Position numbers and translations under genes: made by a program. Below the pieces are notes generated by a model. That model did not search any database and had not been told where the DNA came from. It was given only the letters and a program-made list of their open reading frames with translations. From the NCBI GenBank assembly GCA_038845265.1, contig JAWBQR010000006.1, forward strand, positions 1 through 64,000: DNA of 64,000 bases, read 5' to 3'. Of this stretch, positions 1 to 64,000 are shown one piece after another. How positions within the stretch are numbered: the stretch's first letter is position 1; each line of letters begins with the position of its first letter. This DNA comes from Nitrososphaerota archaeon (GTDB lineage Archaea; Thermoproteota; Nitrososphaeria_A; Caldarchaeales; Calditenuaceae).

Positions 1-1007
1 TAGGTCCGTCGGGTTGTGGAAAGACTACTACGCTTAAATGCATAGCTGGTCTTGAGAAGCCCACCTCTGGGAATATATACATTGACGATGAATTAGTAAA
101 CGAACTAGAACCATGGGAAAGAAATGTTCGTATGGTATTCCAATCATACGCTCTATATCCAAACATGAAGGCCTATGATATAATTGCTCTTCCCTTGAGG
201 GTTCAAAAAATGCCAGAAGAAGAAATTAAAAAAAGAGTAACTGAAATAGCAGAGATGGTAAGGATCAGACATGTACTTGATCATAAACCTGGAGAATTGT
301 CCGGAGGTGAAAGGCAAAGAGTTGCGATGGCCAGAGCACTTATCATGGAGGCCAAGTTATATTTACTAGATGAGCCCCTTACTAACTTAGACGCTAAACT
401 CAGAATAATGATGCGGAGCGAATTAAGGAGAATACTTAAAGAATTAAAGGTATCTGTTGTTTATTCGAGTCCGGATTGTCTAGAAGCCATGAGCATAGCC
501 GACAGAATTGCAGTCATGAACAATGGGCAAATCTTACAATTTGATAAACCTTCAGTCATATATAGTAATCCTAAAAACATATTTGTAGCAACTTTTGTTG
601 GCTATCCTCCAATGAATATAATCAAAAATTGCTCTCTTAAGATTGAAGGAGGTAAATCTATTATTAGAAATGATTCTGGGTGTATTGAATTTTTGTTTTC
701 TGATAGAAGTGTGAACGAGTTTAGAAATCTATCAGGTGACAAGTTTATTTTAGGTTTTAGACCAGAACATGTAGAGATATCAAAGATCTCTGGGCCTGGT
801 CCAAATATTGGAAAAGTAATTCTTATCGAAGAAGCACCTCCTGATTCCTACATCCACATAATGTTGCCAGATGAAACAGTAATTGTTGCGTCAACTCCTC
901 AAACGGAGTTGCATTGTAGTATAAATGAAATGGTCTCAATAAATGTCAGTAAGGAAAATGTTTATTTGTTTGATTCAAAAAATGGACAATTAATATCTTT
1001 GGATTAA
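1..1007 (+). CDS. Carbohydrate ABC transporter ATP-binding subunit (MalK/UgpC family), 5'-truncated by window edge
   Basis: Frame is open from position 3 (GPSGCGKTT Walker A). Also has the LSGGERQRVA signature, LLDEP Walker B and a C-terminal TOBE-like region (GFRPEH). Confidence 0.93.
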   Translation, partial: GPSGCGKTTTLKCIAGLEKPTSGNIYIDDELVNELEPWERNVRMVFQSYALYPNMKAYDIIALPLRVQKMPEEEIKKRVTEIAEMVRIRHVLDHKPGELSGGERQRVAMARALIMEAKLYLLDEPLTNLDAKLRIMMRSELRRILKELKVSVVYSSPDCLEAMSIADRIAVMNNGQILQFDKPSVIYSNPKNIFVATFVGYPPMNIIKNCSLKIEGGKSIIRNDSGCIEFLFSDRSVNEFRNLSGDKFILGFRPEHVEISKISGPGPNIGKVILIEEAPPDSYIHIMLPDETVIVASTPQTELHCSINEMVSINVSKENVYLFDSKNGQLISLD

Positions 1008-1069
1008 CCTTGATGTAGTGATTTCTGAAAAGATAAAAGTTTATTAGTTAGTAATTTTAATCTCTTGCT

Positions 1070-2668
1070 ATGACCTCTAGTACTAAAACTTCTTCTCGAA
1101 GGGATATTCTCAAATATTTGGTCTCTGGAATCGTCGGAATTGGAGTAGGCTACGCAGCAGGTGTTCTGACGAGGACTCCTGAGATCAAATATATTACTAC
1201 TACACAGACAACTACTATTACTCGTACTGAGACGGTCGGTCAGACAGTTGTTACAACGCCTGCTGCTGCGTGGTCTCTCAGGGAGGCTGCTAGGCCTTAC
1301 AGGGGTGCATCAATAAGAATTATTGGTGAGTTTCTACCTCCATTGGAGGCAGTTGCAAAGCTAAAAGATCAGTTTGAAGACGAGACGGGTATTAATGTAG
1401 AAGTTGAGATGTATGAACATACAGAAGTTGTTCAAAAAGTAACCTTTGACCTGTCATCTGGAGCAGGTATCTATGATGTAATATTGAACCCCCACCGCGA
1501 AATTGGAAAATTAGCGGAAAATGGCTGGCTTGTACCATTGAGAAGATATATCGCTAATCCGGCTCTGACGCCTCCGGGTTTTGATCCTTATAATGAGTTT
1601 TGGAAGGGTGTTACCTCTACGTTTAGGGGCCTGAAGCTTACTAAAGGGATATTTGGCGAGATCTGTGATTATAGGGGTGAAATATATGGATTGCCTGACA
1701 AGACCATTACTAGGCATCTTTGGTATAGAAAGGATTTATGGGAAGATCCCGAACATCGAAAGAATGTAAAGGATCGATATGGATTTGATATACCAAGTCC
1801 ATGGGATTTGACTACGGATCAATACATGAAATTGGCAGAATATTTCACTAAGCCGGGATCTGCGTTCCCACAAGTAGAATATGGTACATGTATTGAGGGT
1901 AAGAGACATCCCGCGCTCTGGTATTCATATCTTGACTGGCTACACGTTTATGGCGGACAGGTAATAGATCAAGCGAGCGGAGACGAGTACGGAAAAGTAG
2001 TAATAAATGAGAACGAAGGTGTAGAGGCTCTGCAATATATGGTGGATCTACTTCCTTATTGTCCGCCTGGAACTCTTTCATACTTCTGGGATGATGCAAT
2101 GGCCGCTATGCAGCAAGGTTTGGTTTCACATACTATAATGTGGAATGACGCAACCTTCGCATACGTTGACCCTTCAGTCTCAAAAGTTGCAGCTGAATTA
2201 GGAGCTCGCAAGGCATGTGGATTCGGACCATTACCTCTTCATCCGGAGAAAAAGCTTAAGGTTTTCGAAGTAGAGGGCTGGTTTGCTGGAATTCCTCATT
2301 CATCGAGAAATAAAGAGGCTGCGTGGTTGTTTATGGTTTGGATGACGTCGCCGATGGTGGAGCTTGAAAAGCATTTGAAGGGTGGAGCTACTGGGAGACC
2401 GGACGTGGCAAAGAGGATAGTTGAGGAGTTTGAGAAGCTAGAAGCAGAAGGAAGAATGATTCCAGGAGTTGAGCTATATACAGAAGTGGCATACCGTCTC
2501 TATACAACTTATCAGTATATTCCTAAACCCACTTTCCCGGAGCAAGAAACAATAGTGGAGATTATAATCGAGGCTGTGTCTAAGGCGTTGATGAAGGAAA
2601 TGACTCCTAAGGATGCTCTTGACTGGGCGGCTGAGCAGATGAAGGAAAAGATTCCTAAGCTATCCTGA
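1070..2668 (+). CDS. Sugar ABC transporter substrate-binding protein with twin-arginine signal, TM anchor and Thr-rich linker
   Basis: SRRDILK Tat motif, hydrophobic helix, TTTQTTTITRTETV linker, then a family-1 SBP pattern (FEDETGINVEVE, LWYRKDLW, NKEAAWLFM). Confidence 0.88.
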   Translation: MTSSTKTSSRRDILKYLVSGIVGIGVGYAAGVLTRTPEIKYITTTQTTTITRTETVGQTVVTTPAAAWSLREAARPYRGASIRIIGEFLPPLEAVAKLKDQFEDETGINVEVEMYEHTEVVQKVTFDLSSGAGIYDVILNPHREIGKLAENGWLVPLRRYIANPALTPPGFDPYNEFWKGVTSTFRGLKLTKGIFGEICDYRGEIYGLPDKTITRHLWYRKDLWEDPEHRKNVKDRYGFDIPSPWDLTTDQYMKLAEYFTKPGSAFPQVEYGTCIEGKRHPALWYSYLDWLHVYGGQVIDQASGDEYGKVVINENEGVEALQYMVDLLPYCPPGTLSYFWDDAMAAMQQGLVSHTIMWNDATFAYVDPSVSKVAAELGARKACGFGPLPLHPEKKLKVFEVEGWFAGIPHSSRNKEAAWLFMVWMTSPMVELEKHLKGGATGRPDVAKRIVEEFEKLEAEGRMIPGVELYTEVAYRLYTTYQYIPKPTFPEQETIVEIIIEAVSKALMKEMTPKDALDWAAEQMKEKIPKLS

Positions 2669-2754
2669 TATTGAGATAGAGCAAAAACAATAAATATTTT
2701 TGATGATATTGTCTCTTAATATTTTTATTTAGCCTTGTATGCTTCGTTATCTAA

Positions 2755-3307
2755 ATGTCTCTTCTTTCTCTGCTGATTGCTCTGGGATTGGCTATGGATT
2801 GTTTCTCTGCTGCGGTTGGTCTGAGCGTTTTTTGTAGGAAGTCTGATTATTCGTCTGGGTTTAGGGTGGCGTCTTCTTTTGGTTTCTTTCAGTCTGCGAT
2901 GCTTGTTGTTGGTTGGGTTGGTGGTGGTGTCTTGGCTGATTTCGTTTCTGAGGTCGATCATTGGGTGGCTTTCATCATGCTTTCTGTGGCTGGGCTTCAT
3001 ATGATTTTTGAGTCTGGTAGATTTATGGATGGCCAAGTATTCGTGTTGAGTTTTTCTATGTTGTTATGGTTATCTGTTGCTACGAGTATCGATGCGTTGG
3101 CAGTCGGTATTGGGGGTTCCATTCATGGGCATTGATGTGCTTCAGGTCTCTGTGTATGCAGGTGTCTCGGCCTTTGTTTTCACGCTTGCTGGGCACTGGC
3201 TAGGGGCTAGAATCGGAAGACTTGCTGGCAGGTGGGCAGAAGCAATGGGGGGCGCCATGCTGATACTGCTGGGAATAAAGATACTGCTCGATCATCTATA
3301 CGTGTGA
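2755..3307 (+). pseudogene. mntP: Manganese efflux pump MntP family, split by +1 frameshift in G5 run (3112-3116); real lesion or sequencing error
   Basis: ALGLAMDCFS and ATSIDALAVG motifs in ORF 2755-3135. The C-terminal half (…GRWAEAMGGAMLILLGIKIL) is in ORF 3077-3307. Removing one G gives AVGIGVPFMG. Confidence 0.8.
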
Positions 3308-3390
3308 GTGTTTTAATTCCTGCCTTGCATACTGAGAGATGCATTAGTAAAGAATATTAGACAGTTGAAGCGTCGGTCTTATGGCTGGAT

Positions 3391-4290
3391 TTGCCTCTTC
3401 GACTTGGTTTTAGGGTAAGTCTTCTCTTTATTGCTTTTATATGTATTGGGCTTGTTGCATCACTTTTTTATCTTTATAATCCTTATCCTCCAGAAGCCAC
3501 GTCCAGCACTTACACTTCGATCGCCACTTCTGAGATGATGCTTGTTGACCCGTCGTTAATTAATTTTGAATTAGAGATTGAGAACGCGGAGGGAGTGAAG
3601 GAGTTTAGAGATGTCGCATTGATGAATGTGGAGAAGATTGATTCCTTCCTCTTTAGGCCGGTCGACGTGAGGGTCGATGGCTTATCATCAGTCATTCTGA
3701 GTGGTAGGGTGATGCTTGAGTCTCATAACAATTCTTATACCGTCAATATGCCATGCATTCATTTTCTCAATGTTTCATGTCCGAGGGTCACTATGATTAT
3801 TCCTGGATATGATGCTCCCATGACGGTTAAGCCTGGAAGATACTTCCTATCGGTAGAGTTTTCCTGGAGTGAGGCTACTGGTCATGGACGGATCTATTTA
3901 TCATTGGCTCCAAGGGCCTATGATGTATCCATTATCTATTTAGGCTCGTTATCTCCTGACGATACAACGGGCTGGATTACCGCGGAGGGGTCAACTAGGT
4001 CCTACGCGTTGCAAGTAGACAGGACGAGGACGGCGGCCGGAGGCTCTGGCTATGGCGAGTTCACCGTGTATGCATGGGTCTTTGAATCGGCTGGAGAAGA
4101 GTACAAGAAGTTTAGGTTTGAATTAACATCCTTGAGGACTGGAGAGACGGAGGCTGTGATGGACGTTACAGTCGAGAGGCATGGCCCATACTATCCCGCG
4201 TTACTCTTAGTAAAGGCTAGGCCTGGTGAGTATCTCCTAAGAATTACTAGGCCCGTCGATCTCTCCATAAAACTCCAAGTAGAGGATTAG
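3391..4290 (+). CDS. Hypothetical membrane-anchored extracellular protein (beta-rich)
   Basis: 299-aa ORF with N-terminal TM helix, S/T linker and a Cys pair (PCIHFLNVSCP). No family recognised. Confidence 0.65.
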   Translation: MPLRLGFRVSLLFIAFICIGLVASLFYLYNPYPPEATSSTYTSIATSEMMLVDPSLINFELEIENAEGVKEFRDVALMNVEKIDSFLFRPVDVRVDGLSSVILSGRVMLESHNNSYTVNMPCIHFLNVSCPRVTMIIPGYDAPMTVKPGRYFLSVEFSWSEATGHGRIYLSLAPRAYDVSIIYLGSLSPDDTTGWITAEGSTRSYALQVDRTRTAAGGSGYGEFTVYAWVFESAGEEYKKFRFELTSLRTGETEAVMDVTVERHGPYYPALLLVKARPGEYLLRITRPVDLSIKLQVED

Positions 4291-4392
4291 TCCCATAATT
4301 CAGCAGCCACTTCATGATCAGTTTTACTGTCTTGTGCTCATTTTTTAGTCGTGGATAAGGATAAATATGTTGGCGCGTGAATAGTTTCTTGG

Positions 4393-5487
4393 ATGAGTCT
4401 CCGCCTCACGGCCGATTTCTTGGCGAAGTATCCATTCACGAGTGTGGCTCGTGGAATTGTAGCCTCTTGGGGCGTGAGGGTAGAGGAGCTGGGCGAGGCG
4501 CGGCACAGGAAGGACGTCGAGAGAGCATTATTCAGGATAAGAGAGGCACTTGAGAGGGGAGAGGCCGCGGAGATCGGCTTGCATGATGATCCAGAAGTAG
4601 ACGTGATAAGCTTTCCGATTGCGTTGATGATAGTATCCTCGGTTGGGGATGGTTGGCTCTCGAGGCGGTGGGCCCTCGCAGAGGCAGTGAGGTGTGAATC
4701 CTTCATATCTACTGAGGACGCATCAATCGTCATCGAGCTATTAAGAGAGCTGGACATAAGTGTCGAGAAGACGGACGAGAGGGAGAAGGAGCTTTCTGGT
4801 TTCTGCGACTTCAAGGTGAGAATCAGGGATTATCTCATCCATGCTTCTAGGATAGATGCACTTGAGTGGAAGCTTGTAAATAGAGTGGTGAGAAATGGCT
4901 GGGTATATGTTTCTCAGAGGGACCTCGCCAGGCTTGCCAGGGAGGCAATCATTAAGAGAATACTGGAGAGGCTAGCTGATGTTAAGCTATCTTCGGTTCC
5001 AGATTTCCTAAAGACACACATCGAGGAGATTAGGTCTAGGCTGGCCTCTAGGAGAGGATACGAGGAGGCAGTGGTTTCAAGCTCTGAGGAAAACTGGCCG
5101 CCATGCATGAAGGCTCTTAAATCTGCTTTGATAGGTGGACAGAACGTTGGACACTTCGGCAACTTTGCCTTCGCGTCGTTTCTCTTCAACATTGGCTACA
5201 CTGTCGAGTCAGTAATCTCGATGTATGCGCAGCGCAGCGACTTTGACGAGAGGCTGGCCAGGTATCAGGCCGAACACATAGCCGGCATGAAGGGAAGCAG
5301 AACAAAATACACTACGCCCTCATGCACCACGATGAGGACGCATGGGCTATGCATCGAGGACGGGAGACTCTGTCCAGGAATAAAGAATCCACTCCAATAC
5401 TACAAGAGGGCAGCTAGGAAGACAGCGAGAAGTAGCAGCGAAGTGAAGCAGACTAGCAGTACAGAAGAAGAATCAAAAAGTGAGTGA
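4393..5487 (+). CDS. priL: DNA primase large subunit
   Basis: FLAKYPF N-terminus, WKLVNRVVRNGWVYV, and Fe-S ligands WPPCM, YTTPSC, LCIEDGRLC...KNPLQYY. Confidence 0.93.
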   Translation: MSLRLTADFLAKYPFTSVARGIVASWGVRVEELGEARHRKDVERALFRIREALERGEAAEIGLHDDPEVDVISFPIALMIVSSVGDGWLSRRWALAEAVRCESFISTEDASIVIELLRELDISVEKTDEREKELSGFCDFKVRIRDYLIHASRIDALEWKLVNRVVRNGWVYVSQRDLARLAREAIIKRILERLADVKLSSVPDFLKTHIEEIRSRLASRRGYEEAVVSSSEENWPPCMKALKSALIGGQNVGHFGNFAFASFLFNIGYTVESVISMYAQRSDFDERLARYQAEHIAGMKGSRTKYTTPSCTTMRTHGLCIEDGRLCPGIKNPLQYYKRAARKTARSSSEVKQTSSTEEESKSE

Positions 5488-5520
5488 TTTAATAATGCCG
5501 GCCCCAGGCCCCAACGACCA

Positions 5521-6798
5521 TTAGGGAGGCCTGATAACGGTTTTTCCACGCATGTATGGATGCAGCACTTCTGGGATCTCGATTGTTCCGTCACGTCTTT
5601 GATAGTTCTCAATTATTGCGACGATTGTCCTCTCAGTCGCTATTGCTGTGCTGTTGAGTGTGTGGACGAATCTTGTCTCCTCTATGTGTGGCGCCTCTCT
5701 GTATCTGATGTTCAGCCTCCTAGCCTGATAGTCAGTACAGTTGCTGCATGAGACTACCTCTCTGTACCTCTCCTGCGCCGGCATCCAGACCTCAAGGTCG
5801 TACTTCTTTGCAGCAATCGGTCCAAGCTCGCCTATACAGATATTGACGACCCTGTATGGCAGCCCCAGCCCGCGGTAAATCTCTTCTGCATTCCTTATCA
5901 GTAATTCATGCTCGTTCCAGGACTGCTCGGGCTTGCAGAAGACGAATTGTTCAACCTTCTCGAACTGGTGAACCCTGAAGATTCCCTTCGTGTCCTTCCC
6001 ATGCGCTCCGGCCTCCTTCCTGAAGCATGGACTGACTCCTGCATATCTCAGAGGGAGCATTCTTCCATCGAGGATCGAGTCTACATGGAGCCCAGCTATG
6101 GGGTGCTCAGCCGTACCTATCAAGTATAGGTCCTCGCCCTCAATCTTGTAGATCATTGACTCAAAATCTTCGAGAGAGATCACTCCCTCCATGATCTCTC
6201 TCCTAAGCATGTATGGTGGCTGAACGAGTCTGAATCCTCTCGATGAGAGGAAGTCCAATGCATAGTTTATCAAGGCATAGTTGAGGAGGACTATGTCCTC
6301 GAAGATATAGTAGAACCTCGCCCCAGCCACTTTGCCGGCCGCCTCGACGTCGAGAAGCCCCATCCCCATCAATATGTCTACGTGGTCCTTCATCCAATCC
6401 TCCTTCAACGGTCTTCCCCAAGTCCTCAATACGACGTTATTCTCCTCGCCCTCTCCTTCAGGCACAGATTCGTGTGGAATATTTGGAAGCTTAAAAAGGG
6501 TGGAGCGAAGCTCCGTCTCGACCTCTTCAAGTCTAGTCTCTAAATGCTCGATCTCTCGGCTGATCTCTGCAACGCTTCTCATCATTCCTGAAGTGTCGAT
6601 GCCGGATTTCTTCGCCCTCCCTATCTCCTCTGCTAGCTCGTTCCTCCGATGCCTGAGTTCCTGGACACGTGTAATTAGGCTCCTCCGCTCCTCGTCCATC
6701 GCTATACATCTATCGACGATCGATGGATCTATCCCTCTCCTTCTTAATCCATGCCTAAAAATATCCGGGTTTTGACGCATCAGTTTTATATCGAGCAT
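5521..6798 (-). CDS. serS: Seryl-tRNA synthetase (standard type)
   Basis: MLDIKLMR start, coiled-coil arm, GTAEHP, FRKEAGAHGKDTKGIFRVHQFEKVEQF, EVVSCSNCTDYQARRL, HTLNST. Confidence 0.97.
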   Translation of the reverse strand: MLDIKLMRQNPDIFRHGLRRRGIDPSIVDRCIAMDEERRSLITRVQELRHRRNELAEEIGRAKKSGIDTSGMMRSVAEISREIEHLETRLEEVETELRSTLFKLPNIPHESVPEGEGEENNVVLRTWGRPLKEDWMKDHVDILMGMGLLDVEAAGKVAGARFYYIFEDIVLLNYALINYALDFLSSRGFRLVQPPYMLRREIMEGVISLEDFESMIYKIEGEDLYLIGTAEHPIAGLHVDSILDGRMLPLRYAGVSPCFRKEAGAHGKDTKGIFRVHQFEKVEQFVFCKPEQSWNEHELLIRNAEEIYRGLGLPYRVVNICIGELGPIAAKKYDLEVWMPAQERYREVVSCSNCTDYQARRLNIRYREAPHIEETRFVHTLNSTAIATERTIVAIIENYQRRDGTIEIPEVLHPYMRGKTVIRPP

Positions 6799-6811
6799 GT
6801 CTTGTCAATCT

Positions 6812-8164
6812 TTACCTTATCTTTATGTATTGGTATGCCTCCGTCTGACTCGTAAAGGCATACTTAACCGTTCTGAACTGCTTCTTAAACTCAGCTACGT
6901 CCTTCGCGACTTTTTCAGGCTCTTCTCCCTTCACGATAACTCTCGCTATGAATTCTGCAATTATGTCCATCTCGTCTTTTCCCATTCCTAGCCTAGTAAC
7001 TTCCTGAGAGCCAAGCCTAATCCCGCTCGGGTTTCTATAATCTGTCTTAAGCTTGTAGTCCTTCGGTATGAGGTTCCTGTTCAGAACTATTCCCGCTCTC
7101 TCAAGTTTGTCCTCCGCCTCCCTGCCACCCATATACCTACTCACATCGACAAGAACTATGTGAGACTCAGTGAATCCGAGGTCTGGATATAGAACCTCGA
7201 GTCCTCTCTCAGCCATCGACTCAGCGAGCTTCTTCGCATTCCTAACGACCTGCGGAGCATACTCATGATAAAACGCCAGTGCCTCAGCTAGAGCAATCGC
7301 AACGCCTGCCACTGCATGAAGGTGATGATTACTGAGAAGACCAGGAAAGAGCGCGGCCTTGAACTTCTCTGCATACTTATTCCAACTGACGATCATTCCA
7401 TGCTGCGGTCCGGCTAGCGTTTTATGAGTGCTCATAGTTACTGCATCTGCGCCTTCCCTTAAGGGGTCTTGGAAGACTCCTCCAGCTATTAGGCCCGCCA
7501 CATGTGCAGCATCGTAGACAACCTTAGCATCGTACTCAGCGGCTAAGTCCGCAATCTCCCTTACTGGATGTGGGAAAAGAAAGACACTTGCGCCAAGCAT
7601 GAATATTTTTGGCTTCTTCCCCTCCTCTTTTATTAGGTTCTCAACTCTCTTCCTGGTCCCGTCTACATCTATGTTAAACCTCTCCATATCAAACTCGTAT
7701 CTCTCTACTTGGAGTCCCCGCACGACTCCCGCGGTTCCTCCCCAAGACTTCTTGCCATGACTAATATGGCCTCCGAAGGGTATCGGCAAAGCATACATGA
7801 CGTCTCCAGGTTCGGCAAAGACTGTATAGGCCGCAAGGTTGGCTACAACGCCGGATATCGGTCTGAGGTCTGCATACTCGGCTTTGTAGACCTTCTTAGC
7901 AAGTTCTATCCCCAGGCTCTCGACCATGTCTATCCAGCGGCAGCCCGCGTAGAGTCTCTCGCCTGGATAACCCTCGGCGTATCTATTGCCAAAATCACTA
8001 ATCAATGCCTCCCTCACGGCCGGTGAGGGCACGTTCTCACTCGCTATGAGTGGAATGCTCTTCGAAAAGAATTCCTGATGCTCCTCAAGCCATGTTAGGA
8101 CCTTCCAAAAGGCCTCTTCCCCCTCTTTGAATGCTTGCTTACCTTCTTGGGAGACATCGACCAA
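6812..8164 (-). CDS. glyA: Serine hydroxymethyltransferase (archaeal type)
   Basis: LIASEN, RYAEGYPGERLYAG, YDAAHVAGLIAGG, STHKTLAGPQ (PLP lysine), SGIRLGS. Confidence 0.96.
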   Translation of the reverse strand: MVDVSQEGKQAFKEGEEAFWKVLTWLEEHQEFFSKSIPLIASENVPSPAVREALISDFGNRYAEGYPGERLYAGCRWIDMVESLGIELAKKVYKAEYADLRPISGVVANLAAYTVFAEPGDVMYALPIPFGGHISHGKKSWGGTAGVVRGLQVERYEFDMERFNIDVDGTRKRVENLIKEEGKKPKIFMLGASVFLFPHPVREIADLAAEYDAKVVYDAAHVAGLIAGGVFQDPLREGADAVTMSTHKTLAGPQHGMIVSWNKYAEKFKAALFPGLLSNHHLHAVAGVAIALAEALAFYHEYAPQVVRNAKKLAESMAERGLEVLYPDLGFTESHIVLVDVSRYMGGREAEDKLERAGIVLNRNLIPKDYKLKTDYRNPSGIRLGSQEVTRLGMGKDEMDIIAEFIARVIVKGEEPEKVAKDVAEFKKQFRTVKYAFTSQTEAYQYIKIR

Positions 8165-8271
8165 CCTATTTCCCCTCGCTAATACATCTAACTGACTGAG
8201 ATTTATCTATACAGCATGGATATGGAGCGGAAGGTATTTTATGGGTCTGCGACAATTATAAATGGTTAGGA

Positions 8272-9483
8272 TTGGTCAAGCTTGGGTTAATAGGTAAGAC
8301 CAATACTGGGAAGACGACGTTCTTCAATGCGGCTACGCTTCAGACCGCCGAGGTCTCGACATATCCATTCACGACTAAGCAGCCAAACTTTGGAGTAACG
8401 AACGTCATTACTCCATGCGTACACGTAGAGCTAGGCATAAAGTGTAATCCACGCAACTCGACGTGCATTGATGGCTGGAGACACATACCAATAGAGCTCA
8501 TCGACCTTCCCGGGCTGATCAAAGGAGCATGGGCTGGAAAGGGGCTTGGAAACCAATTCCTATCAGTCGCCGCCCAGTCAGATGCGCTTCTACACGTAGT
8601 CGATGCATCAGGAAGCGTAGACGAGGAGGGAAGACTAACAGAGCCTGGAACCGGCAACCCAATCGCCGACGTCTTCGACATCGAGGAGGAACTCGTCATG
8701 TGGCTGATGAAGATAATCGAGAGAAACCAAGACAGAATAATTAAGGCAATCAAGTCAGGCAAGTCCCTCGCCGAGGCCATCGCTGAGCCACTACTTGGAC
8801 TCAGGATAACGATCAACCATGTCGAGAAGGCGCTTAAGGACTCAGGCCTCGAGAAGAAGGACTTCGAGAACTGGAGCATGACTGACGATAGAAAGTTCGC
8901 CCAACTTCTCCGCGACATATCAAAGCCAACGATAATCATTGCCAATAAGATGGACATAGACGTAGCGCATAAATACTACACCGAGCTTGTCGAGAGATTC
9001 ACTGATAAGATCGTCGTGCCCTGCAGCGCGGAGGCAGAACTAATTTTGAGACGTGCGGAGCAGAAGGGGCTGATAAAATATATTCCCGGAGAAGAGTCTT
9101 TCCAGATAGTTGATAGGACAAGCCTGACCCAGCAGCAGTTGTGGGCGCTCGAGATGGTCAACGAGAGAATACTCTCAAAATATATGAGGACAGGGGTGCA
9201 GTTTGCGGTAAACGTCGCTGTCTTTAAGTTGCTTAGGATGAACGTCGTCTACCCGGTCTATGACGTGAAGACGTTTACTGATAGTAGGGGGAACGTCTTG
9301 CCTGACGCCATTCTGCTGCCTGCAGACTCGTCAGTCAGGGACCTCGCTGAAAGGATACATAAAGACCTCGCCAAGGGATTACTCTACGCCATCGATGCTA
9401 GGACCGGTCTCAGACTTCCAGCAGACTATAAACCCAAGGACCGCGACATTCTGAGGATACACTCAGCCATGTCTCACGGATAA
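8272..9483 (+). CDS. ychF: YchF/Ola1-family (Obg-like) NTPase
   Basis: GKTNTGKTT, YPFTT, DLPGL, GLGNQFL, ANKMD and a C-terminal TGS domain. Confidence 0.9.
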   Translation: MVKLGLIGKTNTGKTTFFNAATLQTAEVSTYPFTTKQPNFGVTNVITPCVHVELGIKCNPRNSTCIDGWRHIPIELIDLPGLIKGAWAGKGLGNQFLSVAAQSDALLHVVDASGSVDEEGRLTEPGTGNPIADVFDIEEELVMWLMKIIERNQDRIIKAIKSGKSLAEAIAEPLLGLRITINHVEKALKDSGLEKKDFENWSMTDDRKFAQLLRDISKPTIIIANKMDIDVAHKYYTELVERFTDKIVVPCSAEAELILRRAEQKGLIKYIPGEESFQIVDRTSLTQQQLWALEMVNERILSKYMRTGVQFAVNVAVFKLLRMNVVYPVYDVKTFTDSRGNVLPDAILLPADSSVRDLAERIHKDLAKGLLYAIDARTGLRLPADYKPKDRDILRIHSAMSHG

Positions 9484-9507
9484 AACAGTCCAAGAGAAAT
9501 CAGAGAT

Positions 9508-11232
9508 ATGTCGGACACAAACGAAATCTTTAAGTCCGCATATAAATGGGCACTCAAAAATGCATATGATCATTCAGGAAAGGCGATCGATAGGGCAGTG
9601 ATCTCGAAAGTCATCGCAGAGATGCCATGGGCGAAATCTGATATACAAACTCTAAAGTCAGAGGTTGAAAGGGCAGTTCAGCTGGTAAACTCAATGAGCA
9701 TCGAGGAGATAGAGCACGCATTAACCGAGCTTGATCCTAAGCTGCTGGAGAAGAAGAGAGGAGAGGAGGAGAAGCGAGCGCTTCCACCGCTTCCGGGGGC
9801 AGTAAAGGGGGCGGTAGTGACTAGGCTTCCACCCGAGCCAAGCGGCTACATGCATATCGGACACGCATTGAGTGGGCTCATCAATTATCTCTACAAGGAG
9901 ATGTATGACGGTAAGCTGTGGCTGAGGTTTGAGGACACCGATCCAAGAAAGGCGAAGGCAGAATACTACGAGTCGTTCAGGGATGGATATACGTGGCTCG
10001 GGATTAAGTGGGACTACGAGAAGAATAACAGCGACGATATACCGCTTATGTATGAATATGCCGAGAGGCTGATTAGTCAGGGTAAGGCATATGCGTGTCT
10101 ATGCAGGAAGGAGGAATTGAGAAAGAGGAGGGCGCTCGGAGAGGCCTGTATTCACAGATCAATGAGCAGGGACTGGAGCCTTGAGCAATGGGACAGGATG
10201 CTCAGTGGACACTACAGAGAAGGAGAAATCTCCATCAGGCTCATGGGCGACCTTAAATCGATGAATACAGCTCTCAGGGATCCAGTGCTGCTTCGGATCG
10301 TTAATCATCCCCATCCACTCTGCGGTGAGAAATACTTGGTCTGGCCTACATATGACTTCGCGGTCAGTATCGAGGATGCCTTGTGTGGAGTCACGCATGT
10401 ATTGAGGACGTCTGAGTTTATGTTCAGGGACGAGCTTCAGGACATGATTAGGAGATACCTTGGACTGCCCAACCCAGTATACGTCGAGTATTCAAGGTTC
10501 GAGTTTGAGGGCACACCTGTCGCTAAGAGAGAGATAAGGGAGCTCATAACCAGTGGTTTAGTCAAGGGTTGGGATGATCCGAGACTCGCGACGATCATGG
10601 CGGTTAGAAGGAGAGGAATCCTGCCTGAAGCCCTGCGGGAATTCGTCCTAAGATACACCGCGCTAACCACGACTAAGAAGGAATACTCATGGGACCTACT
10701 CTACGCAATAAATAGGAGGATAATCGACTCAGCGGCCCCTAGGCTCTTCTTTGTCCCGGAGCCTGTCAAGCTCGTTCTGAGTGGGCTTGGTTGTAAGGTT
10801 ATCGAGGCGCCGCTCCATCCTACGAGTGATCTGGGTAAGAGAAAGCTTCAGGTATCCAGCCAGCTATATGTACCTCGAAGAGATGCAGAGAAATTCAATG
10901 TTGGAGATAAGTTTAGGCTGAAGTACTTGGCAAACTGCAGAGTCATCGAGAAGGGCGAGGACTATATCTTAGCAGAGGCAAGGGAGGGCGAGCCGGAGCC
11001 AGGCATAGAGATAATCCAGTGGGCACCGGAGGACTCGCATGAAATAAGAATAATCATTCCTGGACAATTATTCAGGAATGAGGAATTCCAGGTAGACAGC
11101 CTGAAGACCGTCACCGGTCTCGTCGAGCCCTATGAGGCGGGCATAAAGATAGGCATGAGGGTCCAGTTCGAGAGGTTCGGATACTGCATAAAGGACCCAG
11201 AGCCCAAGACATACATCTTCATCCATCAGTGA
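9508..11232 (+). CDS. gltX: Glutamyl-tRNA synthetase (archaeal)
   Basis: TRLPPEPSGYMHIGHA (HIGH), LRFEDTDP, WPTYDF, GWDDPRLAT, QFERFGY. Confidence 0.96.
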   Translation: MSDTNEIFKSAYKWALKNAYDHSGKAIDRAVISKVIAEMPWAKSDIQTLKSEVERAVQLVNSMSIEEIEHALTELDPKLLEKKRGEEEKRALPPLPGAVKGAVVTRLPPEPSGYMHIGHALSGLINYLYKEMYDGKLWLRFEDTDPRKAKAEYYESFRDGYTWLGIKWDYEKNNSDDIPLMYEYAERLISQGKAYACLCRKEELRKRRALGEACIHRSMSRDWSLEQWDRMLSGHYREGEISIRLMGDLKSMNTALRDPVLLRIVNHPHPLCGEKYLVWPTYDFAVSIEDALCGVTHVLRTSEFMFRDELQDMIRRYLGLPNPVYVEYSRFEFEGTPVAKREIRELITSGLVKGWDDPRLATIMAVRRRGILPEALREFVLRYTALTTTKKEYSWDLLYAINRRIIDSAAPRLFFVPEPVKLVLSGLGCKVIEAPLHPTSDLGKRKLQVSSQLYVPRRDAEKFNVGDKFRLKYLANCRVIEKGEDYILAEAREGEPEPGIEIIQWAPEDSHEIRIIIPGQLFRNEEFQVDSLKTVTGLVEPYEAGIKIGMRVQFERFGYCIKDPEPKTYIFIHQ

Positions 11233-11369
11233 ATCCGAAGCATCTTCTTTGGTAAGAATTGCCTATGACCTCTAGGGCAGAGAAGGAGCACCTTGTCGCC
11301 AATCTCTAAATAATTTACAGCCACACGCTCCTCCATGCACATAATGCATCTATACCTAATCTCCTTCAT
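11226..11369 (-). CDS. Putative 47-aa Zn-ribbon micro-protein (not in ORF track)
   Basis: Manual translation: MKEIRYRCIMCMEERVAVNYLEIGDKVLLLCPRGHRQFLPKKMLRIH*. CxxC-x19-CxxGH ligand set; co-oriented downstream of the arcadin-like gene. Confidence 0.6.
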   Translation of the reverse strand: MKEIRYRCIMCMEERVAVNYLEIGDKVLLLCPRGHRQFLPKKMLRIH

Positions 11370-11462
11370 TCTGAACTATTTGGAAATCTACCATTATTTA
11401 TTTCTGACTCTGTATGAAATTTATTATCTATTTCATTACTTGTCCGATAATATAACTCGGGT

Positions 11463-11804
11463 CTATATTGGGTTAAATGATATTTTTCCATCCTTAAAAT
11501 CAAGCTCGAATTCTTCATTGACATCGAATCTCACACCGAGTCTTTCATACTCCTCCTCGCTGAGTATCAGAGTTATCTTGGGATACATCGCGTCCCTCGG
11601 CGGTGGGACGAGTCCAAGCCCTTGGAGCTGGATAAATACTCCCTGAATCAGTCTCTGCGCGATTAATGTCTCCTCCGTTCCAGGACCGACGAAGGCGCCT
11701 TCCCTCCGCCTAACCTCGACGAGCTCGATTAATTTTCCGGGCCTGCCGGTCTCTGGATCATTATAGGCAGTAACCCTGTACACCCTAACTCTTACACCAC
11801 ACAT
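11463..11804 (-). CDS. Arcadin-1-like protein
   Basis: Pattern RVYRV..DP.G...KLIELVE...PKITLILSEEEYERLG..FDVNEEFELDFKDGKISFNP resembles arcadin-1 (Rcd-1) as recalled; similar length (113 aa). Confidence 0.72.
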   Translation of the reverse strand: MCGVRVRVYRVTAYNDPETGRPGKLIELVEVRRREGAFVGPGTEETLIAQRLIQGVFIQLQGLGLVPPPRDAMYPKITLILSEEEYERLGVRFDVNEEFELDFKDGKISFNPI

Positions 11805-11854
11805 TGAGAATAATTTGTTATGTCTACTATATAATTATTTGAGAATTAGGAGCG

Positions 11855-12304
11855 TTATTCTTCTTCCTCAGCCGCTTCTTCTAGCTCTTCTAGGTATCTG
11901 GCATATTCATCTGCATCCATTAGAAAATTAAGCTCGGACTCATCGCTTAACTCGATCTTGACGAGCCACCCATCATCGTAGGGCGACTCATTTATGATTT
12001 CAGGGCTATCGATTAGCTTGGTATTCACCTCTATGACTTTTCCTGACAGTGGCGCGTAGACGTCTGCACTTGCTTTGACAGACTCGACAGTCGCTAGTGT
12101 CTGTTTTCTCTGAACCTTTGTATTTACATTTGGAAGCTCAACATAGATTATTTCCCTCAGTTTCTTCTGGGCGTAGTCGGTTATCCCCACCGTCGCGAAC
12201 TTCTTCTCAACTTTCACCCACTCATGGTCATTTGTATAGTAGTAGTCTTCCGGGATATGATACTTATCCCTCAAAAATGCCCCCCAAAAACCTCTCTTAA
12301 TCAT
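11855..12304 (-). CDS. gcvH: Glycine cleavage system H protein (lipoyl carrier)
   Basis: YTNDHEWV, VGITDYAQ, VESVKAS lipoyl-Lys motif, INESPYDDGWL. Confidence 0.94.
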   Translation of the reverse strand: MIKRGFWGAFLRDKYHIPEDYYYTNDHEWVKVEKKFATVGITDYAQKKLREIIYVELPNVNTKVQRKQTLATVESVKASADVYAPLSGKVIEVNTKLIDSPEIINESPYDDGWLVKIELSDESELNFLMDADEYARYLEELEEAAEEEE

Positions 12305-12373
12305 CTATATTAATTTAACTTTATTTAACTGACTGATAGAAAACATCTAGGGACAGCTGCCGTAGGTTTACTC

Positions 12374-13741
12374 CTAGATTAGTGGTGATGGGTGGCTGAA
12401 TGGTCCGTATGCATTCTCATATGCATAGGCAATGCTGAGGACCAGTGAATCTAGTCCTCTTTTACAAATTATCTGGCCGCCAACCGGAAGGCCATTAGAT
12501 GTATGCCCTAGCGGTATGGATATCGCGGGTGAGCCTGTGAGGTTGAAGAGATGCGTAAAGGAGACAAGTTTTCGATGAATCACGAGTCGTTCCTGAAGAG
12601 AGAGGCGCTCTAATTCATCTATTCGTGGAGCATTTATTGGCACGGTGGGCATAACTATTGCGTCGAGTCTAGTCATCAGGGAGTCCATTTTTCCTGATAG
12701 TTTTTCTTTCTCTTTTTGAGCAATAATGTAGTCAACTGCTTTGAAGCTCATGCCTTCTCTCAGCCCATCCAGTACGTCGTCGCTGTATAATTCTGGTACA
12801 CTCTCCAGCCATCGTCGATGAATTGCGGATGCCTCGCTCCTCCTTATTATCACCCATGTCCTAAAAATCTCGCTGAACCACTTAGCCTCTACGTTACTGA
12901 CATCAATATCGAGAGATGAGAGCTTATCCACAAATTTTTTGATAAGCGACATGATTTCCTTATCCGTGGAGTCCTCAAAAAATCCCCAGGGTATTCCAAT
13001 CTTAATGCCTCTTGGAAGAGGTCTTAATGGAGGGGACGTTGCCCCCTCTCTTGATATGATTGAGAAAAGTGCAGCTACGTCCCATACACTTCTAGCAAGG
13101 ATACCCACATGGTCTAGGCTCCAAGCAAGTGGAAAGACTCCAGACGTGCTTATTGCTCCATAAGTAGGCTTGAAGCCGACGACGCCGCATATAGAAGCTG
13201 GTATCCTGACAGAGCCTCCAGTATCGGTCCCCAAGGCAACCGCAGCGAGCCCAGCCGAGACAGCTGCTGCTGAACCACTGCTCGACCCTCCCGCAATGTA
13301 GTCCGTATTCCACGGATTGCGTGTAGGCCCAAAATGTGGATTTAGGCCAGTTGGCCCTGAGGCAAATTCATGGAGGTTCGTCTTTCCGAGAACTATGAGT
13401 CCAGCCCGCCTAGACTCTGAGACACAGTCAGCATCTCTCTTTGCCTCTTCTTGACCCAGTATTTTTGAGCCGGCGGTCAGCGGATAACCCGCGACTGATA
13501 TGATATCCTTTATCGCAATTGGTGCGCCATGCAGGGCCGACCTAGGTCCGTATCTATTTAATATGGCGTCTGATTCTCTCGCCTGCCTCAAAGTCTCATC
13601 GGGCCTCACGGAGATGTATGCATTGAGCCTGGGATTATTTTTGTGAATTTTATCAAGCAGGACGTATGCTGCTTCTTCGCATTTAATCTCTCCCGAGATG
13701 AGTGCGGTACAGAGCTCGCGGGCTGTGTTTATAGCGGGCAT
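12374..13741 (-). CDS. Amidase signature family protein (GatA-like)
   Basis: AIKD, GKTNLHEFA, GGSSSGS, GTDTGGSVRIPA. No gatB/C nearby. Confidence 0.9.
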   Translation of the reverse strand: MPAINTARELCTALISGEIKCEEAAYVLLDKIHKNNPRLNAYISVRPDETLRQARESDAILNRYGPRSALHGAPIAIKDIISVAGYPLTAGSKILGQEEAKRDADCVSESRRAGLIVLGKTNLHEFASGPTGLNPHFGPTRNPWNTDYIAGGSSSGSAAAVSAGLAAVALGTDTGGSVRIPASICGVVGFKPTYGAISTSGVFPLAWSLDHVGILARSVWDVAALFSIISREGATSPPLRPLPRGIKIGIPWGFFEDSTDKEIMSLIKKFVDKLSSLDIDVSNVEAKWFSEIFRTWVIIRRSEASAIHRRWLESVPELYSDDVLDGLREGMSFKAVDYIIAQKEKEKLSGKMDSLMTRLDAIVMPTVPINAPRIDELERLSLQERLVIHRKLVSFTHLFNLTGSPAISIPLGHTSNGLPVGGQIICKRGLDSLVLSIAYAYENAYGPFSHPSPLI

Positions 13742-13853
13742 ACGGTTACACCATATTGACTAATAAATAGGTATTTCTCCAGCGTGGTACTAATCTTTAT
13801 TCCATACCAAAACATAATATGTCATGGGGTAGGGACAAGAAAGGTGGTGCAAC

Positions 13854-14249
13854 TTGAGTGAAGATGAAGACATAAGTCTAAGAATGTTGAGGCTGAAAAA
13901 GCTCAGGAAAATGATGGCTGAAGCCTCACAGAAAGCAGGACCTGAGGCCCAGAAACCGCAGGAAGAACCGGCCTCGAGCAAGTTGCTGAAACACCTTGCA
14001 GATAGGGGTGATGAGGTGTTGGAAGCTGCAAAGGAGCTAAATCCTGAGTTGACTGAGCAAGTATCTAGAGTGTTGCTAAAGGCGATCGAGGAGGGTAAGG
14101 TCAGGCCACCGATAACAGGTGGTGAGCTTCTACAGCTATTCCGAAGGCTCGGATTAGACATACATATCAGTACACGCGTCGCCGTATACAAGAAGGGCGA
14201 GACAAGAGAGTTAAAGGAATTCCTCGAGGAATCATGGAAGCAGCTCTAG
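13854..14249 (+). CDS. PDCD5-like dsDNA-binding protein
   Basis: EDEDISLRMLRLKKL N-terminus, ADRGDEVLEAA, ITGGELLQLFRRLG..I.ISTRV. SD-like AGGTGGTG upstream of TTG. Confidence 0.7.
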   Translation: MSEDEDISLRMLRLKKLRKMMAEASQKAGPEAQKPQEEPASSKLLKHLADRGDEVLEAAKELNPELTEQVSRVLLKAIEEGKVRPPITGGELLQLFRRLGLDIHISTRVAVYKKGETRELKEFLEESWKQL

Positions 14250-14274
14250 CCCAGTTAAACTATACGTCAGTGTT

Positions 14275-15846
14275 TTATCCACAGATTGAGGGGCCAGTGA
14301 CTCCTAGATAGTACTCCTTGCCGAGCCTAGTACCTGTGACTGGATTTAGCAGGTTCTCTACGGGTGCATATGCATCATGAAGGAGAGGTACATCCATTAT
14401 CGGCAATTCATAGGTTGGCATTAACCCAAAGAATCTATCAAGCCCAAGGCTCGATGATACATTATCCATCCTAGCCAGGTCTATAAGCTCATCTTTTAGC
14501 GGCAAAGATGCGTCAGAAGCGATCAATATGATGTTTTGCACCTGTCCACCACTGCTTGAGAAGACTGGGACGACTATCACTTCTCTAAAAATTGAGCGGA
14601 TCGTCTTGTACTCCGCTCTCATTATGTCGGATGTTGGGCCTTCTAGGGAGGCAATAATGTTGAGGATTACTATTCCATTTCTTTTGAGATGAGACTTGAC
14701 AAGGGCATAGAACTCGAGTGTCATTAAGTGGAACGGTATATAGTTCTTGGAGTATGCATCTACTATTATTACATCATAAACCTCGCTTGTCCTAGTTAAG
14801 TATCTTCTGCCATCCTCGACGAAGACGTTTAGTCGCGGATCGTCCCTCACTTCAAAGTAATCCCTAGCCACGTCTACTACGGCCGGGTCTATCTCGACGA
14901 CGTCTATGATCATCGATCTATAGTTCTTAAGGAAGAATTTTGGGCCTGAAAATCCTCCCCCACCGATGAATAGTGTCCTAGACGCATTTGGGGCAAGCAA
15001 CGGGCCGGCTGCAAATAGCTTTGTATAGTCAAAGACGAGGGCATATGGATCTGCGAGTGACATGCCGCTATGTAGAAGACCATTGAGGTAGAGATACCTA
15101 ATCCCCCCTCTATCGACGACGACTATGTTGTTGTAGAGAGACTCGCCCCTATACTGCAGAGTACCAATCAGGGATGAGGAGCAAGTAAGATAGAACGTGA
15201 CTCCCTGTGGGTAAAGAAAGACAACAACTAACATAAGCGCTGCAAGCATCTTCCACGACTTAATTAGTGGAGCGACGACAATCAGAAGAGCAATGCCAGA
15301 TATGTAAAAAATCATATTAACATCAAGCATAGGTATTAGAACAAAAGTCGTAAGGAATGTCCCAATAATGCTCCCGAGCGTCGAGTATGCATAAAGATTT
15401 CCAGATACTTTGCCCAGCGATGCGAGTTCGCTTGCCCTCAGCTTAAGTGCTACGGGCGTTACTCCTCCTAGTAGAAAAGTTGATGGTCCGAGAACGATCA
15501 GGGAGGAAAGCACAGTTCCTATCCTGTCATCGAGTATGGATGGATCAAGTCTGCTCAGGAGCATGGCTGATAGGGTCGGCGTAGCTAACACGTAGATAGA
15601 GGCTGAGACTATTAGTGCCTCTAGGAGCTTTCTAGGGCTTGTCCTATCTGCGAGCGCTCCAAGAGCTGCATAGCCAAGTGATAGACAAGTCAAGACTGTT
15701 CCTATTAGTCCGCCCCAAGTCATGACTGAGCTTCCATAGATTGGCGTAATCACCCTGCTCCCAGTTAGTTCAAGAACCATGACTACTACTCCTGCGACAA
15801 TAACGTTCAATAATAGTACCAGTGTTCTCAGTCTATTTTCCCTCAA
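14275..15846 (-). CDS. Fused MFS-like membrane domain / spermidine synthase-like SAM-dependent transferase
   Basis: About 7 N-terminal TM helices (LELTGSRV..P.YGSS), then IGGGG, VVEIDP, EDGRRYL, IIVDAY. Confidence 0.88.
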   Translation of the reverse strand: MRENRLRTLVLLLNVIVAGVVVMVLELTGSRVITPIYGSSVMTWGGLIGTVLTCLSLGYAALGALADRTSPRKLLEALIVSASIYVLATPTLSAMLLSRLDPSILDDRIGTVLSSLIVLGPSTFLLGGVTPVALKLRASELASLGKVSGNLYAYSTLGSIIGTFLTTFVLIPMLDVNMIFYISGIALLIVVAPLIKSWKMLAALMLVVVFLYPQGVTFYLTCSSSLIGTLQYRGESLYNNIVVVDRGGIRYLYLNGLLHSGMSLADPYALVFDYTKLFAAGPLLAPNASRTLFIGGGGFSGPKFFLKNYRSMIIDVVEIDPAVVDVARDYFEVRDDPRLNVFVEDGRRYLTRTSEVYDVIIVDAYSKNYIPFHLMTLEFYALVKSHLKRNGIVILNIIASLEGPTSDIMRAEYKTIRSIFREVIVVPVFSSSGGQVQNIILIASDASLPLKDELIDLARMDNVSSSLGLDRFFGLMPTYELPIMDVPLLHDAYAPVENLLNPVTGTRLGKEYYLGVTGPSICG

Positions 15847-15909
15847 TAACTCCAGCCCCCCGCCTCACGTTATATACATTTATTCAGTGATTAACTATTT
15901 TGATATGTA

Positions 15910-17061
15910 TTGAGGAGAGTGGAGGTAGCTGTAGTCGGTGCTGGCGCTGCTGGACTGATAGCCTCGAGGGAGGCTGCACGGCTTGGATTAGAAGTCGAAG
16001 TATTCGAGGAGGACGAGACAATCGGCAGGCCGGAGAGATGCGCAGGACTCTACAGCATTCAGGGACTTAGAAGATTAGGGATAGAGCTTAGAGATGATTA
16101 TTTACAAAACACTGTTAAAGGTGCAATGATTCATTCTCCAGGCGGCAATGTAATAGAGATAAGGACGCATCGGCCCGTGGCGGCGGTTATCAGGAGAGAG
16201 GCTCTTGATAGGTCATTGGCTGAGGAGGCCATAACCAAGGGCGCCAAGACCAATGTACAAAGCAGGGTCAAATATGTTCAAAGAGAGGGCCGAGAATTGA
16301 AGTTGAGGGTAGGCGACGAGGAGGTCACGGCGTCTGCACTGATAGATGCCGAGGGCCAAAGGGGAATCATTGCCAAGATGCTCTTCCCATCTTATAGGAT
16401 AATTGGGTGGATACCCATCATACAGCTACTGATATCTGGGCATGGATATGAGGAAGACATGGTCCACATCTGGTTCAAATCATATCTTAGGGATTTCTTC
16501 GGATACTTAATTCCGATAGACGAGAAGCTGGGAAGACTGGGCGTCGCATCGTATAAGGACACTCTCGCTAAGGCTAGAAAGTTCCTTGAAGAAGTCGCGC
16601 CTCGGGCTAAGATAATTGGTTATAGCTCCTCATGCATATATGAGGGCCTGCCCTCAGAGATTGGGCTGGATGGAAACGTGGTCCTCGTCGGCAATGTTGC
16701 TGGACAGGCAAAGTCAACGACTGGTGGAGGCGTAATCATTGGTGGAATATGCGCACAGTACGCGGCCCAGCACCTCTATAATTTATTGAGAGAAGGAAAA
16801 GACGGTACATATAGAGGGCGCGTCAGACCAATCTACCGCGAGCTGAATATGATGCATCGTATTAAGACCTGGATTAAGAGTCTACCCGACGAAAAGCTGG
16901 ACAGTTTGTTCAGAATGATATTAGAGAGTGGCTTTGATAAGAAAATAGCCAAGGCTGGGGACATGGATTTTCAGGCAACAAGCATGTTGAAGGCATTACT
17001 CAGCATTAGTGGTGCAAAACTTATCCTCCGAATGATAAGGACTGGGCTGCTGCCTGGCTAG
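15910..17061 (+). CDS. Geranylgeranyl reductase family FAD oxidoreductase
   Basis: VVGAGAAG Rossmann motif, G.PERCAG, RREALDRSLA, VGNVAGQAKSTTGGG. Confidence 0.88.
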   Translation: MRRVEVAVVGAGAAGLIASREAARLGLEVEVFEEDETIGRPERCAGLYSIQGLRRLGIELRDDYLQNTVKGAMIHSPGGNVIEIRTHRPVAAVIRREALDRSLAEEAITKGAKTNVQSRVKYVQREGRELKLRVGDEEVTASALIDAEGQRGIIAKMLFPSYRIIGWIPIIQLLISGHGYEEDMVHIWFKSYLRDFFGYLIPIDEKLGRLGVASYKDTLAKARKFLEEVAPRAKIIGYSSSCIYEGLPSEIGLDGNVVLVGNVAGQAKSTTGGGVIIGGICAQYAAQHLYNLLREGKDGTYRGRVRPIYRELNMMHRIKTWIKSLPDEKLDSLFRMILESGFDKKIAKAGDMDFQATSMLKALLSISGAKLILRMIRTGLLPG

Positions 17062-18191
17062 CGTTGCTCTATTGGGATGTATTTTCTACCATACTCGCCC
17101 GTGTATAGATGCAGCGGCCTGATGAGTTTATTATCGGTCCAGTACTCTAACACATGTGCAACGATGCCGGCGACCCTGCTCATGGCATACATCAATGTGT
17201 AGTACCTCTTAGGTATGCCTAACGCTGTATAGATTATTGGCGACCAGTAATCTACGTTCGGATATATCCCTCTTGGTGCCAAATGTTTTATTCCAACTTC
17301 CTCGAGCCTTGCAGCGACCTCATAGAGCCTTCTAATCTCTCCTCCCCTGGAATTGGCAAGCCTTCGTGCAATCCCTCTGAGGATTCTAGCCCTGGGGTCA
17401 TAGGTTCTATAAACCCTGTGTCCGAAGCCCATGATTCTGCGCTTCTCTGACATTGCCCTATTGAACCACTCCTCTACTCTGTCCGGCGATCCTATCTCCG
17501 TGAGCTGGTCGTGAGCGGCCTCAGAAGCACCAACATGGAGAGGCCCACGAAGCGCGAGTAGACCGCTGACCAATGAGGAGTAGAGGTCAGCCATCGTGGA
17601 TGCGGTCACTAGTGCAGCGAAAGTGCTCGCCGGTAGTCCATGCTCGGCCTGGAGTATAAGGAGCTTCTCAAGTATCTCAGAATCCTCCCTGCTAGGTACT
17701 TCGCCAGTAATCATGTAGAGGAAATTGGCTGCATGTCCTAGGCTGGGATTAGGCTTGACCCAGTCTAGCCCCATCCCCTTGCGAATGATTGCTGCGAGTC
17801 CAGATGCTGTTAACGATACGAGCCTTACTGCCCTTTCGCGGTAATCATCTCCGATGTATCGCGAATCTATATCATAGCTTATCAATAGGAGTGAGGAGAG
17901 AAGTCCAAGGGGCTCCACGCCGCCATCAAACTTATCGATAAATTCTAACTGCTCCCTCCAGAGACTCCGGTACCTAACCATTTTGCCGGTGAAATCTTCG
18001 AGCTCCATTCTCGTCGGCAGACGTTGATTAAACAAGAGGAACACTACTTCCTCATAGCAGCTTTTCTCTGCGAGCTCCTCAACGTCATAACCCACATAGT
18101 ACAACTTGCTATTCTCTCCATCAATTAATGAAAGCTTACTCTCAGCTACGTAGACGCCCTCCAGGCCCTTGAACACTTTGTTCTCAGTCAT
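17058..18191 (-). CDS. Citrate / 2-methylcitrate synthase
   Basis: KGLEGV, EHGLPASTF, LRGPLHVGA, IMGFGHRVYRTYDPRA, YPNVDYW, KLIRP. Confidence 0.94.
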   Translation of the reverse strand: MTENKVFKGLEGVYVAESKLSLIDGENSKLYYVGYDVEELAEKSCYEEVVFLLFNQRLPTRMELEDFTGKMVRYRSLWREQLEFIDKFDGGVEPLGLLSSLLLISYDIDSRYIGDDYRERAVRLVSLTASGLAAIIRKGMGLDWVKPNPSLGHAANFLYMITGEVPSREDSEILEKLLILQAEHGLPASTFAALVTASTMADLYSSLVSGLLALRGPLHVGASEAAHDQLTEIGSPDRVEEWFNRAMSEKRRIMGFGHRVYRTYDPRARILRGIARRLANSRGGEIRRLYEVAARLEEVGIKHLAPRGIYPNVDYWSPIIYTALGIPKRYYTLMYAMSRVAGIVAHVLEYWTDNKLIRPLHLYTGEYGRKYIPIEQR

Positions 18192-18429
18192 TAGTGATTG
18201 AGCTACTCGAGGGGCTTAATTATTACCTTTTTCCTGTATAGTCGAAAAATTAAGCTAAAATTCTAACAATTTTCAATGATATTGGCAAATCAGCATTATT
18301 TTTCCAAGTTTTACATTGGGTTATAGCCTCGATTATTTCGTAAAATTATCATGCTGGAATTGACATCTTTAGGAATTGATTCATATTATGGCAACATATT
18401 GTTCAATGAATATGTATATTTGCGTAATA

Positions 18430-19368
18430 TTAATCCGAATTTCGTAGTTGATGAATTGTTGTTAGAATATAACTTGCAAGTTTAATCCTGTCACCCCTCG
18501 TCTGCATCAACGTATCCGTAATGAGGCATTTAGATACGTATTTCGTTACTTCTCCAGAGAGTTCAGCGTCGGCCCTGTCAATGATGAATAGGTCGAGGAT
18601 GTCTGAGTAGAACCGCGCAACTGAGACTACGTTTGGCTCCAGGCCTAGGTCCCTCATTAATCTATCTACCGGCCCCTTAACCGCCCTACCAGCTATGATT
18701 GGCGTAACTCCTATCCTTAATGCCTTAGTTCTTTGCAGTGCCTCTCTTACGCCTTGAAGTGCTAGAATTGGCCCGATGCTAAGTATAGGGTTGCTCGGAG
18801 CGATAATTACTGCTCTAGAGTCCAGTATTGATGGGATTACCGCTGGGCAGGGCTTAGTGTCCTCCGCCCCCTCATAAATTACCTCCCTAACCTTTACTTC
18901 TCCTCTCTTCTCTACGAAGTATCTCTGAAACGATAGGTATCCCTCGTCGGTCATCACCATTGTCCTTACTCTTCCATCCGTCATCGGTATTACTCTCTGC
19001 CTTATTCCAAGCCTCTTAGTGATTATCTCGGTTATTTCCGATAGCTTCTTTCCCTTTTGCATCATAAGTGTCCTAAAGATATGCGTGGCGAAGTCCATGT
19101 CGCCTATCTTGAACCATGTCTCGAGTCCATATCGGCTGAGCATCTCTAGGCACCTATAGGTATCGCCGTCGATTCCCCATCCCTTCTCCTTATCGGCTAT
19201 GCCTGCCAAGGTATAGACAATCGTGTCAATATCCGGCGAGATGTGGAGTCCGTAGAATTCCTCGTCATCAGCCGTGTTAACGATTATTCTGAGCTCTTCA
19301 TCGCCTACTATCGCTGCGAGTCCATCAACTAGCTTTGCACCACCGACGCCGCCGGCAAGAACCGTTAT
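18430..19368 (-). CDS. cofD: 2-phospho-L-lactate/PEP transferase CofD (F420 biosynthesis); probable ATA start
   Basis: Frame extends 5' of the track ORF to ITVLAGGVGGAKL...IVNTADD..FYGLHISPDIDT, then WFKIGDMDFATH and APSNPILSIGPIL. In-frame TGA at 19378-19380 leaves ATA at 19368 as the only plausible start. Confidence 0.9.
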   Translation of the reverse strand: MTVLAGGVGGAKLVDGLAAIVGDEELRIIVNTADDEEFYGLHISPDIDTIVYTLAGIADKEKGWGIDGDTYRCLEMLSRYGLETWFKIGDMDFATHIFRTLMMQKGKKLSEITEIITKRLGIRQRVIPMTDGRVRTMVMTDEGYLSFQRYFVEKRGEVKVREVIYEGAEDTKPCPAVIPSILDSRAVIIAPSNPILSIGPILALQGVREALQRTKALRIGVTPIIAGRAVKGPVDRLMRDLGLEPNVVSVARFYSDILDLFIIDRADAELSGEVTKYVSKCLITDTLMQTRGDRIKLASYILTTIHQLRNSD

Positions 19369-20003
19369 CGAACTGCCTCACCCCATCGCTCCATAAAGAC
19401 TACCTCGCTGAGTGGCTTCCTCCTCATCGGCCTAATTCCTCCTTGGCCCCCGACCTCGATCAAGGCCTGAGGCTCAACATCCCTCGGAATCCCAAGCACC
19501 CTTCTTACACTTTCAGGAGCAAATAAGGGCCCACATCTCCAGCAAGCTCCATAACCAAGAGCGTGTAGCGCCAGCAATAGGTTTTGACAAGCCGCAGCCA
19601 CTGACTGCACAGCCATAATGTATTCGCATTTCATTCTCCTTTCATCTCGATATTTATCCATCTCGCTCATCGAGAGGCAAACTACTATTACTGCTGATGC
19701 CCTAAGTGTCCTCGATATTGATTCTCTTATAATCACGTCTGCCTTTCGCTCTTCTAGCCCATCGGACAGGAGATCTCTCTTCCATTCTTCAGCCATTGCC
19801 TCTAGGAGCTTTAAGACTGTCTCCTTATTTCTAATCAATATAAATCTCCAAGGCTGGGCGTTATGAGCATTTGGCGCTGAGACAGCCGCCTCCAAGGCAG
19901 TCAACAAGTCGTTGATATCTGCGTCTTTGGGCTCAAGGAGCTTTGAACTCCTCCTCGACTTTATGAAATCTATATACTGTAACGTGCCTGCCCTATTCTC
20001 CAT
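19365..20003 (-). CDS. Nitroreductase-family protein (FbiB C-terminal/FbiE-like candidate)
   Basis: IKSRRS, APNAHNAQPWRF, SVAAACQNLLLALHALGYGACW, RKPLSEVV. Stop codon overlaps the cofD start. Confidence 0.85.
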   Translation of the reverse strand: MENRAGTLQYIDFIKSRRSSKLLEPKDADINDLLTALEAAVSAPNAHNAQPWRFILIRNKETVLKLLEAMAEEWKRDLLSDGLEERKADVIIRESISRTLRASAVIVVCLSMSEMDKYRDERRMKCEYIMAVQSVAAACQNLLLALHALGYGACWRCGPLFAPESVRRVLGIPRDVEPQALIEVGGQGGIRPMRRKPLSEVVFMERWGEAVR

Positions 20004-20076
20004 AAATACATAGCTACGAGTCTAGCATTATAACTTAAAATTGTGAAGTCCGCCCGAGTAAATGTAGAGAACTGGT

Positions 20077-20250
20077 ATGGCCGAGAAAAAAGGGTTATGG
20101 AGACTATACAGAGTAGAGGGTGATAAAGTTATTAGGTCCGTGAATTTCTGCCCGGTCTGCGGGGCAGGCTACATAATGGCAGAGCATGTCGACAGATATA
20201 CCTGCGGTAGATGCGGATATACAAGCTTCAAGAAGCAGCCCTCAAAATAG
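20077..20250 (+). CDS. rps27ae: 30S ribosomal protein S27ae (not in ORF track)
   Basis: Manual translation: MAEKKGLWRLYRVEGDKVIRSVNFCPVCGAGYIMAEHVDRYTCGRCGYTSFKKQPSK*. Confidence 0.93.
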   Translation: MAEKKGLWRLYRVEGDKVIRSVNFCPVCGAGYIMAEHVDRYTCGRCGYTSFKKQPSK

Positions 20251-20737
20251 AGAGTGCATTTTGCTTGGCCCTCTCATCAACGTCTACGACCACTACGCCA
20301 ACGCCTGGCTGCCCATAGAGCACGACGCTTCCAATCGGCGCTTCAATAATCGCGACCAATGCAAGTAGGTCTTCTTCGCCCCTCACCCTCACGACTACGG
20401 GTCTAGGCATCAGCATTGCTTTACTGACCGTCGAGTAGGCATCCTCACTAATCGTTCCAGGCTCATTTATACAACTCAGCTCCGTGGCTCCAGGAATGTT
20501 GAATGGCTTTACCCACCTCCGCTCAATTCTATCATCAACGATATAGACATCGACCCTAACCCCGAGGCTTGCAAGCTCACTAGATACTCTGTCACCAACA
20601 GCGATTATCTTTCCCGAGATATTCTCCAACTCTTTGGCGAGTATCTTTGATGTCTCGCTTGGCTTGCCTGGAATCAGTCTTCCAAGCGGCTTCCTGACCC
20701 TCTCCTTTAGCTCTTCGCTAAATACAGCTTTTCTCAT
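20228..20737 (-). CDS. GTP-dependent dephospho-CoA kinase (DUF359)
   Basis: RKPLGRL, IAVGDRV, NEPGTI, GEEDLLAL, LYGQPGVG. Sits in its usual position after spt4. Confidence 0.9.
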   Translation of the reverse strand: MRKAVFSEELKERVRKPLGRLIPGKPSETSKILAKELENISGKIIAVGDRVSSELASLGVRVDVYIVDDRIERRWVKPFNIPGATELSCINEPGTISEDAYSTVSKAMLMPRPVVVRVRGEEDLLALVAIIEAPIGSVVLYGQPGVGVVVVDVDERAKQNALSILRAAS

Positions 20738-20922
20738 TCTATCTTCAACGCGTATCTGCCAGGCTTCGTTATTCCAAGAAGCTTTGCTACTTCTGAGTCA
20801 TCCGGCCTAATGACCACTATTATCCCTGAGAATTGGGTCGTAAGATTTGTTGACCCACAATTGTCACACTTGTTTCCAGCGACTATTCTTCTGCATTCCT
20901 TACAGGCTTTCTCCCTCGGCAA
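20734..20922 (-). CDS. spt4: Transcription elongation factor Spt4 (RpoE'')
   Basis: ACKEC...CDNCGS Zn ribbon, SEVAKLLGITKPGRYALK. Confidence 0.95.
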   Translation of the reverse strand: MPREKACKECRRIVAGNKCDNCGSTNLTTQFSGIIVVIRPDDSEVAKLLGITKPGRYALKIE

Positions 20923-20933
20923 GTCTGATACAC

Positions 20934-21494
20934 CTATGAATGCATTGATTTTTCTGGAGGTCTAGGAGAGATCTGTTGTTGAATCCACTCTAATTTTCCA
21001 AGGTACGGCTGCCGAGTGGTCAATCCGACTTTACCGCCACTAATTGATACTGCCACTACTCTGGCCCTAACCTTATCATTCACAGACAGTTTCCAGCCAG
21101 TCTTACTCCCTATAAGTTCTGAGTGCTTCTTATCGAATGATAGGAAGTCATCCAGTATCTGGGAGACGTGTAGAAGGGCATCAAGCGGCCCCACCCTAAC
21201 AAATACGCCAAACTCAGTTATCTCGACGACTTCTCCCTCAACGACTTCCTGCAATAATGGTAAATATGTGAGGAGTTTGCACCTTGCTCGATGATAAATT
21301 GATGGGTCCCTGGGTATAAGCACGCCTACCTCTTCTACTTCAACATCTATCACCGCTATGACGTATCCTAACTCTTCATCCAGTATTCCCTCATATATTG
21401 AAGAGAGTTTCCTAAATGCCAGCTCAGTGAGGGGCTCCTCAAATTCTTTTGGTTCTACGCCGACTATTTCCTCCACCTCAAATATGAAAAACAT
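20934..21494 (-). CDS. rpoE: RNA polymerase subunit E' (Rpo7)
   Basis: LQEVVEGEV.EITEFGVFVRVGPLDALLHVSQI S1 domain, VGLTTRQPYLGKLEWI. Confidence 0.96.
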   Translation of the reverse strand: MFFIFEVEEIVGVEPKEFEEPLTELAFRKLSSIYEGILDEELGYVIAVIDVEVEEVGVLIPRDPSIYHRARCKLLTYLPLLQEVVEGEVVEITEFGVFVRVGPLDALLHVSQILDDFLSFDKKHSELIGSKTGWKLSVNDKVRARVVAVSISGGKVGLTTRQPYLGKLEWIQQQISPRPPEKSMHS

Positions 21495-21618
21495 TCCTTA
21501 AACACTAGGTAGAAGCATAACTCTACGAGGTAATAAACATGTAATCACGCTACATCAATGCAATTACCATAGGTTAAGAATAATAACTACTTCTTCAATC
21601 AGGACAATAGCGTGGTTC

Positions 21619-22353
21619 ATGAAGAAATTACTAATCGAGGTCAAGGATCTATGGAAGGCATATAATGGCAAATCGGCAGTCTCTGGACTAAGCCTAAACG
21701 TCTCAGCAGGAGAGATTCATGGACTCATCGGATTAAACGGAGCAGGAAAGACAACAACGATAAAATGCATCGTCGGTCTTCTAAGGGCGGACTCTGGAGA
21801 GATTAGGGTCGCTGGAAGAGATGTATATATCGATGCTTCATATAAGTCCATTATTGGATACCTGCCGGAGAACCCGTCTCTCCCGGAGTATCTAACCCTG
21901 AGGGAGTTTCTAATCTTCGTCGCAAGAATAAAGGGTCTCAGCGGATCTAGGGCCGACTCTGAAGTATGGAATAAGCTTGCGCTCTTCGAGCTAGAGGAAA
22001 TCTCTGACCAACTGATATATGAGTTGTCAAGAGGTATGAAGCAGAGACTAGCAATCGCTGCAGCAATAATAAATGACCCAGATATCCTGATTCTTGACGA
22101 GCCCTTCTCTGGGCTCGACCCAGAGGCACAGAGAGTAACGAAACGAGTGATGAGGGAGACCGCTAATAAGGGTGGCGCCGTCCTCATCAGTACACATATT
22201 CTTGATGCAGCGGAAAGGTTCTGCAACAGGGCAACAATAGTCCATAAGGGCAGAACGCTAATAGAGGGAGCTATAGATGAGCTGAAGAGCCAGGTCGGCC
22301 TCGGCCCGAATGCCTCGCTGGAGGAAGCCTTCATCAAAATAATCAGCAGCTGA
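21619..22353 (+). CDS. ABC exporter ATP-binding subunit (CcmA/ABC-2 type)
   Basis: GLNGAGKTT, LSRGMKQRL, LILDEPFSGLDP, STH switch, SLEEAF C-terminus. Confidence 0.92.
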   Translation: MKKLLIEVKDLWKAYNGKSAVSGLSLNVSAGEIHGLIGLNGAGKTTTIKCIVGLLRADSGEIRVAGRDVYIDASYKSIIGYLPENPSLPEYLTLREFLIFVARIKGLSGSRADSEVWNKLALFELEEISDQLIYELSRGMKQRLAIAAAIINDPDILILDEPFSGLDPEAQRVTKRVMRETANKGGAVLISTHILDAAERFCNRATIVHKGRTLIEGAIDELKSQVGLGPNASLEEAFIKIISS

Positions 22354-23897
22354 TGATTATGGTCCTCCTAACTCTCTTGAAGACAAAGTTTGTCCAGTAC
22401 TTGGGACAGATGCGCCGTTCAAAACTCAGCATGATCTCACTTGTGATGATATATATCGCGTGGATGGGCATCATATCCTTCTCTGCATTTTTCCTAAGAA
22501 TAAGCGGCAGTATACTGAATATCTCGCTCGATGAATATGTGGCGAGCCTGATTATTCTCACGGTATCGGTTATATTGGCAATCGGTGCGTTTTTGGGATC
22601 GAAGGGTGGAATAACTGCGCTTAGCTACGAGCTAGACTACGTCCTCACGTCCAATATTAGTCCAGCAATATTTCTTCTGACTGATCTGGTCTTTCAGATA
22701 GTCTTACTCAACATATTTATCATCCCCTCCTCGTTGTTAATAGTCATAATCGTTAGTTATCACGCGGAGCCGGTCAATCTGTTATCGCTACTTGCATTGT
22801 ATGAGGCTGCGATCATTATGTCTTCTATGACTGCTCATATTCTTGGAATTTCTAGGCACTGGCTAGGAGAGAAGCGGGCAAAGGTAATTAGTTGGGCCAT
22901 TGCGTTATTGATGGTCTTACCAATATTGCTGCGGATCTTGAGAGTGCCGGATTTGTGGCTCAAAGATTTTCATCCCTCATACGTATTAGGATTAGTTATG
23001 AGAAGTAGCAGTAATCCTCAAATGATCACTCTTCTCCTCCTATACATTTCTTTTCTGGTCGCGATTTATCTGAGAGGAATGAATACAAACTTCTATGCTT
23101 CAGTCACACCAGTTTTATTATCAGCTTTAATGGAGCCTCCAAAGCGTCTACCAAGGTACTTGAGGCTGCCGCTGCTGAGTAATGAACTATTAAACCTCAA
23201 GCCAAGCGATAGTCCTTCATTAATGATGTTTAAACTGCATTTAACTAGGATTGTTAGGGATGGAAGCCTGTGGACAGCCCTTCTCATATTTGTGGTATTC
23301 ACTTTGGCAAATCTGGCCTTGCCGCGGTTGTTGAGAATCGAGAGTTTTCCAGAAGTCGCGCAGCTCACGTTGATAGCCCTCTACACTCCCCTTTTCCCCT
23401 CGCTCCTATCCATTAATTGGTGCATATCTGAGCGTCAAAACCTCTGGATAGTCGACACAGTTCTTAAGGGTAGAAGAAATTATCTATCCGGGCTCTTCTA
23501 TGCGTACTTCATGGTTACTCTCCTCTTCTCCTCATGTCTCTATGGATTAATAGCAATTGGTGCAAGGGAGCTACCCTTCATAGAAATCGACATAACACTA
23601 CTATTAGCTATGTCAATATTCAGCGTCTTGTTCTCGATTTTTACTTCCTTTAAGCTTAGAAGAATCCCCACACCATTCTCTATTAGCTCTTTTCTTTATG
23701 TCTTTATACCGATGCTTGGCTCCCTGATGCTCTCGCTTCCAATTCTAATGGTGAGGCTCTTCGAGCCCTTGGCAAGTGACCCAACTCTACAGTTAATGGC
23801 CATCCTCTCTATATTCATAGCCGTTGTATCGGTAGTTTTCTATAAAGTCCTGATGGACAGTCTATCAAGCGATATTTACGAGAAGACGGGCAGATAG
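22353..23897 (+). CDS. Putative ABC exporter permease (about 12 TM)
   Basis: Highly hydrophobic 514 aa in two halves. Translationally coupled to the ABC ATPase (TGATG overlap). Confidence 0.72.
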   Translation: MIMVLLTLLKTKFVQYLGQMRRSKLSMISLVMIYIAWMGIISFSAFFLRISGSILNISLDEYVASLIILTVSVILAIGAFLGSKGGITALSYELDYVLTSNISPAIFLLTDLVFQIVLLNIFIIPSSLLIVIIVSYHAEPVNLLSLLALYEAAIIMSSMTAHILGISRHWLGEKRAKVISWAIALLMVLPILLRILRVPDLWLKDFHPSYVLGLVMRSSSNPQMITLLLLYISFLVAIYLRGMNTNFYASVTPVLLSALMEPPKRLPRYLRLPLLSNELLNLKPSDSPSLMMFKLHLTRIVRDGSLWTALLIFVVFTLANLALPRLLRIESFPEVAQLTLIALYTPLFPSLLSINWCISERQNLWIVDTVLKGRRNYLSGLFYAYFMVTLLFSSCLYGLIAIGARELPFIEIDITLLLAMSIFSVLFSIFTSFKLRRIPTPFSISSFLYVFIPMLGSLMLSLPILMVRLFEPLASDPTLQLMAILSIFIAVVSVVFYKVLMDSLSSDIYEKTGR

Positions 23898-23988
23898 GAA
23901 GGCACCTTTACTATTTTATCTACCTTCCGGGAGTTATGGAAACGGATTTATGTTACTTACTAGTTATAAAACATAGTGAATTATACCA

Positions 23989-25806
23989 ATGTTCAAGCAG
24001 AAAGCTAAGACGGAAGAAATTAGGAGACAGTGGCAGGGAATAGAGGTATTTCCAGTCAAGCCTGACTTCGAGATTCTTGACCGATACGTGATAAGAGAAA
24101 AATTCGCGGAGGTCATAGTGGCTTCTCCTCCGAGTAGAGTTGTTGAGCCGATTTATTACTGCGTCGAGGCCCCCCTTACTCCTCAGGAGGTGAATGCATT
24201 AGAAAAAGTAAAGGACATTTTGACGAAGGAGTTAGACTTCCCAAAGATTGGCGAGGAGGAAGAAGTAAAGAAAGTTGTAATCGATACGACGAAGAGGATT
24301 CTTAACAAATATAGAAGGGCACTAGGTCTAGGGACGCTCACGGATGAATTGTATGAGAAGTTTATTTACTATATTGAGAGGGACATGATGGGCTTCGGCC
24401 CGCTGAATATCATAATGGAGGACTATAGGGTAGAGGACGTGTCTTGTGATGGTCTCGGGATACCGATATATGTCTGGCATAGAGACTACGAGTCCATGCC
24501 TACGAATGTTATCTTCACGGACAGGGAGGCCCTTGACGACTTCATTATCCACCTAGCACATAAGGCTGGCAAGCACATCTCATCTGCTTTTCCAATTGTT
24601 GACGCGATGATATATGGCAAGCATAGGCTAGCAGCGACATTCAGGGAGGAGATATCGCCTAGAGGTAGTACATTCACGATCAGGAAGTTCAGGGAGAGGC
24701 CCTTCAGTGTTACTGAGCTATTGATGGCGAATGTTCTTAACAGCGAGATGGCGGCATACTTCTGGCTATTATTGGAGCATAAGGCAAGCATTATGATTCT
24801 TGGTGCTACTGGTAGCGGCAAGACGACTCTACTAAACGCGTTGACGACCTTCATCAGGCCGAGAATGAAGATCGTGACGTGTGAAGAGACGGCTGAGATA
24901 AACATTCCAAGGGAGAACTGGGTTAGATTCGTCACAAGGGAGAGCTATGGATTGGGCGCCACGGAGAGGGGACAAGTCACCCTATTCGACCTCGTCAGAA
25001 CTAGTCTCAGATATAGGCCTGACTACTTGATCGTCGGTGAGGTTAGAGGTGAGGAGACGTTTGTGCTCTTCCAAGCAATCGCGACTGGTCACGGAGGCAT
25101 CTCGACTGTTCACGCTGAGAGTATCGACTCAGCAGTAAAGAGATTCATGAGTCCTCCGATGAATATTCCTGAGACGCATATCTCGCTCTTGGACGCCATG
25201 GCCATGATTGAGAGGGTTCAGCTTAGGGGTAAGCCTCAGACATTTGGTAGAAGAGTTAGATACATCTGGGAGATAGAGGATGCTCATCACTACAGAACAA
25301 TTGCTGAGTGGGATCCGGTTACTGATTCCTTTAGAGTAAACTTTACTAATAGTCTTCAGCTCGAGAATATCTCGCTCCAGACAGGTCTATCTAGGGAGGA
25401 ATTGATACTTGAGCTTTGGAGAAGAAAGGAGATACTCGAGTGGATGAAGCAGAACAAGATCACTGACAACGCTGAGGTTGCCAGAATAATCCTGTCTTAC
25501 TATGCTGATCCAGAGAAATTCTTAAAGGAGGCAGGAATAATCATTAGGAAGCCAGCCATAATACAAGTAATAAGAACAGACACCTCCGTCGTTGAGGCTT
25601 CGAATAAAGAGGCTGCTCAGCAGGACGTGAAGCCGATCGAGGACTTCATCGTCAACTCCATTCTTAAGCGGACTGGCCCAATTCCTTACTGGCAGATCTT
25701 TGTGAAGGCTCCATTCTCCAGAGACCTAATTATAAGGGCGATGAGGCGGCTCAAAGACCAGAAAAAGATCGATATTGTGGGTGGAATAGTAGAGCTAACC
25801 GAATAA
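23989..25806 (+). CDS. Type IV pilus/archaellum-family assembly ATPase (VirB11/ArlI/TadA-like) with C-terminal extension
   Basis: IEDVSCDG-like (VEDVSCDG), GSTFTIRKF, GATGSGKTT, TCEETAE, RYRPDYLIVGEVRGEE, TGHGGISTVHA. Confidence 0.94.
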   Translation: MFKQKAKTEEIRRQWQGIEVFPVKPDFEILDRYVIREKFAEVIVASPPSRVVEPIYYCVEAPLTPQEVNALEKVKDILTKELDFPKIGEEEEVKKVVIDTTKRILNKYRRALGLGTLTDELYEKFIYYIERDMMGFGPLNIIMEDYRVEDVSCDGLGIPIYVWHRDYESMPTNVIFTDREALDDFIIHLAHKAGKHISSAFPIVDAMIYGKHRLAATFREEISPRGSTFTIRKFRERPFSVTELLMANVLNSEMAAYFWLLLEHKASIMILGATGSGKTTLLNALTTFIRPRMKIVTCEETAEINIPRENWVRFVTRESYGLGATERGQVTLFDLVRTSLRYRPDYLIVGEVRGEETFVLFQAIATGHGGISTVHAESIDSAVKRFMSPPMNIPETHISLLDAMAMIERVQLRGKPQTFGRRVRYIWEIEDAHHYRTIAEWDPVTDSFRVNFTNSLQLENISLQTGLSREELILELWRRKEILEWMKQNKITDNAEVARIILSYYADPEKFLKEAGIIIRKPAIIQVIRTDTSVVEASNKEAAQQDVKPIEDFIVNSILKRTGPIPYWQIFVKAPFSRDLIIRAMRRLKDQKKIDIVGGIVELTE

Positions 25807-25823
25807 ACAAATCAAATAATTTT

Positions 25824-27602
25824 TTATGTTGGCGTCGTGGGTAGTTGGAATGCTCCTACTGCGAAGGTTCCTGATAGCCATATCGCGATGAGGGAGATTA
25901 CTGCCATTATTACTGCGTGCTTGAAGCCTCCGGCTACTACGGCGCTTGAGACTTTTCCAGCAACTATGCCGCTTATTATTGCGATGATGATGACTGGTGG
26001 GAGGAAGAAGTGTATGAACTCTGCGGTCGATATGCTGAGTCTAGCAAGCTGGAGCAGGCCCTTCATGAATGATACAAGTATAACTACGACTACGATTAGC
26101 AGTATGGCTGTTAGATATGGTATAATCATTAGTGGCTTAAGAGTGGCCCTCTTCTCTCTCTCGATCTGTTCTAGGTCCTCTGAGAATGAGGCTAGTACCT
26201 CGAATGTCTCTGGCGCTCCTCCTCCAACATCTATCGCGTCGATGAGAATGAATATTCCCGCCTTCTCTAGCCATCCGTAGGTTCTTCTGGCGAAGTCTTC
26301 GTATATCTTTCTTAGGGGCATTCCCCAGCCTATCTGTCTCGCCATTACCTTCAAGTGCTTGCTGAAGGCTCCGTAGGGATTTCTTGAGAGGTCGATTATG
26401 CATCTCTCGGGGCTTAGTCCTGTCTTTCTTGCTTCTGTCAGGTCTCTGAGGAAGAGCGTCATTCCATGCATGACCGAGATATTTTCCGCACCGTAGAGTT
26501 GGTAGGCAACTGCGCCGGGGGTGAACATGATTATGAAGAATAATACGAGGGCGATGGATGACTCGTAGCCCATATCTAATCCAAGTAATTTTCGAAGAGA
26601 GACTATGAGTGATGAAGTGAAGTCTAATGGGCTCATGTATTGTAGCTCGGTGGCAAAGAATGGAAATACAAAGAAGAAGGCGAATACCATTGCTCCTGGA
26701 ATGGAGTAGTAGAATATGCGCATTGGTCTAGGGTCTGTTGAGGGGTATTTTGGCTGACTAATGTCTGCGAGATATATGAATAGTACGGACATCATTGGTA
26801 AGAAGAGATATGCGATCATTGCGAATTGCTCGGATGGCATGATGAGGAACTCTGAAGGAAGCGCCCTCGAGATGATGTAGATGGTGAAGATGACGAGTGA
26901 GAGCATCATCGTTATGGCTGCGTAGCCCTCCATCAGCATCCCCATCCTCTCGCCGACTATTCTCATCTTTCCCATCCTAGAGGTGAAGATCTGCTCAGTC
27001 TTCCTGATGAGGTAGTGGACCACGTCTCCGCCACTCCTCAGTGTCGAAGCGTATCCCATTAGTAGGTCCTTGTATTCTTTTGATGGCAGCCCCTTGGCCA
27101 TTTTCTCGATTGCTGAGACCGGGTCCATTCCTCCGACTCTTACGTTGAGCTCCGCGAGCTTAGCTGCTTTTGCAATGTTTGGCATGAGCTTGCTGTTGGC
27201 GAGTCTGGTCAGGCTCTTGTAAGGTGGTATGCCTCCTGTTGCCATGACTGCGAGGTAGCTTGCGGCGTATGGTACCTCGCTCTCGAAGAGGGAGGCCGCT
27301 GAGGAGGCTGAGAGATATGGCCAAGCGATTCCTATTAATAGGCATAGTCCAGGCATGGCGAGCAGTACTGCTGTGGCTATCCAGCTGCCGGTGAGGAAGT
27401 ATAGCGCTGCACCTGTTGGTATGCAGACTATGGCCGTGATTATTGTTATTGCCGCGACCATCGATGTGAATACTTCTGGATATATTCGTTTTCCGGCGCT
27501 TTCCAGTCTCATCGGGATTCCCGGCGCTATCTTTAGTAGGTATGCTCCAAGTGTCCTGAAGTTTGCGTATGAGAAGCTTGAGAAGGACTCCGCTATTCCC
27601 AT
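25824..27602 (-). CDS. Type IV pilus membrane platform protein (T2SSF/TadC/ArlJ-like, two repeats)
   Basis: EVPYAASYLAVMATGG, STLRSGGD, FLRDLTEARKTGLSPE, LIDAIDVGGG, AGGFKH; multiple TM helices. Confidence 0.92.
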   Translation of the reverse strand: MGIAESFSSFSYANFRTLGAYLLKIAPGIPMRLESAGKRIYPEVFTSMVAAITIITAIVCIPTGAALYFLTGSWIATAVLLAMPGLCLLIGIAWPYLSASSAASLFESEVPYAASYLAVMATGGIPPYKSLTRLANSKLMPNIAKAAKLAELNVRVGGMDPVSAIEKMAKGLPSKEYKDLLMGYASTLRSGGDVVHYLIRKTEQIFTSRMGKMRIVGERMGMLMEGYAAITMMLSLVIFTIYIISRALPSEFLIMPSEQFAMIAYLFLPMMSVLFIYLADISQPKYPSTDPRPMRIFYYSIPGAMVFAFFFVFPFFATELQYMSPLDFTSSLIVSLRKLLGLDMGYESSIALVLFFIIMFTPGAVAYQLYGAENISVMHGMTLFLRDLTEARKTGLSPERCIIDLSRNPYGAFSKHLKVMARQIGWGMPLRKIYEDFARRTYGWLEKAGIFILIDAIDVGGGAPETFEVLASFSEDLEQIEREKRATLKPLMIIPYLTAILLIVVVVILVSFMKGLLQLARLSISTAEFIHFFLPPVIIIAIISGIVAGKVSSAVVAGGFKHAVIMAVISLIAIWLSGTFAVGAFQLPTTPT

Positions 27603-27743
27603 TCTTGCTTTATCATTGTATCGGTGGGTATTTAAGCATACCTAAAATAAACGCTTGGCCAGCATTTTCTAAACATTTCTAGAATCTGCATCTTTTCCTC
27701 GACCAAATAACTTATATTAATGGGTAAGTAATTATTCAATGAC

Positions 27744-28157
27744 ATGCGGATGGACCGTAGGAAATCAGGAATAAGCCCTGTCGTCGCGACAGTAATTCTA
27801 GTAGCGGTCGCAATCGTCATCGCGATAGCCGTAGCCTTCTGGGCATCGGGACTAGTCGGAGTATTCACAAGATTCGAAAAAATAGAAATACAATCAGCAT
27901 ACTACGACGGTAGCAGTATTGTCATAATAGCAAAGAATACTGGCTCAAGCAATGCAGTAATAGACATGATAATGGCAAACGGAGCACCATGCATAGTGAC
28001 GTCCTCACCCATTAACATAGGAAGTACATTCAGCATTGCTATCACTGCTTGTGATTCTGACGCTGGCGGAACGATCTATACAGGTGGCGTGACAAACGAG
28101 ATTGCTCTGCACACGACAAGCGGCAAAACCTACCCAGTGGCTGTGCTGGTTCCGTAA
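27744..28157 (+). CDS. Archaeal type IV pilin (probable major pilin)
   Basis: Class III signal peptide RRKSG|ISPVVATVILVAVAIVIA, then KNTGS motif and a Cys pair; 137 aa. Confidence 0.92.
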   Translation: MRMDRRKSGISPVVATVILVAVAIVIAIAVAFWASGLVGVFTRFEKIEIQSAYYDGSSIVIIAKNTGSSNAVIDMIMANGAPCIVTSSPINIGSTFSIAITACDSDAGGTIYTGGVTNEIALHTTSGKTYPVAVLVP

Positions 28158-28162
28158 ACTCT

Positions 28163-28908
28163 CTACTTACATAATTTTTTTAATACTACATGATGAACTA
28201 ATCGGCTTTCTGAAACCGTAGTTATGTCTAGTCCAAGCCCAGAAGCTTTTCTGCAAAAGCTGCATCCGCAAGTCCTCCCAACAGCTTTTGCATGCACTTC
28301 CACAACCACCATCTTCCAAAACTCTCTAAACTCTGATAGATCATCTAACAAAAACGGTTCAGCACCCTCAATATCTATCTTAACTAAATCGAAAACAACT
28401 CCCAGCCTCCTGAACAGAGCACCTAACGTAGTAGCTTCTATACGGATTCTCTTACTCCAAGCACCACGGCTATACAAACCCGAAATGTCCCCCTTAGGTT
28501 CAACGGAAAAAAATCGACAAACCCAGGCTCTTTGTCAACTACAGCATTGATAAGTAGGGCGTTTTTAAACCCGTTACGCCTTATTGAGGCCAGTAAGCAG
28601 CGATAGTTCAGCGGATCGGGCTCAACCCCGACAACCATCCCATCACTTCCAACCTTAGACGCGGCCCTCAGCATATAACCTCCCAAATGCGCTCCGATAT
28701 CGAGAAACCTAGAGCCTGAACCTAATTTATTCAAAATAAACGACATCAAGGTTTTTTCATACACGCCCAATGGAATCAAGATATCATGAGGCCGCTTCAG
28801 ACTGCATGCAAACCATACACCATCCGCATGAACCCAGAAAGGGATTGATGGAAAAAGCTTGAAGGGAATTGTCCAAAAGGCCTTTTCAAAACGTCTTAAA
28901 AGCTTCAT
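28163..28908 (-). pseudogene. FkbM-family SAM methyltransferase, split at T7 run (28507-28513); needs -1 shift
   Basis: FLDIGAHLGGY and VEPDPLN are in ORF 28438-28908. KIDIEGAE and VVEVH are in the -1 frame (ORF 28163-28477), which is open back to the T-run (FSVEPKGDISGLYS). Confidence 0.82.
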
Positions 28909-29870
28909 TTCTTCTTAACCAAACCGTACAGAAAACCAAGAGCATAAGCAAGATGATGCAATGGAAAAAACGCCATCATAATCGGTAATGCCACAAAATC
29001 ATGATTTTTCCCACAAACACGAATCGACTCAAAACATAAAGCACAAAAGTACGACACAACCAAAGCTATCCACGAAAGAACAGGAACAACTCCAAAAATA
29101 GACAATACGCCTAACGATGAAAAAGCCATCAAACCGGCCGACGGCAAAATAAAGACAAGCTTAAAAGAGTCTGGAAATCTTTTAACCATCATAGCCCTCC
29201 CACGACCATATCTAAAAACCTGAAGCATATGCCCAAAAAATCCCCTCCTTTTGTGATATGCAACGAAACTAGGATCATACAATAGAGAGTAGCCTAGCTT
29301 TGATATTTTGTGAAGAAGAATATTTTCTTCGGCTGGGTAGATGTCTTCTGGAAAGCCCCCAGCCTCTAAAAATGCCTTACGACGCACCATTAAATTACAT
29401 CCAGTTAGCATCCTTTCATCTACATGGCGCGGGCCATTCATAGCTCTATATCTCCACCTCATTACAGACGAGCCTATAGGAGAGGAAAGCACATAACCGC
29501 TGCATCTCTCCCACACATTGGCTGGATTCATAGTCAGGTTAGGTCCCCCCACGGCACCAACCCTCTCATCACTAAAATGTCTAGACACCTTATCCAACAC
29601 TCTAAAATCTATCACAACATCGTCATCCAAGAATAGCAGCAGCTCACCCTTACTTTTACTAACACCTAGGTTGCGATTTGCTCCAGCTGTCCCTCCAGTT
29701 ACAACTAGTACTTCTATATTATCCATCTTTGCAAGCTCATCACTTCTCTCCAACAATAACACTTTTTTCCTCGTACTGGCAATTATCATTGACACACTTG
29801 GGCTCCTCCCTATACTGTGAAAAACTACGGAGGGCTCTTGTATTTCCGTCAACATGCTGTATAATGACAA
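28905..29870 (-). CDS. Glycosyltransferase family 2 with C-terminal TM helices
   Basis: ANRNLG, LLFLDDD (DxD), GAVGGP, GCNLMVRR, GGFPE...AEE, YGRGRA, then 2-3 TM helices. Confidence 0.9.
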   Translation of the reverse strand: MSLYSMLTEIQEPSVVFHSIGRSPSVSMIIASTRKKVLLLERSDELAKMDNIEVLVVTGGTAGANRNLGVSKSKGELLLFLDDDVVIDFRVLDKVSRHFSDERVGAVGGPNLTMNPANVWERCSGYVLSSPIGSSVMRWRYRAMNGPRHVDERMLTGCNLMVRRKAFLEAGGFPEDIYPAEENILLHKISKLGYSLLYDPSFVAYHKRRGFFGHMLQVFRYGRGRAMMVKRFPDSFKLVFILPSAGLMAFSSLGVLSIFGVVPVLSWIALVVSYFCALCFESIRVCGKNHDFVALPIMMAFFPLHHLAYALGFLYGLVKKK

Positions 29871-29952
29871 AGAGGGTTTAAAATATTAGCGTAGCTATAT
29901 GCGGCGGTAAATCTTAAGGTAAGACGCTTAGGCTACTGGTTGAAGATGGTGT

Positions 29953-30336
29953 TTAGACTCGTCCTACTAATAGGGCGCCAATAACTATCAGTAGGACTCC
30001 AACCCACTGCTGAATAGTTACGGTCTCCCTCAGCAAAAAGTAGCCAACGAGCAAGATAGAGGCTATGGACATCGAGAGAAAGAACCGACCCAGCATTACG
30101 CCCATGTCAATATAGACCCAGTAGCTTAGAACCGCGACGGCGAAGCCTGTAACCATGGCCAATACGAACCATCTATTGAAGAAGAGCGTAAGCAGGAACC
30201 TCGCAGAGACCTCGGGCTGACCCAACTCCCTGGTTACAAGTCCCCAAAAGAGTGTATTCAGACCCACAAGCACAACAACCAGAAAGCCGATAAACCAGTG
30301 CGCTGATGCCAAAAGCCCACCCCTTCCAATACTCAC
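29953..30336 (-). CDS. Small DMT/EamA-like membrane protein (ArnE/F-like candidate flippase)
   Basis: 127 aa with 4 TM helices and the DMT C-terminal motif FLLRETVTIQQWVGVLLIVIG. Confidence 0.72.
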   Translation of the reverse strand: MSIGRGGLLASAHWFIGFLVVVLVGLNTLFWGLVTRELGQPEVSARFLLTLFFNRWFVLAMVTGFAVAVLSYWVYIDMGVMLGRFFLSMSIASILLVGYFLLRETVTIQQWVGVLLIVIGALLVGRV

Positions 30337-30432
30337 CCACCATTAGCCATAAATATATCCTTCAAGCATCGATAACCGAAGACAGCCGCTAAGAATTTAT
30401 ATCGAATACTCTAGTATTTCGCAACGAGCAGT

Positions 30433-31803
30433 TTGCAGACTCGTAGGAAGATGGCAGTTATGCTCGGAGTAATCGTCATCCTAGGCTTTGCTATACGGTT
30501 TAGCGTCTGGGTTTACCCCATGTATGGTGCACAGGGCCTAATTATCTTCGACACAGGCGCTTATCCAATATTCGGGCTTTCATACATCCAAGCCCTCACG
30601 TCAATGAACCTATCAGCCCTAGCCAGGATAAACGTAGGTGTCCCACCTCTTGGCATGCTCCTAACAGGCCTAACTACACAAGCCTTCGGGCAACACATAG
30701 GTCCAATCCAAGCAAGCCTAATCCCACCAATAACCGCCTCAGCACTAACAGCCATCCCCGCCTACATGATCGCTAAGAAAATCCATCCCAAACACTCTTT
30801 AATCCCATCAATAATAGTCGCTATGGACCCATTCCTCATCCAATTCTCCGCCACCTACCTAGACTCTATCGGAACACTCTTCGCCCTCACATCAGTCGCC
30901 TTCGCCATAAACCACAGCGACAGAAGGTCATTCATCCTAGCGGTTCTATTCGCATCACTCGCAGCCCTCTCTAAGCTAACCTTCGCAGTCTTCATAGCGG
31001 TTTACGGCATCCTCCTAGTGCTGTTAAGACAAATGAGCCTAAAGAGGGGAGCTGTCTACATTCTGGTCCCCGCAGCATCGCTATTCCTAAGCCCTTGGGC
31101 TTGGACGCCAACCACCCTGCAGGAAGGCGTCACAGGAAACATCCAGTTCAACAACCTCCCCCTCTCACCTTTACTGGGTCCCTTCGCAATAGGCATCCCC
31201 CAATCCCTCCCATGGTACATACTTTCATATTTCGGCTTGGGGCAGGTCTTCTGGAATACGCTTCCATTCATCTCTCCGTTGATACTTCTATTCATGATTG
31301 TTTATAGATTCTTCAAGAGAGAGTTATATCTACCATTGATGCCGAGCATAGCTACTTCAGCAATGATACTCACGATCTTCCTACTGCCTAGGAATTACTG
31401 GACATATTCTTGGGCAGGAGGAGCAGTCCAGGGCATCTTGTCCAGGCAGTTTTATCCATACTACTTCTATCCGACAGGACCATTCATAGCAGTCCTCGCA
31501 GGAATACTACTATCGGGGCGTCACGATAATAGTGTCAAGTCTAGGCTCTTGTCTTATCCAATTTTTATGGCGGCACTGGTCTCGCCTATGGCAGTCATCA
31601 TGAATCTAGGCCTGCCCTACTGGGACTTCATCTTCACGATAATCTATAACCTCACAGCCGGACAATTCATACTTGAAGGAATAATAGCAACACTCATCAC
31701 TACGGCTATGCTAGTAGTCCTGCTGCTCGTCACGGAGAAGCTGTATAGAAGCATAACCGCTGAATTTATGGAGCCCCGCAAGCAACAAACTGCAGGACAG
31801 TAG
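30433..31803 (+). CDS. GT-C fold membrane glycosyltransferase (PMT/ArnT-like)
   Basis: First loop after TM1 has IFDTGAY...VPPLG. Also AMDPFLIQFS..YLD and LAALSKLT; about 12 TM helices. Confidence 0.72.
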   Translation: MQTRRKMAVMLGVIVILGFAIRFSVWVYPMYGAQGLIIFDTGAYPIFGLSYIQALTSMNLSALARINVGVPPLGMLLTGLTTQAFGQHIGPIQASLIPPITASALTAIPAYMIAKKIHPKHSLIPSIIVAMDPFLIQFSATYLDSIGTLFALTSVAFAINHSDRRSFILAVLFASLAALSKLTFAVFIAVYGILLVLLRQMSLKRGAVYILVPAASLFLSPWAWTPTTLQEGVTGNIQFNNLPLSPLLGPFAIGIPQSLPWYILSYFGLGQVFWNTLPFISPLILLFMIVYRFFKRELYLPLMPSIATSAMILTIFLLPRNYWTYSWAGGAVQGILSRQFYPYYFYPTGPFIAVLAGILLSGRHDNSVKSRLLSYPIFMAALVSPMAVIMNLGLPYWDFIFTIIYNLTAGQFILEGIIATLITTAMLVVLLLVTEKLYRSITAEFMEPRKQQTAGQ

Positions 31804-33073
31804 TCGAGTTGCTTGACTTAAGAAGCTCCGCCTCTAATAACTTGCAGAGATAATAAACTCCTTCTGCAACTGGCGTAGAGATAGAGGAAGAATCATAATG
31901 ATCTCCTGTCGCCTCTCCGACCGCGCTTAGAATTCTTATCTGATACGTGAAGTATCCTCCAAAGTCATTGGTGATCGTAGCATTGAGCGAGACGTAACCA
32001 ATATACGATTCCCCAGGGGAGAGTCTCTCAATAGTCATCCTGCTTGTCGATGGCGAAAGTGTAGCTCCAATACTGCTGGATGTAAATTCTAATCTGATTT
32101 TTCGCAGCGGCTCAGTGTTGTTTCCAAGCGAGACGATGAACGGTATCCTAACTATTACAGATGATTCACCTGTCTCATTCTTAAGGACAACCATGCTGCT
32201 CGTCTGTGTCAGCTTAACCCTTAGTGGTAATGGTCTATCCACTTCCAGAACATTTGAACCACCGACCTTAACTACTACGTTTGAATCAACAATTACTCTT
32301 ATCGGGCTCGGCAGGACGTTTGCCTCGCCTGTCCATCTATCTCCACTCCATTCCTGGCTGACAACGGATATTGTGTATACGCCTGGAGCCACATTGAAGA
32401 CGAATAGGTCCTCTAGGTCGTCGATTCTTGAGGCCACCATCGCCTGCTCGGCGCTTCCCCTGCAGCCCTCTGTGAACTCTTCGCTGTTTAGTGAGACGCA
32501 GCCATATACTTTGGTTGTTCTGGGGTCGGTCACCACGTTTACCCTCACTACGTATCTGTATCCGAGGCTCATGTTTGATAGCTGGACCATTAGTAGGTAG
32601 GGAAGCCTATTCGGGCCTATTGATTCAGGGGTTACAAAGCTATTTCCCCGGAGAGTGGGCGCCCTAATCACAACTGTCTCGTACGGCTCGACATAGAAGT
32701 TTATCGGCTCCATGATGTATTCGCCTGGAGCCAGTTTATACTGCCTGTCTACTCGCTGAAGCCCTATCCTAGTACTCTCTACGTAGAGTGTCGGGACGTT
32801 TATCTCGATTGGCCCACGATTACCAATTATGAGGAATAACTGTCTTCTACCAAATGTGTCAAGTTCTGGAGGCTGGAGCGTGACTCTAATATCGAGCTTC
32901 TCATTTAGTTTCTCAACCTCGAACTGCAGTCTCCTGGCCACCTCATCCATAAACAGTGTCTGAATGCTCTGCATAAAGACCCACATAGGAATCATCACGG
33001 TGAAGAAAATCATTATGGCTATAGCGGCACCAACTACTGCCGAGACTCCAGCTCTTCTCCTCCTATCCCTCAT
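31766..33073 (-). CDS. Large pilin-like protein (class III signal peptide)
   Basis: RRRRAG|VSAVVGAAIAIMIFF, EKLNEKL, I.N.G pilin-type motif, beta-rich domains and many N-x-S/T sequons. Confidence 0.8.
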   Translation of the reverse strand: MRDRRRRAGVSAVVGAAIAIMIFFTVMIPMWVFMQSIQTLFMDEVARRLQFEVEKLNEKLDIRVTLQPPELDTFGRRQLFLIIGNRGPIEINVPTLYVESTRIGLQRVDRQYKLAPGEYIMEPINFYVEPYETVVIRAPTLRGNSFVTPESIGPNRLPYLLMVQLSNMSLGYRYVVRVNVVTDPRTTKVYGCVSLNSEEFTEGCRGSAEQAMVASRIDDLEDLFVFNVAPGVYTISVVSQEWSGDRWTGEANVLPSPIRVIVDSNVVVKVGGSNVLEVDRPLPLRVKLTQTSSMVVLKNETGESSVIVRIPFIVSLGNNTEPLRKIRLEFTSSSIGATLSPSTSRMTIERLSPGESYIGYVSLNATITNDFGGYFTYQIRILSAVGEATGDHYDSSSISTPVAEGVYYLCKLLEAELLKSSNSTTVLQFVACGAP

Positions 33074-33074
33074 C

Positions 33075-33779
33075 TCATCCTGCCCCCTCCGTCTTTGTGA
33101 CAGTCGTCCTAGTTGTTACAGTGGTTGAGCCTGTGATTGTTGTTGTTGTGGTAGTTGTAATGGTCGTGCTGGATGGAGTGGTTATACTAGATACTATTGT
33201 AGTAGTAGTTGTTGTTGGATTAGCGATTGTCGTTGTAGTCGTTGTGGGGACGGTTGTTGATGTAACTCCTGAGACAGTGGTCGTTAATGTTATGGTAACT
33301 GTGGATGGAGTGTAAATTGTTGTGGAGCGAGTTATCCAAGATGTCGATGTAGTAGTCCGTCTAGTCAACAATGTTATGTAATAATTTACCGTACTAGTCG
33401 TGGTTCTACTAGTAGTGGTTGTAGTCGTTGCAGTGGTACGAGTAATAACAGTTGACGTTCCCGTCTTAGTGGTCGTAGTAGAGCTTAGTGTTCTTGTTAT
33501 TGTCGTGGTGGTTGTTCCAGACTTCACTGTCTGCGTGGAGGTAGTCGTGGTTGAGTAAGTATTGTAAGTAGTGTATGTCGATGTTACTGTAGTCGAGGTG
33601 GTGATTGTTCCGCCAGTAACTGTTTCTGTAGTTGTCTCCGTTACCCAAACAGTCTCTGTCAATGTCTCCGTCTCAGTGACGTAGACTATTCTCTGAGCGA
33701 GAACACTCGTGGCGCCGAACAATAAGACAACAAATATAGCGAGCATGCATATTCTCGCAAATAATTTATTTAGATCCAA
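33075..33779 (-). CDS. Secreted threonine-rich protein
   Basis: Sec-type signal peptide (…ATSVLA|QR), then about 205 aa that are roughly half Thr. Tightly packed in the pilin operon; the DNA is not a simple tandem repeat. Confidence 0.78.
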   Translation of the reverse strand: MDLNKLFARICMLAIFVVLLFGATSVLAQRIVYVTETETLTETVWVTETTTETVTGGTITTSTTVTSTYTTYNTYSTTTTSTQTVKSGTTTTTITRTLSSTTTTKTGTSTVITRTTATTTTTTSRTTTSTVNYYITLLTRRTTTSTSWITRSTTIYTPSTVTITLTTTVSGVTSTTVPTTTTTTIANPTTTTTTIVSSITTPSSTTITTTTTTTITGSTTVTTRTTVTKTEGAG

Positions 33780-35698
33780 TTATGCCACCTCCTTTTAACA
33801 AATCTCACTATTGGGTAAGTAAAGAAGGATGCAAGCGACAGATAGACAAATACAAGTCCAGTAGTGCCCCAATATCCAATCGGTGAGTAAGCGGCATCTT
33901 GTGGCAGATTAGCCCCACGAGGGGTCGGTGTAACTGTTGTCGTAACAGTGATGGTCACGGTTCTAGTAACACTTGTGTAAACGGTCGATGTAATCGTCCT
34001 AGTATATGTATATGTTGGTGAGTACCTGGTCGTTGTTGAAGTCGTGGTCATAGTAACAGTCGGGCTAATAATACTAATCGTAACTGTTGAAACAGGCCTA
34101 GATGTGTAAATAGACGTGTAAACAGTCACTGTTCTATACACAGTCACGGTCTGAGTAGGACTAGTTATCGTATATGTCAGTGTTGTTGTACGTGGAACGG
34201 TAGTCGTAATAGTAGTGGTGTAGCTCGTCGTTGTCAAAGTCCTAGTAGTCGTAGTCGTTTTCCAGCTCGTGATTGTTGATGTTCTCCAAATCGTACTCCT
34301 ACTAGTAGTAGTTGTGACTGGAGTAGTCCTTGTCGTGGTTGTCGTGGTCCAAGCAGTAAATGTACTAGTCGTGCTGGGAGTAGTAATAGTAGTAGTCGAG
34401 GTCAGAGTTGTTGTTGTCGGAGCAGTTGTAGAGACCGTAGACGTTGTTGTAGAAGTGACAGTCCTGGCTGGAAGCGTGGTCGTCGTAGTCAAGGTCGTGG
34501 TAGCAGTGGTCGTCGTAGTCACGGTAGTCGTCGTTGTCACGGTCACCACTGGAGTAACATCAGTCGTGGTAATTACTACCCAGCCGATATCAAGGATATT
34601 TACCGGACGACTAAGAACCAAGCTATACTGCTCAATAAACACTACCAGTCCTCCAAGACTAATTGTGACGTTTAATCTCCCAGTAGCCGCCACATTGCCG
34701 TAACAATCATAAATAGTGACGTCAAGCTGGTAATTACCTGAGTCGTAGTAACCAATGGATAATATCACTTCATCTACTCTAAAGTTCTCGAGGTCAACTC
34801 GAAGCTTCATATAATCAATAAAAGTGCCATAATCATTTGGATAATTCCAATGGGGAGGAATAACTGTCAGTGCAGGGTCAGGGGAGCTCAGAAGAACGTA
34901 AAGAGGAGGCTCCAGACCACTCTTATCAAGCGTCACATAGACCTCCTGCGGCAGCCTACCCACGACTTCTACCTCGCCATAAGCAGTGACGCCATTCTTA
35001 TCACGCACTTCAACACTTAGTGGAATTATCGGTAGCACGGTGCTCGAGTTCAATACTCTTAGCTTAATCACGTCAGCCATAGTGCCGAATTCATTTGTCT
35101 CCTTTGGGTCTACGACCTCGACTAATACCCAGTTCTCAGTCGGTATAACACAGCCACTAGAAAGTCCATATGACGGGGGATCTGCCTTAAAACTCTCAAC
35201 CTTGAATAATACAGTCTCATAGTCAGGTTTAATAAGCCTGGGGTCAGAGGGGTTGAAGAGATCAGCAGGGACATAGTGTACCTGAACTATAATAGGGTCA
35301 CCCTCTCTACAGAGACTAGCAGGACAAACAAACTCATATTGCTGGTATTGACCGACGTCCAGACGCATCAGCTCCTCTATTCCAGTATCATGCACGATCG
35401 TGCCATTCCTAATAGTAAGTGTACGGAAAACAACGATCGGAACAGAACCAACGTTCCTAAGCATCATCAATCCTCTGCCACCGCCAACATGTACTTTGTC
35501 TGGAAAATAGACATAATCGGCACTGATCTTTGACCTAAGAACTAGTGCCTGTTCACTCACTTTTTCGATTTTTTCTTGTCGCCAGATTCCGGCATAACTT
35601 GAGAGGAAAGCCCAGAGACCTATGCCGGCAGAAAGGACAAGGGCAAGAATAATAACCGTGGCCAGTATATCGCTGTAGCCATGGTTATTTCGCGTCAT
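33770..35698 (-). CDS. Large pilin-like protein with Thr-rich stalk and C-terminal TM anchor
   Basis: HG|YSDILATVIILALVL class III-like signal, LRNVGS motif, about 380-aa globular part, about 210-aa Thr-rich segment, then TM + VRFVKRRW. Confidence 0.8.
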   Translation of the reverse strand: MTRNNHGYSDILATVIILALVLSAGIGLWAFLSSYAGIWRQEKIEKVSEQALVLRSKISADYVYFPDKVHVGGGRGLMMLRNVGSVPIVVFRTLTIRNGTIVHDTGIEELMRLDVGQYQQYEFVCPASLCREGDPIIVQVHYVPADLFNPSDPRLIKPDYETVLFKVESFKADPPSYGLSSGCVIPTENWVLVEVVDPKETNEFGTMADVIKLRVLNSSTVLPIIPLSVEVRDKNGVTAYGEVEVVGRLPQEVYVTLDKSGLEPPLYVLLSSPDPALTVIPPHWNYPNDYGTFIDYMKLRVDLENFRVDEVILSIGYYDSGNYQLDVTIYDCYGNVAATGRLNVTISLGGLVVFIEQYSLVLSRPVNILDIGWVVITTTDVTPVVTVTTTTTVTTTTTATTTLTTTTTLPARTVTSTTTSTVSTTAPTTTTLTSTTTITTPSTTSTFTAWTTTTTTRTTPVTTTTSRSTIWRTSTITSWKTTTTTRTLTTTSYTTTITTTVPRTTTLTYTITSPTQTVTVYRTVTVYTSIYTSRPVSTVTISIISPTVTMTTTSTTTRYSPTYTYTRTITSTVYTSVTRTVTITVTTTVTPTPRGANLPQDAAYSPIGYWGTTGLVFVYLSLASFFTYPIVRFVKRRWHNWI

Positions 35699-36843
35699 GC
35701 TTCCTCAATCCTCACTTCGACTTTATACACATTCTCCATTCCTACCGCGGGACTAATATCGATAAACACAGAGTCAGAGTATATCCCAGTCGGGAAATTA
35801 ACTGTGACGCTTCCCTGACCAACCGCCATATCTCGGCAATCATAAATCGTGACCACTACTCTATATCTACCACCAACTGCATCATTTACACCCAGTTCAA
35901 CCTCCACTACATCTACAAATTTCTCTGCATCATACCAAAGCGTAACGCCAGATACGTGTGCCTTCCCCGGCAATCCTCCTATAATCCATTCACGCTGTAT
36001 AACGTCAAAACCCGTAGCGCTGATCTCGATGATTAGGGGCACCTGAAATCCACTGAATGGACCAGTAAAGCTCTGAAGAGAATTACTTATACTCTTAATA
36101 TAAGTCGAGGCGTATGCGACTTCGCCGCTTGAATTAGTGACCCTGATAGTAGCATCAACATCTGCTAGTGATGATGCCATCGGTGTTCTTATGTATATCT
36201 TGTTGAATGGAGGCCCAGGTATCTTTCCACTGCTAAAGTAGGTAACGGGGTCAACAATGTTGACCATCATCCAATTCTCAGGCAATGGACATACAGAAAC
36301 TACTCCACTCTCAGGAAATACGAAAAGTGTCTCCGAGAACCTCATCTCATCAACAGAGATCTGCGGATTACTTTCATCAAATAATGAGGAGGCAATATAC
36401 CAAATCCGCATTCTAAGTCTTTCTTTTGATTGACATGTGGGGCATGGCGGTACAAGGTCAGGACCAAGCACAGCGGCTTGGCCAGGCTCCACCCTAGTCA
36501 AGTTATCGTACCCAATACCCGTAACTGGTCTATAATCCCTAATTTGGCCATCCATTGAGACAATTTCTATCCGCGTAATTGTGAGCGGCACCCTAGCGAT
36601 GTTCCTTACAGTAACGGAGCGCCACGTAGATGTATAATTAACAAACTCAAAAGAAAGCTGAGAAGAAGTCTTGATGAGCAAAATATCTCTATTTACATTT
36701 TTAGTTAAGTCATAGAGCGAGACGCCGAACCATCCCGTAGCAAAACCCCAAACCACTATGCCCAACGCTACCGTTGCACTAGCAAGTATAATAGCACCAA
36801 GGACAGTATCGCCAGATTTCCTTTTAGTTTTCATTCTCCCCAT
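35695..36843 (-). CDS. Large pilin-like protein, paralogue of the globular part of 33770-35698
   Basis: KRKS|GDTVLGAIILASATVALG. VRNIA, CPTC, CPLPENWMMVNIVDP and VTIYDC match motifs in the downstream gene. Confidence 0.8.
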   Translation of the reverse strand: MGRMKTKRKSGDTVLGAIILASATVALGIVVWGFATGWFGVSLYDLTKNVNRDILLIKTSSQLSFEFVNYTSTWRSVTVRNIARVPLTITRIEIVSMDGQIRDYRPVTGIGYDNLTRVEPGQAAVLGPDLVPPCPTCQSKERLRMRIWYIASSLFDESNPQISVDEMRFSETLFVFPESGVVSVCPLPENWMMVNIVDPVTYFSSGKIPGPPFNKIYIRTPMASSLADVDATIRVTNSSGEVAYASTYIKSISNSLQSFTGPFSGFQVPLIIEISATGFDVIQREWIIGGLPGKAHVSGVTLWYDAEKFVDVVEVELGVNDAVGGRYRVVVTIYDCRDMAVGQGSVTVNFPTGIYSDSVFIDISPAVGMENVYKVEVRIEEA

Positions 36844-37066
36844 GAATAGTTAACTCTTGCTTTAAGTAATTACCGGAAATATTTAAATATTTAATAATCG
36901 AATAAAAATCGAGTACGTATCTTCCAAAAACTTTCAATAAGAAAATTGCAAAAAACAATATATGATAATTTGTAACATTGTTTTTGGCCACTTGTTAATA
37001 TGTTTTAAAAACATTTTAATATAGCCCGGCCCAAAGATAATAATAGTCGTTGAGGAAGGGGAAAGA

Positions 37067-38773
37067 TTGAATATTCTAAGGCTACTCACAAGAATTCTAA
37101 TCATCGCCGCAATAGCATTTGTATTTTGGTTTGTCGGAGGAGAGTTATTTTATTCAACTTTAAGCGGAATAATGCCACCAAGAGACTTCACTACAATTTT
37201 AGTAGTAGATATAATTATTGGAATAATTTTGGGAATAGTTTATGGAATAGTGCTCATAAAGATTTTACCCGGCTTACTACCATATCTATCAGGGACAATA
37301 ATAGGAGCCTTCGCATCATTAGCAATCTCAACTAATATCGGCTCAATTGCAAACCCTCTGACTAAAGTTGTTGGAATCATATTCTTCCTAGCTCCCGGCG
37401 CAATACTCAACATGCTAGTAATCTCGAAGCTAAGATCAAGAGCTGCTACGACGCGGGCTCCCACCCCTGAGACACCTAAACCATCAATGACAGAGACGGC
37501 AAAAGCCGAGACCTCTCCGCAATCTACGCAGACGTCGCCTCAAGAACAACTAACCAAACCAGCAGAAGAAAAGCCCCAGGAAATTGGCCCAGAGCATCCA
37601 CTCACCTCCGTCTCCGGGTCGGAAAAACAATTAGTAGAGCAGCCCAAAGTCCCTGCCCAACAAAACACGACCATGAGTGCTCCCGAACAAGAAATAAAGC
37701 CTAAAAGCGAGCATGAGATAATAACAGAGGACAAAGGGGAGTATTTGGTTCAGGAGATTCCAGAAGAAAAGATAGTAACTCCAATAACAGATGAAGATTT
37801 AGAGGAAAAAATCTTAGAGGTCATTGAAAAAGAAGGATTAACGGAAATAGTCCCGCTGCCAAGTAACCTATCGCCAGAGGGAGGATTTTATCCAGATATA
37901 GAAGAGAAGGTAGGCATAGAAACCTCAAAACTGCTCTCAGTCTTTAAGTCGCTTACGGATCGAGGAATACTTAAGCAGTCAGGAGTGGAATTTAAGAAGA
38001 TTGTCTGTCCAAGATGTCTGAGTGCATTGAATATAATCAATATAGGATGTCCCTTCTGCAAGTCAATCAACATTGCTAGGCAGAGAATTCTCCAGCACGA
38101 GTCATGCGGCTTCCTAGGACCGGAAGAAAGATTCACGGAGAGTGGAAAAACAATCTGCCCAAGATGTGGCGCTGAGGTTGAAATAATCAGAGGACAGAGC
38201 GAAGAAGTAGGCAAAGAGATATTAAAGGTCCATTCTACACTCTTTACATGCTATAATTGCAATGAAGTAAGCACAGAGCCCTATGTATCCTTCCGATGCC
38301 TCACCTGCGGAATGATATACGATCTCGTCACTTTTGAATCTAAAAGTTTTTACAGATATTCGGTAAATCTAGATGCGCTCTATAAAGCATTAGAGCTAAA
38401 GAAGCCAATAAAAATAATTGTCGAAGAGATGAGCAAGAGAGGAATAGAAGTTCAACAGCAAGTAATGATAACAGGCGCATCTAAAGTGCCGCACAAAGTA
38501 AATCTATTATTCCGGAAGGATGGGAAAGTCATTGGGGGTGCGATACTGATTACGGATAAAGGCGAATCCCATCTCCACGAGATTATGCGCGTACTAGTGC
38601 TCAGAACAGATGCAGGCATCAAGAATCTATATGTATTGAGCTACTATAAGCTTGATGATGATGCGAGAAAGCTCGCACAGTTCAACGAGATACCAGTCAT
38701 AGAGGATGTATTAAGCAAAGATGCGGCTAATGAAATATTACCTAGGATGCTAAAATCAATTCTGGAGCAATAA
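37067..38773 (+). CDS. Membrane-anchored TackOD1-domain protein with C-terminal restriction-endonuclease-like fold
   Basis: 4 N-terminal TM helices, P/E/Q-rich linker, wHTH-like segment, multi Zn-ribbon (CPRC..CPFC..HESCGF..CPRCG..CYNC..CLTCG), then GASKVPHKVN. Confidence 0.75.
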   Translation: MNILRLLTRILIIAAIAFVFWFVGGELFYSTLSGIMPPRDFTTILVVDIIIGIILGIVYGIVLIKILPGLLPYLSGTIIGAFASLAISTNIGSIANPLTKVVGIIFFLAPGAILNMLVISKLRSRAATTRAPTPETPKPSMTETAKAETSPQSTQTSPQEQLTKPAEEKPQEIGPEHPLTSVSGSEKQLVEQPKVPAQQNTTMSAPEQEIKPKSEHEIITEDKGEYLVQEIPEEKIVTPITDEDLEEKILEVIEKEGLTEIVPLPSNLSPEGGFYPDIEEKVGIETSKLLSVFKSLTDRGILKQSGVEFKKIVCPRCLSALNIINIGCPFCKSINIARQRILQHESCGFLGPEERFTESGKTICPRCGAEVEIIRGQSEEVGKEILKVHSTLFTCYNCNEVSTEPYVSFRCLTCGMIYDLVTFESKSFYRYSVNLDALYKALELKKPIKIIVEEMSKRGIEVQQQVMITGASKVPHKVNLLFRKDGKVIGGAILITDKGESHLHEIMRVLVLRTDAGIKNLYVLSYYKLDDDARKLAQFNEIPVIEDVLSKDAANEILPRMLKSILEQ

Positions 38774-38777
38774 GTAG

Positions 38778-39155
38778 TCACAGATTTAGGTGAATCTTCC
38801 CTACTCTGTTTACATAGATATACCTACATCCTGTCTCCCGCAACTTTCTAGACATTTCAAAATCCGAAGTGACAACTAACAAATTCGTATTTTTCGATAG
38901 TTTAACCAGTTGCTCATCAGTACTAGCATCGATACCGGCATCGATTATTTTCATCCCTAATGAAATCTTAAGTGCTGTTTTTGCGTAAAGAGCTCTTTTT
39001 CCTTTTTGTTTGGATAGTTTTACAAGTTCGTCAATTACGCTCTTAAGTATTATTGGTTCTAGGCAGTCATTTAGTTTATCCTCTATCATGGAGATTATGT
39101 TTCTCCCTTTTTCTGCCATAAGCATTAGAAAACTTGTGTCTATTAGTGCTTCCAA
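38778..39155 (-). CDS. PIN-domain ribonuclease (Fcf1/Utp24-like)
   Basis: LIDTSFL, VIDEL, TDEQL, VTSD. Conserved position downstream of aIF2-gamma. Confidence 0.88.
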   Translation of the reverse strand: MEALIDTSFLMLMAEKGRNIISMIEDKLNDCLEPIILKSVIDELVKLSKQKGKRALYAKTALKISLGMKIIDAGIDASTDEQLVKLSKNTNLLVVTSDFEMSRKLRETGCRYIYVNRVGKIHLNL

Positions 39156-39159
39156 GACC

Positions 39160-40407
39160 TTACTGCACTATCTTTCCATATCCTATAAGTCTCCATCCGG
39201 CTCCTATTCTCCTACTGATAGTTACCTTGTCTCCGGGCTTTGCGCATATCGGCTTACTTAGCTCGACAGTAAGAATCTCTGATGTTCTCTTAACGACTAC
39301 GCAGCTAGTCACCGCTGAGTAAATATTGATCACTAGTGGTTCTTTTTCAGATATAGGCTTTACCTCCATCTCCCCCTCAACGCCCACAACTTTCTTAAAT
39401 AATGTATAACTTATCTGAAGGCTCCGCCACACTGGTGGTAGCGTACCAGGTCTTCCTGCTATATTTCCAGCCATCGAGTCTGCCTTTGTGAAGGAGGGGT
39501 CGATTCCTGTCTCTATTCCGACGAGTCCTCCGCTCATCGCTTCGTCTACTGCTTTGCCGCCCGCCCTGATACTTCTGACAGTGGTATATATTGGCTCGTA
39601 GGGGGATCTTGGATCATTTTCCTTGACGGGCAGGCCAGGCGCTATTTCTATCTCGTCGCCAATTTTTACCTTACCCTGAATTATTGAGCCACCTATCACT
39701 CCTCCGCTAATCTTACTTGCAAGTGTACCTGGGAGATTTACGTCAAAAGATCTTAAAACGGGCATCTGGAAAGGCTTCTGCAGTTCTCTAGGTGGGGTAG
39801 GCATTGTCTTCTCCATGGCGTATATTAGGGTCTCAATTCCCAGCGCATGCTGCGCTGAGACGGGAATTATAGGCGAATCAGCAAATGGTGTATCAGCAAC
39901 ATAGCTCTTTACTTCTTCATAATTTTCCAGTGCTCTTTCACGCGTAATCAAATCAACCTTATTCTGAACAAAGATTAGATTCTTTACTCCCATGATTTTT
40001 GCGGCTTCGAAATGTTCCCTATCCTGAGGTTGAGGAAACTTTTGCCTAGCGTCTATAACGAAAAGTGCACCATCAAAGAGAGCGGCGCCACTAAGCATCG
40101 TTATCATCAATGAATGATGTCCAGGACAATCAATAAAAGAGACAGCCCTTACGAATCTTGTCTCAACTCCATGACGTGGACAAACTTCAGATAACTTATA
40201 GTTGAATGGCTCCTCACACAGCGGGCACTCATAAACAGCCATGTCTGCATATCCAATACGTATCGTAATTCCTCGCTTCAGTTCTTCACTATGCCTAGCA
40301 GTCCATATGCCTGTCAAGGCCTGGACAAGCGTCGACTTTCCGTTATCTACGTGCCCCAATGTACCGATGTTAATCTCGGGCTGTCTCGGCAGCGGCTTGC
40401 TACTCAT
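39160..40407 (-). CDS. eif2g: Translation initiation factor aIF2 gamma subunit
   Basis: QPEINIGTLGHVDNGKST, HSEELKRGITIRIGY, DCPGH, QNKVD, WRLIGYG. Confidence 0.97.
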   Translation of the reverse strand: MSSKPLPRQPEINIGTLGHVDNGKSTLVQALTGIWTARHSEELKRGITIRIGYADMAVYECPLCEEPFNYKLSEVCPRHGVETRFVRAVSFIDCPGHHSLMITMLSGAALFDGALFVIDARQKFPQPQDREHFEAAKIMGVKNLIFVQNKVDLITRERALENYEEVKSYVADTPFADSPIIPVSAQHALGIETLIYAMEKTMPTPPRELQKPFQMPVLRSFDVNLPGTLASKISGGVIGGSIIQGKVKIGDEIEIAPGLPVKENDPRSPYEPIYTTVRSIRAGGKAVDEAMSGGLVGIETGIDPSFTKADSMAGNIAGRPGTLPPVWRSLQISYTLFKKVVGVEGEMEVKPISEKEPLVINIYSAVTSCVVVKRTSEILTVELSKPICAKPGDKVTISRRIGAGWRLIGYGKIVQ

Positions 40408-40525
40408 CTATCGCTTCTGTGATACATGTTGTTTATATAGGTTGAATTTGGGCTCACCTGCGAAATACCCAATGGATGAGAAGCGGCAGAATGATATATA
40501 GGATGGGAATTCCTCTTTCCTTGTC

Positions 40526-40951
40526 ATGGAGAAGCTTGAGAAGACTTTTGTCCTACTTAAGCCGAGTTGCATAGAGAGAGGGTTCATAGGCGAAGTAATA
40601 ACAAGATTTGAGAAGAAGGGGTTCGCAATAAAGGGGCTGAAGATGCTCGAGATGAAAAGAGAAATGGCCGAGCGTCTCTACGAAGTCCATAAAGGCAAAG
40701 AATTCTATGATAAACTCATCAAAACCGTCACGGGCAGAAGAGTAGTCGCAATTTTACTTGAAGGTAGAAATGCGGTAACAGTTGTGAGGAAAATGGTAGG
40801 TGCAACAGATCCTGCAAATGCGGAGCCTGGAACTATAAGAGGCGATTTGGGCCTTGACGTCACTGACAATATTATTCACGCATCCGACAGTGTAGAGTCT
40901 TTTCAGAGAGAGGCTAGAATATTTTTTGAAGAATCGGAAATTCTTTGCTAG
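40526..40951 (+). CDS. ndk: Nucleoside diphosphate kinase
   Basis: EKTFVLLKP, GATDP..AEPGTIRGD, NIIHASDS (phospho-His). Confidence 0.96.
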   Translation: MEKLEKTFVLLKPSCIERGFIGEVITRFEKKGFAIKGLKMLEMKREMAERLYEVHKGKEFYDKLIKTVTGRRVVAILLEGRNAVTVVRKMVGATDPANAEPGTIRGDLGLDVTDNIIHASDSVESFQREARIFFEESEILC

Positions 40952-41139
40952 GCCCTCCTCTCCTGACCATAGTAAGTAGTCCACTTAATTTTTCTTGAGT
41001 CTTTCTTATGCTCAAGCATGAATATTCTGCATCTCCTACTGCAGAACCAATGTAAAGTTCCGTCTCTCTTTACGAAGAGCATTCCAGTACCATGCAAAAA
41101 TTCTTTACCGCAGAATGAGCATTTATGCATCGTCGGCAT
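40948..41139 (-). CDS. rpl24e: 50S ribosomal protein L24e
   Basis: CSFCG...GTGMLFVKRDG...FCSRRC...KIKWT. Confidence 0.96.
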   Translation of the reverse strand: MPTMHKCSFCGKEFLHGTGMLFVKRDGTLHWFCSRRCRIFMLEHKKDSRKIKWTTYYGQERRA

Positions 41140-41160
41140 TGATTTTTCCCTCAGTTATCA

Positions 41161-41394
41161 CTACTTGATTTTTTCAGCCTCCCTTTCAGTGTCAAGAAGA
41201 ATGAGAATGTCTCCCAATCTCACTGGACCCTTTACGTTTCTACTAATGACTCTTCCCTTATCTTTGCCCTCCAGTATCCTAACTCTTACTTGTGTTACGT
41301 CGCCTCTAACTCCTGTCCTACCAACTATCTGCACAACCTCTGCAGGCACCGGCTCCTCTACTTTCGCCTGTTGTTTAGATGCCTGCTGACTCAT
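41161..41394 (-). CDS. rps28e: 30S ribosomal protein S28e
   Basis: [14 protein letters not shown]...[21 protein letters not shown]. Confidence 0.97.
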
Positions 41395-41396
41395 TG

Positions 41397-41774
41397 CTAC
41401 TTACCCCTAATCTCCGATAGCTTCTTGATTATCTCGTCGAGGTAGCCCTTAGCCTCGCCTGGCTCCACGACCGCCACTGAACTGGCCTTAACGTTAAGTC
41501 CAGCAGCTTTTCCCAGCTCCTCCTTGCTCGGAACATAGACATAAGGGATCTTCTTCTCATCACAGAGCGTAGGCAGGAAAGCAACAATCTCTGGCGGATC
41601 TACATCTTCAGCAATAGCTACAAATTTTGCTTGTCCCCTCTCAATGGACTTAATCACTTCATTTACGCCCTTCTTCAATTTACCGCTTGTCTTGACAAGT
41701 CTCACTACCTCAAGTGTAGCGGTAACTAGTTCTGGTGGTGTCTTAAACTTAACATAGTAGGCCTGTCCCGGCAT
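41397..41774 (-). CDS. rpl7ae: 50S ribosomal protein L7Ae
   Basis: [41 protein letters not shown]. Confidence 0.97.
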
Positions 41775-41779
41775 TCATT

Positions 41780-41806
41780 GTCACCTCAGCCGATCCTCAG
41801 CCAACC
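41780..41806 (-). promoter_or_regulatory. Putative K-loop/K-turn in rpl7ae 5' UTR overlapping the SD (L7Ae autoregulation)
   Basis: Minus strand reads GGUUGGCUGAGGAUCGGCUGAGGUGAC: two UGAG elements can form tandem G·A pairs closed by GUUG(G)C/GGUGAC. SD GAGGUGA lies inside. TATA-like TTATATTTAAA at about 41825-41835. Confidence 0.55.
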
Positions 41807-41875
41807 TAGATCTTTCTTCCCTAATTTAAATATAATCCCGCAGCTACACCCATAGAGAGCATGATTAATTAGGGG

Positions 41876-42994
41876 CTATCTCTCAAGTAACTCGCCATTC
41901 GTAATGATATGAATGGGCCTTAGTAAATTGCTGCCTGTTCTCTTCTCTCCGACACAGTCCACGAACTCAAACCTTCCTTCCATCATTTTCCAAACGACTA
42001 TGTCGGCTGTCGCTCCGGGCTTAAGGTTCCCAAGCTTGTCATGAATATTTAGAACTCTTGCAGGATTTATTGTCGCCCTCCTTACTACGTCGGTTAGGCT
42101 TAATCCAAGCACCAAAAATTTAGAGAGAGTCGTACCAACATCGTATACTGGACCATTAATATTTCCTAAGTGGAGGTCAGTACTTATCGTGGTTGGGAGT
42201 AATCCTTCCTGTATTGCTTTTTCAGCAATGCTGAATGAGAAGCTGGCCTGACCATGCCCCACGTCGAATACGACTCCTCTCCTGTACGCCTCCTCAACTT
42301 CTGGCCTGATCCTTCCATCCTCATCAACTACTGCGGGTGCAGGCCCTCCATGAAAACAGTGAGTCAATACATCTCCTTTCTTCATGAACTTCAAAACAAC
42401 ATCGATTGGATACCAATAAAGTGCCGAGTTCTCGCACATTAAGAATGTCCCAGTCTTGTCTGCTACCTGCCTAGCGAGCAATAATGCCTCTTGCCCATAA
42501 ACGTGATGCCACTTAATGCCTTTAATTACGTCACGGTTCTTCTCGATGCATGAAACAGTCTCAGAGGGATCTATCAGCTCAGGGCTAAGAAGAATGCTTT
42601 TAATCTTATCATAGAAGAAAGTAACCAGACCGATTGACCCAATGTTTAATAGAGCGTAGATTTTTGTTTTCGAATTTTTAATAATAAACTCCCTGAAGCT
42701 GGGAAACGTTATGTGTCCAGCAGACCCTGCATCTAGGACTGTGGTCGCTCCGGTAGATAGACAAGTCTTGTCTGGAATAACTCCGAGCTTTGGACATATA
42801 GAGTAGCAAACATGGACGTGAAGATCAATAATTCCAGGAGTGACAATCATTCCAGACGCATCAATTACATTCTTAGCAGATGATGCCGGAATATTTTTCT
42901 CCACAGCTTCTACAGTACCTTTAGAAACAGCAACATCATACTTCTCCTCTATTTCTTGGGCAGGATCAATAAGCACGCCACTCTTAATTAACAA
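41876..42994 (-). CDS. Amidohydrolase/deacetylase family metallohydrolase (dihydroorotase-like)
   Basis: PGIIDLHVH, TTVLDAGSAG, LTHCFH, FDVGHGQASF, ISTDLH, ATINPA. Confidence 0.88.
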   Translation of the reverse strand: MLIKSGVLIDPAQEIEEKYDVAVSKGTVEAVEKNIPASSAKNVIDASGMIVTPGIIDLHVHVCYSICPKLGVIPDKTCLSTGATTVLDAGSAGHITFPSFREFIIKNSKTKIYALLNIGSIGLVTFFYDKIKSILLSPELIDPSETVSCIEKNRDVIKGIKWHHVYGQEALLLARQVADKTGTFLMCENSALYWYPIDVVLKFMKKGDVLTHCFHGGPAPAVVDEDGRIRPEVEEAYRRGVVFDVGHGQASFSFSIAEKAIQEGLLPTTISTDLHLGNINGPVYDVGTTLSKFLVLGLSLTDVVRRATINPARVLNIHDKLGNLKPGATADIVVWKMMEGRFEFVDCVGEKRTGSNLLRPIHIITNGELLER

Positions 42995-43017
42995 ATCATA
43001 CTTGGCCAGCTATCCTC

Positions 43018-43410
43018 TCACCTCTTATCAACAGTCTGTGCATCCAATACGGCTATAACGTCCATTTCAACCCTTTGTCCAAGATAATGGAAGGGACTAG
43101 TTGCTTGTACACATGTCCTAGCTGGGGGATTATCTGTGAAATATTTAGAATACACATTATTCATTTTTTCATAATCACTTACATCTTTTAGATAAACGAC
43201 TACTTTAGCTACTTTGCTTAGTGAGGAGCCCACTTCTTCTAGAATTGTCTTGATATTCAAAATCGTTTGTTCTGTCTGTGTCTCTACATCTGCATTAAGG
43301 TCATTAGGCCCCATTCCACATACAAATACCAAGTTTCCTACGATTGTAGCATGAGAGACGTAAGGTCGTCTTCCAAAAGAGGGAGAGACATGCCTCTTTA
43401 ATTCTGTCAT
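43018..43410 (-). CDS. RidA/YjgF family enamine deaminase
   Basis: KVVVYLKD, MNNVYSKYF...PPARTCV, VEMDVIA. Confidence 0.9.
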   Translation of the reverse strand: MTELKRHVSPSFGRRPYVSHATIVGNLVFVCGMGPNDLNADVETQTEQTILNIKTILEEVGSSLSKVAKVVVYLKDVSDYEKMNNVYSKYFTDNPPARTCVQATSPFHYLGQRVEMDVIAVLDAQTVDKR

Positions 43411-43557
43411 AATAATATTCCTTGTTTTGCTCTTTATTTATATTTTTAGATTTTAATGGGGCACGAGTACAACATTACCGATGTGTTGCTTGCTGCATAA
43501 AGAGTTTAGATTTGAATTAAAAAGATAAATGGTTGATGAAATTTAAATTAATGTAAC

Positions 43558-44676
43558 ATGAAGAGGGTGCACCTACATGCTTTTGTTTATAGCGTCGCGG
43601 TTATCTCTTGGTTGTTAAGTGCAGCTCTCCATAATCCACGGATGAGCGGGAACATTTACAGCGACATAGTTTACTTCTGGTGGCGTGATGTTGAGATTAG
43701 ACTTGGGCTCGCGCCATGTTTTCAATTCTTTTTTGAGTATCCGCCCCTTTCATGTGGCGTAACATATCTCTCAAGAATTCTTGGAGGTCCTTTATTGGAG
43801 AGCTACTACTCGGTGTTTGTTTATTTGAGTCTTCCTGCATACATACTGCTTGCATGGTCAATGATTACGATTGTCGAGAAGTCGGGCGCAGGTAGGATAG
43901 GTCTCCTGGCAATAGCTTCGCCGAGCCTAGTTGTGTACGGTATATATAATTATGACCACTTTGCTACAGCCCTCGTCGGCGCTGCGATCGCTCTATTTCT
44001 CATAAAAAAGCCAGAGCTTAGTGGACTAGCGAGTGGATTAGCGTTTGCCTTCAAATTATATTCAGGCTTAATTCTTCCATTGTTTTTGATGGAGTTACGC
44101 GATAATCGTCAACGTTTAAGTTATTTTGTCTATTTTTTATTGGGCGCAGGTGTTCCTTACATCGCGCAAATTGTTCTTAATCCGTCGTCAATAGCAGAGT
44201 TCTTTAGGTACCATTATGGCTGGGGATTAGAAAATGCGTGGTACATCTGGATATTCGGCAAATCAGACTCTCCTTCAGCAAAGATCTTCGGATTAGCATT
44301 GGGTGCATATCTAGTCCTTAGAGTTTATGTCATGGATGGTTCCCTACTCTCTAGGTGTTTCTTGGCAGTGACTGCTTGGCTGTTCTCGAGCTATATCTTT
44401 ACTCCGCAGATGGTGATTTGGCTCCTTCCTCTACTTGTGGCTCAGCGAAGCGCTCTATATCTCTGGCCCGCCCTAGAGATTACAAATGTCGGGATAATCA
44501 TGACTTGGTTCGGAGAGTATGACCCAGTCATGCCTGGTACTCCCCCTCAAATACTAGCCCTCTTAAGGGCTGTCGCGCTCGGATTGATGGGCCTATCAGT
44601 GTATTATCACGAGAAAGGAGAATCCCCTAAAAAATTATTGTTCAGAATCTTAAGTATGGGGCATCGCTATGTTTGA
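43558..44676 (+). CDS. GT-C membrane glycosyltransferase (GT87/DUF2029-like)
   Basis: YSDI, FEYPPL, NYDH, FKLY, FTPQMVIWLLP; polytopic membrane protein. Confidence 0.78.
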   Translation: MKRVHLHAFVYSVAVISWLLSAALHNPRMSGNIYSDIVYFWWRDVEIRLGLAPCFQFFFEYPPLSCGVTYLSRILGGPLLESYYSVFVYLSLPAYILLAWSMITIVEKSGAGRIGLLAIASPSLVVYGIYNYDHFATALVGAAIALFLIKKPELSGLASGLAFAFKLYSGLILPLFLMELRDNRQRLSYFVYFLLGAGVPYIAQIVLNPSSIAEFFRYHYGWGLENAWYIWIFGKSDSPSAKIFGLALGAYLVLRVYVMDGSLLSRCFLAVTAWLFSSYIFTPQMVIWLLPLLVAQRSALYLWPALEITNVGIIMTWFGEYDPVMPGTPPQILALLRAVALGLMGLSVYYHEKGESPKKLLFRILSMGHRYV

Positions 44677-46036
44677 TCCATGGAACAAAATTCATCAAGT
44701 ATAGACAACACTGAAATATTCCTTTCATGAAGTATTCGAAGAGTATGTTTTCATTCGGTGCATGGATATTGGAGCCCGGATAATTTACTCCAAGTGAGAA
44801 GCATGGTTGTCGAAGAATATCAGTGATCAAGTACATAGGTCCTGATCCGGCAATATTTGGAAAGACCAGCGGCTCCATGCCTGTAACAATTTTTGCAACT
44901 TTGACTGCCAGTTGAACAGCGGGCTCTTTTGGTGATGTCCTCGCGGCAGGATAGCCGCGGTTAAGTACTTCTACTTGGACATCCTGAAAGCCATGAGAAT
45001 TCAGATGCTGTTTCAGGAGTTTTAGTATCTGGCCGGGGCGCATCCTTGGCACTAGTCGGATATCCATTTTTGCGAATGCATAAGATGGAAGCACCGTCTT
45101 TTGGCCTTTATCAATGTATCCTGAGTATATTCCACATATGTTTATCGTAGGTGAAAGTAGCCACTGTCTAAGCAGTTCTTGATTAGGTAATTCCTCTATT
45201 AATTCAGCTTGATCTGTCATGGCATCTATGTCGGCTCTATCGATATCGAGTTCTCTAATTAATTGTTCAGCTTCATGGTCCTCCACTGCCTCGTCATAGA
45301 ATCCATCTATTAATATTTTCCCATCAGTGTTTCTAATCGTCGATAGTGCCATTACTAGTCTCCACGCTGGATTTTCAATGATTGTTCCCCATGAGGAGTG
45401 TAGATCTCCCCCACGTCTCATTACAATAAGCTCGAGGTAAATCACGCCCTTAGCGCCGAGATAAATCATAGATCTACCAGCTCGATCAAATCCTCCGCCT
45501 TCCCAAATACATGCATCGGCACCTAGCTTTTCACGATAGTTCTCTATGAATTTTGGAAGGGACGGGCTGCCTACTTCTTCTTCTCCATCTAAAATGAACT
45601 TAACATTTACTGGGAGTTCACCCAGTACTTCTACGAGTGTCTTCACTGCTAGTATCCTTGATACAAGGTTTCCCTTATCATCACTCGCACCTCTCGCATA
45701 TATTTTTCCATCGATAATACGCGGCTGAAAAGGAGGGCTCGACCATTTATCAAGCGGATCGACAGGCTGCACATCATAATGGTCATAAATCATAATCGTT
45801 CCATCTTTCTTTTCGTTTAATTCTCCGAGTATTATGGGGTTGCCGCCACTATCTCTATAAGTCTCCACAGAGGCACCTAATTCTTTCAACATATCTATGA
45901 TAATTTCAGCAGCCTGCTCGATGCCCTCGCCCGTTGCTGAGACGCTAGGACATCTAAGTAGTTCAACAAATTCTCTTAAAAAGAGTTCACTATTTCTCTC
46001 GATATGTGACTTCACTTTTTCTAGAACTCGATACAT
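44642..46036 (-). CDS. M20 family metallopeptidase/deacylase
   Basis: YDHYDVQP, ARGASDDKG, DGEEEVGS, DLHS, IHAPNE. Confidence 0.92.
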   Translation of the reverse strand: MYRVLEKVKSHIERNSELFLREFVELLRCPSVSATGEGIEQAAEIIIDMLKELGASVETYRDSGGNPIILGELNEKKDGTIMIYDHYDVQPVDPLDKWSSPPFQPRIIDGKIYARGASDDKGNLVSRILAVKTLVEVLGELPVNVKFILDGEEEVGSPSLPKFIENYREKLGADACIWEGGGFDRAGRSMIYLGAKGVIYLELIVMRRGGDLHSSWGTIIENPAWRLVMALSTIRNTDGKILIDGFYDEAVEDHEAEQLIRELDIDRADIDAMTDQAELIEELPNQELLRQWLLSPTINICGIYSGYIDKGQKTVLPSYAFAKMDIRLVPRMRPGQILKLLKQHLNSHGFQDVQVEVLNRGYPAARTSPKEPAVQLAVKVAKIVTGMEPLVFPNIAGSGPMYLITDILRQPCFSLGVNYPGSNIHAPNENILFEYFMKGIFQCCLYLMNFVPWIKHSDAPYLRF

Positions 46037-46147
46037 AGTCAGTTATTATTTATGAGAGCATTTAAATAATTTGTTCAGCATCTCAATAAAATACACACAT
46101 ATATTTCTTGTTAAATGATTATATCCGAGTGTTGATAAAATCGATAC

Positions 46148-46501
46148 GTGGAGCCAGTTAAGACAAGCATTACGACAGGTTTTGTTATTGCTGGTGCATA
46201 TGCAGATAAGCTAAGAAAGACACTCTTCGCACAGGTTAGGGAATACGTTAAGACAGGGCAGGTAAGGCAGGAGGAGGTAGCTAGAGCGGCAGGAGAGCTG
46301 AACTCGCTGCTCTTTAGATTAATCGTTGAGGAGCTTGGATTATCTAAGGGAGATGTAGTCAGGATAAGGGCGCAGTATCAGTTATCTGATGGAAAAATCA
46401 AATGGGATCTTAGTAGCCTACAAGTAGAGATGTTTAAAAGGGTACCCGAAGATCAAGTCAATAAAGTCCTAGCCACATTAATCCAACGAGTTAGTGAGTA
46501 G
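46148..46501 (+). CDS. DUF2258 / ThermoDBP-related nucleic-acid binding protein
   Basis: TGFVIAGAYADKLRKTLFAQ...ARAAGELN..LF...KGDVVRI...IKWD pattern. Confidence 0.85.
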   Translation: MEPVKTSITTGFVIAGAYADKLRKTLFAQVREYVKTGQVRQEEVARAAGELNSLLFRLIVEELGLSKGDVVRIRAQYQLSDGKIKWDLSSLQVEMFKRVPEDQVNKVLATLIQRVSE

Positions 46502-46542
46502 CATTAATTAATATATAATGTGATTTCAAATATTGCTGGTGA

Positions 46543-47505
46543 ATGAGACCTCCCGACGAGATATTCTGGAAGGACTTCCTCCCAAACTTAAGAGGAGTAA
46601 TGGCACATCTGTTACGTTCAAAGAATTATAGTCAGCCCAAGATTGCCTCTTTTCTAAACGTTACTCAGGCGGCTGTAAGTAATTATCTCTCCGCAAGTCA
46701 AGAGCAGTACATGTCGAGGCTCGAGTCTCTTGGAATACCTCGGGCAGACCTAGCCGCGCTTATCGACTCATTAGTGATGGACGTGGCAATAGGCCCAACT
46801 AAATCTACTCATACATTAATGACTGCATGGAGAAACTTCTTATCAAAGGGTTACCTATGCGATTATCACAAGCGCCAATACCCTGAGCTGGTTGATTGTC
46901 AAGTATGCTTACTCATGGATGCAACCCTAACGCCTGATAGATTAGGCATTCTAAGAAGATTAGAGGAAGCCCTTGAGATGCTTGAGAACTACTCAATCGT
47001 TGTTTATCTTTCTCCAGAGGTCTCAATAAATATTGCTGAGGCTCTTCCAGATGCTGACTCTATAGAAGACATTGCTGCTTTTCCCGGCAGAATTGTGAGG
47101 ATAAAGTCATCATTAAGGGCGGTCAGCAAACCCGCATTTGGTGGGTCGCATCATCTGGCATCAATCCTGTTGGCAGTTATGAAGCATAACCGAAATATCA
47201 GGGCGGTCATGAACGTGAAGTATGACGAGGCATTACAAGAATCATTAAAAATGGTGGGCTTGAGCTTCGCTGAGACGAACCGCCGAAACTTAGCGAGAAA
47301 CGAAAATGACGTAGTATCAGCAGTCGAGGAATTATTCATGAAAAACCCCGATATCGATATAGTAATAGATCGTGGAGGCATAGGTCTAGAACCTGCAACC
47401 TACATCTTTGGTATAAATGCCGTAGAAGTCGTAAAAAAGGCAGTAAAGATAGCAAGGGTATACATTGGTTTAAAACACTCGCTGAATACCACCAAAAATA
47501 AATAG
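46543..47505 (+). CDS. HTH + ThiN-domain protein (ThiR-like thiamine-responsive regulator)
   Basis: N-terminal HTH (SQPKIASFLNVTQAAVSNYL), CDYH..CQVC, PEVSINI, AAFPGRI, FGGSHHLA, DRGGIGLEP. Confidence 0.85.
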   Translation: MRPPDEIFWKDFLPNLRGVMAHLLRSKNYSQPKIASFLNVTQAAVSNYLSASQEQYMSRLESLGIPRADLAALIDSLVMDVAIGPTKSTHTLMTAWRNFLSKGYLCDYHKRQYPELVDCQVCLLMDATLTPDRLGILRRLEEALEMLENYSIVVYLSPEVSINIAEALPDADSIEDIAAFPGRIVRIKSSLRAVSKPAFGGSHHLASILLAVMKHNRNIRAVMNVKYDEALQESLKMVGLSFAETNRRNLARNENDVVSAVEELFMKNPDIDIVIDRGGIGLEPATYIFGINAVEVVKKAVKIARVYIGLKHSLNTTKNK

Positions 47506-47530
47506 ACACCCAGTAATTATCTTCATTATA

Positions 47531-48706
47531 ATGAAACTCATTAAGGATCCGGTGCATGGCTATATAACACTTACAGACGAGGAGGTTAGTCTTCTGGATA
47601 CTTTCGCGGTTCAGAGGCTTCGACGCATAAGCCAAATTCCCCTCGCCTATCTTGTATATCCAGGAGCCAGACATAGTAGGTTTGACCACTCGCTTGGTTG
47701 CTTGTCGCTTGCCTATGAGTTTTCTTCACATCTAGGACTTGAAGCTTTTAGCTCATTATTGCTCAGATTTTCAGCTTTGCTTCACGATATAGGACACACG
47801 CCTTATTCTCATTTATTAGAGATGAAACTAATTGAGAACGGATTGAATCATGAGGAAATGGGTATAAGGATTATCGGTGAAAACGACGAGATCTCAAGTA
47901 CACTAGAGCGTGCAGGCGTACCGCCCAGGGAGATAATCAACGTTATAAAGGGAAAAAGCAGGTTAAGCAGCTTAATTTCTGGGCCGCTCGACGTCGATAG
48001 GCTTGACTTTCTGGTAAGAGACGCATATTTTACTGGCGCCACGTATGGAGTGGTTGATATTAGGCGTCTCATACATTTGACAAGACTCGACGAACATGGA
48101 TCTTCGGTAGATATTCGTGGCCTCGGAGCAGTTGAGGAGCTCGCAATCGCTAGGCATCACTCTTTTCTTAACATATACTTTCATCACACGGTGAGGGCGG
48201 CACAGTTGCTCTTTTACAGAGCCTTTGATGAAATAGGAGATGAGGTGCTTAACTTTTCTAAGATGAGTGTAGAGGAGTATCTTCGACACGATGATTACAC
48301 AGTCTGGAGCATTCTAAAAAATAATCCAAAAACCAGAATATTTATCGAGAAGATTGAACGGCGCAGGTTACCTAAGATGGTGTATGAAAGGAAATCAGAA
48401 CGTATAGAAGAGGCATTCTCATCAAACAAGGAGAAAAGTAGAATCGAGAAGGAGATTGCCCATGAATCGAAGATAGATGAAAGACACATTTACTTAGACT
48501 CTTCAATGATTCCTCCGCTCACTAAATTCGGCGTGACTGAGATCAGGCTACATAGCGAAGAAGCCGAGGTGCAGCCAAGGTCGTGGATATTAGAGATGAC
48601 TTCAAAGCCACTTGGAATTGTGCGGGTGTATGTTGATAGAGATTATGTGGACCGAATAGAGAAAATCAGAAAGGCTGCAGAAACTATTCTAAGTCCCGTT
48701 AAGTAG
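47531..48706 (+). CDS. HD-domain phosphohydrolase (SAMHD1-like dNTPase family)
   Basis: IKDPVHG, QRLRRISQ, HSRFDHSLG, LLHDIGH, DVDRLDFLVRD, IYFHHT. Confidence 0.9.
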   Translation: MKLIKDPVHGYITLTDEEVSLLDTFAVQRLRRISQIPLAYLVYPGARHSRFDHSLGCLSLAYEFSSHLGLEAFSSLLLRFSALLHDIGHTPYSHLLEMKLIENGLNHEEMGIRIIGENDEISSTLERAGVPPREIINVIKGKSRLSSLISGPLDVDRLDFLVRDAYFTGATYGVVDIRRLIHLTRLDEHGSSVDIRGLGAVEELAIARHHSFLNIYFHHTVRAAQLLFYRAFDEIGDEVLNFSKMSVEEYLRHDDYTVWSILKNNPKTRIFIEKIERRRLPKMVYERKSERIEEAFSSNKEKSRIEKEIAHESKIDERHIYLDSSMIPPLTKFGVTEIRLHSEEAEVQPRSWILEMTSKPLGIVRVYVDRDYVDRIEKIRKAAETILSPVK

Positions 48707-49597
48707 TTTTCTTCTATGATTAATCACTCTTTTTAGACCTTCAGTAAGGCTGACTATTGGCTCATATCCAAGTATATTCTTAATCTTTTCAATCGAAGGA
48801 TAACTAATCATTGGTTCTGCTTCTGCCGCGGTTCGGGGAGGCATCTCAACGAGTCTGGAATTGGACATAGTCAGTTCTCTGATCATCTCGGCAAGCTGTC
48901 TTATAGATATAGCTGAACCTGTTCCAACATTAAAAATTTCTCCAACTGCTTTGTCAGAGTTAATTGATAGCTCTACAGCCTTTGCATAATTGTCTACATG
49001 GTATGGGTCGGTTACATCAGCGCCCCTGTTATAAAGAGTAATCGCCTCATTTTTTAGACATGCATCAATAAACCTAGATACTACGCTGCTTGGTGAATCA
49101 AATTCGCCGAAGAGTTTCCAAGATCTGAATATTACTACTGGGAGACCCTTGGAGCGGTGATACGCCATGACGAGTTGTTCTGCTGCTACTTTTGAATAGT
49201 CATATGGTGTCCTAGGCGAGAGTTCGGCATCTTCTGTGACAGGGAGTTTTGGCCTTGCTCCATAAACATTTGCTGAAGATGCATAGATGAATCTATCGAC
49301 ACCTAAATTTTTTGCAGCTTCAAGCATATTTAGCGTGCCTACGCAGTTAATGTATAGACAATTAAACGGGTCTGCGAGACAACTAGGAATATTTGCGATC
49401 GCTGCCAAATGAATTATTATTTCAACGTCTAGCTCCTTTAGTTTAGAGGTCAATTCTTTACTTGAGGATATGTCAGCGTTTATATCGGAAGTTTGTGCTA
49501 TATCCAACCCAATAACTCGGTATCCTCTTGATTTAAAATATTCCTTTAGGCTTTTACCGACAAACCCCTCAGACCCAGTGATCAGGATGGTCTTCAA
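48689..49597 (-). CDS. NAD-dependent nucleotide-sugar epimerase/dehydratase
   Basis: ITGSEGFVG, HLAA, ASSANVYG, YDYSK (YxxxK), FNVGTG. Confidence 0.92.
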   Translation of the reverse strand: MKTILITGSEGFVGKSLKEYFKSRGYRVIGLDIAQTSDINADISSSKELTSKLKELDVEIIIHLAAIANIPSCLADPFNCLYINCVGTLNMLEAAKNLGVDRFIYASSANVYGARPKLPVTEDAELSPRTPYDYSKVAAEQLVMAYHRSKGLPVVIFRSWKLFGEFDSPSSVVSRFIDACLKNEAITLYNRGADVTDPYHVDNYAKAVELSINSDKAVGEIFNVGTGSAISIRQLAEMIRELTMSNSRLVEMPPRTAAEAEPMISYPSIEKIKNILGYEPIVSLTEGLKRVINHRRKLLNGT

Positions 49598-49634
49598 TTC
49601 GTAGCTTTACTAGTTGATATACCTCTTAAAAAAT

Positions 49635-52277
49635 TTAGGATACGACGCAGCCTGTCCATCCACAGTCAAGACATCGTACACATCCTTCTTGCCACAAAAG
49701 ATTTGTACTATTGCATTCTGGACAGGTTTCGTAAGTACTCTTTTTATCTGCCTGTTCCTCTGTTATCACGACCTTGGTCAACGGTCGTTTAGCCTCGCCC
49801 ACCTCAGTCGGGATATATGCAGGGCGGCTGATCTTTATTCCAAGAGACTCCATCATATCAAGTGTCTTATTCTTAGTAATCGATACATACCTGTTCAGCT
49901 TCTGGGTCGGTGTGACGAGGACTTGAGCGCTCTTAGAAGCATCCCTGTAAATTGTTATTCCCTTTAGCCCAAGCTTATATGCAAAGAGGAACGAATTCTT
50001 GACGTCCTCGACACTTACCCAGTGCGGCATGTTTATTGTCTTGCTGACGGCTGCATCTACCCATAGCCCCACTTGATATTGCGCTCGTATGTGGTCCCAC
50101 CAAGGAATGTCATAAGCAACAGCAAAGATTTGCCTCGCGCTTTCGGGAAACTCTGGCAACTCTTGAATTGAGCCTCCATTCATGGATACTTTCTTAATAA
50201 TCTCCTCATTATAGAGTCCCGACTCGTGTAAATACTTTTCAAACTCTGGATCAATATAGTGAAATATGCCTACTGTCACATGTTTTTCATAAACAAGTGC
50301 GAAGACTGGCTCTAGTCCCGAACTCGTATCTACAATCATGGATATGCTACCCGTAGGGGCGATTGACAAAAGAAATGCATTCCTTATTCCTATTTTCTTT
50401 ATTTTGTCCACTACTTCGTCCCAGTTCATTGTCCATAGTTCTCTTTTATAGTAGCCCTCAATTGGGAGTTCTCCTTCTGGATACGAACTCTGCCAGTATA
50501 ATGGGAATGGTCCTCGCTCTCCGGCTCTTTCTGCGCTTGAATTATAGGCGTGCCATGCAATGAATTCTGCTATTTTACTCATGAGTTGAAATCCTTCTTC
50601 ACTGTTGTAGGGAACTCTAAGCGCCATCAGCATGTCGGCTAAACCCATAATTCCCAGACCTATGCGCCTAGTAAGTTTAGCCATGCGTTCAATATCTTTA
50701 AGCGGATAAGAATTAACATCGATAACGTTATCTAAGAATCTATATGCAACCTTTACTGTTTTCGCCAATTCATCCCAATCAATTTCCGCTACCTTATCCG
50801 TCCTCTTAACAAAAGCGTGCAGGTTTATTGACCCCAAATTGCATGGTTCATACTCGTAGAGAGGTTCTTCACCGCAGGGGTTAGTACATCTAATATCGCC
50901 TAAAACCTTTCTAAGCACATTTCTCCTATTGATATTGTCCAAGAATAAGACTCCGGGGTCAGCGGTCTTCCATGCCATTTCAGCGATTAGGTTAAAGATG
51001 AATGATGGGTTTATAGATCCCCATTGCTGTCCATTTCGAGGATTTATGAGGGGATAGGGTTCATTGTTCTCGAGGTGTTTCCAGAACTTCGGCTCTATTA
51101 AGACGCTAATGTTGAAGTTTTCAAGCATGCCTTCCTTCTCCTTGGCTCTGACAAACTTCTCTATATCGGGATGCCAAATCTCTAAAATGCCCATGTTTGC
51201 TCCACGCCTCTTTCCACCCTGTTTTACGACTTCAGTAACTGTGTCTATTATCCGCATGAAGGTAACGGGTCCTGAAGCGACTCCAGAGGTGGAGAATACT
51301 ACGTCGCCCTCCGGACGAAGTTTAGAGTAGTTTATTCCAATCCCTCCGCCACTTTTGAATATAATAGCCGCCTCAGTTGCGGCCTTCATTATTGACTCGA
51401 TATTATCATCAATCGGAAGTACGAAACACGCCGAGAGCTGGCCGAGCCTTGCGCCGGCATTAAAGAGTGTAGGACTATTAGGCATGAACTTCTTCTCAAC
51501 CATTAGGTTATAATACTCAAGATAGTCTTTGAAATGATTTTCAAACTCGCCGTTAAGAAGCATGTTGAAAAAGATGCTCCATGGAACCTTCATCATGCCT
51601 TGTTCATTTAAATTATCATAGAGCCTCTTCATATGGTATAGATGCCATTTATTCCACTTGAACTCGTAATCTCCATTCTCCTTCTTTCCTAGCCCAATCT
51701 TTCCGGCCCATAGATCTGGATTAAATTCTTCTAATGGATGCTTTGGTTGCCCTCCTTCTTTTGAATATATTCGGGAATCATATAGAAGGTCTGGTATAAC
51801 TATTAGTGCTGCTACTCGCTGGAATAGTTGTTTTGGTCCTTCCTTGAATTTTCCGTCCTCCCCCCTTAAGAGATATCTGCTACTAATTAGTCTCAATGCA
51901 TTAAGGGAGAACTTCTTATCAACTTCGTCTAAATAGTCTTTTTCTAGGATTCTCATCTTTTCCTTTCTTATCTTTTCCCTCTCCCTTCTATAGAGTATGT
52001 ATGCCTTTGCGACTTCGTATTGATCAAATTTAACTAATGAAAGCTCAACTATGTCCTGGACGTCCTCTACGTGTGGAATCTTTTCTGCACCAAACTTCTC
52101 TGATATTAATACTAATACATGCTCAACTATCTTGTCAAGTAATTTCTCATCGTATTTGTTAACTGAGACCATCGCCTTTCTGATTGCCTCTCTAATTCTA
52201 CTTGAGTCAAAGTCAACAATTCTGCCATCTCGCTTCATGATCTTCTTAACAGGATACTGACTCAGAGGAATCGTCAT
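49635..52277 (-). CDS. nrdJ: Class II (B12-dependent) ribonucleotide reductase with ATP cone
   Basis: N-terminal ATP cone (MKRDGRIVDFD), PNSPTLFNAG, QLSACFV, QGGKRRGANM, TNPCGEEPL, APTGSIS, C-terminal Zn ribbon. No intein seen. Confidence 0.95.
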   Translation of the reverse strand: MTIPLSQYPVKKIMKRDGRIVDFDSSRIREAIRKAMVSVNKYDEKLLDKIVEHVLVLISEKFGAEKIPHVEDVQDIVELSLVKFDQYEVAKAYILYRREREKIRKEKMRILEKDYLDEVDKKFSLNALRLISSRYLLRGEDGKFKEGPKQLFQRVAALIVIPDLLYDSRIYSKEGGQPKHPLEEFNPDLWAGKIGLGKKENGDYEFKWNKWHLYHMKRLYDNLNEQGMMKVPWSIFFNMLLNGEFENHFKDYLEYYNLMVEKKFMPNSPTLFNAGARLGQLSACFVLPIDDNIESIMKAATEAAIIFKSGGGIGINYSKLRPEGDVVFSTSGVASGPVTFMRIIDTVTEVVKQGGKRRGANMGILEIWHPDIEKFVRAKEKEGMLENFNISVLIEPKFWKHLENNEPYPLINPRNGQQWGSINPSFIFNLIAEMAWKTADPGVLFLDNINRRNVLRKVLGDIRCTNPCGEEPLYEYEPCNLGSINLHAFVKRTDKVAEIDWDELAKTVKVAYRFLDNVIDVNSYPLKDIERMAKLTRRIGLGIMGLADMLMALRVPYNSEEGFQLMSKIAEFIAWHAYNSSAERAGERGPFPLYWQSSYPEGELPIEGYYKRELWTMNWDEVVDKIKKIGIRNAFLLSIAPTGSISMIVDTSSGLEPVFALVYEKHVTVGIFHYIDPEFEKYLHESGLYNEEIIKKVSMNGGSIQELPEFPESARQIFAVAYDIPWWDHIRAQYQVGLWVDAAVSKTINMPHWVSVEDVKNSFLFAYKLGLKGITIYRDASKSAQVLVTPTQKLNRYVSITKNKTLDMMESLGIKISRPAYIPTEVGEAKRPLTKVVITEEQADKKSTYETCPECNSTNLLWQEGCVRCLDCGWTGCVVS

Positions 52278-52496
52278 GATTCTTAATCACACCCGGATAA
52301 TCCAGATCAATATCTTAATAAAAGTATGCATCCTTATAAAAATACTCTTTGTATCCAGTTTGAGGCAAAATCTAAGAAAATTGTTTGGGATTTTTTATCA
52401 AAATGATGTTTAATACCAGTCTTAGCCCTTACTATTATCGGAGTTAGGCCATTTAGTCCAATGTATTTATTCAGCGGCTTATCTGACTCTATAATG

Positions 52497-53588
52497 ATGG
52501 ATATAGAGGAAAGGATCGAGTTGATAACGAGGCCTCCAACGGAGGAAGTCATCACAATGCAAGAACTAAGAGAATTACTTGAAACTTGCTCTTCACCAAT
52601 TGCTTATGACGGATTTGAGCCAAGCGGCTTGGCGCATCTTCCATTCGGTGTTCTAAGGACTATAAAATTAAAGGACATGCTTGATGCAGGATGTAGATTT
52701 AAGATTCTTTTAGCTGATTGGCATGCGATGCTTAATAATAAGATGGGTGGAGATATTGAAAAGATTAGGAGGGTCGGAGAATATTTCATTGAGGTCTGGA
52801 AAGCAGCGGGCGTTGATTTATCAAAAGTAGAGATTGTTTGGGCAAGCGAAAATGCATCAGACATAGATTATTGGAAGCTTGTGATAACAGTGGCAAAGAA
52901 CACAACTCTGAAGAGGATTGTCCGAGCATTGCCAATAATGGGGAGATCTGAGGGTGAGCTTCAGGAGGCTGCTCAGGTCTTTTATCCAGCAATGCAGGTC
53001 GCTGACATTTTCTACATGAAGTGCCAGATATGTCAACTTGGCCTGGATCAGAGAAGAGCCAACATGCTTGCGAGAGAGATCGGGCCAAAGCTGGGACTAT
53101 GGAAACCGGTGGCCGTTCATCACCATATGTTGATGGGTCTCCAGGGCCCGGTAAAACCGCGAGGATTCGACGAGGATGCATCAATAGATCTTGCAATAAG
53201 TTCAAAGATGAGCAAGAGCATTCCTGAGACAAGCATTTTTGTCCATGATTCATATGAAGTTATCAAGGAAAAGATAAGAAATGCGTTTTGCCCCCCTAGG
53301 AGCTCTGAGGGAAACCCAATACTAGATTACGCTAAGCACATAATCTTTAGGCAAGTGGGAAAACTTGAGATTGAGAGACCTTCAAAGTTTGGCGGAGCAT
53401 TAACTTACTATTCATACTCAGATCTAGAGAAGGACTACATTAGTGGCAAGCTCCATCCACTCGATTTAAAAGAAGCTGTTGCTAAAGCACTTGACCAGAT
53501 ACTTGAACCAATAAGACGACACTTCGAAAAAGACCCTCACGCCGCAAGGCTATACGAATTTGTCAAAAGCCAAGAAATAACTCGTTAG
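52497..53588 (+). CDS. tyrS: Tyrosyl-tRNA synthetase (archaeal)
   Basis: AYDGFEPSG.AHL, ADWHA, YPAMQVADI, GLDQRRA, KMSKS, LHPLDLK. Start placed at MDIEERI (track start 52461 is probably too long). Confidence 0.95.
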   Translation: MDIEERIELITRPPTEEVITMQELRELLETCSSPIAYDGFEPSGLAHLPFGVLRTIKLKDMLDAGCRFKILLADWHAMLNNKMGGDIEKIRRVGEYFIEVWKAAGVDLSKVEIVWASENASDIDYWKLVITVAKNTTLKRIVRALPIMGRSEGELQEAAQVFYPAMQVADIFYMKCQICQLGLDQRRANMLAREIGPKLGLWKPVAVHHHMLMGLQGPVKPRGFDEDASIDLAISSKMSKSIPETSIFVHDSYEVIKEKIRNAFCPPRSSEGNPILDYAKHIIFRQVGKLEIERPSKFGGALTYYSYSDLEKDYISGKLHPLDLKEAVAKALDQILEPIRRHFEKDPHAARLYEFVKSQEITR

Positions 53589-53672
53589 ATGTGGCCCGCC
53601 GCTGACTCGCTTGTCCTCACGGCCAGGACGGTTACGCCCCACTCAGACAAGGCTTAAGGCACGGCGGGTCTG
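53587..53672 (-). ncRNA. Box H/ACA pseudouridylation guide sRNA (single hairpin with K-turn)
   Basis: Minus strand: lower stem GACCCGCCG/CGGCGGGCC followed by ACA; pocket UGCCUUAA and GAGUCAG; upper stem CUUGUC/GACAAG; K-turn UGAG...CGUGAG; apical stem GGGGCG-UAAC-CGUCCU. TATA-like GATATATT about 25-30 nt upstream. Confidence 0.85.
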
Positions 53673-53930
53673 TTATTCATAGTTCTCAAACAAGAATATA
53701 TCCATTTACTGAATAATTACATTGTAGGGGTGAAGCAAGTTTAACTTTTGTAATGAATTCGCGTCGTGACTGAATCGGGCTCAACTGATGTGAATATTTT
53801 TTCTAATCTATAGGAATGAGGGGCTGGGTCAGTTGAAAAGCTGCTAATAATGTAGGCTGTTCTCCAATTAACATAGGTAAGCACATAGTTTTAGGAAGTA
53901 TCGATGCATAACACCATGTGATAATAATTT

Positions 53931-54779
53931 CTATGCTCCTATTATGAATGCTATCAGCGCTATTGACATCCAAGCGAGTAATTCGCGCTTAACCTTCCTA
54001 GCTTTGACATGTGTTGGATCTAGTAGGATTTTAATGGCGGAATAGACAAAGCCGATGTCCGCAAAGCAGACTAATAATAAATACGTCCATCCAAGCATGC
54101 CTAGAAATGTGGGAAGTGGGCTGAGGATTACAGCAGTCAAGATAAATCCAGCGCCTATAACTGCTGCTTTTCTGGATCCATATATTCTAGCAATTGAGGC
54201 GACTCCTCTCAAAGCGTCTCCCTCGATATCCACCATTCCCTTAATGACCTCTCTGCCCATATTTGCAAGAAAGGCTAATAATCCAAGAATAAGCACTTTC
54301 ATTGATATGGTGCCAAGCATCAATACTGAGCCATAGAGAAACGGTGCAACGACTGCTAAACTAACCGCAACGTTTCCAATGATTCCTAGTGGTTTTAGCC
54401 AAACATTGTATGCATTAGCTATCGCGTAGAAAATTATGGCGACAATTAACGTGCCAATTCCGGTAATGCATGAAGCGAATAGCCCCGCAAGTCCTAGAAA
54501 TCCGCCATATATTATAGCTGCTTTTACACTAATTCTGCCTGATGGTATCGGCCGAAGCGGATCATTAATCTTGTCAACCTCTTTGTCAATAATGTCGTTT
54601 ATCACCATTGATGAACCATTTAGACAGTAGGCCGTGATGAATGATAGAGAAAGTTCTAATAGTTGTGGTAAGCTCCTTGATGCTACATAGGACCCGACGA
54701 CCACCGCCAAAAACATTAACAATCCGTTAGGTGGACGGGACATCGATAAGTATAACCATGCCTTTCCCAGTACATTCAT
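53931..54779 (-). CDS. UbiA-family prenyltransferase (DGGGP synthase-like)
   Basis: SRPPN, INDIIDKEVDKINDPLRPIPSG, REVIKGMVDIEGD. Start placed at the ATGA overlap with the endA stop. Confidence 0.9.
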   Translation of the reverse strand: MNVLGKAWLYLSMSRPPNGLLMFLAVVVGSYVASRSLPQLLELSLSFITAYCLNGSSMVINDIIDKEVDKINDPLRPIPSGRISVKAAIIYGGFLGLAGLFASCITGIGTLIVAIIFYAIANAYNVWLKPLGIIGNVAVSLAVVAPFLYGSVLMLGTISMKVLILGLLAFLANMGREVIKGMVDIEGDALRGVASIARIYGSRKAAVIGAGFILTAVILSPLPTFLGMLGWTYLLLVCFADIGFVYSAIKILLDPTHVKARKVKRELLAWMSIALIAFIIGA

Positions 54780-55321
54780 ATGTTCTTGAGACTTGCTTCT
54801 GAGCATGAGTAATAGATCACCTCTCCTCTTCTCTCAACTACTGCGACAATAAGTTGTTTATTCTTACTTATAGAATGCTTTACTCCATCGAGAAGATTTG
54901 CTATGTTTTCAGGAGATCCTTCAAAGAAAGGATATACTAGATATGATGCTTCTTCTTTTCCCTTCTCATAAACCCTAAATGCCAATTTACCTCCGAACCC
55001 TTCTTTAACAATATATCCACGTCTCCTCAGGTCTCTATATATCACGTAGAGAAGCCACAATTGTGGATTCACTGACTGTAAGACTCTTAAGAGTTCATTA
55101 AATTCAAGCTCGACGCCACTTTTAGTCCTGACGATTAATTTATTATTCTCAACAAGGTAAAGTGCCTCGTAAGGCGTTAGCTTAAGGGCTCCATTACTCA
55201 TAAGCTCTCCGTATCCTTTACTGACCAATTCATCAATGTTGCTATTCTCATAAATAATGACTTCAGAATTATCGATTAATCCATAAGTTATTGATTGGGT
55301 TTCGGACGGCTTCTCCGCCAT
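54776..55321 (-). CDS. endA: tRNA splicing endonuclease subunit (probably structural beta subunit)
   Basis: LTPYEALYL, YVIYRDLRRRGYIVKEG, AVVERRGEVIYY. Catalytic His not evident (KEEASYLV). Confidence 0.85.
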   Translation of the reverse strand: MAEKPSETQSITYGLIDNSEVIIYENSNIDELVSKGYGELMSNGALKLTPYEALYLVENNKLIVRTKSGVELEFNELLRVLQSVNPQLWLLYVIYRDLRRRGYIVKEGFGGKLAFRVYEKGKEEASYLVYPFFEGSPENIANLLDGVKHSISKNKQLIVAVVERRGEVIYYSCSEASLKNI

Positions 55322-55426
55322 AACTCGTCTGCTAAACCAGTGTTTATACGTCTAATTAAATCTCTTGTAGCACATTTGAGATGAAAGATATTAGTTAGAG
55401 AGCTAGTATTCGATAAGGCGAAAAAG

Positions 55427-56986
55427 ATGTACAATGAACCATTAAGGGAAGAACTTGTTCTTCACCCAATCGAGAAGCGGGTATTACAATTCTTAACAAA
55501 ATTTGGTCCCGCAAGTTTTTCAGTAATCGCTGAAAAAACTGGGCTCGATGAGGGGGCCATCGCAAAGGCGGCCCAATGGCTAGCCTCTAAAAACCTAGTG
55601 AAAGTGGAAGAAAGCATTATAGATAAGAAAGTCGAGCTGGGCAATGAGGGAAAAATTTATGCTGAAAAGGGTCTTCCTGAGAGAAGATTAGTAGACTTTC
55701 TAGAGAGAATCGGCGGAGAAGCAGAGCTAAGCGATTTAAAAGAATCCAATATTTTATCCGACGAGGAGATCAGAATAGGAGTAATATGGGCAAAGAAAAA
55801 CGGCTGGATTGAGATAACTCGCAGAGGTGATGAGGCAGTTCTTGAGCTTAGGAAATATCCTAAGGAGCGAATAGATGACGAGATAGTTTTGCAGTTGCTC
55901 AAGGGCGGCGGGAGATCATTAGCGAGCCTCGGTCCTTACGCACCAACCTGTGAAAAACTTTCAAGAAGGCCAGGCCTGATAAAAGTTTCACAAGAATCTA
56001 TACACATAGTAACTCCGACGGAAAAAGCATTAAAACTAGGCGACGAATTACTAACCGCTGTCGAGGAAGTAAGTCAACTCACACCAGAACTTATCTCCTC
56101 AGGTAAATGGAGAGAGGTTACTTTCTCAAGATATAATCTATTTGCGCCCGTTAAGGCAACTTTTGCTGCGAGGTTGCATCCATTAACAATGCTGATAGAC
56201 ATGGTGAAGGAGGCATTTGTAGAGATGGGGTTTGAAGAGATTCGTGGACCCTTGGTCGAGCTTGCTTTCTGGAACTTTGACGCATTGTTCCAGCCTCAAG
56301 ATCATCCTGCGAGAGAGATGCATGATACCTTCTATCTTGCAAATCCTGATAGAGGAGAACCTCCAGCCAAGTTTATTGAACCTGTAAGAAAGACGCATGA
56401 AGATGGTGGTGAGACTGGCTCGAAAGGATGGGGATATAAATGGAGCCTCGAGGAGGCATCTAAGCTTGTTCTGAGAACACATACTACCGCTACTACGATA
56501 AGGTATCTGAGCGAGCATAATGAACCACCTGTCAGAGTATTCACCGTTGATAGAGTATACAGAAACGAGAAAGTAGACTGGAAACATTTAGCAGAGCTCC
56601 ATCAGATTGAAGGTATATTGATGGACAAATCTGTAACTTTGAGACACTTGATGGGCATTATCAAGGAATTCTACATGAGGCTTGGGATCAGAAATGTTAG
56701 GTTTAGGCCAAGTTACTTCCCGTATACTGAGCCCTCTGCTGAAGTTGAAGTAATGCTAGGAGAGAGCGGTCGATGGACAGAGCTAGGTGGAATGGGAATT
56801 TTTAGGCCAGAAGTGACTAGGCCTTTTGGTGTTAAATATCCAGTACTAGCATGGGGTCTGGGACTTGAAAGGCTAGCGATGGCTGTTTTCAACCTCAACG
56901 ACATTAGAGAACTCTATCGGAACGACCTATCATGGATAAGGTCTGTTCCTATTACATTTTCAATCCTTAAAAAGGAGAGGGGCTAA
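55427..56986 (+). CDS. pheS: Phenylalanyl-tRNA synthetase alpha subunit
   Basis: FWNFDALFQPQDHPAREMHDTFY, LRTHTT, FPYTEPS, AWGLGLERL. Confidence 0.97.
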   Translation: MYNEPLREELVLHPIEKRVLQFLTKFGPASFSVIAEKTGLDEGAIAKAAQWLASKNLVKVEESIIDKKVELGNEGKIYAEKGLPERRLVDFLERIGGEAELSDLKESNILSDEEIRIGVIWAKKNGWIEITRRGDEAVLELRKYPKERIDDEIVLQLLKGGGRSLASLGPYAPTCEKLSRRPGLIKVSQESIHIVTPTEKALKLGDELLTAVEEVSQLTPELISSGKWREVTFSRYNLFAPVKATFAARLHPLTMLIDMVKEAFVEMGFEEIRGPLVELAFWNFDALFQPQDHPAREMHDTFYLANPDRGEPPAKFIEPVRKTHEDGGETGSKGWGYKWSLEEASKLVLRTHTTATTIRYLSEHNEPPVRVFTVDRVYRNEKVDWKHLAELHQIEGILMDKSVTLRHLMGIIKEFYMRLGIRNVRFRPSYFPYTEPSAEVEVMLGESGRWTELGGMGIFRPEVTRPFGVKYPVLAWGLGLERLAMAVFNLNDIRELYRNDLSWIRSVPITFSILKKERG

Positions 56987-56988
56987 GG

Positions 56989-58644
56989 ATGCCGGCAATT
57001 AATCTCAAAATTAATAGGTTGTCAAGGTTTCTAGGAAAAGAGGTAAATGTAGGTGAGCTCATCGAGGCCATTCGAGATCTCGGCCTCGCGGTAGAAGAGG
57101 TGAGCGAGGGCTACATCAAAGCGGAATATAACCCCAACCGACCTGACTACTCAAGCATAGTTGGCGTAGCGAGAGCACTACAGGGCATGTTGGGTATAAA
57201 GACGGGTATGCCGCGATATAAAGTACATGACTCTGGCGTAAAGATGATTATTGATCCTAAAGTTAGCGAGGTCAGACCATTTGTTGTTTCGGCAATTGTG
57301 AAGAATCTTGAGTTAAACGAAGACGTAATAGAAGAAATAATAGCGATGCAGGAAGATCTTCACTGGATCATAGGCAGGGACAGAAGAAAGGTTGCAATAG
57401 GTCTGCATGACTACTCGAAGATCAAGCCGCCTATATACTACAGGGCCCTTCCACCAGACTCTATTAGCTTTGTCCCGCTTGGGGGGACACAGAAAATTAC
57501 GCCGATAGAGATCCTCAGAAATACAAGTACAGGAATTAAGTATGGACACATACTTGAGGGAAAGAAGTACTTCCCATTTATAATGGATTCGAACAATGAG
57601 GTCCTCTCGTTTCCACCAATCATCAACTCAAGTTTAACTGAGCTTACTTATAGGACAAGAGACATATTCATCGATGTCACTGGAACGGACTTTAAAGCCA
57701 TATCGGACGCTCTAAACATACTCGTAACTGCTCTCCACGACATGGGTGGAACTATTTACAGCGTTGACCTCATATATGACAATCGGCGAATAACCACTCC
57801 CGACCTTTCACCATCAAGATGGAGAATTAATCTGAAAGAGCAGGCAGCCCTAATTGGTGTCGATATTAGGCCTATTCATGCGTTAAGAGCTTTGAGAAGA
57901 ATGAGACTCGACGCGAGGCTCGTCGATGATGAGATTGAGATATATGTCCCAGCATATAGAGTAGATATTCTACATCCTGTAGATTTTGCAGAAGAGATCG
58001 CGATAGGAATAGGATACTCACAATTGACACCGATTGTTCCTTATACTGCCAATTTTGGTCGCCTTACGGCTCTTTCGGAATTCTCGAAGATCTTAAGAAT
58101 ACTTATGGTTGGATTAGGCTTCACCGAGGCTATTAACACTACCCTTTCAAATGGGCAAAAAGATTATGAATTTTTGGGAATATCTCAGTCCAATCAACCT
58201 AGAATACTTAATCCCGCATCAATTGAGTATAATACATTGAGGCATTTATTACTGCCGGGGCTTCTTGAAACCTTAGCGTTAAACAAGCATAATCCAATGC
58301 CTCAGAAATTCTTTGAGCTGGGCGATGTGCTCCAAATTGATGAAAATGTAGCTGAAAAATTTGTCCGACGACTACATTTATGCCTAGTAATATCTCACTC
58401 CTCCGCCTCTTATTCAGAGATAAAATCAACTGAGGAGGAAATCGCCAGGGCACTGCAAGTAGAGATTAGTATGACTGCAAAGGACTATCCGTTCATGATT
58501 CCCGGAAGGTCTGTAGCGTTAATGAAAGATAACGTTGAGGTAGGCTTTATGGGTGAGATTCATCCAGAGGTACTTGAAAAATTCAAGATAGAGATGCCTA
58601 CTGTTTCTATGGAGATTGACATATCCTTACTCGGACTTATATAG
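56989..58644 (+). CDS. pheT: Phenylalanyl-tRNA synthetase beta subunit
   Basis: PNRPD, LSFPPIINS, YRVDILHPVDFAEEIAIG, GEIHPEVL. Confidence 0.96.
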   Translation: MPAINLKINRLSRFLGKEVNVGELIEAIRDLGLAVEEVSEGYIKAEYNPNRPDYSSIVGVARALQGMLGIKTGMPRYKVHDSGVKMIIDPKVSEVRPFVVSAIVKNLELNEDVIEEIIAMQEDLHWIIGRDRRKVAIGLHDYSKIKPPIYYRALPPDSISFVPLGGTQKITPIEILRNTSTGIKYGHILEGKKYFPFIMDSNNEVLSFPPIINSSLTELTYRTRDIFIDVTGTDFKAISDALNILVTALHDMGGTIYSVDLIYDNRRITTPDLSPSRWRINLKEQAALIGVDIRPIHALRALRRMRLDARLVDDEIEIYVPAYRVDILHPVDFAEEIAIGIGYSQLTPIVPYTANFGRLTALSEFSKILRILMVGLGFTEAINTTLSNGQKDYEFLGISQSNQPRILNPASIEYNTLRHLLLPGLLETLALNKHNPMPQKFFELGDVLQIDENVAEKFVRRLHLCLVISHSSASYSEIKSTEEEIARALQVEISMTAKDYPFMIPGRSVALMKDNVEVGFMGEIHPEVLEKFKIEMPTVSMEIDISLLGLI

Positions 58645-58656
58645 AATATTGAGGTA

Positions 58657-59109
58657 TCATATTTTTCCAATCGAAACGAATGGCTTTGTCCCAAACAATC
58701 TATTATGTTCTTGCATCATGCATCTATTCCAAACTACCTTAATCATTTTTTGACGTGCAAGCCTTACAGCCTCCTCGTTGTATATTCCCAGCTGCATCCA
58801 GACTACCTTTGGATTCTTTATTACTGCTTCTTGAACTACTTGATACACCTGGTCGGATGGTCTAAAAATGTTGACTATGTCTAACTCAACAGGGATATCA
58901 GTTAATGACTTATATGACTTTAACCCCAGTATTTCATCAGCGAAAGGATTTACTGGAATTACATTATAACCATGTCTTAAGAGAAATTTTGGAACATAGT
59001 GTGAAGGTTTTGAGGGATCTCTAGACATACCAACTACTGCTACATTTTTTAGCGAAAGTATCTCGCGTATCTCTTCGTCGGACAGTCCATCACTAGGAAT
59101 TTCCGTCAT
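58657..59109 (-). CDS. CoA-binding protein (YccU-like)
   Basis: VAVVGMS, VIPVNP, DIVNIFRPS, VWMQLG, NRCMM. Confidence 0.9.
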   Translation of the reverse strand: MTEIPSDGLSDEEIREILSLKNVAVVGMSRDPSKPSHYVPKFLLRHGYNVIPVNPFADEILGLKSYKSLTDIPVELDIVNIFRPSDQVYQVVQEAVIKNPKVVWMQLGIYNEEAVRLARQKMIKVVWNRCMMQEHNRLFGTKPFVSIGKI

Positions 59110-59146
59110 CTCGATTATTTTTCTATAATGTTTTTCTTCCTTAAAT

Positions 59147-59983
59147 TTATTCGTATTCTACAACTGCCATTGGATATGAGCCTAAGACCTTAAGGAACAA
59201 TGTCTTGGAGGAGAGTTCAGCTAATGCTTCCTTAACATGCTTCTCTTCAATGCTGCCCTCAAAATCAATATAGAAGTTATATTGCCATGGCCTGCTTCTC
59301 GTAGGTCTAGATTCTATTTTTGTGAGGTTTATCCCGCGTAGGGCAAATGCGCCGAGAGCTTGATACAGCGCTCCAGGAATGTGGCTGAGCGTGAAGATCA
59401 CTGTTGTCTTGCATCTCTCGCCGGGGGGTGGATTGTTTTTTCCAATGATTAGAAACCTAGTATAGTTTCTTCCATAGTCCTCGATGCTACGGGCAAGTAT
59501 CTGCATTCCATAGATCTCGGCTGCCCTTTCACTAGCTATGGCTGCCGCCGTCTTATCTCCTGTTTCCTTAATGAGTTTTACAGCTCCGGCTGTGTCATAT
59601 ATGCTGATATATTCAAAACCCATAGATGCGATGTAGCCTCTACACTGAGATATGGCCTGTGGATGAGAGTAGACCCGCTTAATTGACTTTATGTCGGTTC
59701 CCGGAAGTCCTATCAAGCAGTGCACAATTTTTAGGTATATCTCGCCGATTACCTTTAGGCTGGTCGTAAGTAGCAGGTCGTAGGTCTCCGTTACGCTCCC
59801 CTCTATGCTGTTCTCAATTGGGACTACCCCAGCATCCACCTCACCTACCTCTACGGCCGAAAAGACTGCAGATATCGTACGTTTAGGAATAGGCTCCGCC
59901 CCTGCTCCAAAATGCTTAATCACCGCCTCTTCGCTATAAGATCCTTTTTCACCTTGAAATGCTACCTTCATCGCAATATTCAT
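59147..59983 (-). CDS. pheA: Prephenate dehydratase
   Basis: VAFQGEKGSYSE, PIENSIEGSV, SHPQA, NYTRF, NLTKIESRP (ACT domain). Confidence 0.95.
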   Translation of the reverse strand: MNIAMKVAFQGEKGSYSEEAVIKHFGAGAEPIPKRTISAVFSAVEVGEVDAGVVPIENSIEGSVTETYDLLLTTSLKVIGEIYLKIVHCLIGLPGTDIKSIKRVYSHPQAISQCRGYIASMGFEYISIYDTAGAVKLIKETGDKTAAAIASERAAEIYGMQILARSIEDYGRNYTRFLIIGKNNPPPGERCKTTVIFTLSHIPGALYQALGAFALRGINLTKIESRPTRSRPWQYNFYIDFEGSIEEKHVKEALAELSSKTLFLKVLGSYPMAVVEYE

Positions 59984-60966
59984 TAATCTTCTCCATATTT
60001 AGAGTTGTGATTATTATTCTCCACTTGGTATTGCTGTTCCTTTAGCTTCTTGATTAATACCGGAAGAAATTCATATAGATCAGCGATTACTGAATAGTCT
60101 GCTTCTTTATGAATGGGAGCGTTTGGATCATTATTTATAGCTATTATTGTTTTAGCATTTTTTATGCCTATTGTGTGTTGTATTTGGCCAGAGATGCCGA
60201 TGGCTATGTAGATGCTTGCCCGTATCCAATTCCCGGATAGTCCGATATGTCTATCATCAGGTAGCCAGTTTAGGTCGCCTGATATGGGCCGGCTGCATCC
60301 CATCTCTGCCCCAATCAACCTACTTAATTCTTCAGCAAGATTGAGATCTTCCTTCTTTCGAAATCCCTTACCGACTGCGACAACCCTATCTGCAGATGAG
60401 AGATCAGCCCCACTCTTAACTCCTAGTCTTTTCTCAATTATTTCAATATCTCCTTGTATGTGAATGTTTTTTGAGTTAACTGACGTTATTACTGGGTTTT
60501 TACTCGTCATGAAGGTTGTGGATTTAAATGCATCAGGCTGTAAAGTAACAAAAACTGGACACGTAATTAAGTCCTGCGTCGCGATATACCCTCCACCCAG
60601 AACAGGTCTACATATTCTGAAATTTTCTCCAATTTTTTCAATGTTGATGCAATTGTTTGCGCAAGCAGCGCCTATTCGCTGGGCTGCCCTTCCAAAAATT
60701 TCTCTCACGTTCTTTTTTGCCTCACCCACGACAAGCCTTGGCTTCTTCTCTGCTACGACATGTGTCAATATCTTAGAGATATATGTAGGAATGGGCGGTG
60801 ATCGGTAAGTTATTATTTCTGAGACACCATACCTCGAGGCCCCCTCAACATTAACTAAGTCCTCGTGGCTCATTATCAATAGTGGATTTAATCCCAAAGA
60901 TGCAGATGTAGATAGGAGTTCAGGAACATGCCTCCAGTCATCTGCAAATATCAATGCTCCGTTCAT
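59983..60966 (-). CDS. etfA: Electron transfer flavoprotein alpha subunit
   Basis: VVAVGKG, GCSRP, IGLSG, YIAIGISGQIQH, AINNDPNAPI. Confidence 0.92.
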   Translation of the reverse strand: MNGALIFADDWRHVPELLSTSASLGLNPLLIMSHEDLVNVEGASRYGVSEIITYRSPPIPTYISKILTHVVAEKKPRLVVGEAKKNVREIFGRAAQRIGAACANNCINIEKIGENFRICRPVLGGGYIATQDLITCPVFVTLQPDAFKSTTFMTSKNPVITSVNSKNIHIQGDIEIIEKRLGVKSGADLSSADRVVAVGKGFRKKEDLNLAEELSRLIGAEMGCSRPISGDLNWLPDDRHIGLSGNWIRASIYIAIGISGQIQHTIGIKNAKTIIAINNDPNAPIHKEADYSVIADLYEFLPVLIKKLKEQQYQVENNNHNSKYGED

Positions 60967-60970
60967 CTGT

Positions 60971-61753
60971 TCACTCCCATCCTTCAGATTGAATGATGGT
61001 TATTACTTTACGAGCAATTTCTTCTAGACTGCCAGATAGAACTACATTCTTTCGTTTAGTCTTTATTACCTTTACTTCCTGTAGTTTGACGAGACTTCTG
61101 AACCTTTCTCTCGGTAAATTGATAGAGTCAAGCGGTATAAAATTTATTGGTTTTTTTGATGCCGCCCTAATCATTAACACACTCGGTAGTCTAGGTGTAT
61201 TGATTTCAAGACATACAGATACTACTGCTGGTAATTTTGCTTTTAAGGTTTCTATACCGTCTTCTACGATGCGCTCAGCGATAATGTAGTCACCCATAAT
61301 CTCTAACTTTACGGCATGCGTAACGCTGGGCAGATCTAGTTCTTCAGCAATCCTGGGCCCTACTTGATATGCCCCTTCATCCAGTGATGATTCTCCGCAG
61401 AGAATGAGATCGGGAATACCGGCCACCCTCGAGAGATACGCTAGAATGTTTGCATAAACCCACTGATCAGCATTCCTCAATCGGGAATCGCTGACCACAT
61501 ATGCTTCGTCAGCACCCATAGCAAGCGCTTCCCTCAGTACTGCGGGTCTTACATCATGACCAACACATAGTAGACTGACTTTTCCATCCATCTTCTCTTT
61601 GATCCTGACAGCCTCCTCAATAGCATTTAATTCAGCATCTCCGATCCTGAATTCAGCCTTTTCAATCATTGGACTAAGCGTTGTTGGGTCAAACTCGAGT
61701 GAATTTACATCTACTGACTGTTTAATACAGACATGTATGTTCAGCATATCCAC
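60971..61753 (-). CDS. etfB: Electron transfer flavoprotein beta subunit
   Basis: VCIKQ, NAIEEAVRIKE, ALAMGADEA, LILCGESSLD, INTPRLPS. Confidence 0.92.
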   Translation of the reverse strand: MDMLNIHVCIKQSVDVNSLEFDPTTLSPMIEKAEFRIGDAELNAIEEAVRIKEKMDGKVSLLCVGHDVRPAVLREALAMGADEAYVVSDSRLRNADQWVYANILAYLSRVAGIPDLILCGESSLDEGAYQVGPRIAEELDLPSVTHAVKLEIMGDYIIAERIVEDGIETLKAKLPAVVSVCLEINTPRLPSVLMIRAASKKPINFIPLDSINLPRERFRSLVKLQEVKVIKTKRKNVVLSGSLEEIARKVITIIQSEGWE

Positions 61754-61798
61754 TATACTCTAAATCATAGTTACTTAATGATTATTTCTATATCTTCC

Positions 61799-62516
61799 CT
61801 ATTTTATGTAACCTTTCCTGAGTCTTTCAAGGAGCGGTATTTCTCCTAGTTTTCTAGGAGAGAGAAGGCTCCAGATAATTCCTGATGGACGAGGCCTGCG
61901 CGGCAAGACCTCTATTACTCTATTATTTGTAAAGATATAGTCAACTGGCACGTCATATCTCTCATAAGGAATGTATTCAACAATTTGCAGCTCATGGACA
62001 GTAGTAGTAATAGGTGTGTCTTCACTGATCTTGTTAAGCATCCTAAACATAGCGTACTCGATCTCAGAGTATCCTTCACCTTTACCAAGTCGCCAACCAT
62101 CCTTTGTGACTGCAACCGACCCAACGACAATTAGATCTATTTTCGGAAGATATTCTAGTTCTGTTTTTTTTACCAAAGACGTAACTTCCCCTAATTGTTG
62201 AGGCGAAGTCAATTTTGTCTTTTGGCACATTTTCGGGATCAATCATTAAAAATCCATTCCTAATCCTGGGCGTCGGCATTATCAATCGCTTTCCATCCAT
62301 TAGGCACTTCATCCTTACGAACTTTTGAGGAGAATCTGGACTTACTTTTACGACCGTGGCGCTTCGATAAATATCGTGACTACATAACAAAGCAGCCGCC
62401 CTTGAGGCACCAATAAAGTTAGGAATTCTTCCGAATATAGGCTTAGGAAACGTGGCTACTCCACTTTCCTCAAGCTTATTCCAAACAAGCATCCTGATTC
62501 TCTGCTTTTCCGACAT
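61799..62516 (-). pseudogene. 5-formyltetrahydrofolate cyclo-ligase family (MTHFSD/archaeal type), split at A8 run (62164-62171)
   Basis: N-half FPKPIFGRIPNFIGA, KVSPDSPQ, MPTPRIR (ORF 62082-62540). C-half IDLIVVGSVAV, RLGKGEGYSEIEY, TTVHELQ, DVPVD (ORF 61799-62242). Deleting one A joins them (FGKKTELEYLPK). Confidence 0.85.
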
Positions 62517-62526
62517 TATTTGCTCA

Positions 62527-64000
62527 TTACTCAAGATCAAATACCTCGGCGATATCTAGGACCTGCATTTTATTTAATCCAACCATCTTGGCAGCATCCT
62601 CAAGCATTAGGAGGCAGAAGGGGCACTCCACTACTAAAACCTCGGCACCCGTCGTAGCAGCCTCTTCAATCCTAAATATGCTTTCCTTCTTTATTCTTTT
62701 GATCTCGAACCAGAAGTTACCACCGCCGCCCCCACAGCAAAAAGTTTCTCTGCCATGTCTTTTCATATCTATTAATTTTGCATCTCTAAGAGCCATCCTC
62801 GGCTCTTTGATTATGCTGTTAAATCGTGAAAGATAGCAAGAATCATGTAATGTCAACTTAACAAAGTTCCTTAATCTTAATTTTCCACTATTCACTAGCA
62901 TATTTAGAAGTTCAGTGTGATGAATAACTTTCAGACTCAAACCTAGATCTTTATATTCATTTTTAAAAATATTATAACAATGCGGACAATGAGTCAGTAT
63001 TTTTCTATCAGAGAATTTATTCAATAGACCAATGTTTTGATATGCAAGTTCTTGAAATCTACCTTCTTCACCAATTCTGCGGGCAGGATCTCCTGTGCAG
63101 TTTTCTCCAGGACCAATAATGGCAAAACTCACACCACATTTAATCATAACTTTTATAAGAGACTTAGCTACCTTACGTATTCTCTCATCACAAAGAGCCA
63201 TGCATCCAAGCCAATATATGTATTCAGCTTCGGGATACTCATCAATAGTTTTTGCTCCGATTGCCTTTAGCTCCTTAATTGCTGCTTCTTTGTATGATCG
63301 TGGAAGACCGTATGGATTCTGAGTGCGAGCCAGGTTTGAAAGTATTCTTGTAACATGTCTATCTAGTTTTCCCTCGGATGCTATTGCTCTCCGTGCTTCT
63401 AATATATATTCAAGTGGATTAATCATGACTGGGCAGGAATCAAAACATGCACCACAAGTCGTGCATGCATAAATCTCTTCGAGATTAAGTATTCCAACAT
63501 TAAATAAATCCTCACTAATCGAGGATAAATGCTGTTGCACGGAGCGAAGCTTCTGAACTAGATTCCTTGGCGAGAGAAGAGTTCCGGAAGCAGTAGCTGG
63601 ACATGCCTCCTCACACCTTCCGCAATCAGTACATGCATCAATGGCAAGTCTTTGTAGAGGCGCAAGATCGACTACTTTTTTAAATCCAACTTTTATTTCA
63701 ATATCTATTTTGTCGAGGATTTCTGTCAATCTAAAAGGAGTAGCAGGTATGTAAAGTACTGGTTCTCTAATACTCATATATGATGCATTAAGCGCTCCTA
63801 AAACGGTATGAAGTATATTTGTAAATGGAGCAACTGCAAGCAATGAAAAAGCAGCTAATGCATGAATCCACCAAATTGACTGATATGCAACAATGATTAT
63901 CGTTTTCTCAACTATAGTTGTCTTTACAACTTCAGATATTAAATATCCAATAAAAGAATATCTTGACCAGTGTACACTGGTTAGGTAGAGTCTGAACCCT
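62527..64000 (-). CDS. FadF/HdrD-like membrane Fe-S oxidoreductase (4Fe-4S dicluster + CCG domains), 5'-truncated by window edge
   Basis: CTDCGRCEEACP, CTTCGACFDSCP, CTGDPARRIG, HDSCY, CCGGGGG, CPFC. Frame is open to the window end with a TM segment (IWWIHAL). Confidence 0.9.
   Translation of the reverse strand, partial: GFRLYLTSVHWSRYSFIGYLISEVVKTTIVEKTIIIVAYQSIWWIHALAAFSLLAVAPFTNILHTVLGALNASYMSIREPVLYIPATPFRLTEILDKIDIEIKVGFKKVVDLAPLQRLAIDACTDCGRCEEACPATASGTLLSPRNLVQKLRSVQQHLSSISEDLFNVGILNLEEIYACTTCGACFDSCPVMINPLEYILEARRAIASEGKLDRHVTRILSNLARTQNPYGLPRSYKEAAIKELKAIGAKTIDEYPEAEYIYWLGCMALCDERIRKVAKSLIKVMIKCGVSFAIIGPGENCTGDPARRIGEEGRFQELAYQNIGLLNKFSDRKILTHCPHCYNIFKNEYKDLGLSLKVIHHTELLNMLVNSGKLRLRNFVKLTLHDSCYLSRFNSIIKEPRMALRDAKLIDMKRHGRETFCCGGGGGNFWFEIKRIKKESIFRIEEAATTGAEVLVVECPFCLLMLEDAAKMVGLNKMQVLDIAEVFDLE

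Follow-up and report, generated by a model that had tools for sequence, protein, structure and literature searches.

The window analysed here (64,000 nucleotides, positions 1 to 64,000 of contig JAWBQR010000006.1) comes from a hot-spring archaeon of the Caldarchaeales (Aigarchaeota-type) and encodes a genuine type IV pilus (T4P) system, a known kind of machine that occurs here in a conserved yet uncharacterised variant. Besides a secretion ATPase and a platform protein, the locus encodes four proteins whose N-termini are of class III (pilin-type). A comparison with 14 loci of relatives from four families revealed that the large pilin genes, the GT-C glycosyltransferase gene and the TackOD1 gene are syntenic with those of the ATPase and platform, an arrangement which, being conserved across four families, lies far above chance. 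Furthermore, the proteins of the locus all fall under the cut-offs of the curated archaellum, Ups and bindosome models. Loss of synteny and a clean fit to a characterised clade were the two outcomes that the first-pass annotation had named as fatal to its proposal of an uncharacterised T4P; since synteny is retained and the known-system models fail, that proposal holds. Its broader description of an undescribed system goes too far, as both TackOD1 (arCOG06883) and additional components termed "S-layer protein or adhesin" have already been published for thaumarchaeal T4P loci (PMC4858521 and PMC5847659).

When the window was re-read, all 13 features noted earlier were found in place (Table 1), while several statements about their organisation had to be revised. 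The ATPase, platform, pilins and Thr-rich protein had been placed in one operon; the genes in fact form at least six units, distributed over the two strands, and coupling is limited to pil382>pil642>Thr234>pil435, with a 4-nt overlap, a 10-nt overlap and a 1-nt gap, respectively. Among the "giant Thr-stalked minor pilins", only pil642 is stalked, pil382 and pil435 containing 7% Thr, and the figure of about 50% Thr given for the secreted protein is reached after the signal peptide (51%) rather than overall (45%). The locus is also not self-contained: the FkbM gene is frameshifted, and the window holds no prepilin peptidase, the genome's single Peptidase_A24 match being on contig C2, in agreement with the earlier suggestion that this enzyme acts in trans.

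Table 1. Features of the pilus locus, with positions in the window
Feature	Position	Strand	Basis
T4P secretion ATPase, 605 aa, PilB/ArlI class	23989..25806	+	Pfam T2SSE 3.4e-34
Polytopic platform protein, 592 aa, two T2SSF domains	25824..27602	-	Pfam T2SSF 5.1e-22, two stretches
Small class III pilin, 137 aa, probable major subunit	27744..28157	+	TIGR02537 27.8 bits (cut-off 20)
FkbM-family methyltransferase, frameshifted	28163..28908	-	PF05050 and TIGR01444 on two halves
GT2 glycosyltransferase, 321 aa, hydrophobic C-terminal part	28905..29870	-	Pfam Glyco_trans_2_3 1.7e-9, Glycos_transf_2 1.6e-8
EamA-like (half-DMT) 4-TM membrane protein, 127 aa, candidate lipid-linked sugar flippase	29953..30336	-	EamA below cut-off, ESM Atlas
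GT-C glycosyltransferase, 456 aa, PMT_2/ArnT-like	30433..31803	+	Orthologue, ESM Atlas
pil435, large class III protein, 435 aa, last cassette gene	31766..33073	-	AF2, hhalign, Foldseek
Thr234, Sec-signal secreted protein without anchor	33075..33779	-	45% Thr overall, 51% mature
pil642, pil382 paralogue (1-384), Thr stalk (385-600), C-terminal hydrophobic segment and basic tail	33770..35698	-	Homology, composition
pil382, large class III protein, 382 aa, first cassette gene	35695..36843	-	AF2, homologues
AT-rich divergent intergenic region, pil382/TackOD1 gene	36844..37066		Sequence
Membrane-anchored TackOD1 protein, 568 aa	37067..38773	+	PF18551 1.7e-25, 90.2 bits (cut-off 32)

The T4P core

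The ATPase reaches 362.6 bits against the NCBIfam FlaI model (cut-off 550) and 221 bits against BasE (cut-off 1000), its closest solved proteins being 2oap (333 bits) and FlaI 4ii7 (230 bits). The platform gene is convergent with that of the ATPase, and its product scores far under the cut-off of every UpsF, BasF and ArlJ model. Both proteins are found in 10 of the 14 relatives' loci, where the ATPase orthologues show 56-78% identity, and so is the 137-aa pilin. The latter displays full-length similarity to solved archaeal pilus subunits (8tib, 2e-4; 8fjs, 2.7e-4; also 8fk7, 6nav and 6w8x; E-values from 2e-4 to 0.045) and is the probable main subunit of the fibre.

The four-gene cassette

The pil382-pil642-Thr234-pil435 cassette recurs with fixed gene order in all 14 relatives' loci, and 256 genomes sampled from the phylum's other families, outside the order, yielded no member of the large-pilin family. 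While pil382 is present throughout, pil435 was found in 13 loci, the remaining one being cut by a contig end. A Thr234-type ORF (168-237 aa, 40-51% Thr, N-terminal hydrophobic signal) is found at the corresponding position in 10 of the 14 loci; it is absent from two, and two more cannot be judged.

The AF2 model of pil382 (pLDDT 85.9) consists of a helix (residues 12-59) and two beta-sandwich domains, and a Foldseek search with it returned the Pyrobaculum calidifontis pilus subunit 8fk7_A (TMt 0.71) as well as generic Ig/FN3 matches. Its paralogue pil642 is 26% identical over about 340 residues and has the same four-Cys pattern, the corresponding pil382 residues (Cys134, 137, 185 and 336) being invariant in the homologue alignment. 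For pil435, the model (pLDDT 84.6) comprises a helix (5-56) followed by three beta-rich domains with tandem Ig-like Foldseek matches, and the N-terminal 140 residues align with the pil382 family at an hhalign probability of 89.9%. Among the three, only pil642 possesses a Thr stalk and a C-terminal membrane anchor; the stalk, 51% Thr, is the strongest Thr-rich segment among the 2206 frames of the genome.

Complex prediction of pil642 with pil382 and the pil435 N-module gave a score of 0.44, the best of three controls scoring 0.00; the runs agreed in at least 46% of contacts, with a partner pLDDT of at least 75. Of 80 solved complexes, 58 attain the pass mark, as do two of 110 mismatched pairs; passes at 0.60 or below comprise only seven of the solved complexes and both mismatched pairs, and by the tool's own account a pass of this kind is more often wrong unless the contact was likely beforehand. 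The models thus lend weak support to a predicted contact between pil642 and its two neighbours.

The reading that we favour, and consider somewhat better than an even bet, is a lineage-specific Caldarchaeales T4P with a fibre of the 137-aa pilin, an accessory complex of the large proteins, a linked O-glycosylation pathway and TackOD1 as regulator or adaptor; beyond family membership, the roles given to all the locus proteins are putative. The fibre would be built from the 137-aa pilin, and the three large proteins, each a pilin helix followed by Ig-like sandwiches and all from one coupled operon, would form a low-copy accessory complex. By analogy with bacterial minor-pilin sets, this complex may serve to prime, cap or anchor the fibre, its Ig-like domains being displayed for adhesion. 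In addition, pil642 would be tied to the membrane by its C-terminal anchor through the stalk of about 215 residues, and Thr234, of the same composition, probably joins this stalk layer.

The sugar genes and their likely acceptor

As reported in the first-pass annotation, the GT2, 4-TM, GT-C and FkbM genes all lie between the pilin genes, FkbM being split by a frameshift. The break falls at a T7 run (28507-28513), and the change of frame was also seen by tblastn. The T tract has the same length in run X1 and is one letter shorter in X5, with the frame restored in neither, and FkbM is frameshifted in two assemblies; in two relatives FkbM is a single ORF of 247 or 252 aa. The GT2 protein gave no useful score against polyprenyl-phosphate synthase models and matched no solved chain. 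Its only orthologue among the relatives' loci is in L017, while L015 and L016 carry a different GT2 at this place; these two loci and L022 possess orthologues of the 4-TM protein. The latter scores 15.9 bits against EamA (cut-off 28.2), with E-values of 0.016 to 2.7e-4 that do not pass the cut-off, and its closest ESM Atlas clusters are EamA proteins of 116-123 aa (score 0.96; 221 of 256 features in common). The GT-C protein has no Pfam or NCBIfam match of its own; however, its same-genus orthologue (L014:14840-16228) matches PMT_2 (1.2e-11; 45.6 bits, cut-off 26.1), its closest ESM Atlas clusters are ArnT/PMT_2 (score 0.98) and its first-loop Asp40 is invariant. Judged from the sequences of its orthologue and these clusters, GT-C is a PMT_2 member.

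Taken together, GT2, the EamA-like protein and the PMT_2-type GT-C would constitute a lipid-carrier pathway, in which a lipid-linked sugar made in the cytoplasm is flipped and then passed on, outside the membrane, to exported pilus proteins, which are thereby O-glycosylated; FkbM would methylate the sugar, its gene being broken in this genome. In two other genomes (G005 and G007) pilin genes again flank such a set of four, the GT2 there being non-orthologous. Fifteen genomes have both GT-C and the cassette, and in 14 of them the distance between the two is within 10 kb. Among genomes whose cassettes are stalked, 15 of 19 encode GT-C, as against neither of two with stalkless ones, these genomes being kin and not independent samples. 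Stalked cassettes with no GT-C match were seen in G021 (99% complete), G030 (97%), G037 (96%) and G014 (73%), and only GT-C remnants with stop codons are present in G003 and G054. The sugar module is facultative.

This leads to the question as to which protein receives the glycan. The co-encoded enzymes may glycosylate the Thr-rich proteins: the genome's two most Thr-rich segments lie 1-4 kb from GT-C. We predict these segments as acceptor with slightly less than an even chance, the small pilin being a distinctly less probable target and any other acceptor a little less probable again. The alternative that not the Thr-rich proteins but the small (major) pilin or some non-protein acceptor is the target of the sugar genes draws on gene order, since the most constant neighbour of GT-C is a small pilin gene rather than a Thr-rich one: the two are adjacent in G001 (33-nt gap), and GT-C adjoins pilin genes of 165-200 aa in seven other genomes (G005, G007, G009, G013, G017, G018 and G027). 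As the 137-aa pilin sequence has no N-X-S/T sequon, any glycan on it would be O-linked, and the existence of stalked cassettes without GT-C also fits a small-pilin target. There is, moreover, a bacterial parallel in TfpW of Pseudomonas aeruginosa group IV pili, which is encoded beside pilA and, as reported in bioRxiv 10.1101/2020.04.19.049825, requires a cytoplasm-made sugar on a lipid carrier and a small GtrA-like flippase, for which ArnE/F can substitute. However, Ser and Thr make up 19% of the 137-aa pilin, as against about 37% in O-glycosylated Sulfolobus pilins (PMC7347861), and both the closeness of GT-C to the Thr-rich segments and its absence from the two genomes with stalkless cassettes speak for these segments as substrates. 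A small-pilin or non-protein acceptor is perhaps best regarded as a serious yet unlikely alternative.

The doubly anchored pilin and the TackOD1 protein

Stalk and C-terminal anchor occur together in all 10 stalked pil642 orthologues that could be judged, which means that this protein is anchored at both ends, and placing it at the tip of a long fibre is hard to fit with such an arrangement. The double anchor would suit a surface-display or bindosome-like envelope structure with a short T4P stub, in which the large proteins are envelope or S-layer-associated adhesins, the C-terminal anchor retains pil642 and a glycosylated spacer layer is made up of the Thr-rich proteins. Thr-rich linkers beside membrane anchors are also found in other surface proteins of this genome (for example C10:20716-21786 and C13:23473-25077). 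Such a structure is nevertheless rather improbable, given the similarity of the 137-aa pilin to subunits of solved filaments, the low BasE and BasF scores, a family scan that detected no class III-signal substrate-binding proteins in the locus, and the cassettes of genus g12, which keep all three large proteins without stalk or anchor.

In the favoured pilus reading, the TackOD1 protein would act on the machine from the cytoplasm, as a regulator or adaptor. It comprises an N-terminal TM block, a P/E/T/Q-rich linker, the Zn-ribbon TackOD1 domain and a conserved C-terminal domain. Eleven Cys are invariant in eight sequences, in agreement with PMC5847659, where the arCOG06883 double-Zn-ribbon protein received its later name TackOD1. 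A long-form homologue is present in the locus of 8 of the 14 relatives, at variable positions. The intergenic region shared with pil382 contains several TATA-like A/T runs, which from their sequence are candidate promoters, and a purine-rich stretch ahead of the TTG start.

Decay in this lineage of the whole locus, or of the sugar module at the least, to the point where it has ceased to work as a unit is quite improbable. The FkbM frameshift in the window and X1, the other out-of-frame length in X5, the GT-C remnants and a minority path through the graphs of X1 and X5 that seemingly lacks FkbM, GT2 and the 4-TM gene point that way, but none of the other twelve features is broken, and the cassette has open frames, with products that share 83-85% identity with their counterparts in a same-genus relative. 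In addition, two RNA-library runs from a single study yielded contigs that cover the genes of the 137-aa pilin and all four cassette proteins, although DNA can occur in this type of library.

Comparison with known systems

The bacterial GspH-I-J-K and FimU-PilV-W-X sets consist of non-identical pilin-like proteins beside one abundant small pilin, one of them enlarged by extra domains. By analogy, the Caldarchaeales locus likewise combines several pilin-like proteins with a small pilin, one member having extra domains. There is no sequence relationship, however, and the archaeal proteins are Ig-like, one with a C-terminal membrane anchor.

In the haloarchaeal S-layer glycoprotein, a Thr-rich O-glycosylated stretch lies just ahead of the membrane anchor. 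The Thr-rich stretch of pil642 similarly lies directly ahead of its C-terminal hydrophobic anchor and basic tail, but pil642 also has a pilin N-terminus. No archaeosortase/exosortase (PF09721) was found in this genome, which is 93% complete. O-glycosylation of the haloarchaeal protein is cited in PMC8241124.

As with TfpW, a polytopic membrane glycosyltransferase gene lies in a pilin locus; the enzyme family and domain of life differ, and here a putative PMT_2/ArnT-like transferase is accompanied by GT2, EamA-like 4-TM and FkbM genes.

The Sulfolobales Aap-type and Pyrobaculum pili (6nav, 6w8x, 8fk7, 8fjs, 8tib) are those whose subunits the 137-aa pilin resembles over its full length, and the modelled N-module of pil382 superposes on 8fk7_A. 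Their loci are simple, with few small pilins, whereas the Caldarchaeales locus has three multi-domain pilins, Thr-rich parts that are separate low-complexity segments and not a pilin globular domain, and candidate transferases. Sulfolobus pilins bear heavy Ser/Thr O-glycosylation for which the responsible enzyme is not known (PMC7347861), and the present locus is a possible handle on archaeal O-glycosylation.

Finally, the locus resembles the thaumarchaeal/TACK clade-4 T4P loci of Makarova, Koonin and Albers (2016, PMC4858521) in its ATPase, TadC-like platform, PilA-type pilins and arCOG06883 protein. It differs from those loci, as described in the accessible portions of that paper and of PMC5847659, in its three large Ig-domain pilins, its doubly anchored Thr-stalk pilin with a secreted Thr-rich partner, and its linked GT-C module.

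Gene organization and genomic setting

The region from 23989 to 38773 is a real and conserved type IV pilus (T4P) locus of thirteen features, as determined by ORF listing and translation. Pfam and NCBIfam recognise in it the T2SSE, T2SSF (two stretches), small-pilin N-terminus, FkbM, GT2 and TackOD1 families. The first-pass annotation had placed the ATPase, platform, pilin and Thr-rich genes in one operon; the genes lie on both strands and hence do not form a single operon. Coupling is restricted to a four-gene cassette with the order pil382, pil642, Thr234 and pil435 (pil denoting the large proteins with class III signals, and Thr234 a secreted Thr-rich protein), whose successive junctions are a 4-nt overlap, a 10-nt overlap and a 1-nt gap.

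Features of the pilus locus, from ORF listing and translation
Feature	Position	Strand	Remark
ATPase	23989-25806	+	
Platform	25824-27602	-	
Small pilin	27744-28157	+	137 aa
FkbM	28163-28908	-	two overlapping frames
GT2	28905-29870	-	
4-TM protein	29953-30336	-	127 aa
GT-C	30433-31803	+	polytopic, 456 aa
pil435	31766-33073	-	
Thr234	33075-33779	-	
pil642	33770-35698	-	
pil382	35695-36843	-	
AT-rich gap	36844-37066	.	223 bp, between pil382 and TackOD1 gene
TackOD1 protein	37067-38773	+	

The flanks of the locus are made up of housekeeping genes (aminoacyl-tRNA synthetases, citrate synthase, eIF2-gamma, NDK and ribonucleotide reductase), which places it in the chromosome with no obvious mobile element. 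The window corresponds to contig C6 of its own genome (G000; 1.37 Mb in 34 contigs, 93% complete), and the stretch is present, in whole or in part, in 20 hot-spring metagenome runs from nine studies. At 21619-23897, 92 bp upstream of the pilus ATPase and on the same strand, an ABC ATPase is encoded together with a membrane protein of 514 aa that has no Pfam family; since none of 14 loci fetched from relatives contains a homologue, this transporter was left out of the system. On the other side, a PIN_9 domain protein (38778-39155) sits between the TackOD1 gene and eIF2-gamma, an order also found in the same-genus genome G001, while a second GT-C-type protein (43558-44676; GT87, 1.3e-6) and a NAD-dependent sugar epimerase/dehydratase (48689-49597) are located 5-10 kb downstream of the locus. 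A sigma-70 promoter/terminator scan returned 37 sites against 27.7 ± 5.2 in shuffled sequences, its model being bacterial and not applicable to an archaeon.

Core machinery and class of the system

The ATPase is of the PilB/VirB11 class (T2SSE, 118.5 bits against a Pfam cut-off of 24.9), and its closest solved structures are Archaeoglobus 2oap (333 bits) followed by FlaI (230 bits). The platform is polytopic and matches T2SSF in Pfam with 78.6 bits over its two stretches. The 137-aa pilin is recognised by TIGR02537 (27.8 bits, cut-off 20) and resembles solved archaeal pilus subunits over its full length (8tib, 2e-4; 8fjs, 2.7e-4; 8fk7, 6nav and 6w8x), a similarity that makes it the likely major subunit. 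The putative substrates combine a predicted class III signal with a predicted pilin N-terminal helix, as expected of an archaeal type IV pilus. For pil382 the pilin-type N-terminus is based on the structural model and on 8fk7_A, for pil435 on hhalign and the model, and for pil642 on its paralogy to pil382. As the annotation had stated, the window encodes no prepilin peptidase: the single Peptidase_A24 match of the genome (44.6 bits) is on contig C2 (C2:83617-83946).

The annotation had also concluded that the locus matches neither the archaellum, the Ups pilus nor the bindosome, and the curated cut-offs bear this out. For the archaellum, the ATPase scores 362.6 bits with FlaI against a cut-off of 550, and no archaellin or ArlF/G/H/X-type family was found among 16 locus proteins. 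The scores with the bindosome (Bas) and Ups models are also below the cut-offs (BasE, 221.3 bits against 1000; BasF, 74.6 against 1300; UpsF, 74.1 against 400; UpsA, 23.8 and 22.3 against 130), and the platform is below the NCBIfam cut-offs of UpsF, BasF and ArlJ. The sole archaellin match of G000 is a lone gene (C4:71361-71879). The same contig carries a second T2SSF/T2SSE pair (C4:119554-123115), in which the ATPase match lies within a 989-aa open frame. Given this pair and the archaellin, the genome encodes at least one type IV filament system besides the window locus.

Conservation of the cassette

A pil382 search covered 61 genomes of the order, after which 14 loci were fetched from 14 genomes of four families. 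Among these loci, the pil382/pil642 pair occurs in all 14, pil435 in 13 (the remaining locus stops at a contig end), the ATPase, platform and small pilin in 10 each, and a long-form TackOD1 homologue in eight, where it adjoins pil382, the ATPase or the platform according to genus. A Thr-rich secreted ORF lies between pil642 and pil435 in 10 of the 14; it is absent from two loci of genus g12, and two more could not be judged owing to masked bases or a contig end. The Thr-rich stalk of pil642 is absent from the same two g12 loci. In all 10 judgeable stalked pil642 orthologues, the C-terminus consists of a hydrophobic segment and a basic tail.

The family profile has a match (E<=1e-6) in 48 of the 76 genomes of the class, all of which are listed in the same order, and 29 of the 76 show a full-length match better than 1e-50. 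In a phylum sample of 301 genomes, the 24 with a match are confined to the order's four families, and none of 256 sampled genomes from other families matched (E<=1e-12). Against 1.84 billion cluster representatives, the pil382-family profile retrieved 102 proteins at E<=0.001, 23 of these at E<=1e-30; the weaker matches are pilin-sized proteins that align to the N-module. For 18 of the 102, small N-module relatives, Pfam returned no family at E<=0.01. Names borne by close relatives of pil382 include Candidatus Calditenuaceae archaeon HR02 and Candidatus Caldarchaeum sp.

Structural predictions for the large pilins

Four conserved Cys are common to pil382 and its paralogue pil642, which share 26% identity over ~340 residues. 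The AlphaFold model of pil382 (pLDDT 85.9) consists of an N-terminal helix (residues 12-59) and two beta-sandwich domains; Foldseek aligns the helix and first domain with a Pyrobaculum calidifontis pilus subunit (8fk7_A, TMt 0.71) and otherwise gives generic tandem Ig/FN3/MG matches. The pil435 model (pLDDT 84.6) has a helix at residues 5-56 followed by three beta-rich domains, for which Foldseek returned generic Ig-like matches only, while profile comparison aligns its N-terminal 140 residues with the pil382 family (probability 89.9%, E 1.7e-6).

The large pilins were also modelled jointly, with the membrane helices removed. A complex of pil642 (32-384) with pil382 (36-382) and the pil435 N-module (30-184) scored 0.44, a weak support, against 0.00 for the best of three controls, with at least 46% of contacts agreeing between runs and a partner pLDDT of at least 75. 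Of 80 solved complexes, 58 attain the pass mark, as do two of 110 mismatched pairs, and among passes scoring <=0.60 there are just seven of the 80 solved complexes together with both mismatched pairs. This prediction raises the odds of an accessory-pilin complex of the three proteins only slightly.

Two features were seen in relatives alone. The pil382 orthologues of family f3 (alignment of L019, L021, L023, L024 and L027) have a predicted mature N-terminus of the approximate form L/I-T-V/I-V-E, with a Glu5 as in bacterial type IV pilins that the window pil382 does not have. Next to GT-C, genera g4 and g7 have one or two additional gene pairs (L015:6282-7965, L016:4529-8192, L017:5020-6688 and L022:11756-13451), each composed of a ~170-aa pilin and then a ~400-aa pilin-like protein whose N-terminus resembles that of pil435.

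Threonine-rich proteins

The first-pass annotation described the large pilins as Thr-stalked. This holds for pil642, in which residues 385-600 are 51% Thr and are followed by a hydrophobic segment and then a basic tail; pil382 and pil435 contain 7% Thr, so that just one of the large pilins is stalked. Thr234 is 45% Thr overall and 51% in its mature form, with an N-terminal hydrophobic signal and no anchor. Its residue mix is that of the pil642 stalk, and these two segments exceed in Thr content all others in the genome's 2206 frames of 100 aa or more. Other surface proteins of the genome have milder Thr-rich linkers adjoining membrane anchors. A scan of the Thr-coding DNA for tandem repeats revealed short arrays of ~2-4 copies; the stalk is thus not a clean repeat array. 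Furthermore, no archaeosortase/exosortase (PF09721) was found in the 93% complete genome, which leaves sortase-type cleavage of the pil642 anchor without support.

The design of the C-terminal anchor of pil642 is repeated in a surface protein encoded at C10:20716-21786, in which a P/T-rich stretch is combined with a C-terminal membrane segment that has an RRKR tail. The Thr-rich proteins end (33075-33100 and orthologues) in a conserved G-rich motif (e.g. EGAG, GVGN or EGGG) that immediately precedes the pil435 start codon and may represent a pil435 ribosome-binding site rather than a protein feature.

Sugar genes and their variation

The annotation further proposed a co-encoded glycosylation kit. 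The window GT-C has no Pfam match even at E<=5, and its profile has no match to PDB sequences at E<=10. One of six aligned orthologues, from the same genus and 48% identical, matches PMT_2 (PF13231; 1.2e-11, 45.6 bits against 26.1), and the nearest ESM Atlas clusters of the window protein are ArnT/PMT_2 (score 0.98). Members of the PMT_2/ArnT-like family have an acidic residue in the first extracytoplasmic loop; Asp40 is invariant in the six GT-C sequences and is placed in the putative first loop. The 4-TM protein is a candidate single half of the EamA/DMT superfamily, of ArnE/F-like size: four sequences score 13.3-21.6 bits with EamA (PF00892), under the cut-off of 28.2, its nearest ESM Atlas clusters are EamA proteins of 116-123 aa (score 0.96), and its profile gave insignificant SLC35 matches only in the PDB (E 4.8-6). 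GT2 had no PDB match.

A GT-C profile match is present in 23 of the 61 genomes of the order. Fifteen genomes combine a full cassette with a GT-C match, and in 14 of them the two lie no more than 10 kb apart on the same contig; G018, the remaining genome, carries GT-C on another contig, adjoining a small pilin-like gene. Gene content around GT-C differs between genomes: G005 and G007 have a different GT2 with FkbM and the 4-TM gene between the small pilin and GT-C (the best similarity of this GT2 being to polyprenyl-phosphate sugar synthases, far sub-threshold), G027 has FkbM, the window-type GT2 and GT-C, and in G015 GT-C is accompanied by the 4-TM gene and an FkbM-like gene. Hence, the sugar module recurs but is variable. 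GT-C occurs in 15 of 19 genomes with a stalked cassette and in neither of two with a stalkless one, counts that, the 61 genomes being related, do not amount to a statistical test. No match was obtained in the stalked-cassette genomes G021, G030 and G037 (96-99% complete) and G014 (73%), and G003 and G054 contain GT-C remnants only.

In the window FkbM, the reading frame changes at a T7 run (28507-28513), so that the Methyltransf_21 domain is not intact but divided between two frames; in two relatives (L016 and L017) the gene is a single ORF of 247 or 252 aa. DNA contigs of metagenome run X1, perhaps the source sample of the window, agree with the window at this run, those of X5, from another study, are one letter shorter, and neither length restores the frame. 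The frameshift could reflect decay or slippage-prone variation.

In both X1 and X5, a minority contig joins 28105 to 31213 via 873 other letters, at a depth of 15.8 against 39.9 (X1) and 8.7 against 22.4 (X5). This path takes the place of ~3.1 kb that hold FkbM, GT2 and the 4-TM gene as well as the beginning of GT-C, and its length is compatible with the G001 arrangement, in which GT-C comes immediately after a small pilin. Contigs of G001 and G002 also end within this region. The anchors are just 23 letters long and such joints can stem from other organisms, so we read the path as merely hinting at a strain or sister species that lacks FkbM, GT2 and the 4-TM gene. Variation also affects the C-terminal region of the small pilin: in X5, 27995-28083 is replaced (87 letters by 90), and RNA-library run X17 shows a 3-nt insertion and several substitutions within the same stretch, a sign that the likely major pilin is diverse within the population.

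The locus is probably expressed. The small pilin and the entire four-gene cassette are covered by contigs of X17 and X19, two RNA-library runs from the same study, and one contig in each run spans the pil642/pil382 junction, although contigs of this kind are no proof of transcription. The stretch 28322-32364, i.e. FkbM, GT2 and most of GT-C, is mostly uncovered, its sole contig being one of 247 nt from X17 (3.1x, 30028-30274), and such contigs cannot show absence.

The TackOD1 protein

The protein encoded divergently from pil382 belongs to TackOD1 (PF18551, 90.2 bits against a cut-off of 32), in agreement with the first-pass annotation. An N-terminal membrane block leads into a long P/E/T/Q-rich linker, after which come the TackOD1 domain and a conserved C-terminal domain. 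Eleven Cys of the TackOD1 domain are invariant among eight homologues; Galperin et al. (PMC5847659) describe five CXXC and one HXXC. These authors already report that TackOD1 occurs in T4P loci of thaumarchaea and also serves as an output domain of response regulators, and call its function obscure, so the presence of the family in a pilus locus is confirmed here without being new. Four f3 genomes have shorter TackOD1 genes, which lie on other contigs. G000 has three further TackOD1 genes (C2:152203-152718, C3:127357-127728 and C5:33766-34155, in frames of 293-350 aa), away from the pilus genes examined.

Interpretation and comparison with known systems

Archaeal pili serve as adhesion organs and as virus receptors, and to our knowledge little has been established about archaeal accessory (minor) pilins. 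That the large pilins act at the tip or as an anchor is reasonable but unproven, and the locus offers a conserved, compact trio of multi-domain pilins on which such roles can be tested, among them an unusual pilin, pil642, with a membrane anchor at each end. O-glycosylation of the Thr-rich proteins is likewise reasonable but unproven. GT2, the 4-TM protein and GT-C might together perform a dedicated archaeal O-glycosylation, with the pil642 stalk and Thr234 as acceptors that would form a glycan-coated tether from pilus to cell; we regard this full scheme as rather unlikely. If true, the dedicated pathway would provide a first genetic handle on archaeal O-glycosylation, and the tether a new way to anchor a type IV filament. 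The organism is uncultured and all of these functional steps are inferred. Candidate transferase genes adjoin the most Thr-rich proteins of the genome. We know of no enzyme for O-glycosylation in archaea, and a small gene set open to reconstruction in a laboratory host would make the question testable. The archaeal pathway was described as 'still elusive' in 2021 (PMC8241124).

For TackOD1, a domain of obscure function in print, the locus represents a concrete setting. In the accessible text of the literature on TackOD1 and on thaumarchaeal and Aigarchaeota pili, the supplements of which may show the locus, the three-pilin cassette is undescribed, as are a doubly anchored Thr-stalk pilin and a link of GT-C to a T4P locus. 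What is described there includes four pilus types counted in ammonia oxidisers (PMC7554672), a pilus of a different kind in Nitrosocaldus (PMC5797428) and, for the Caldarchaeales themselves, a pilin gene that is only listed (PMC10547907).
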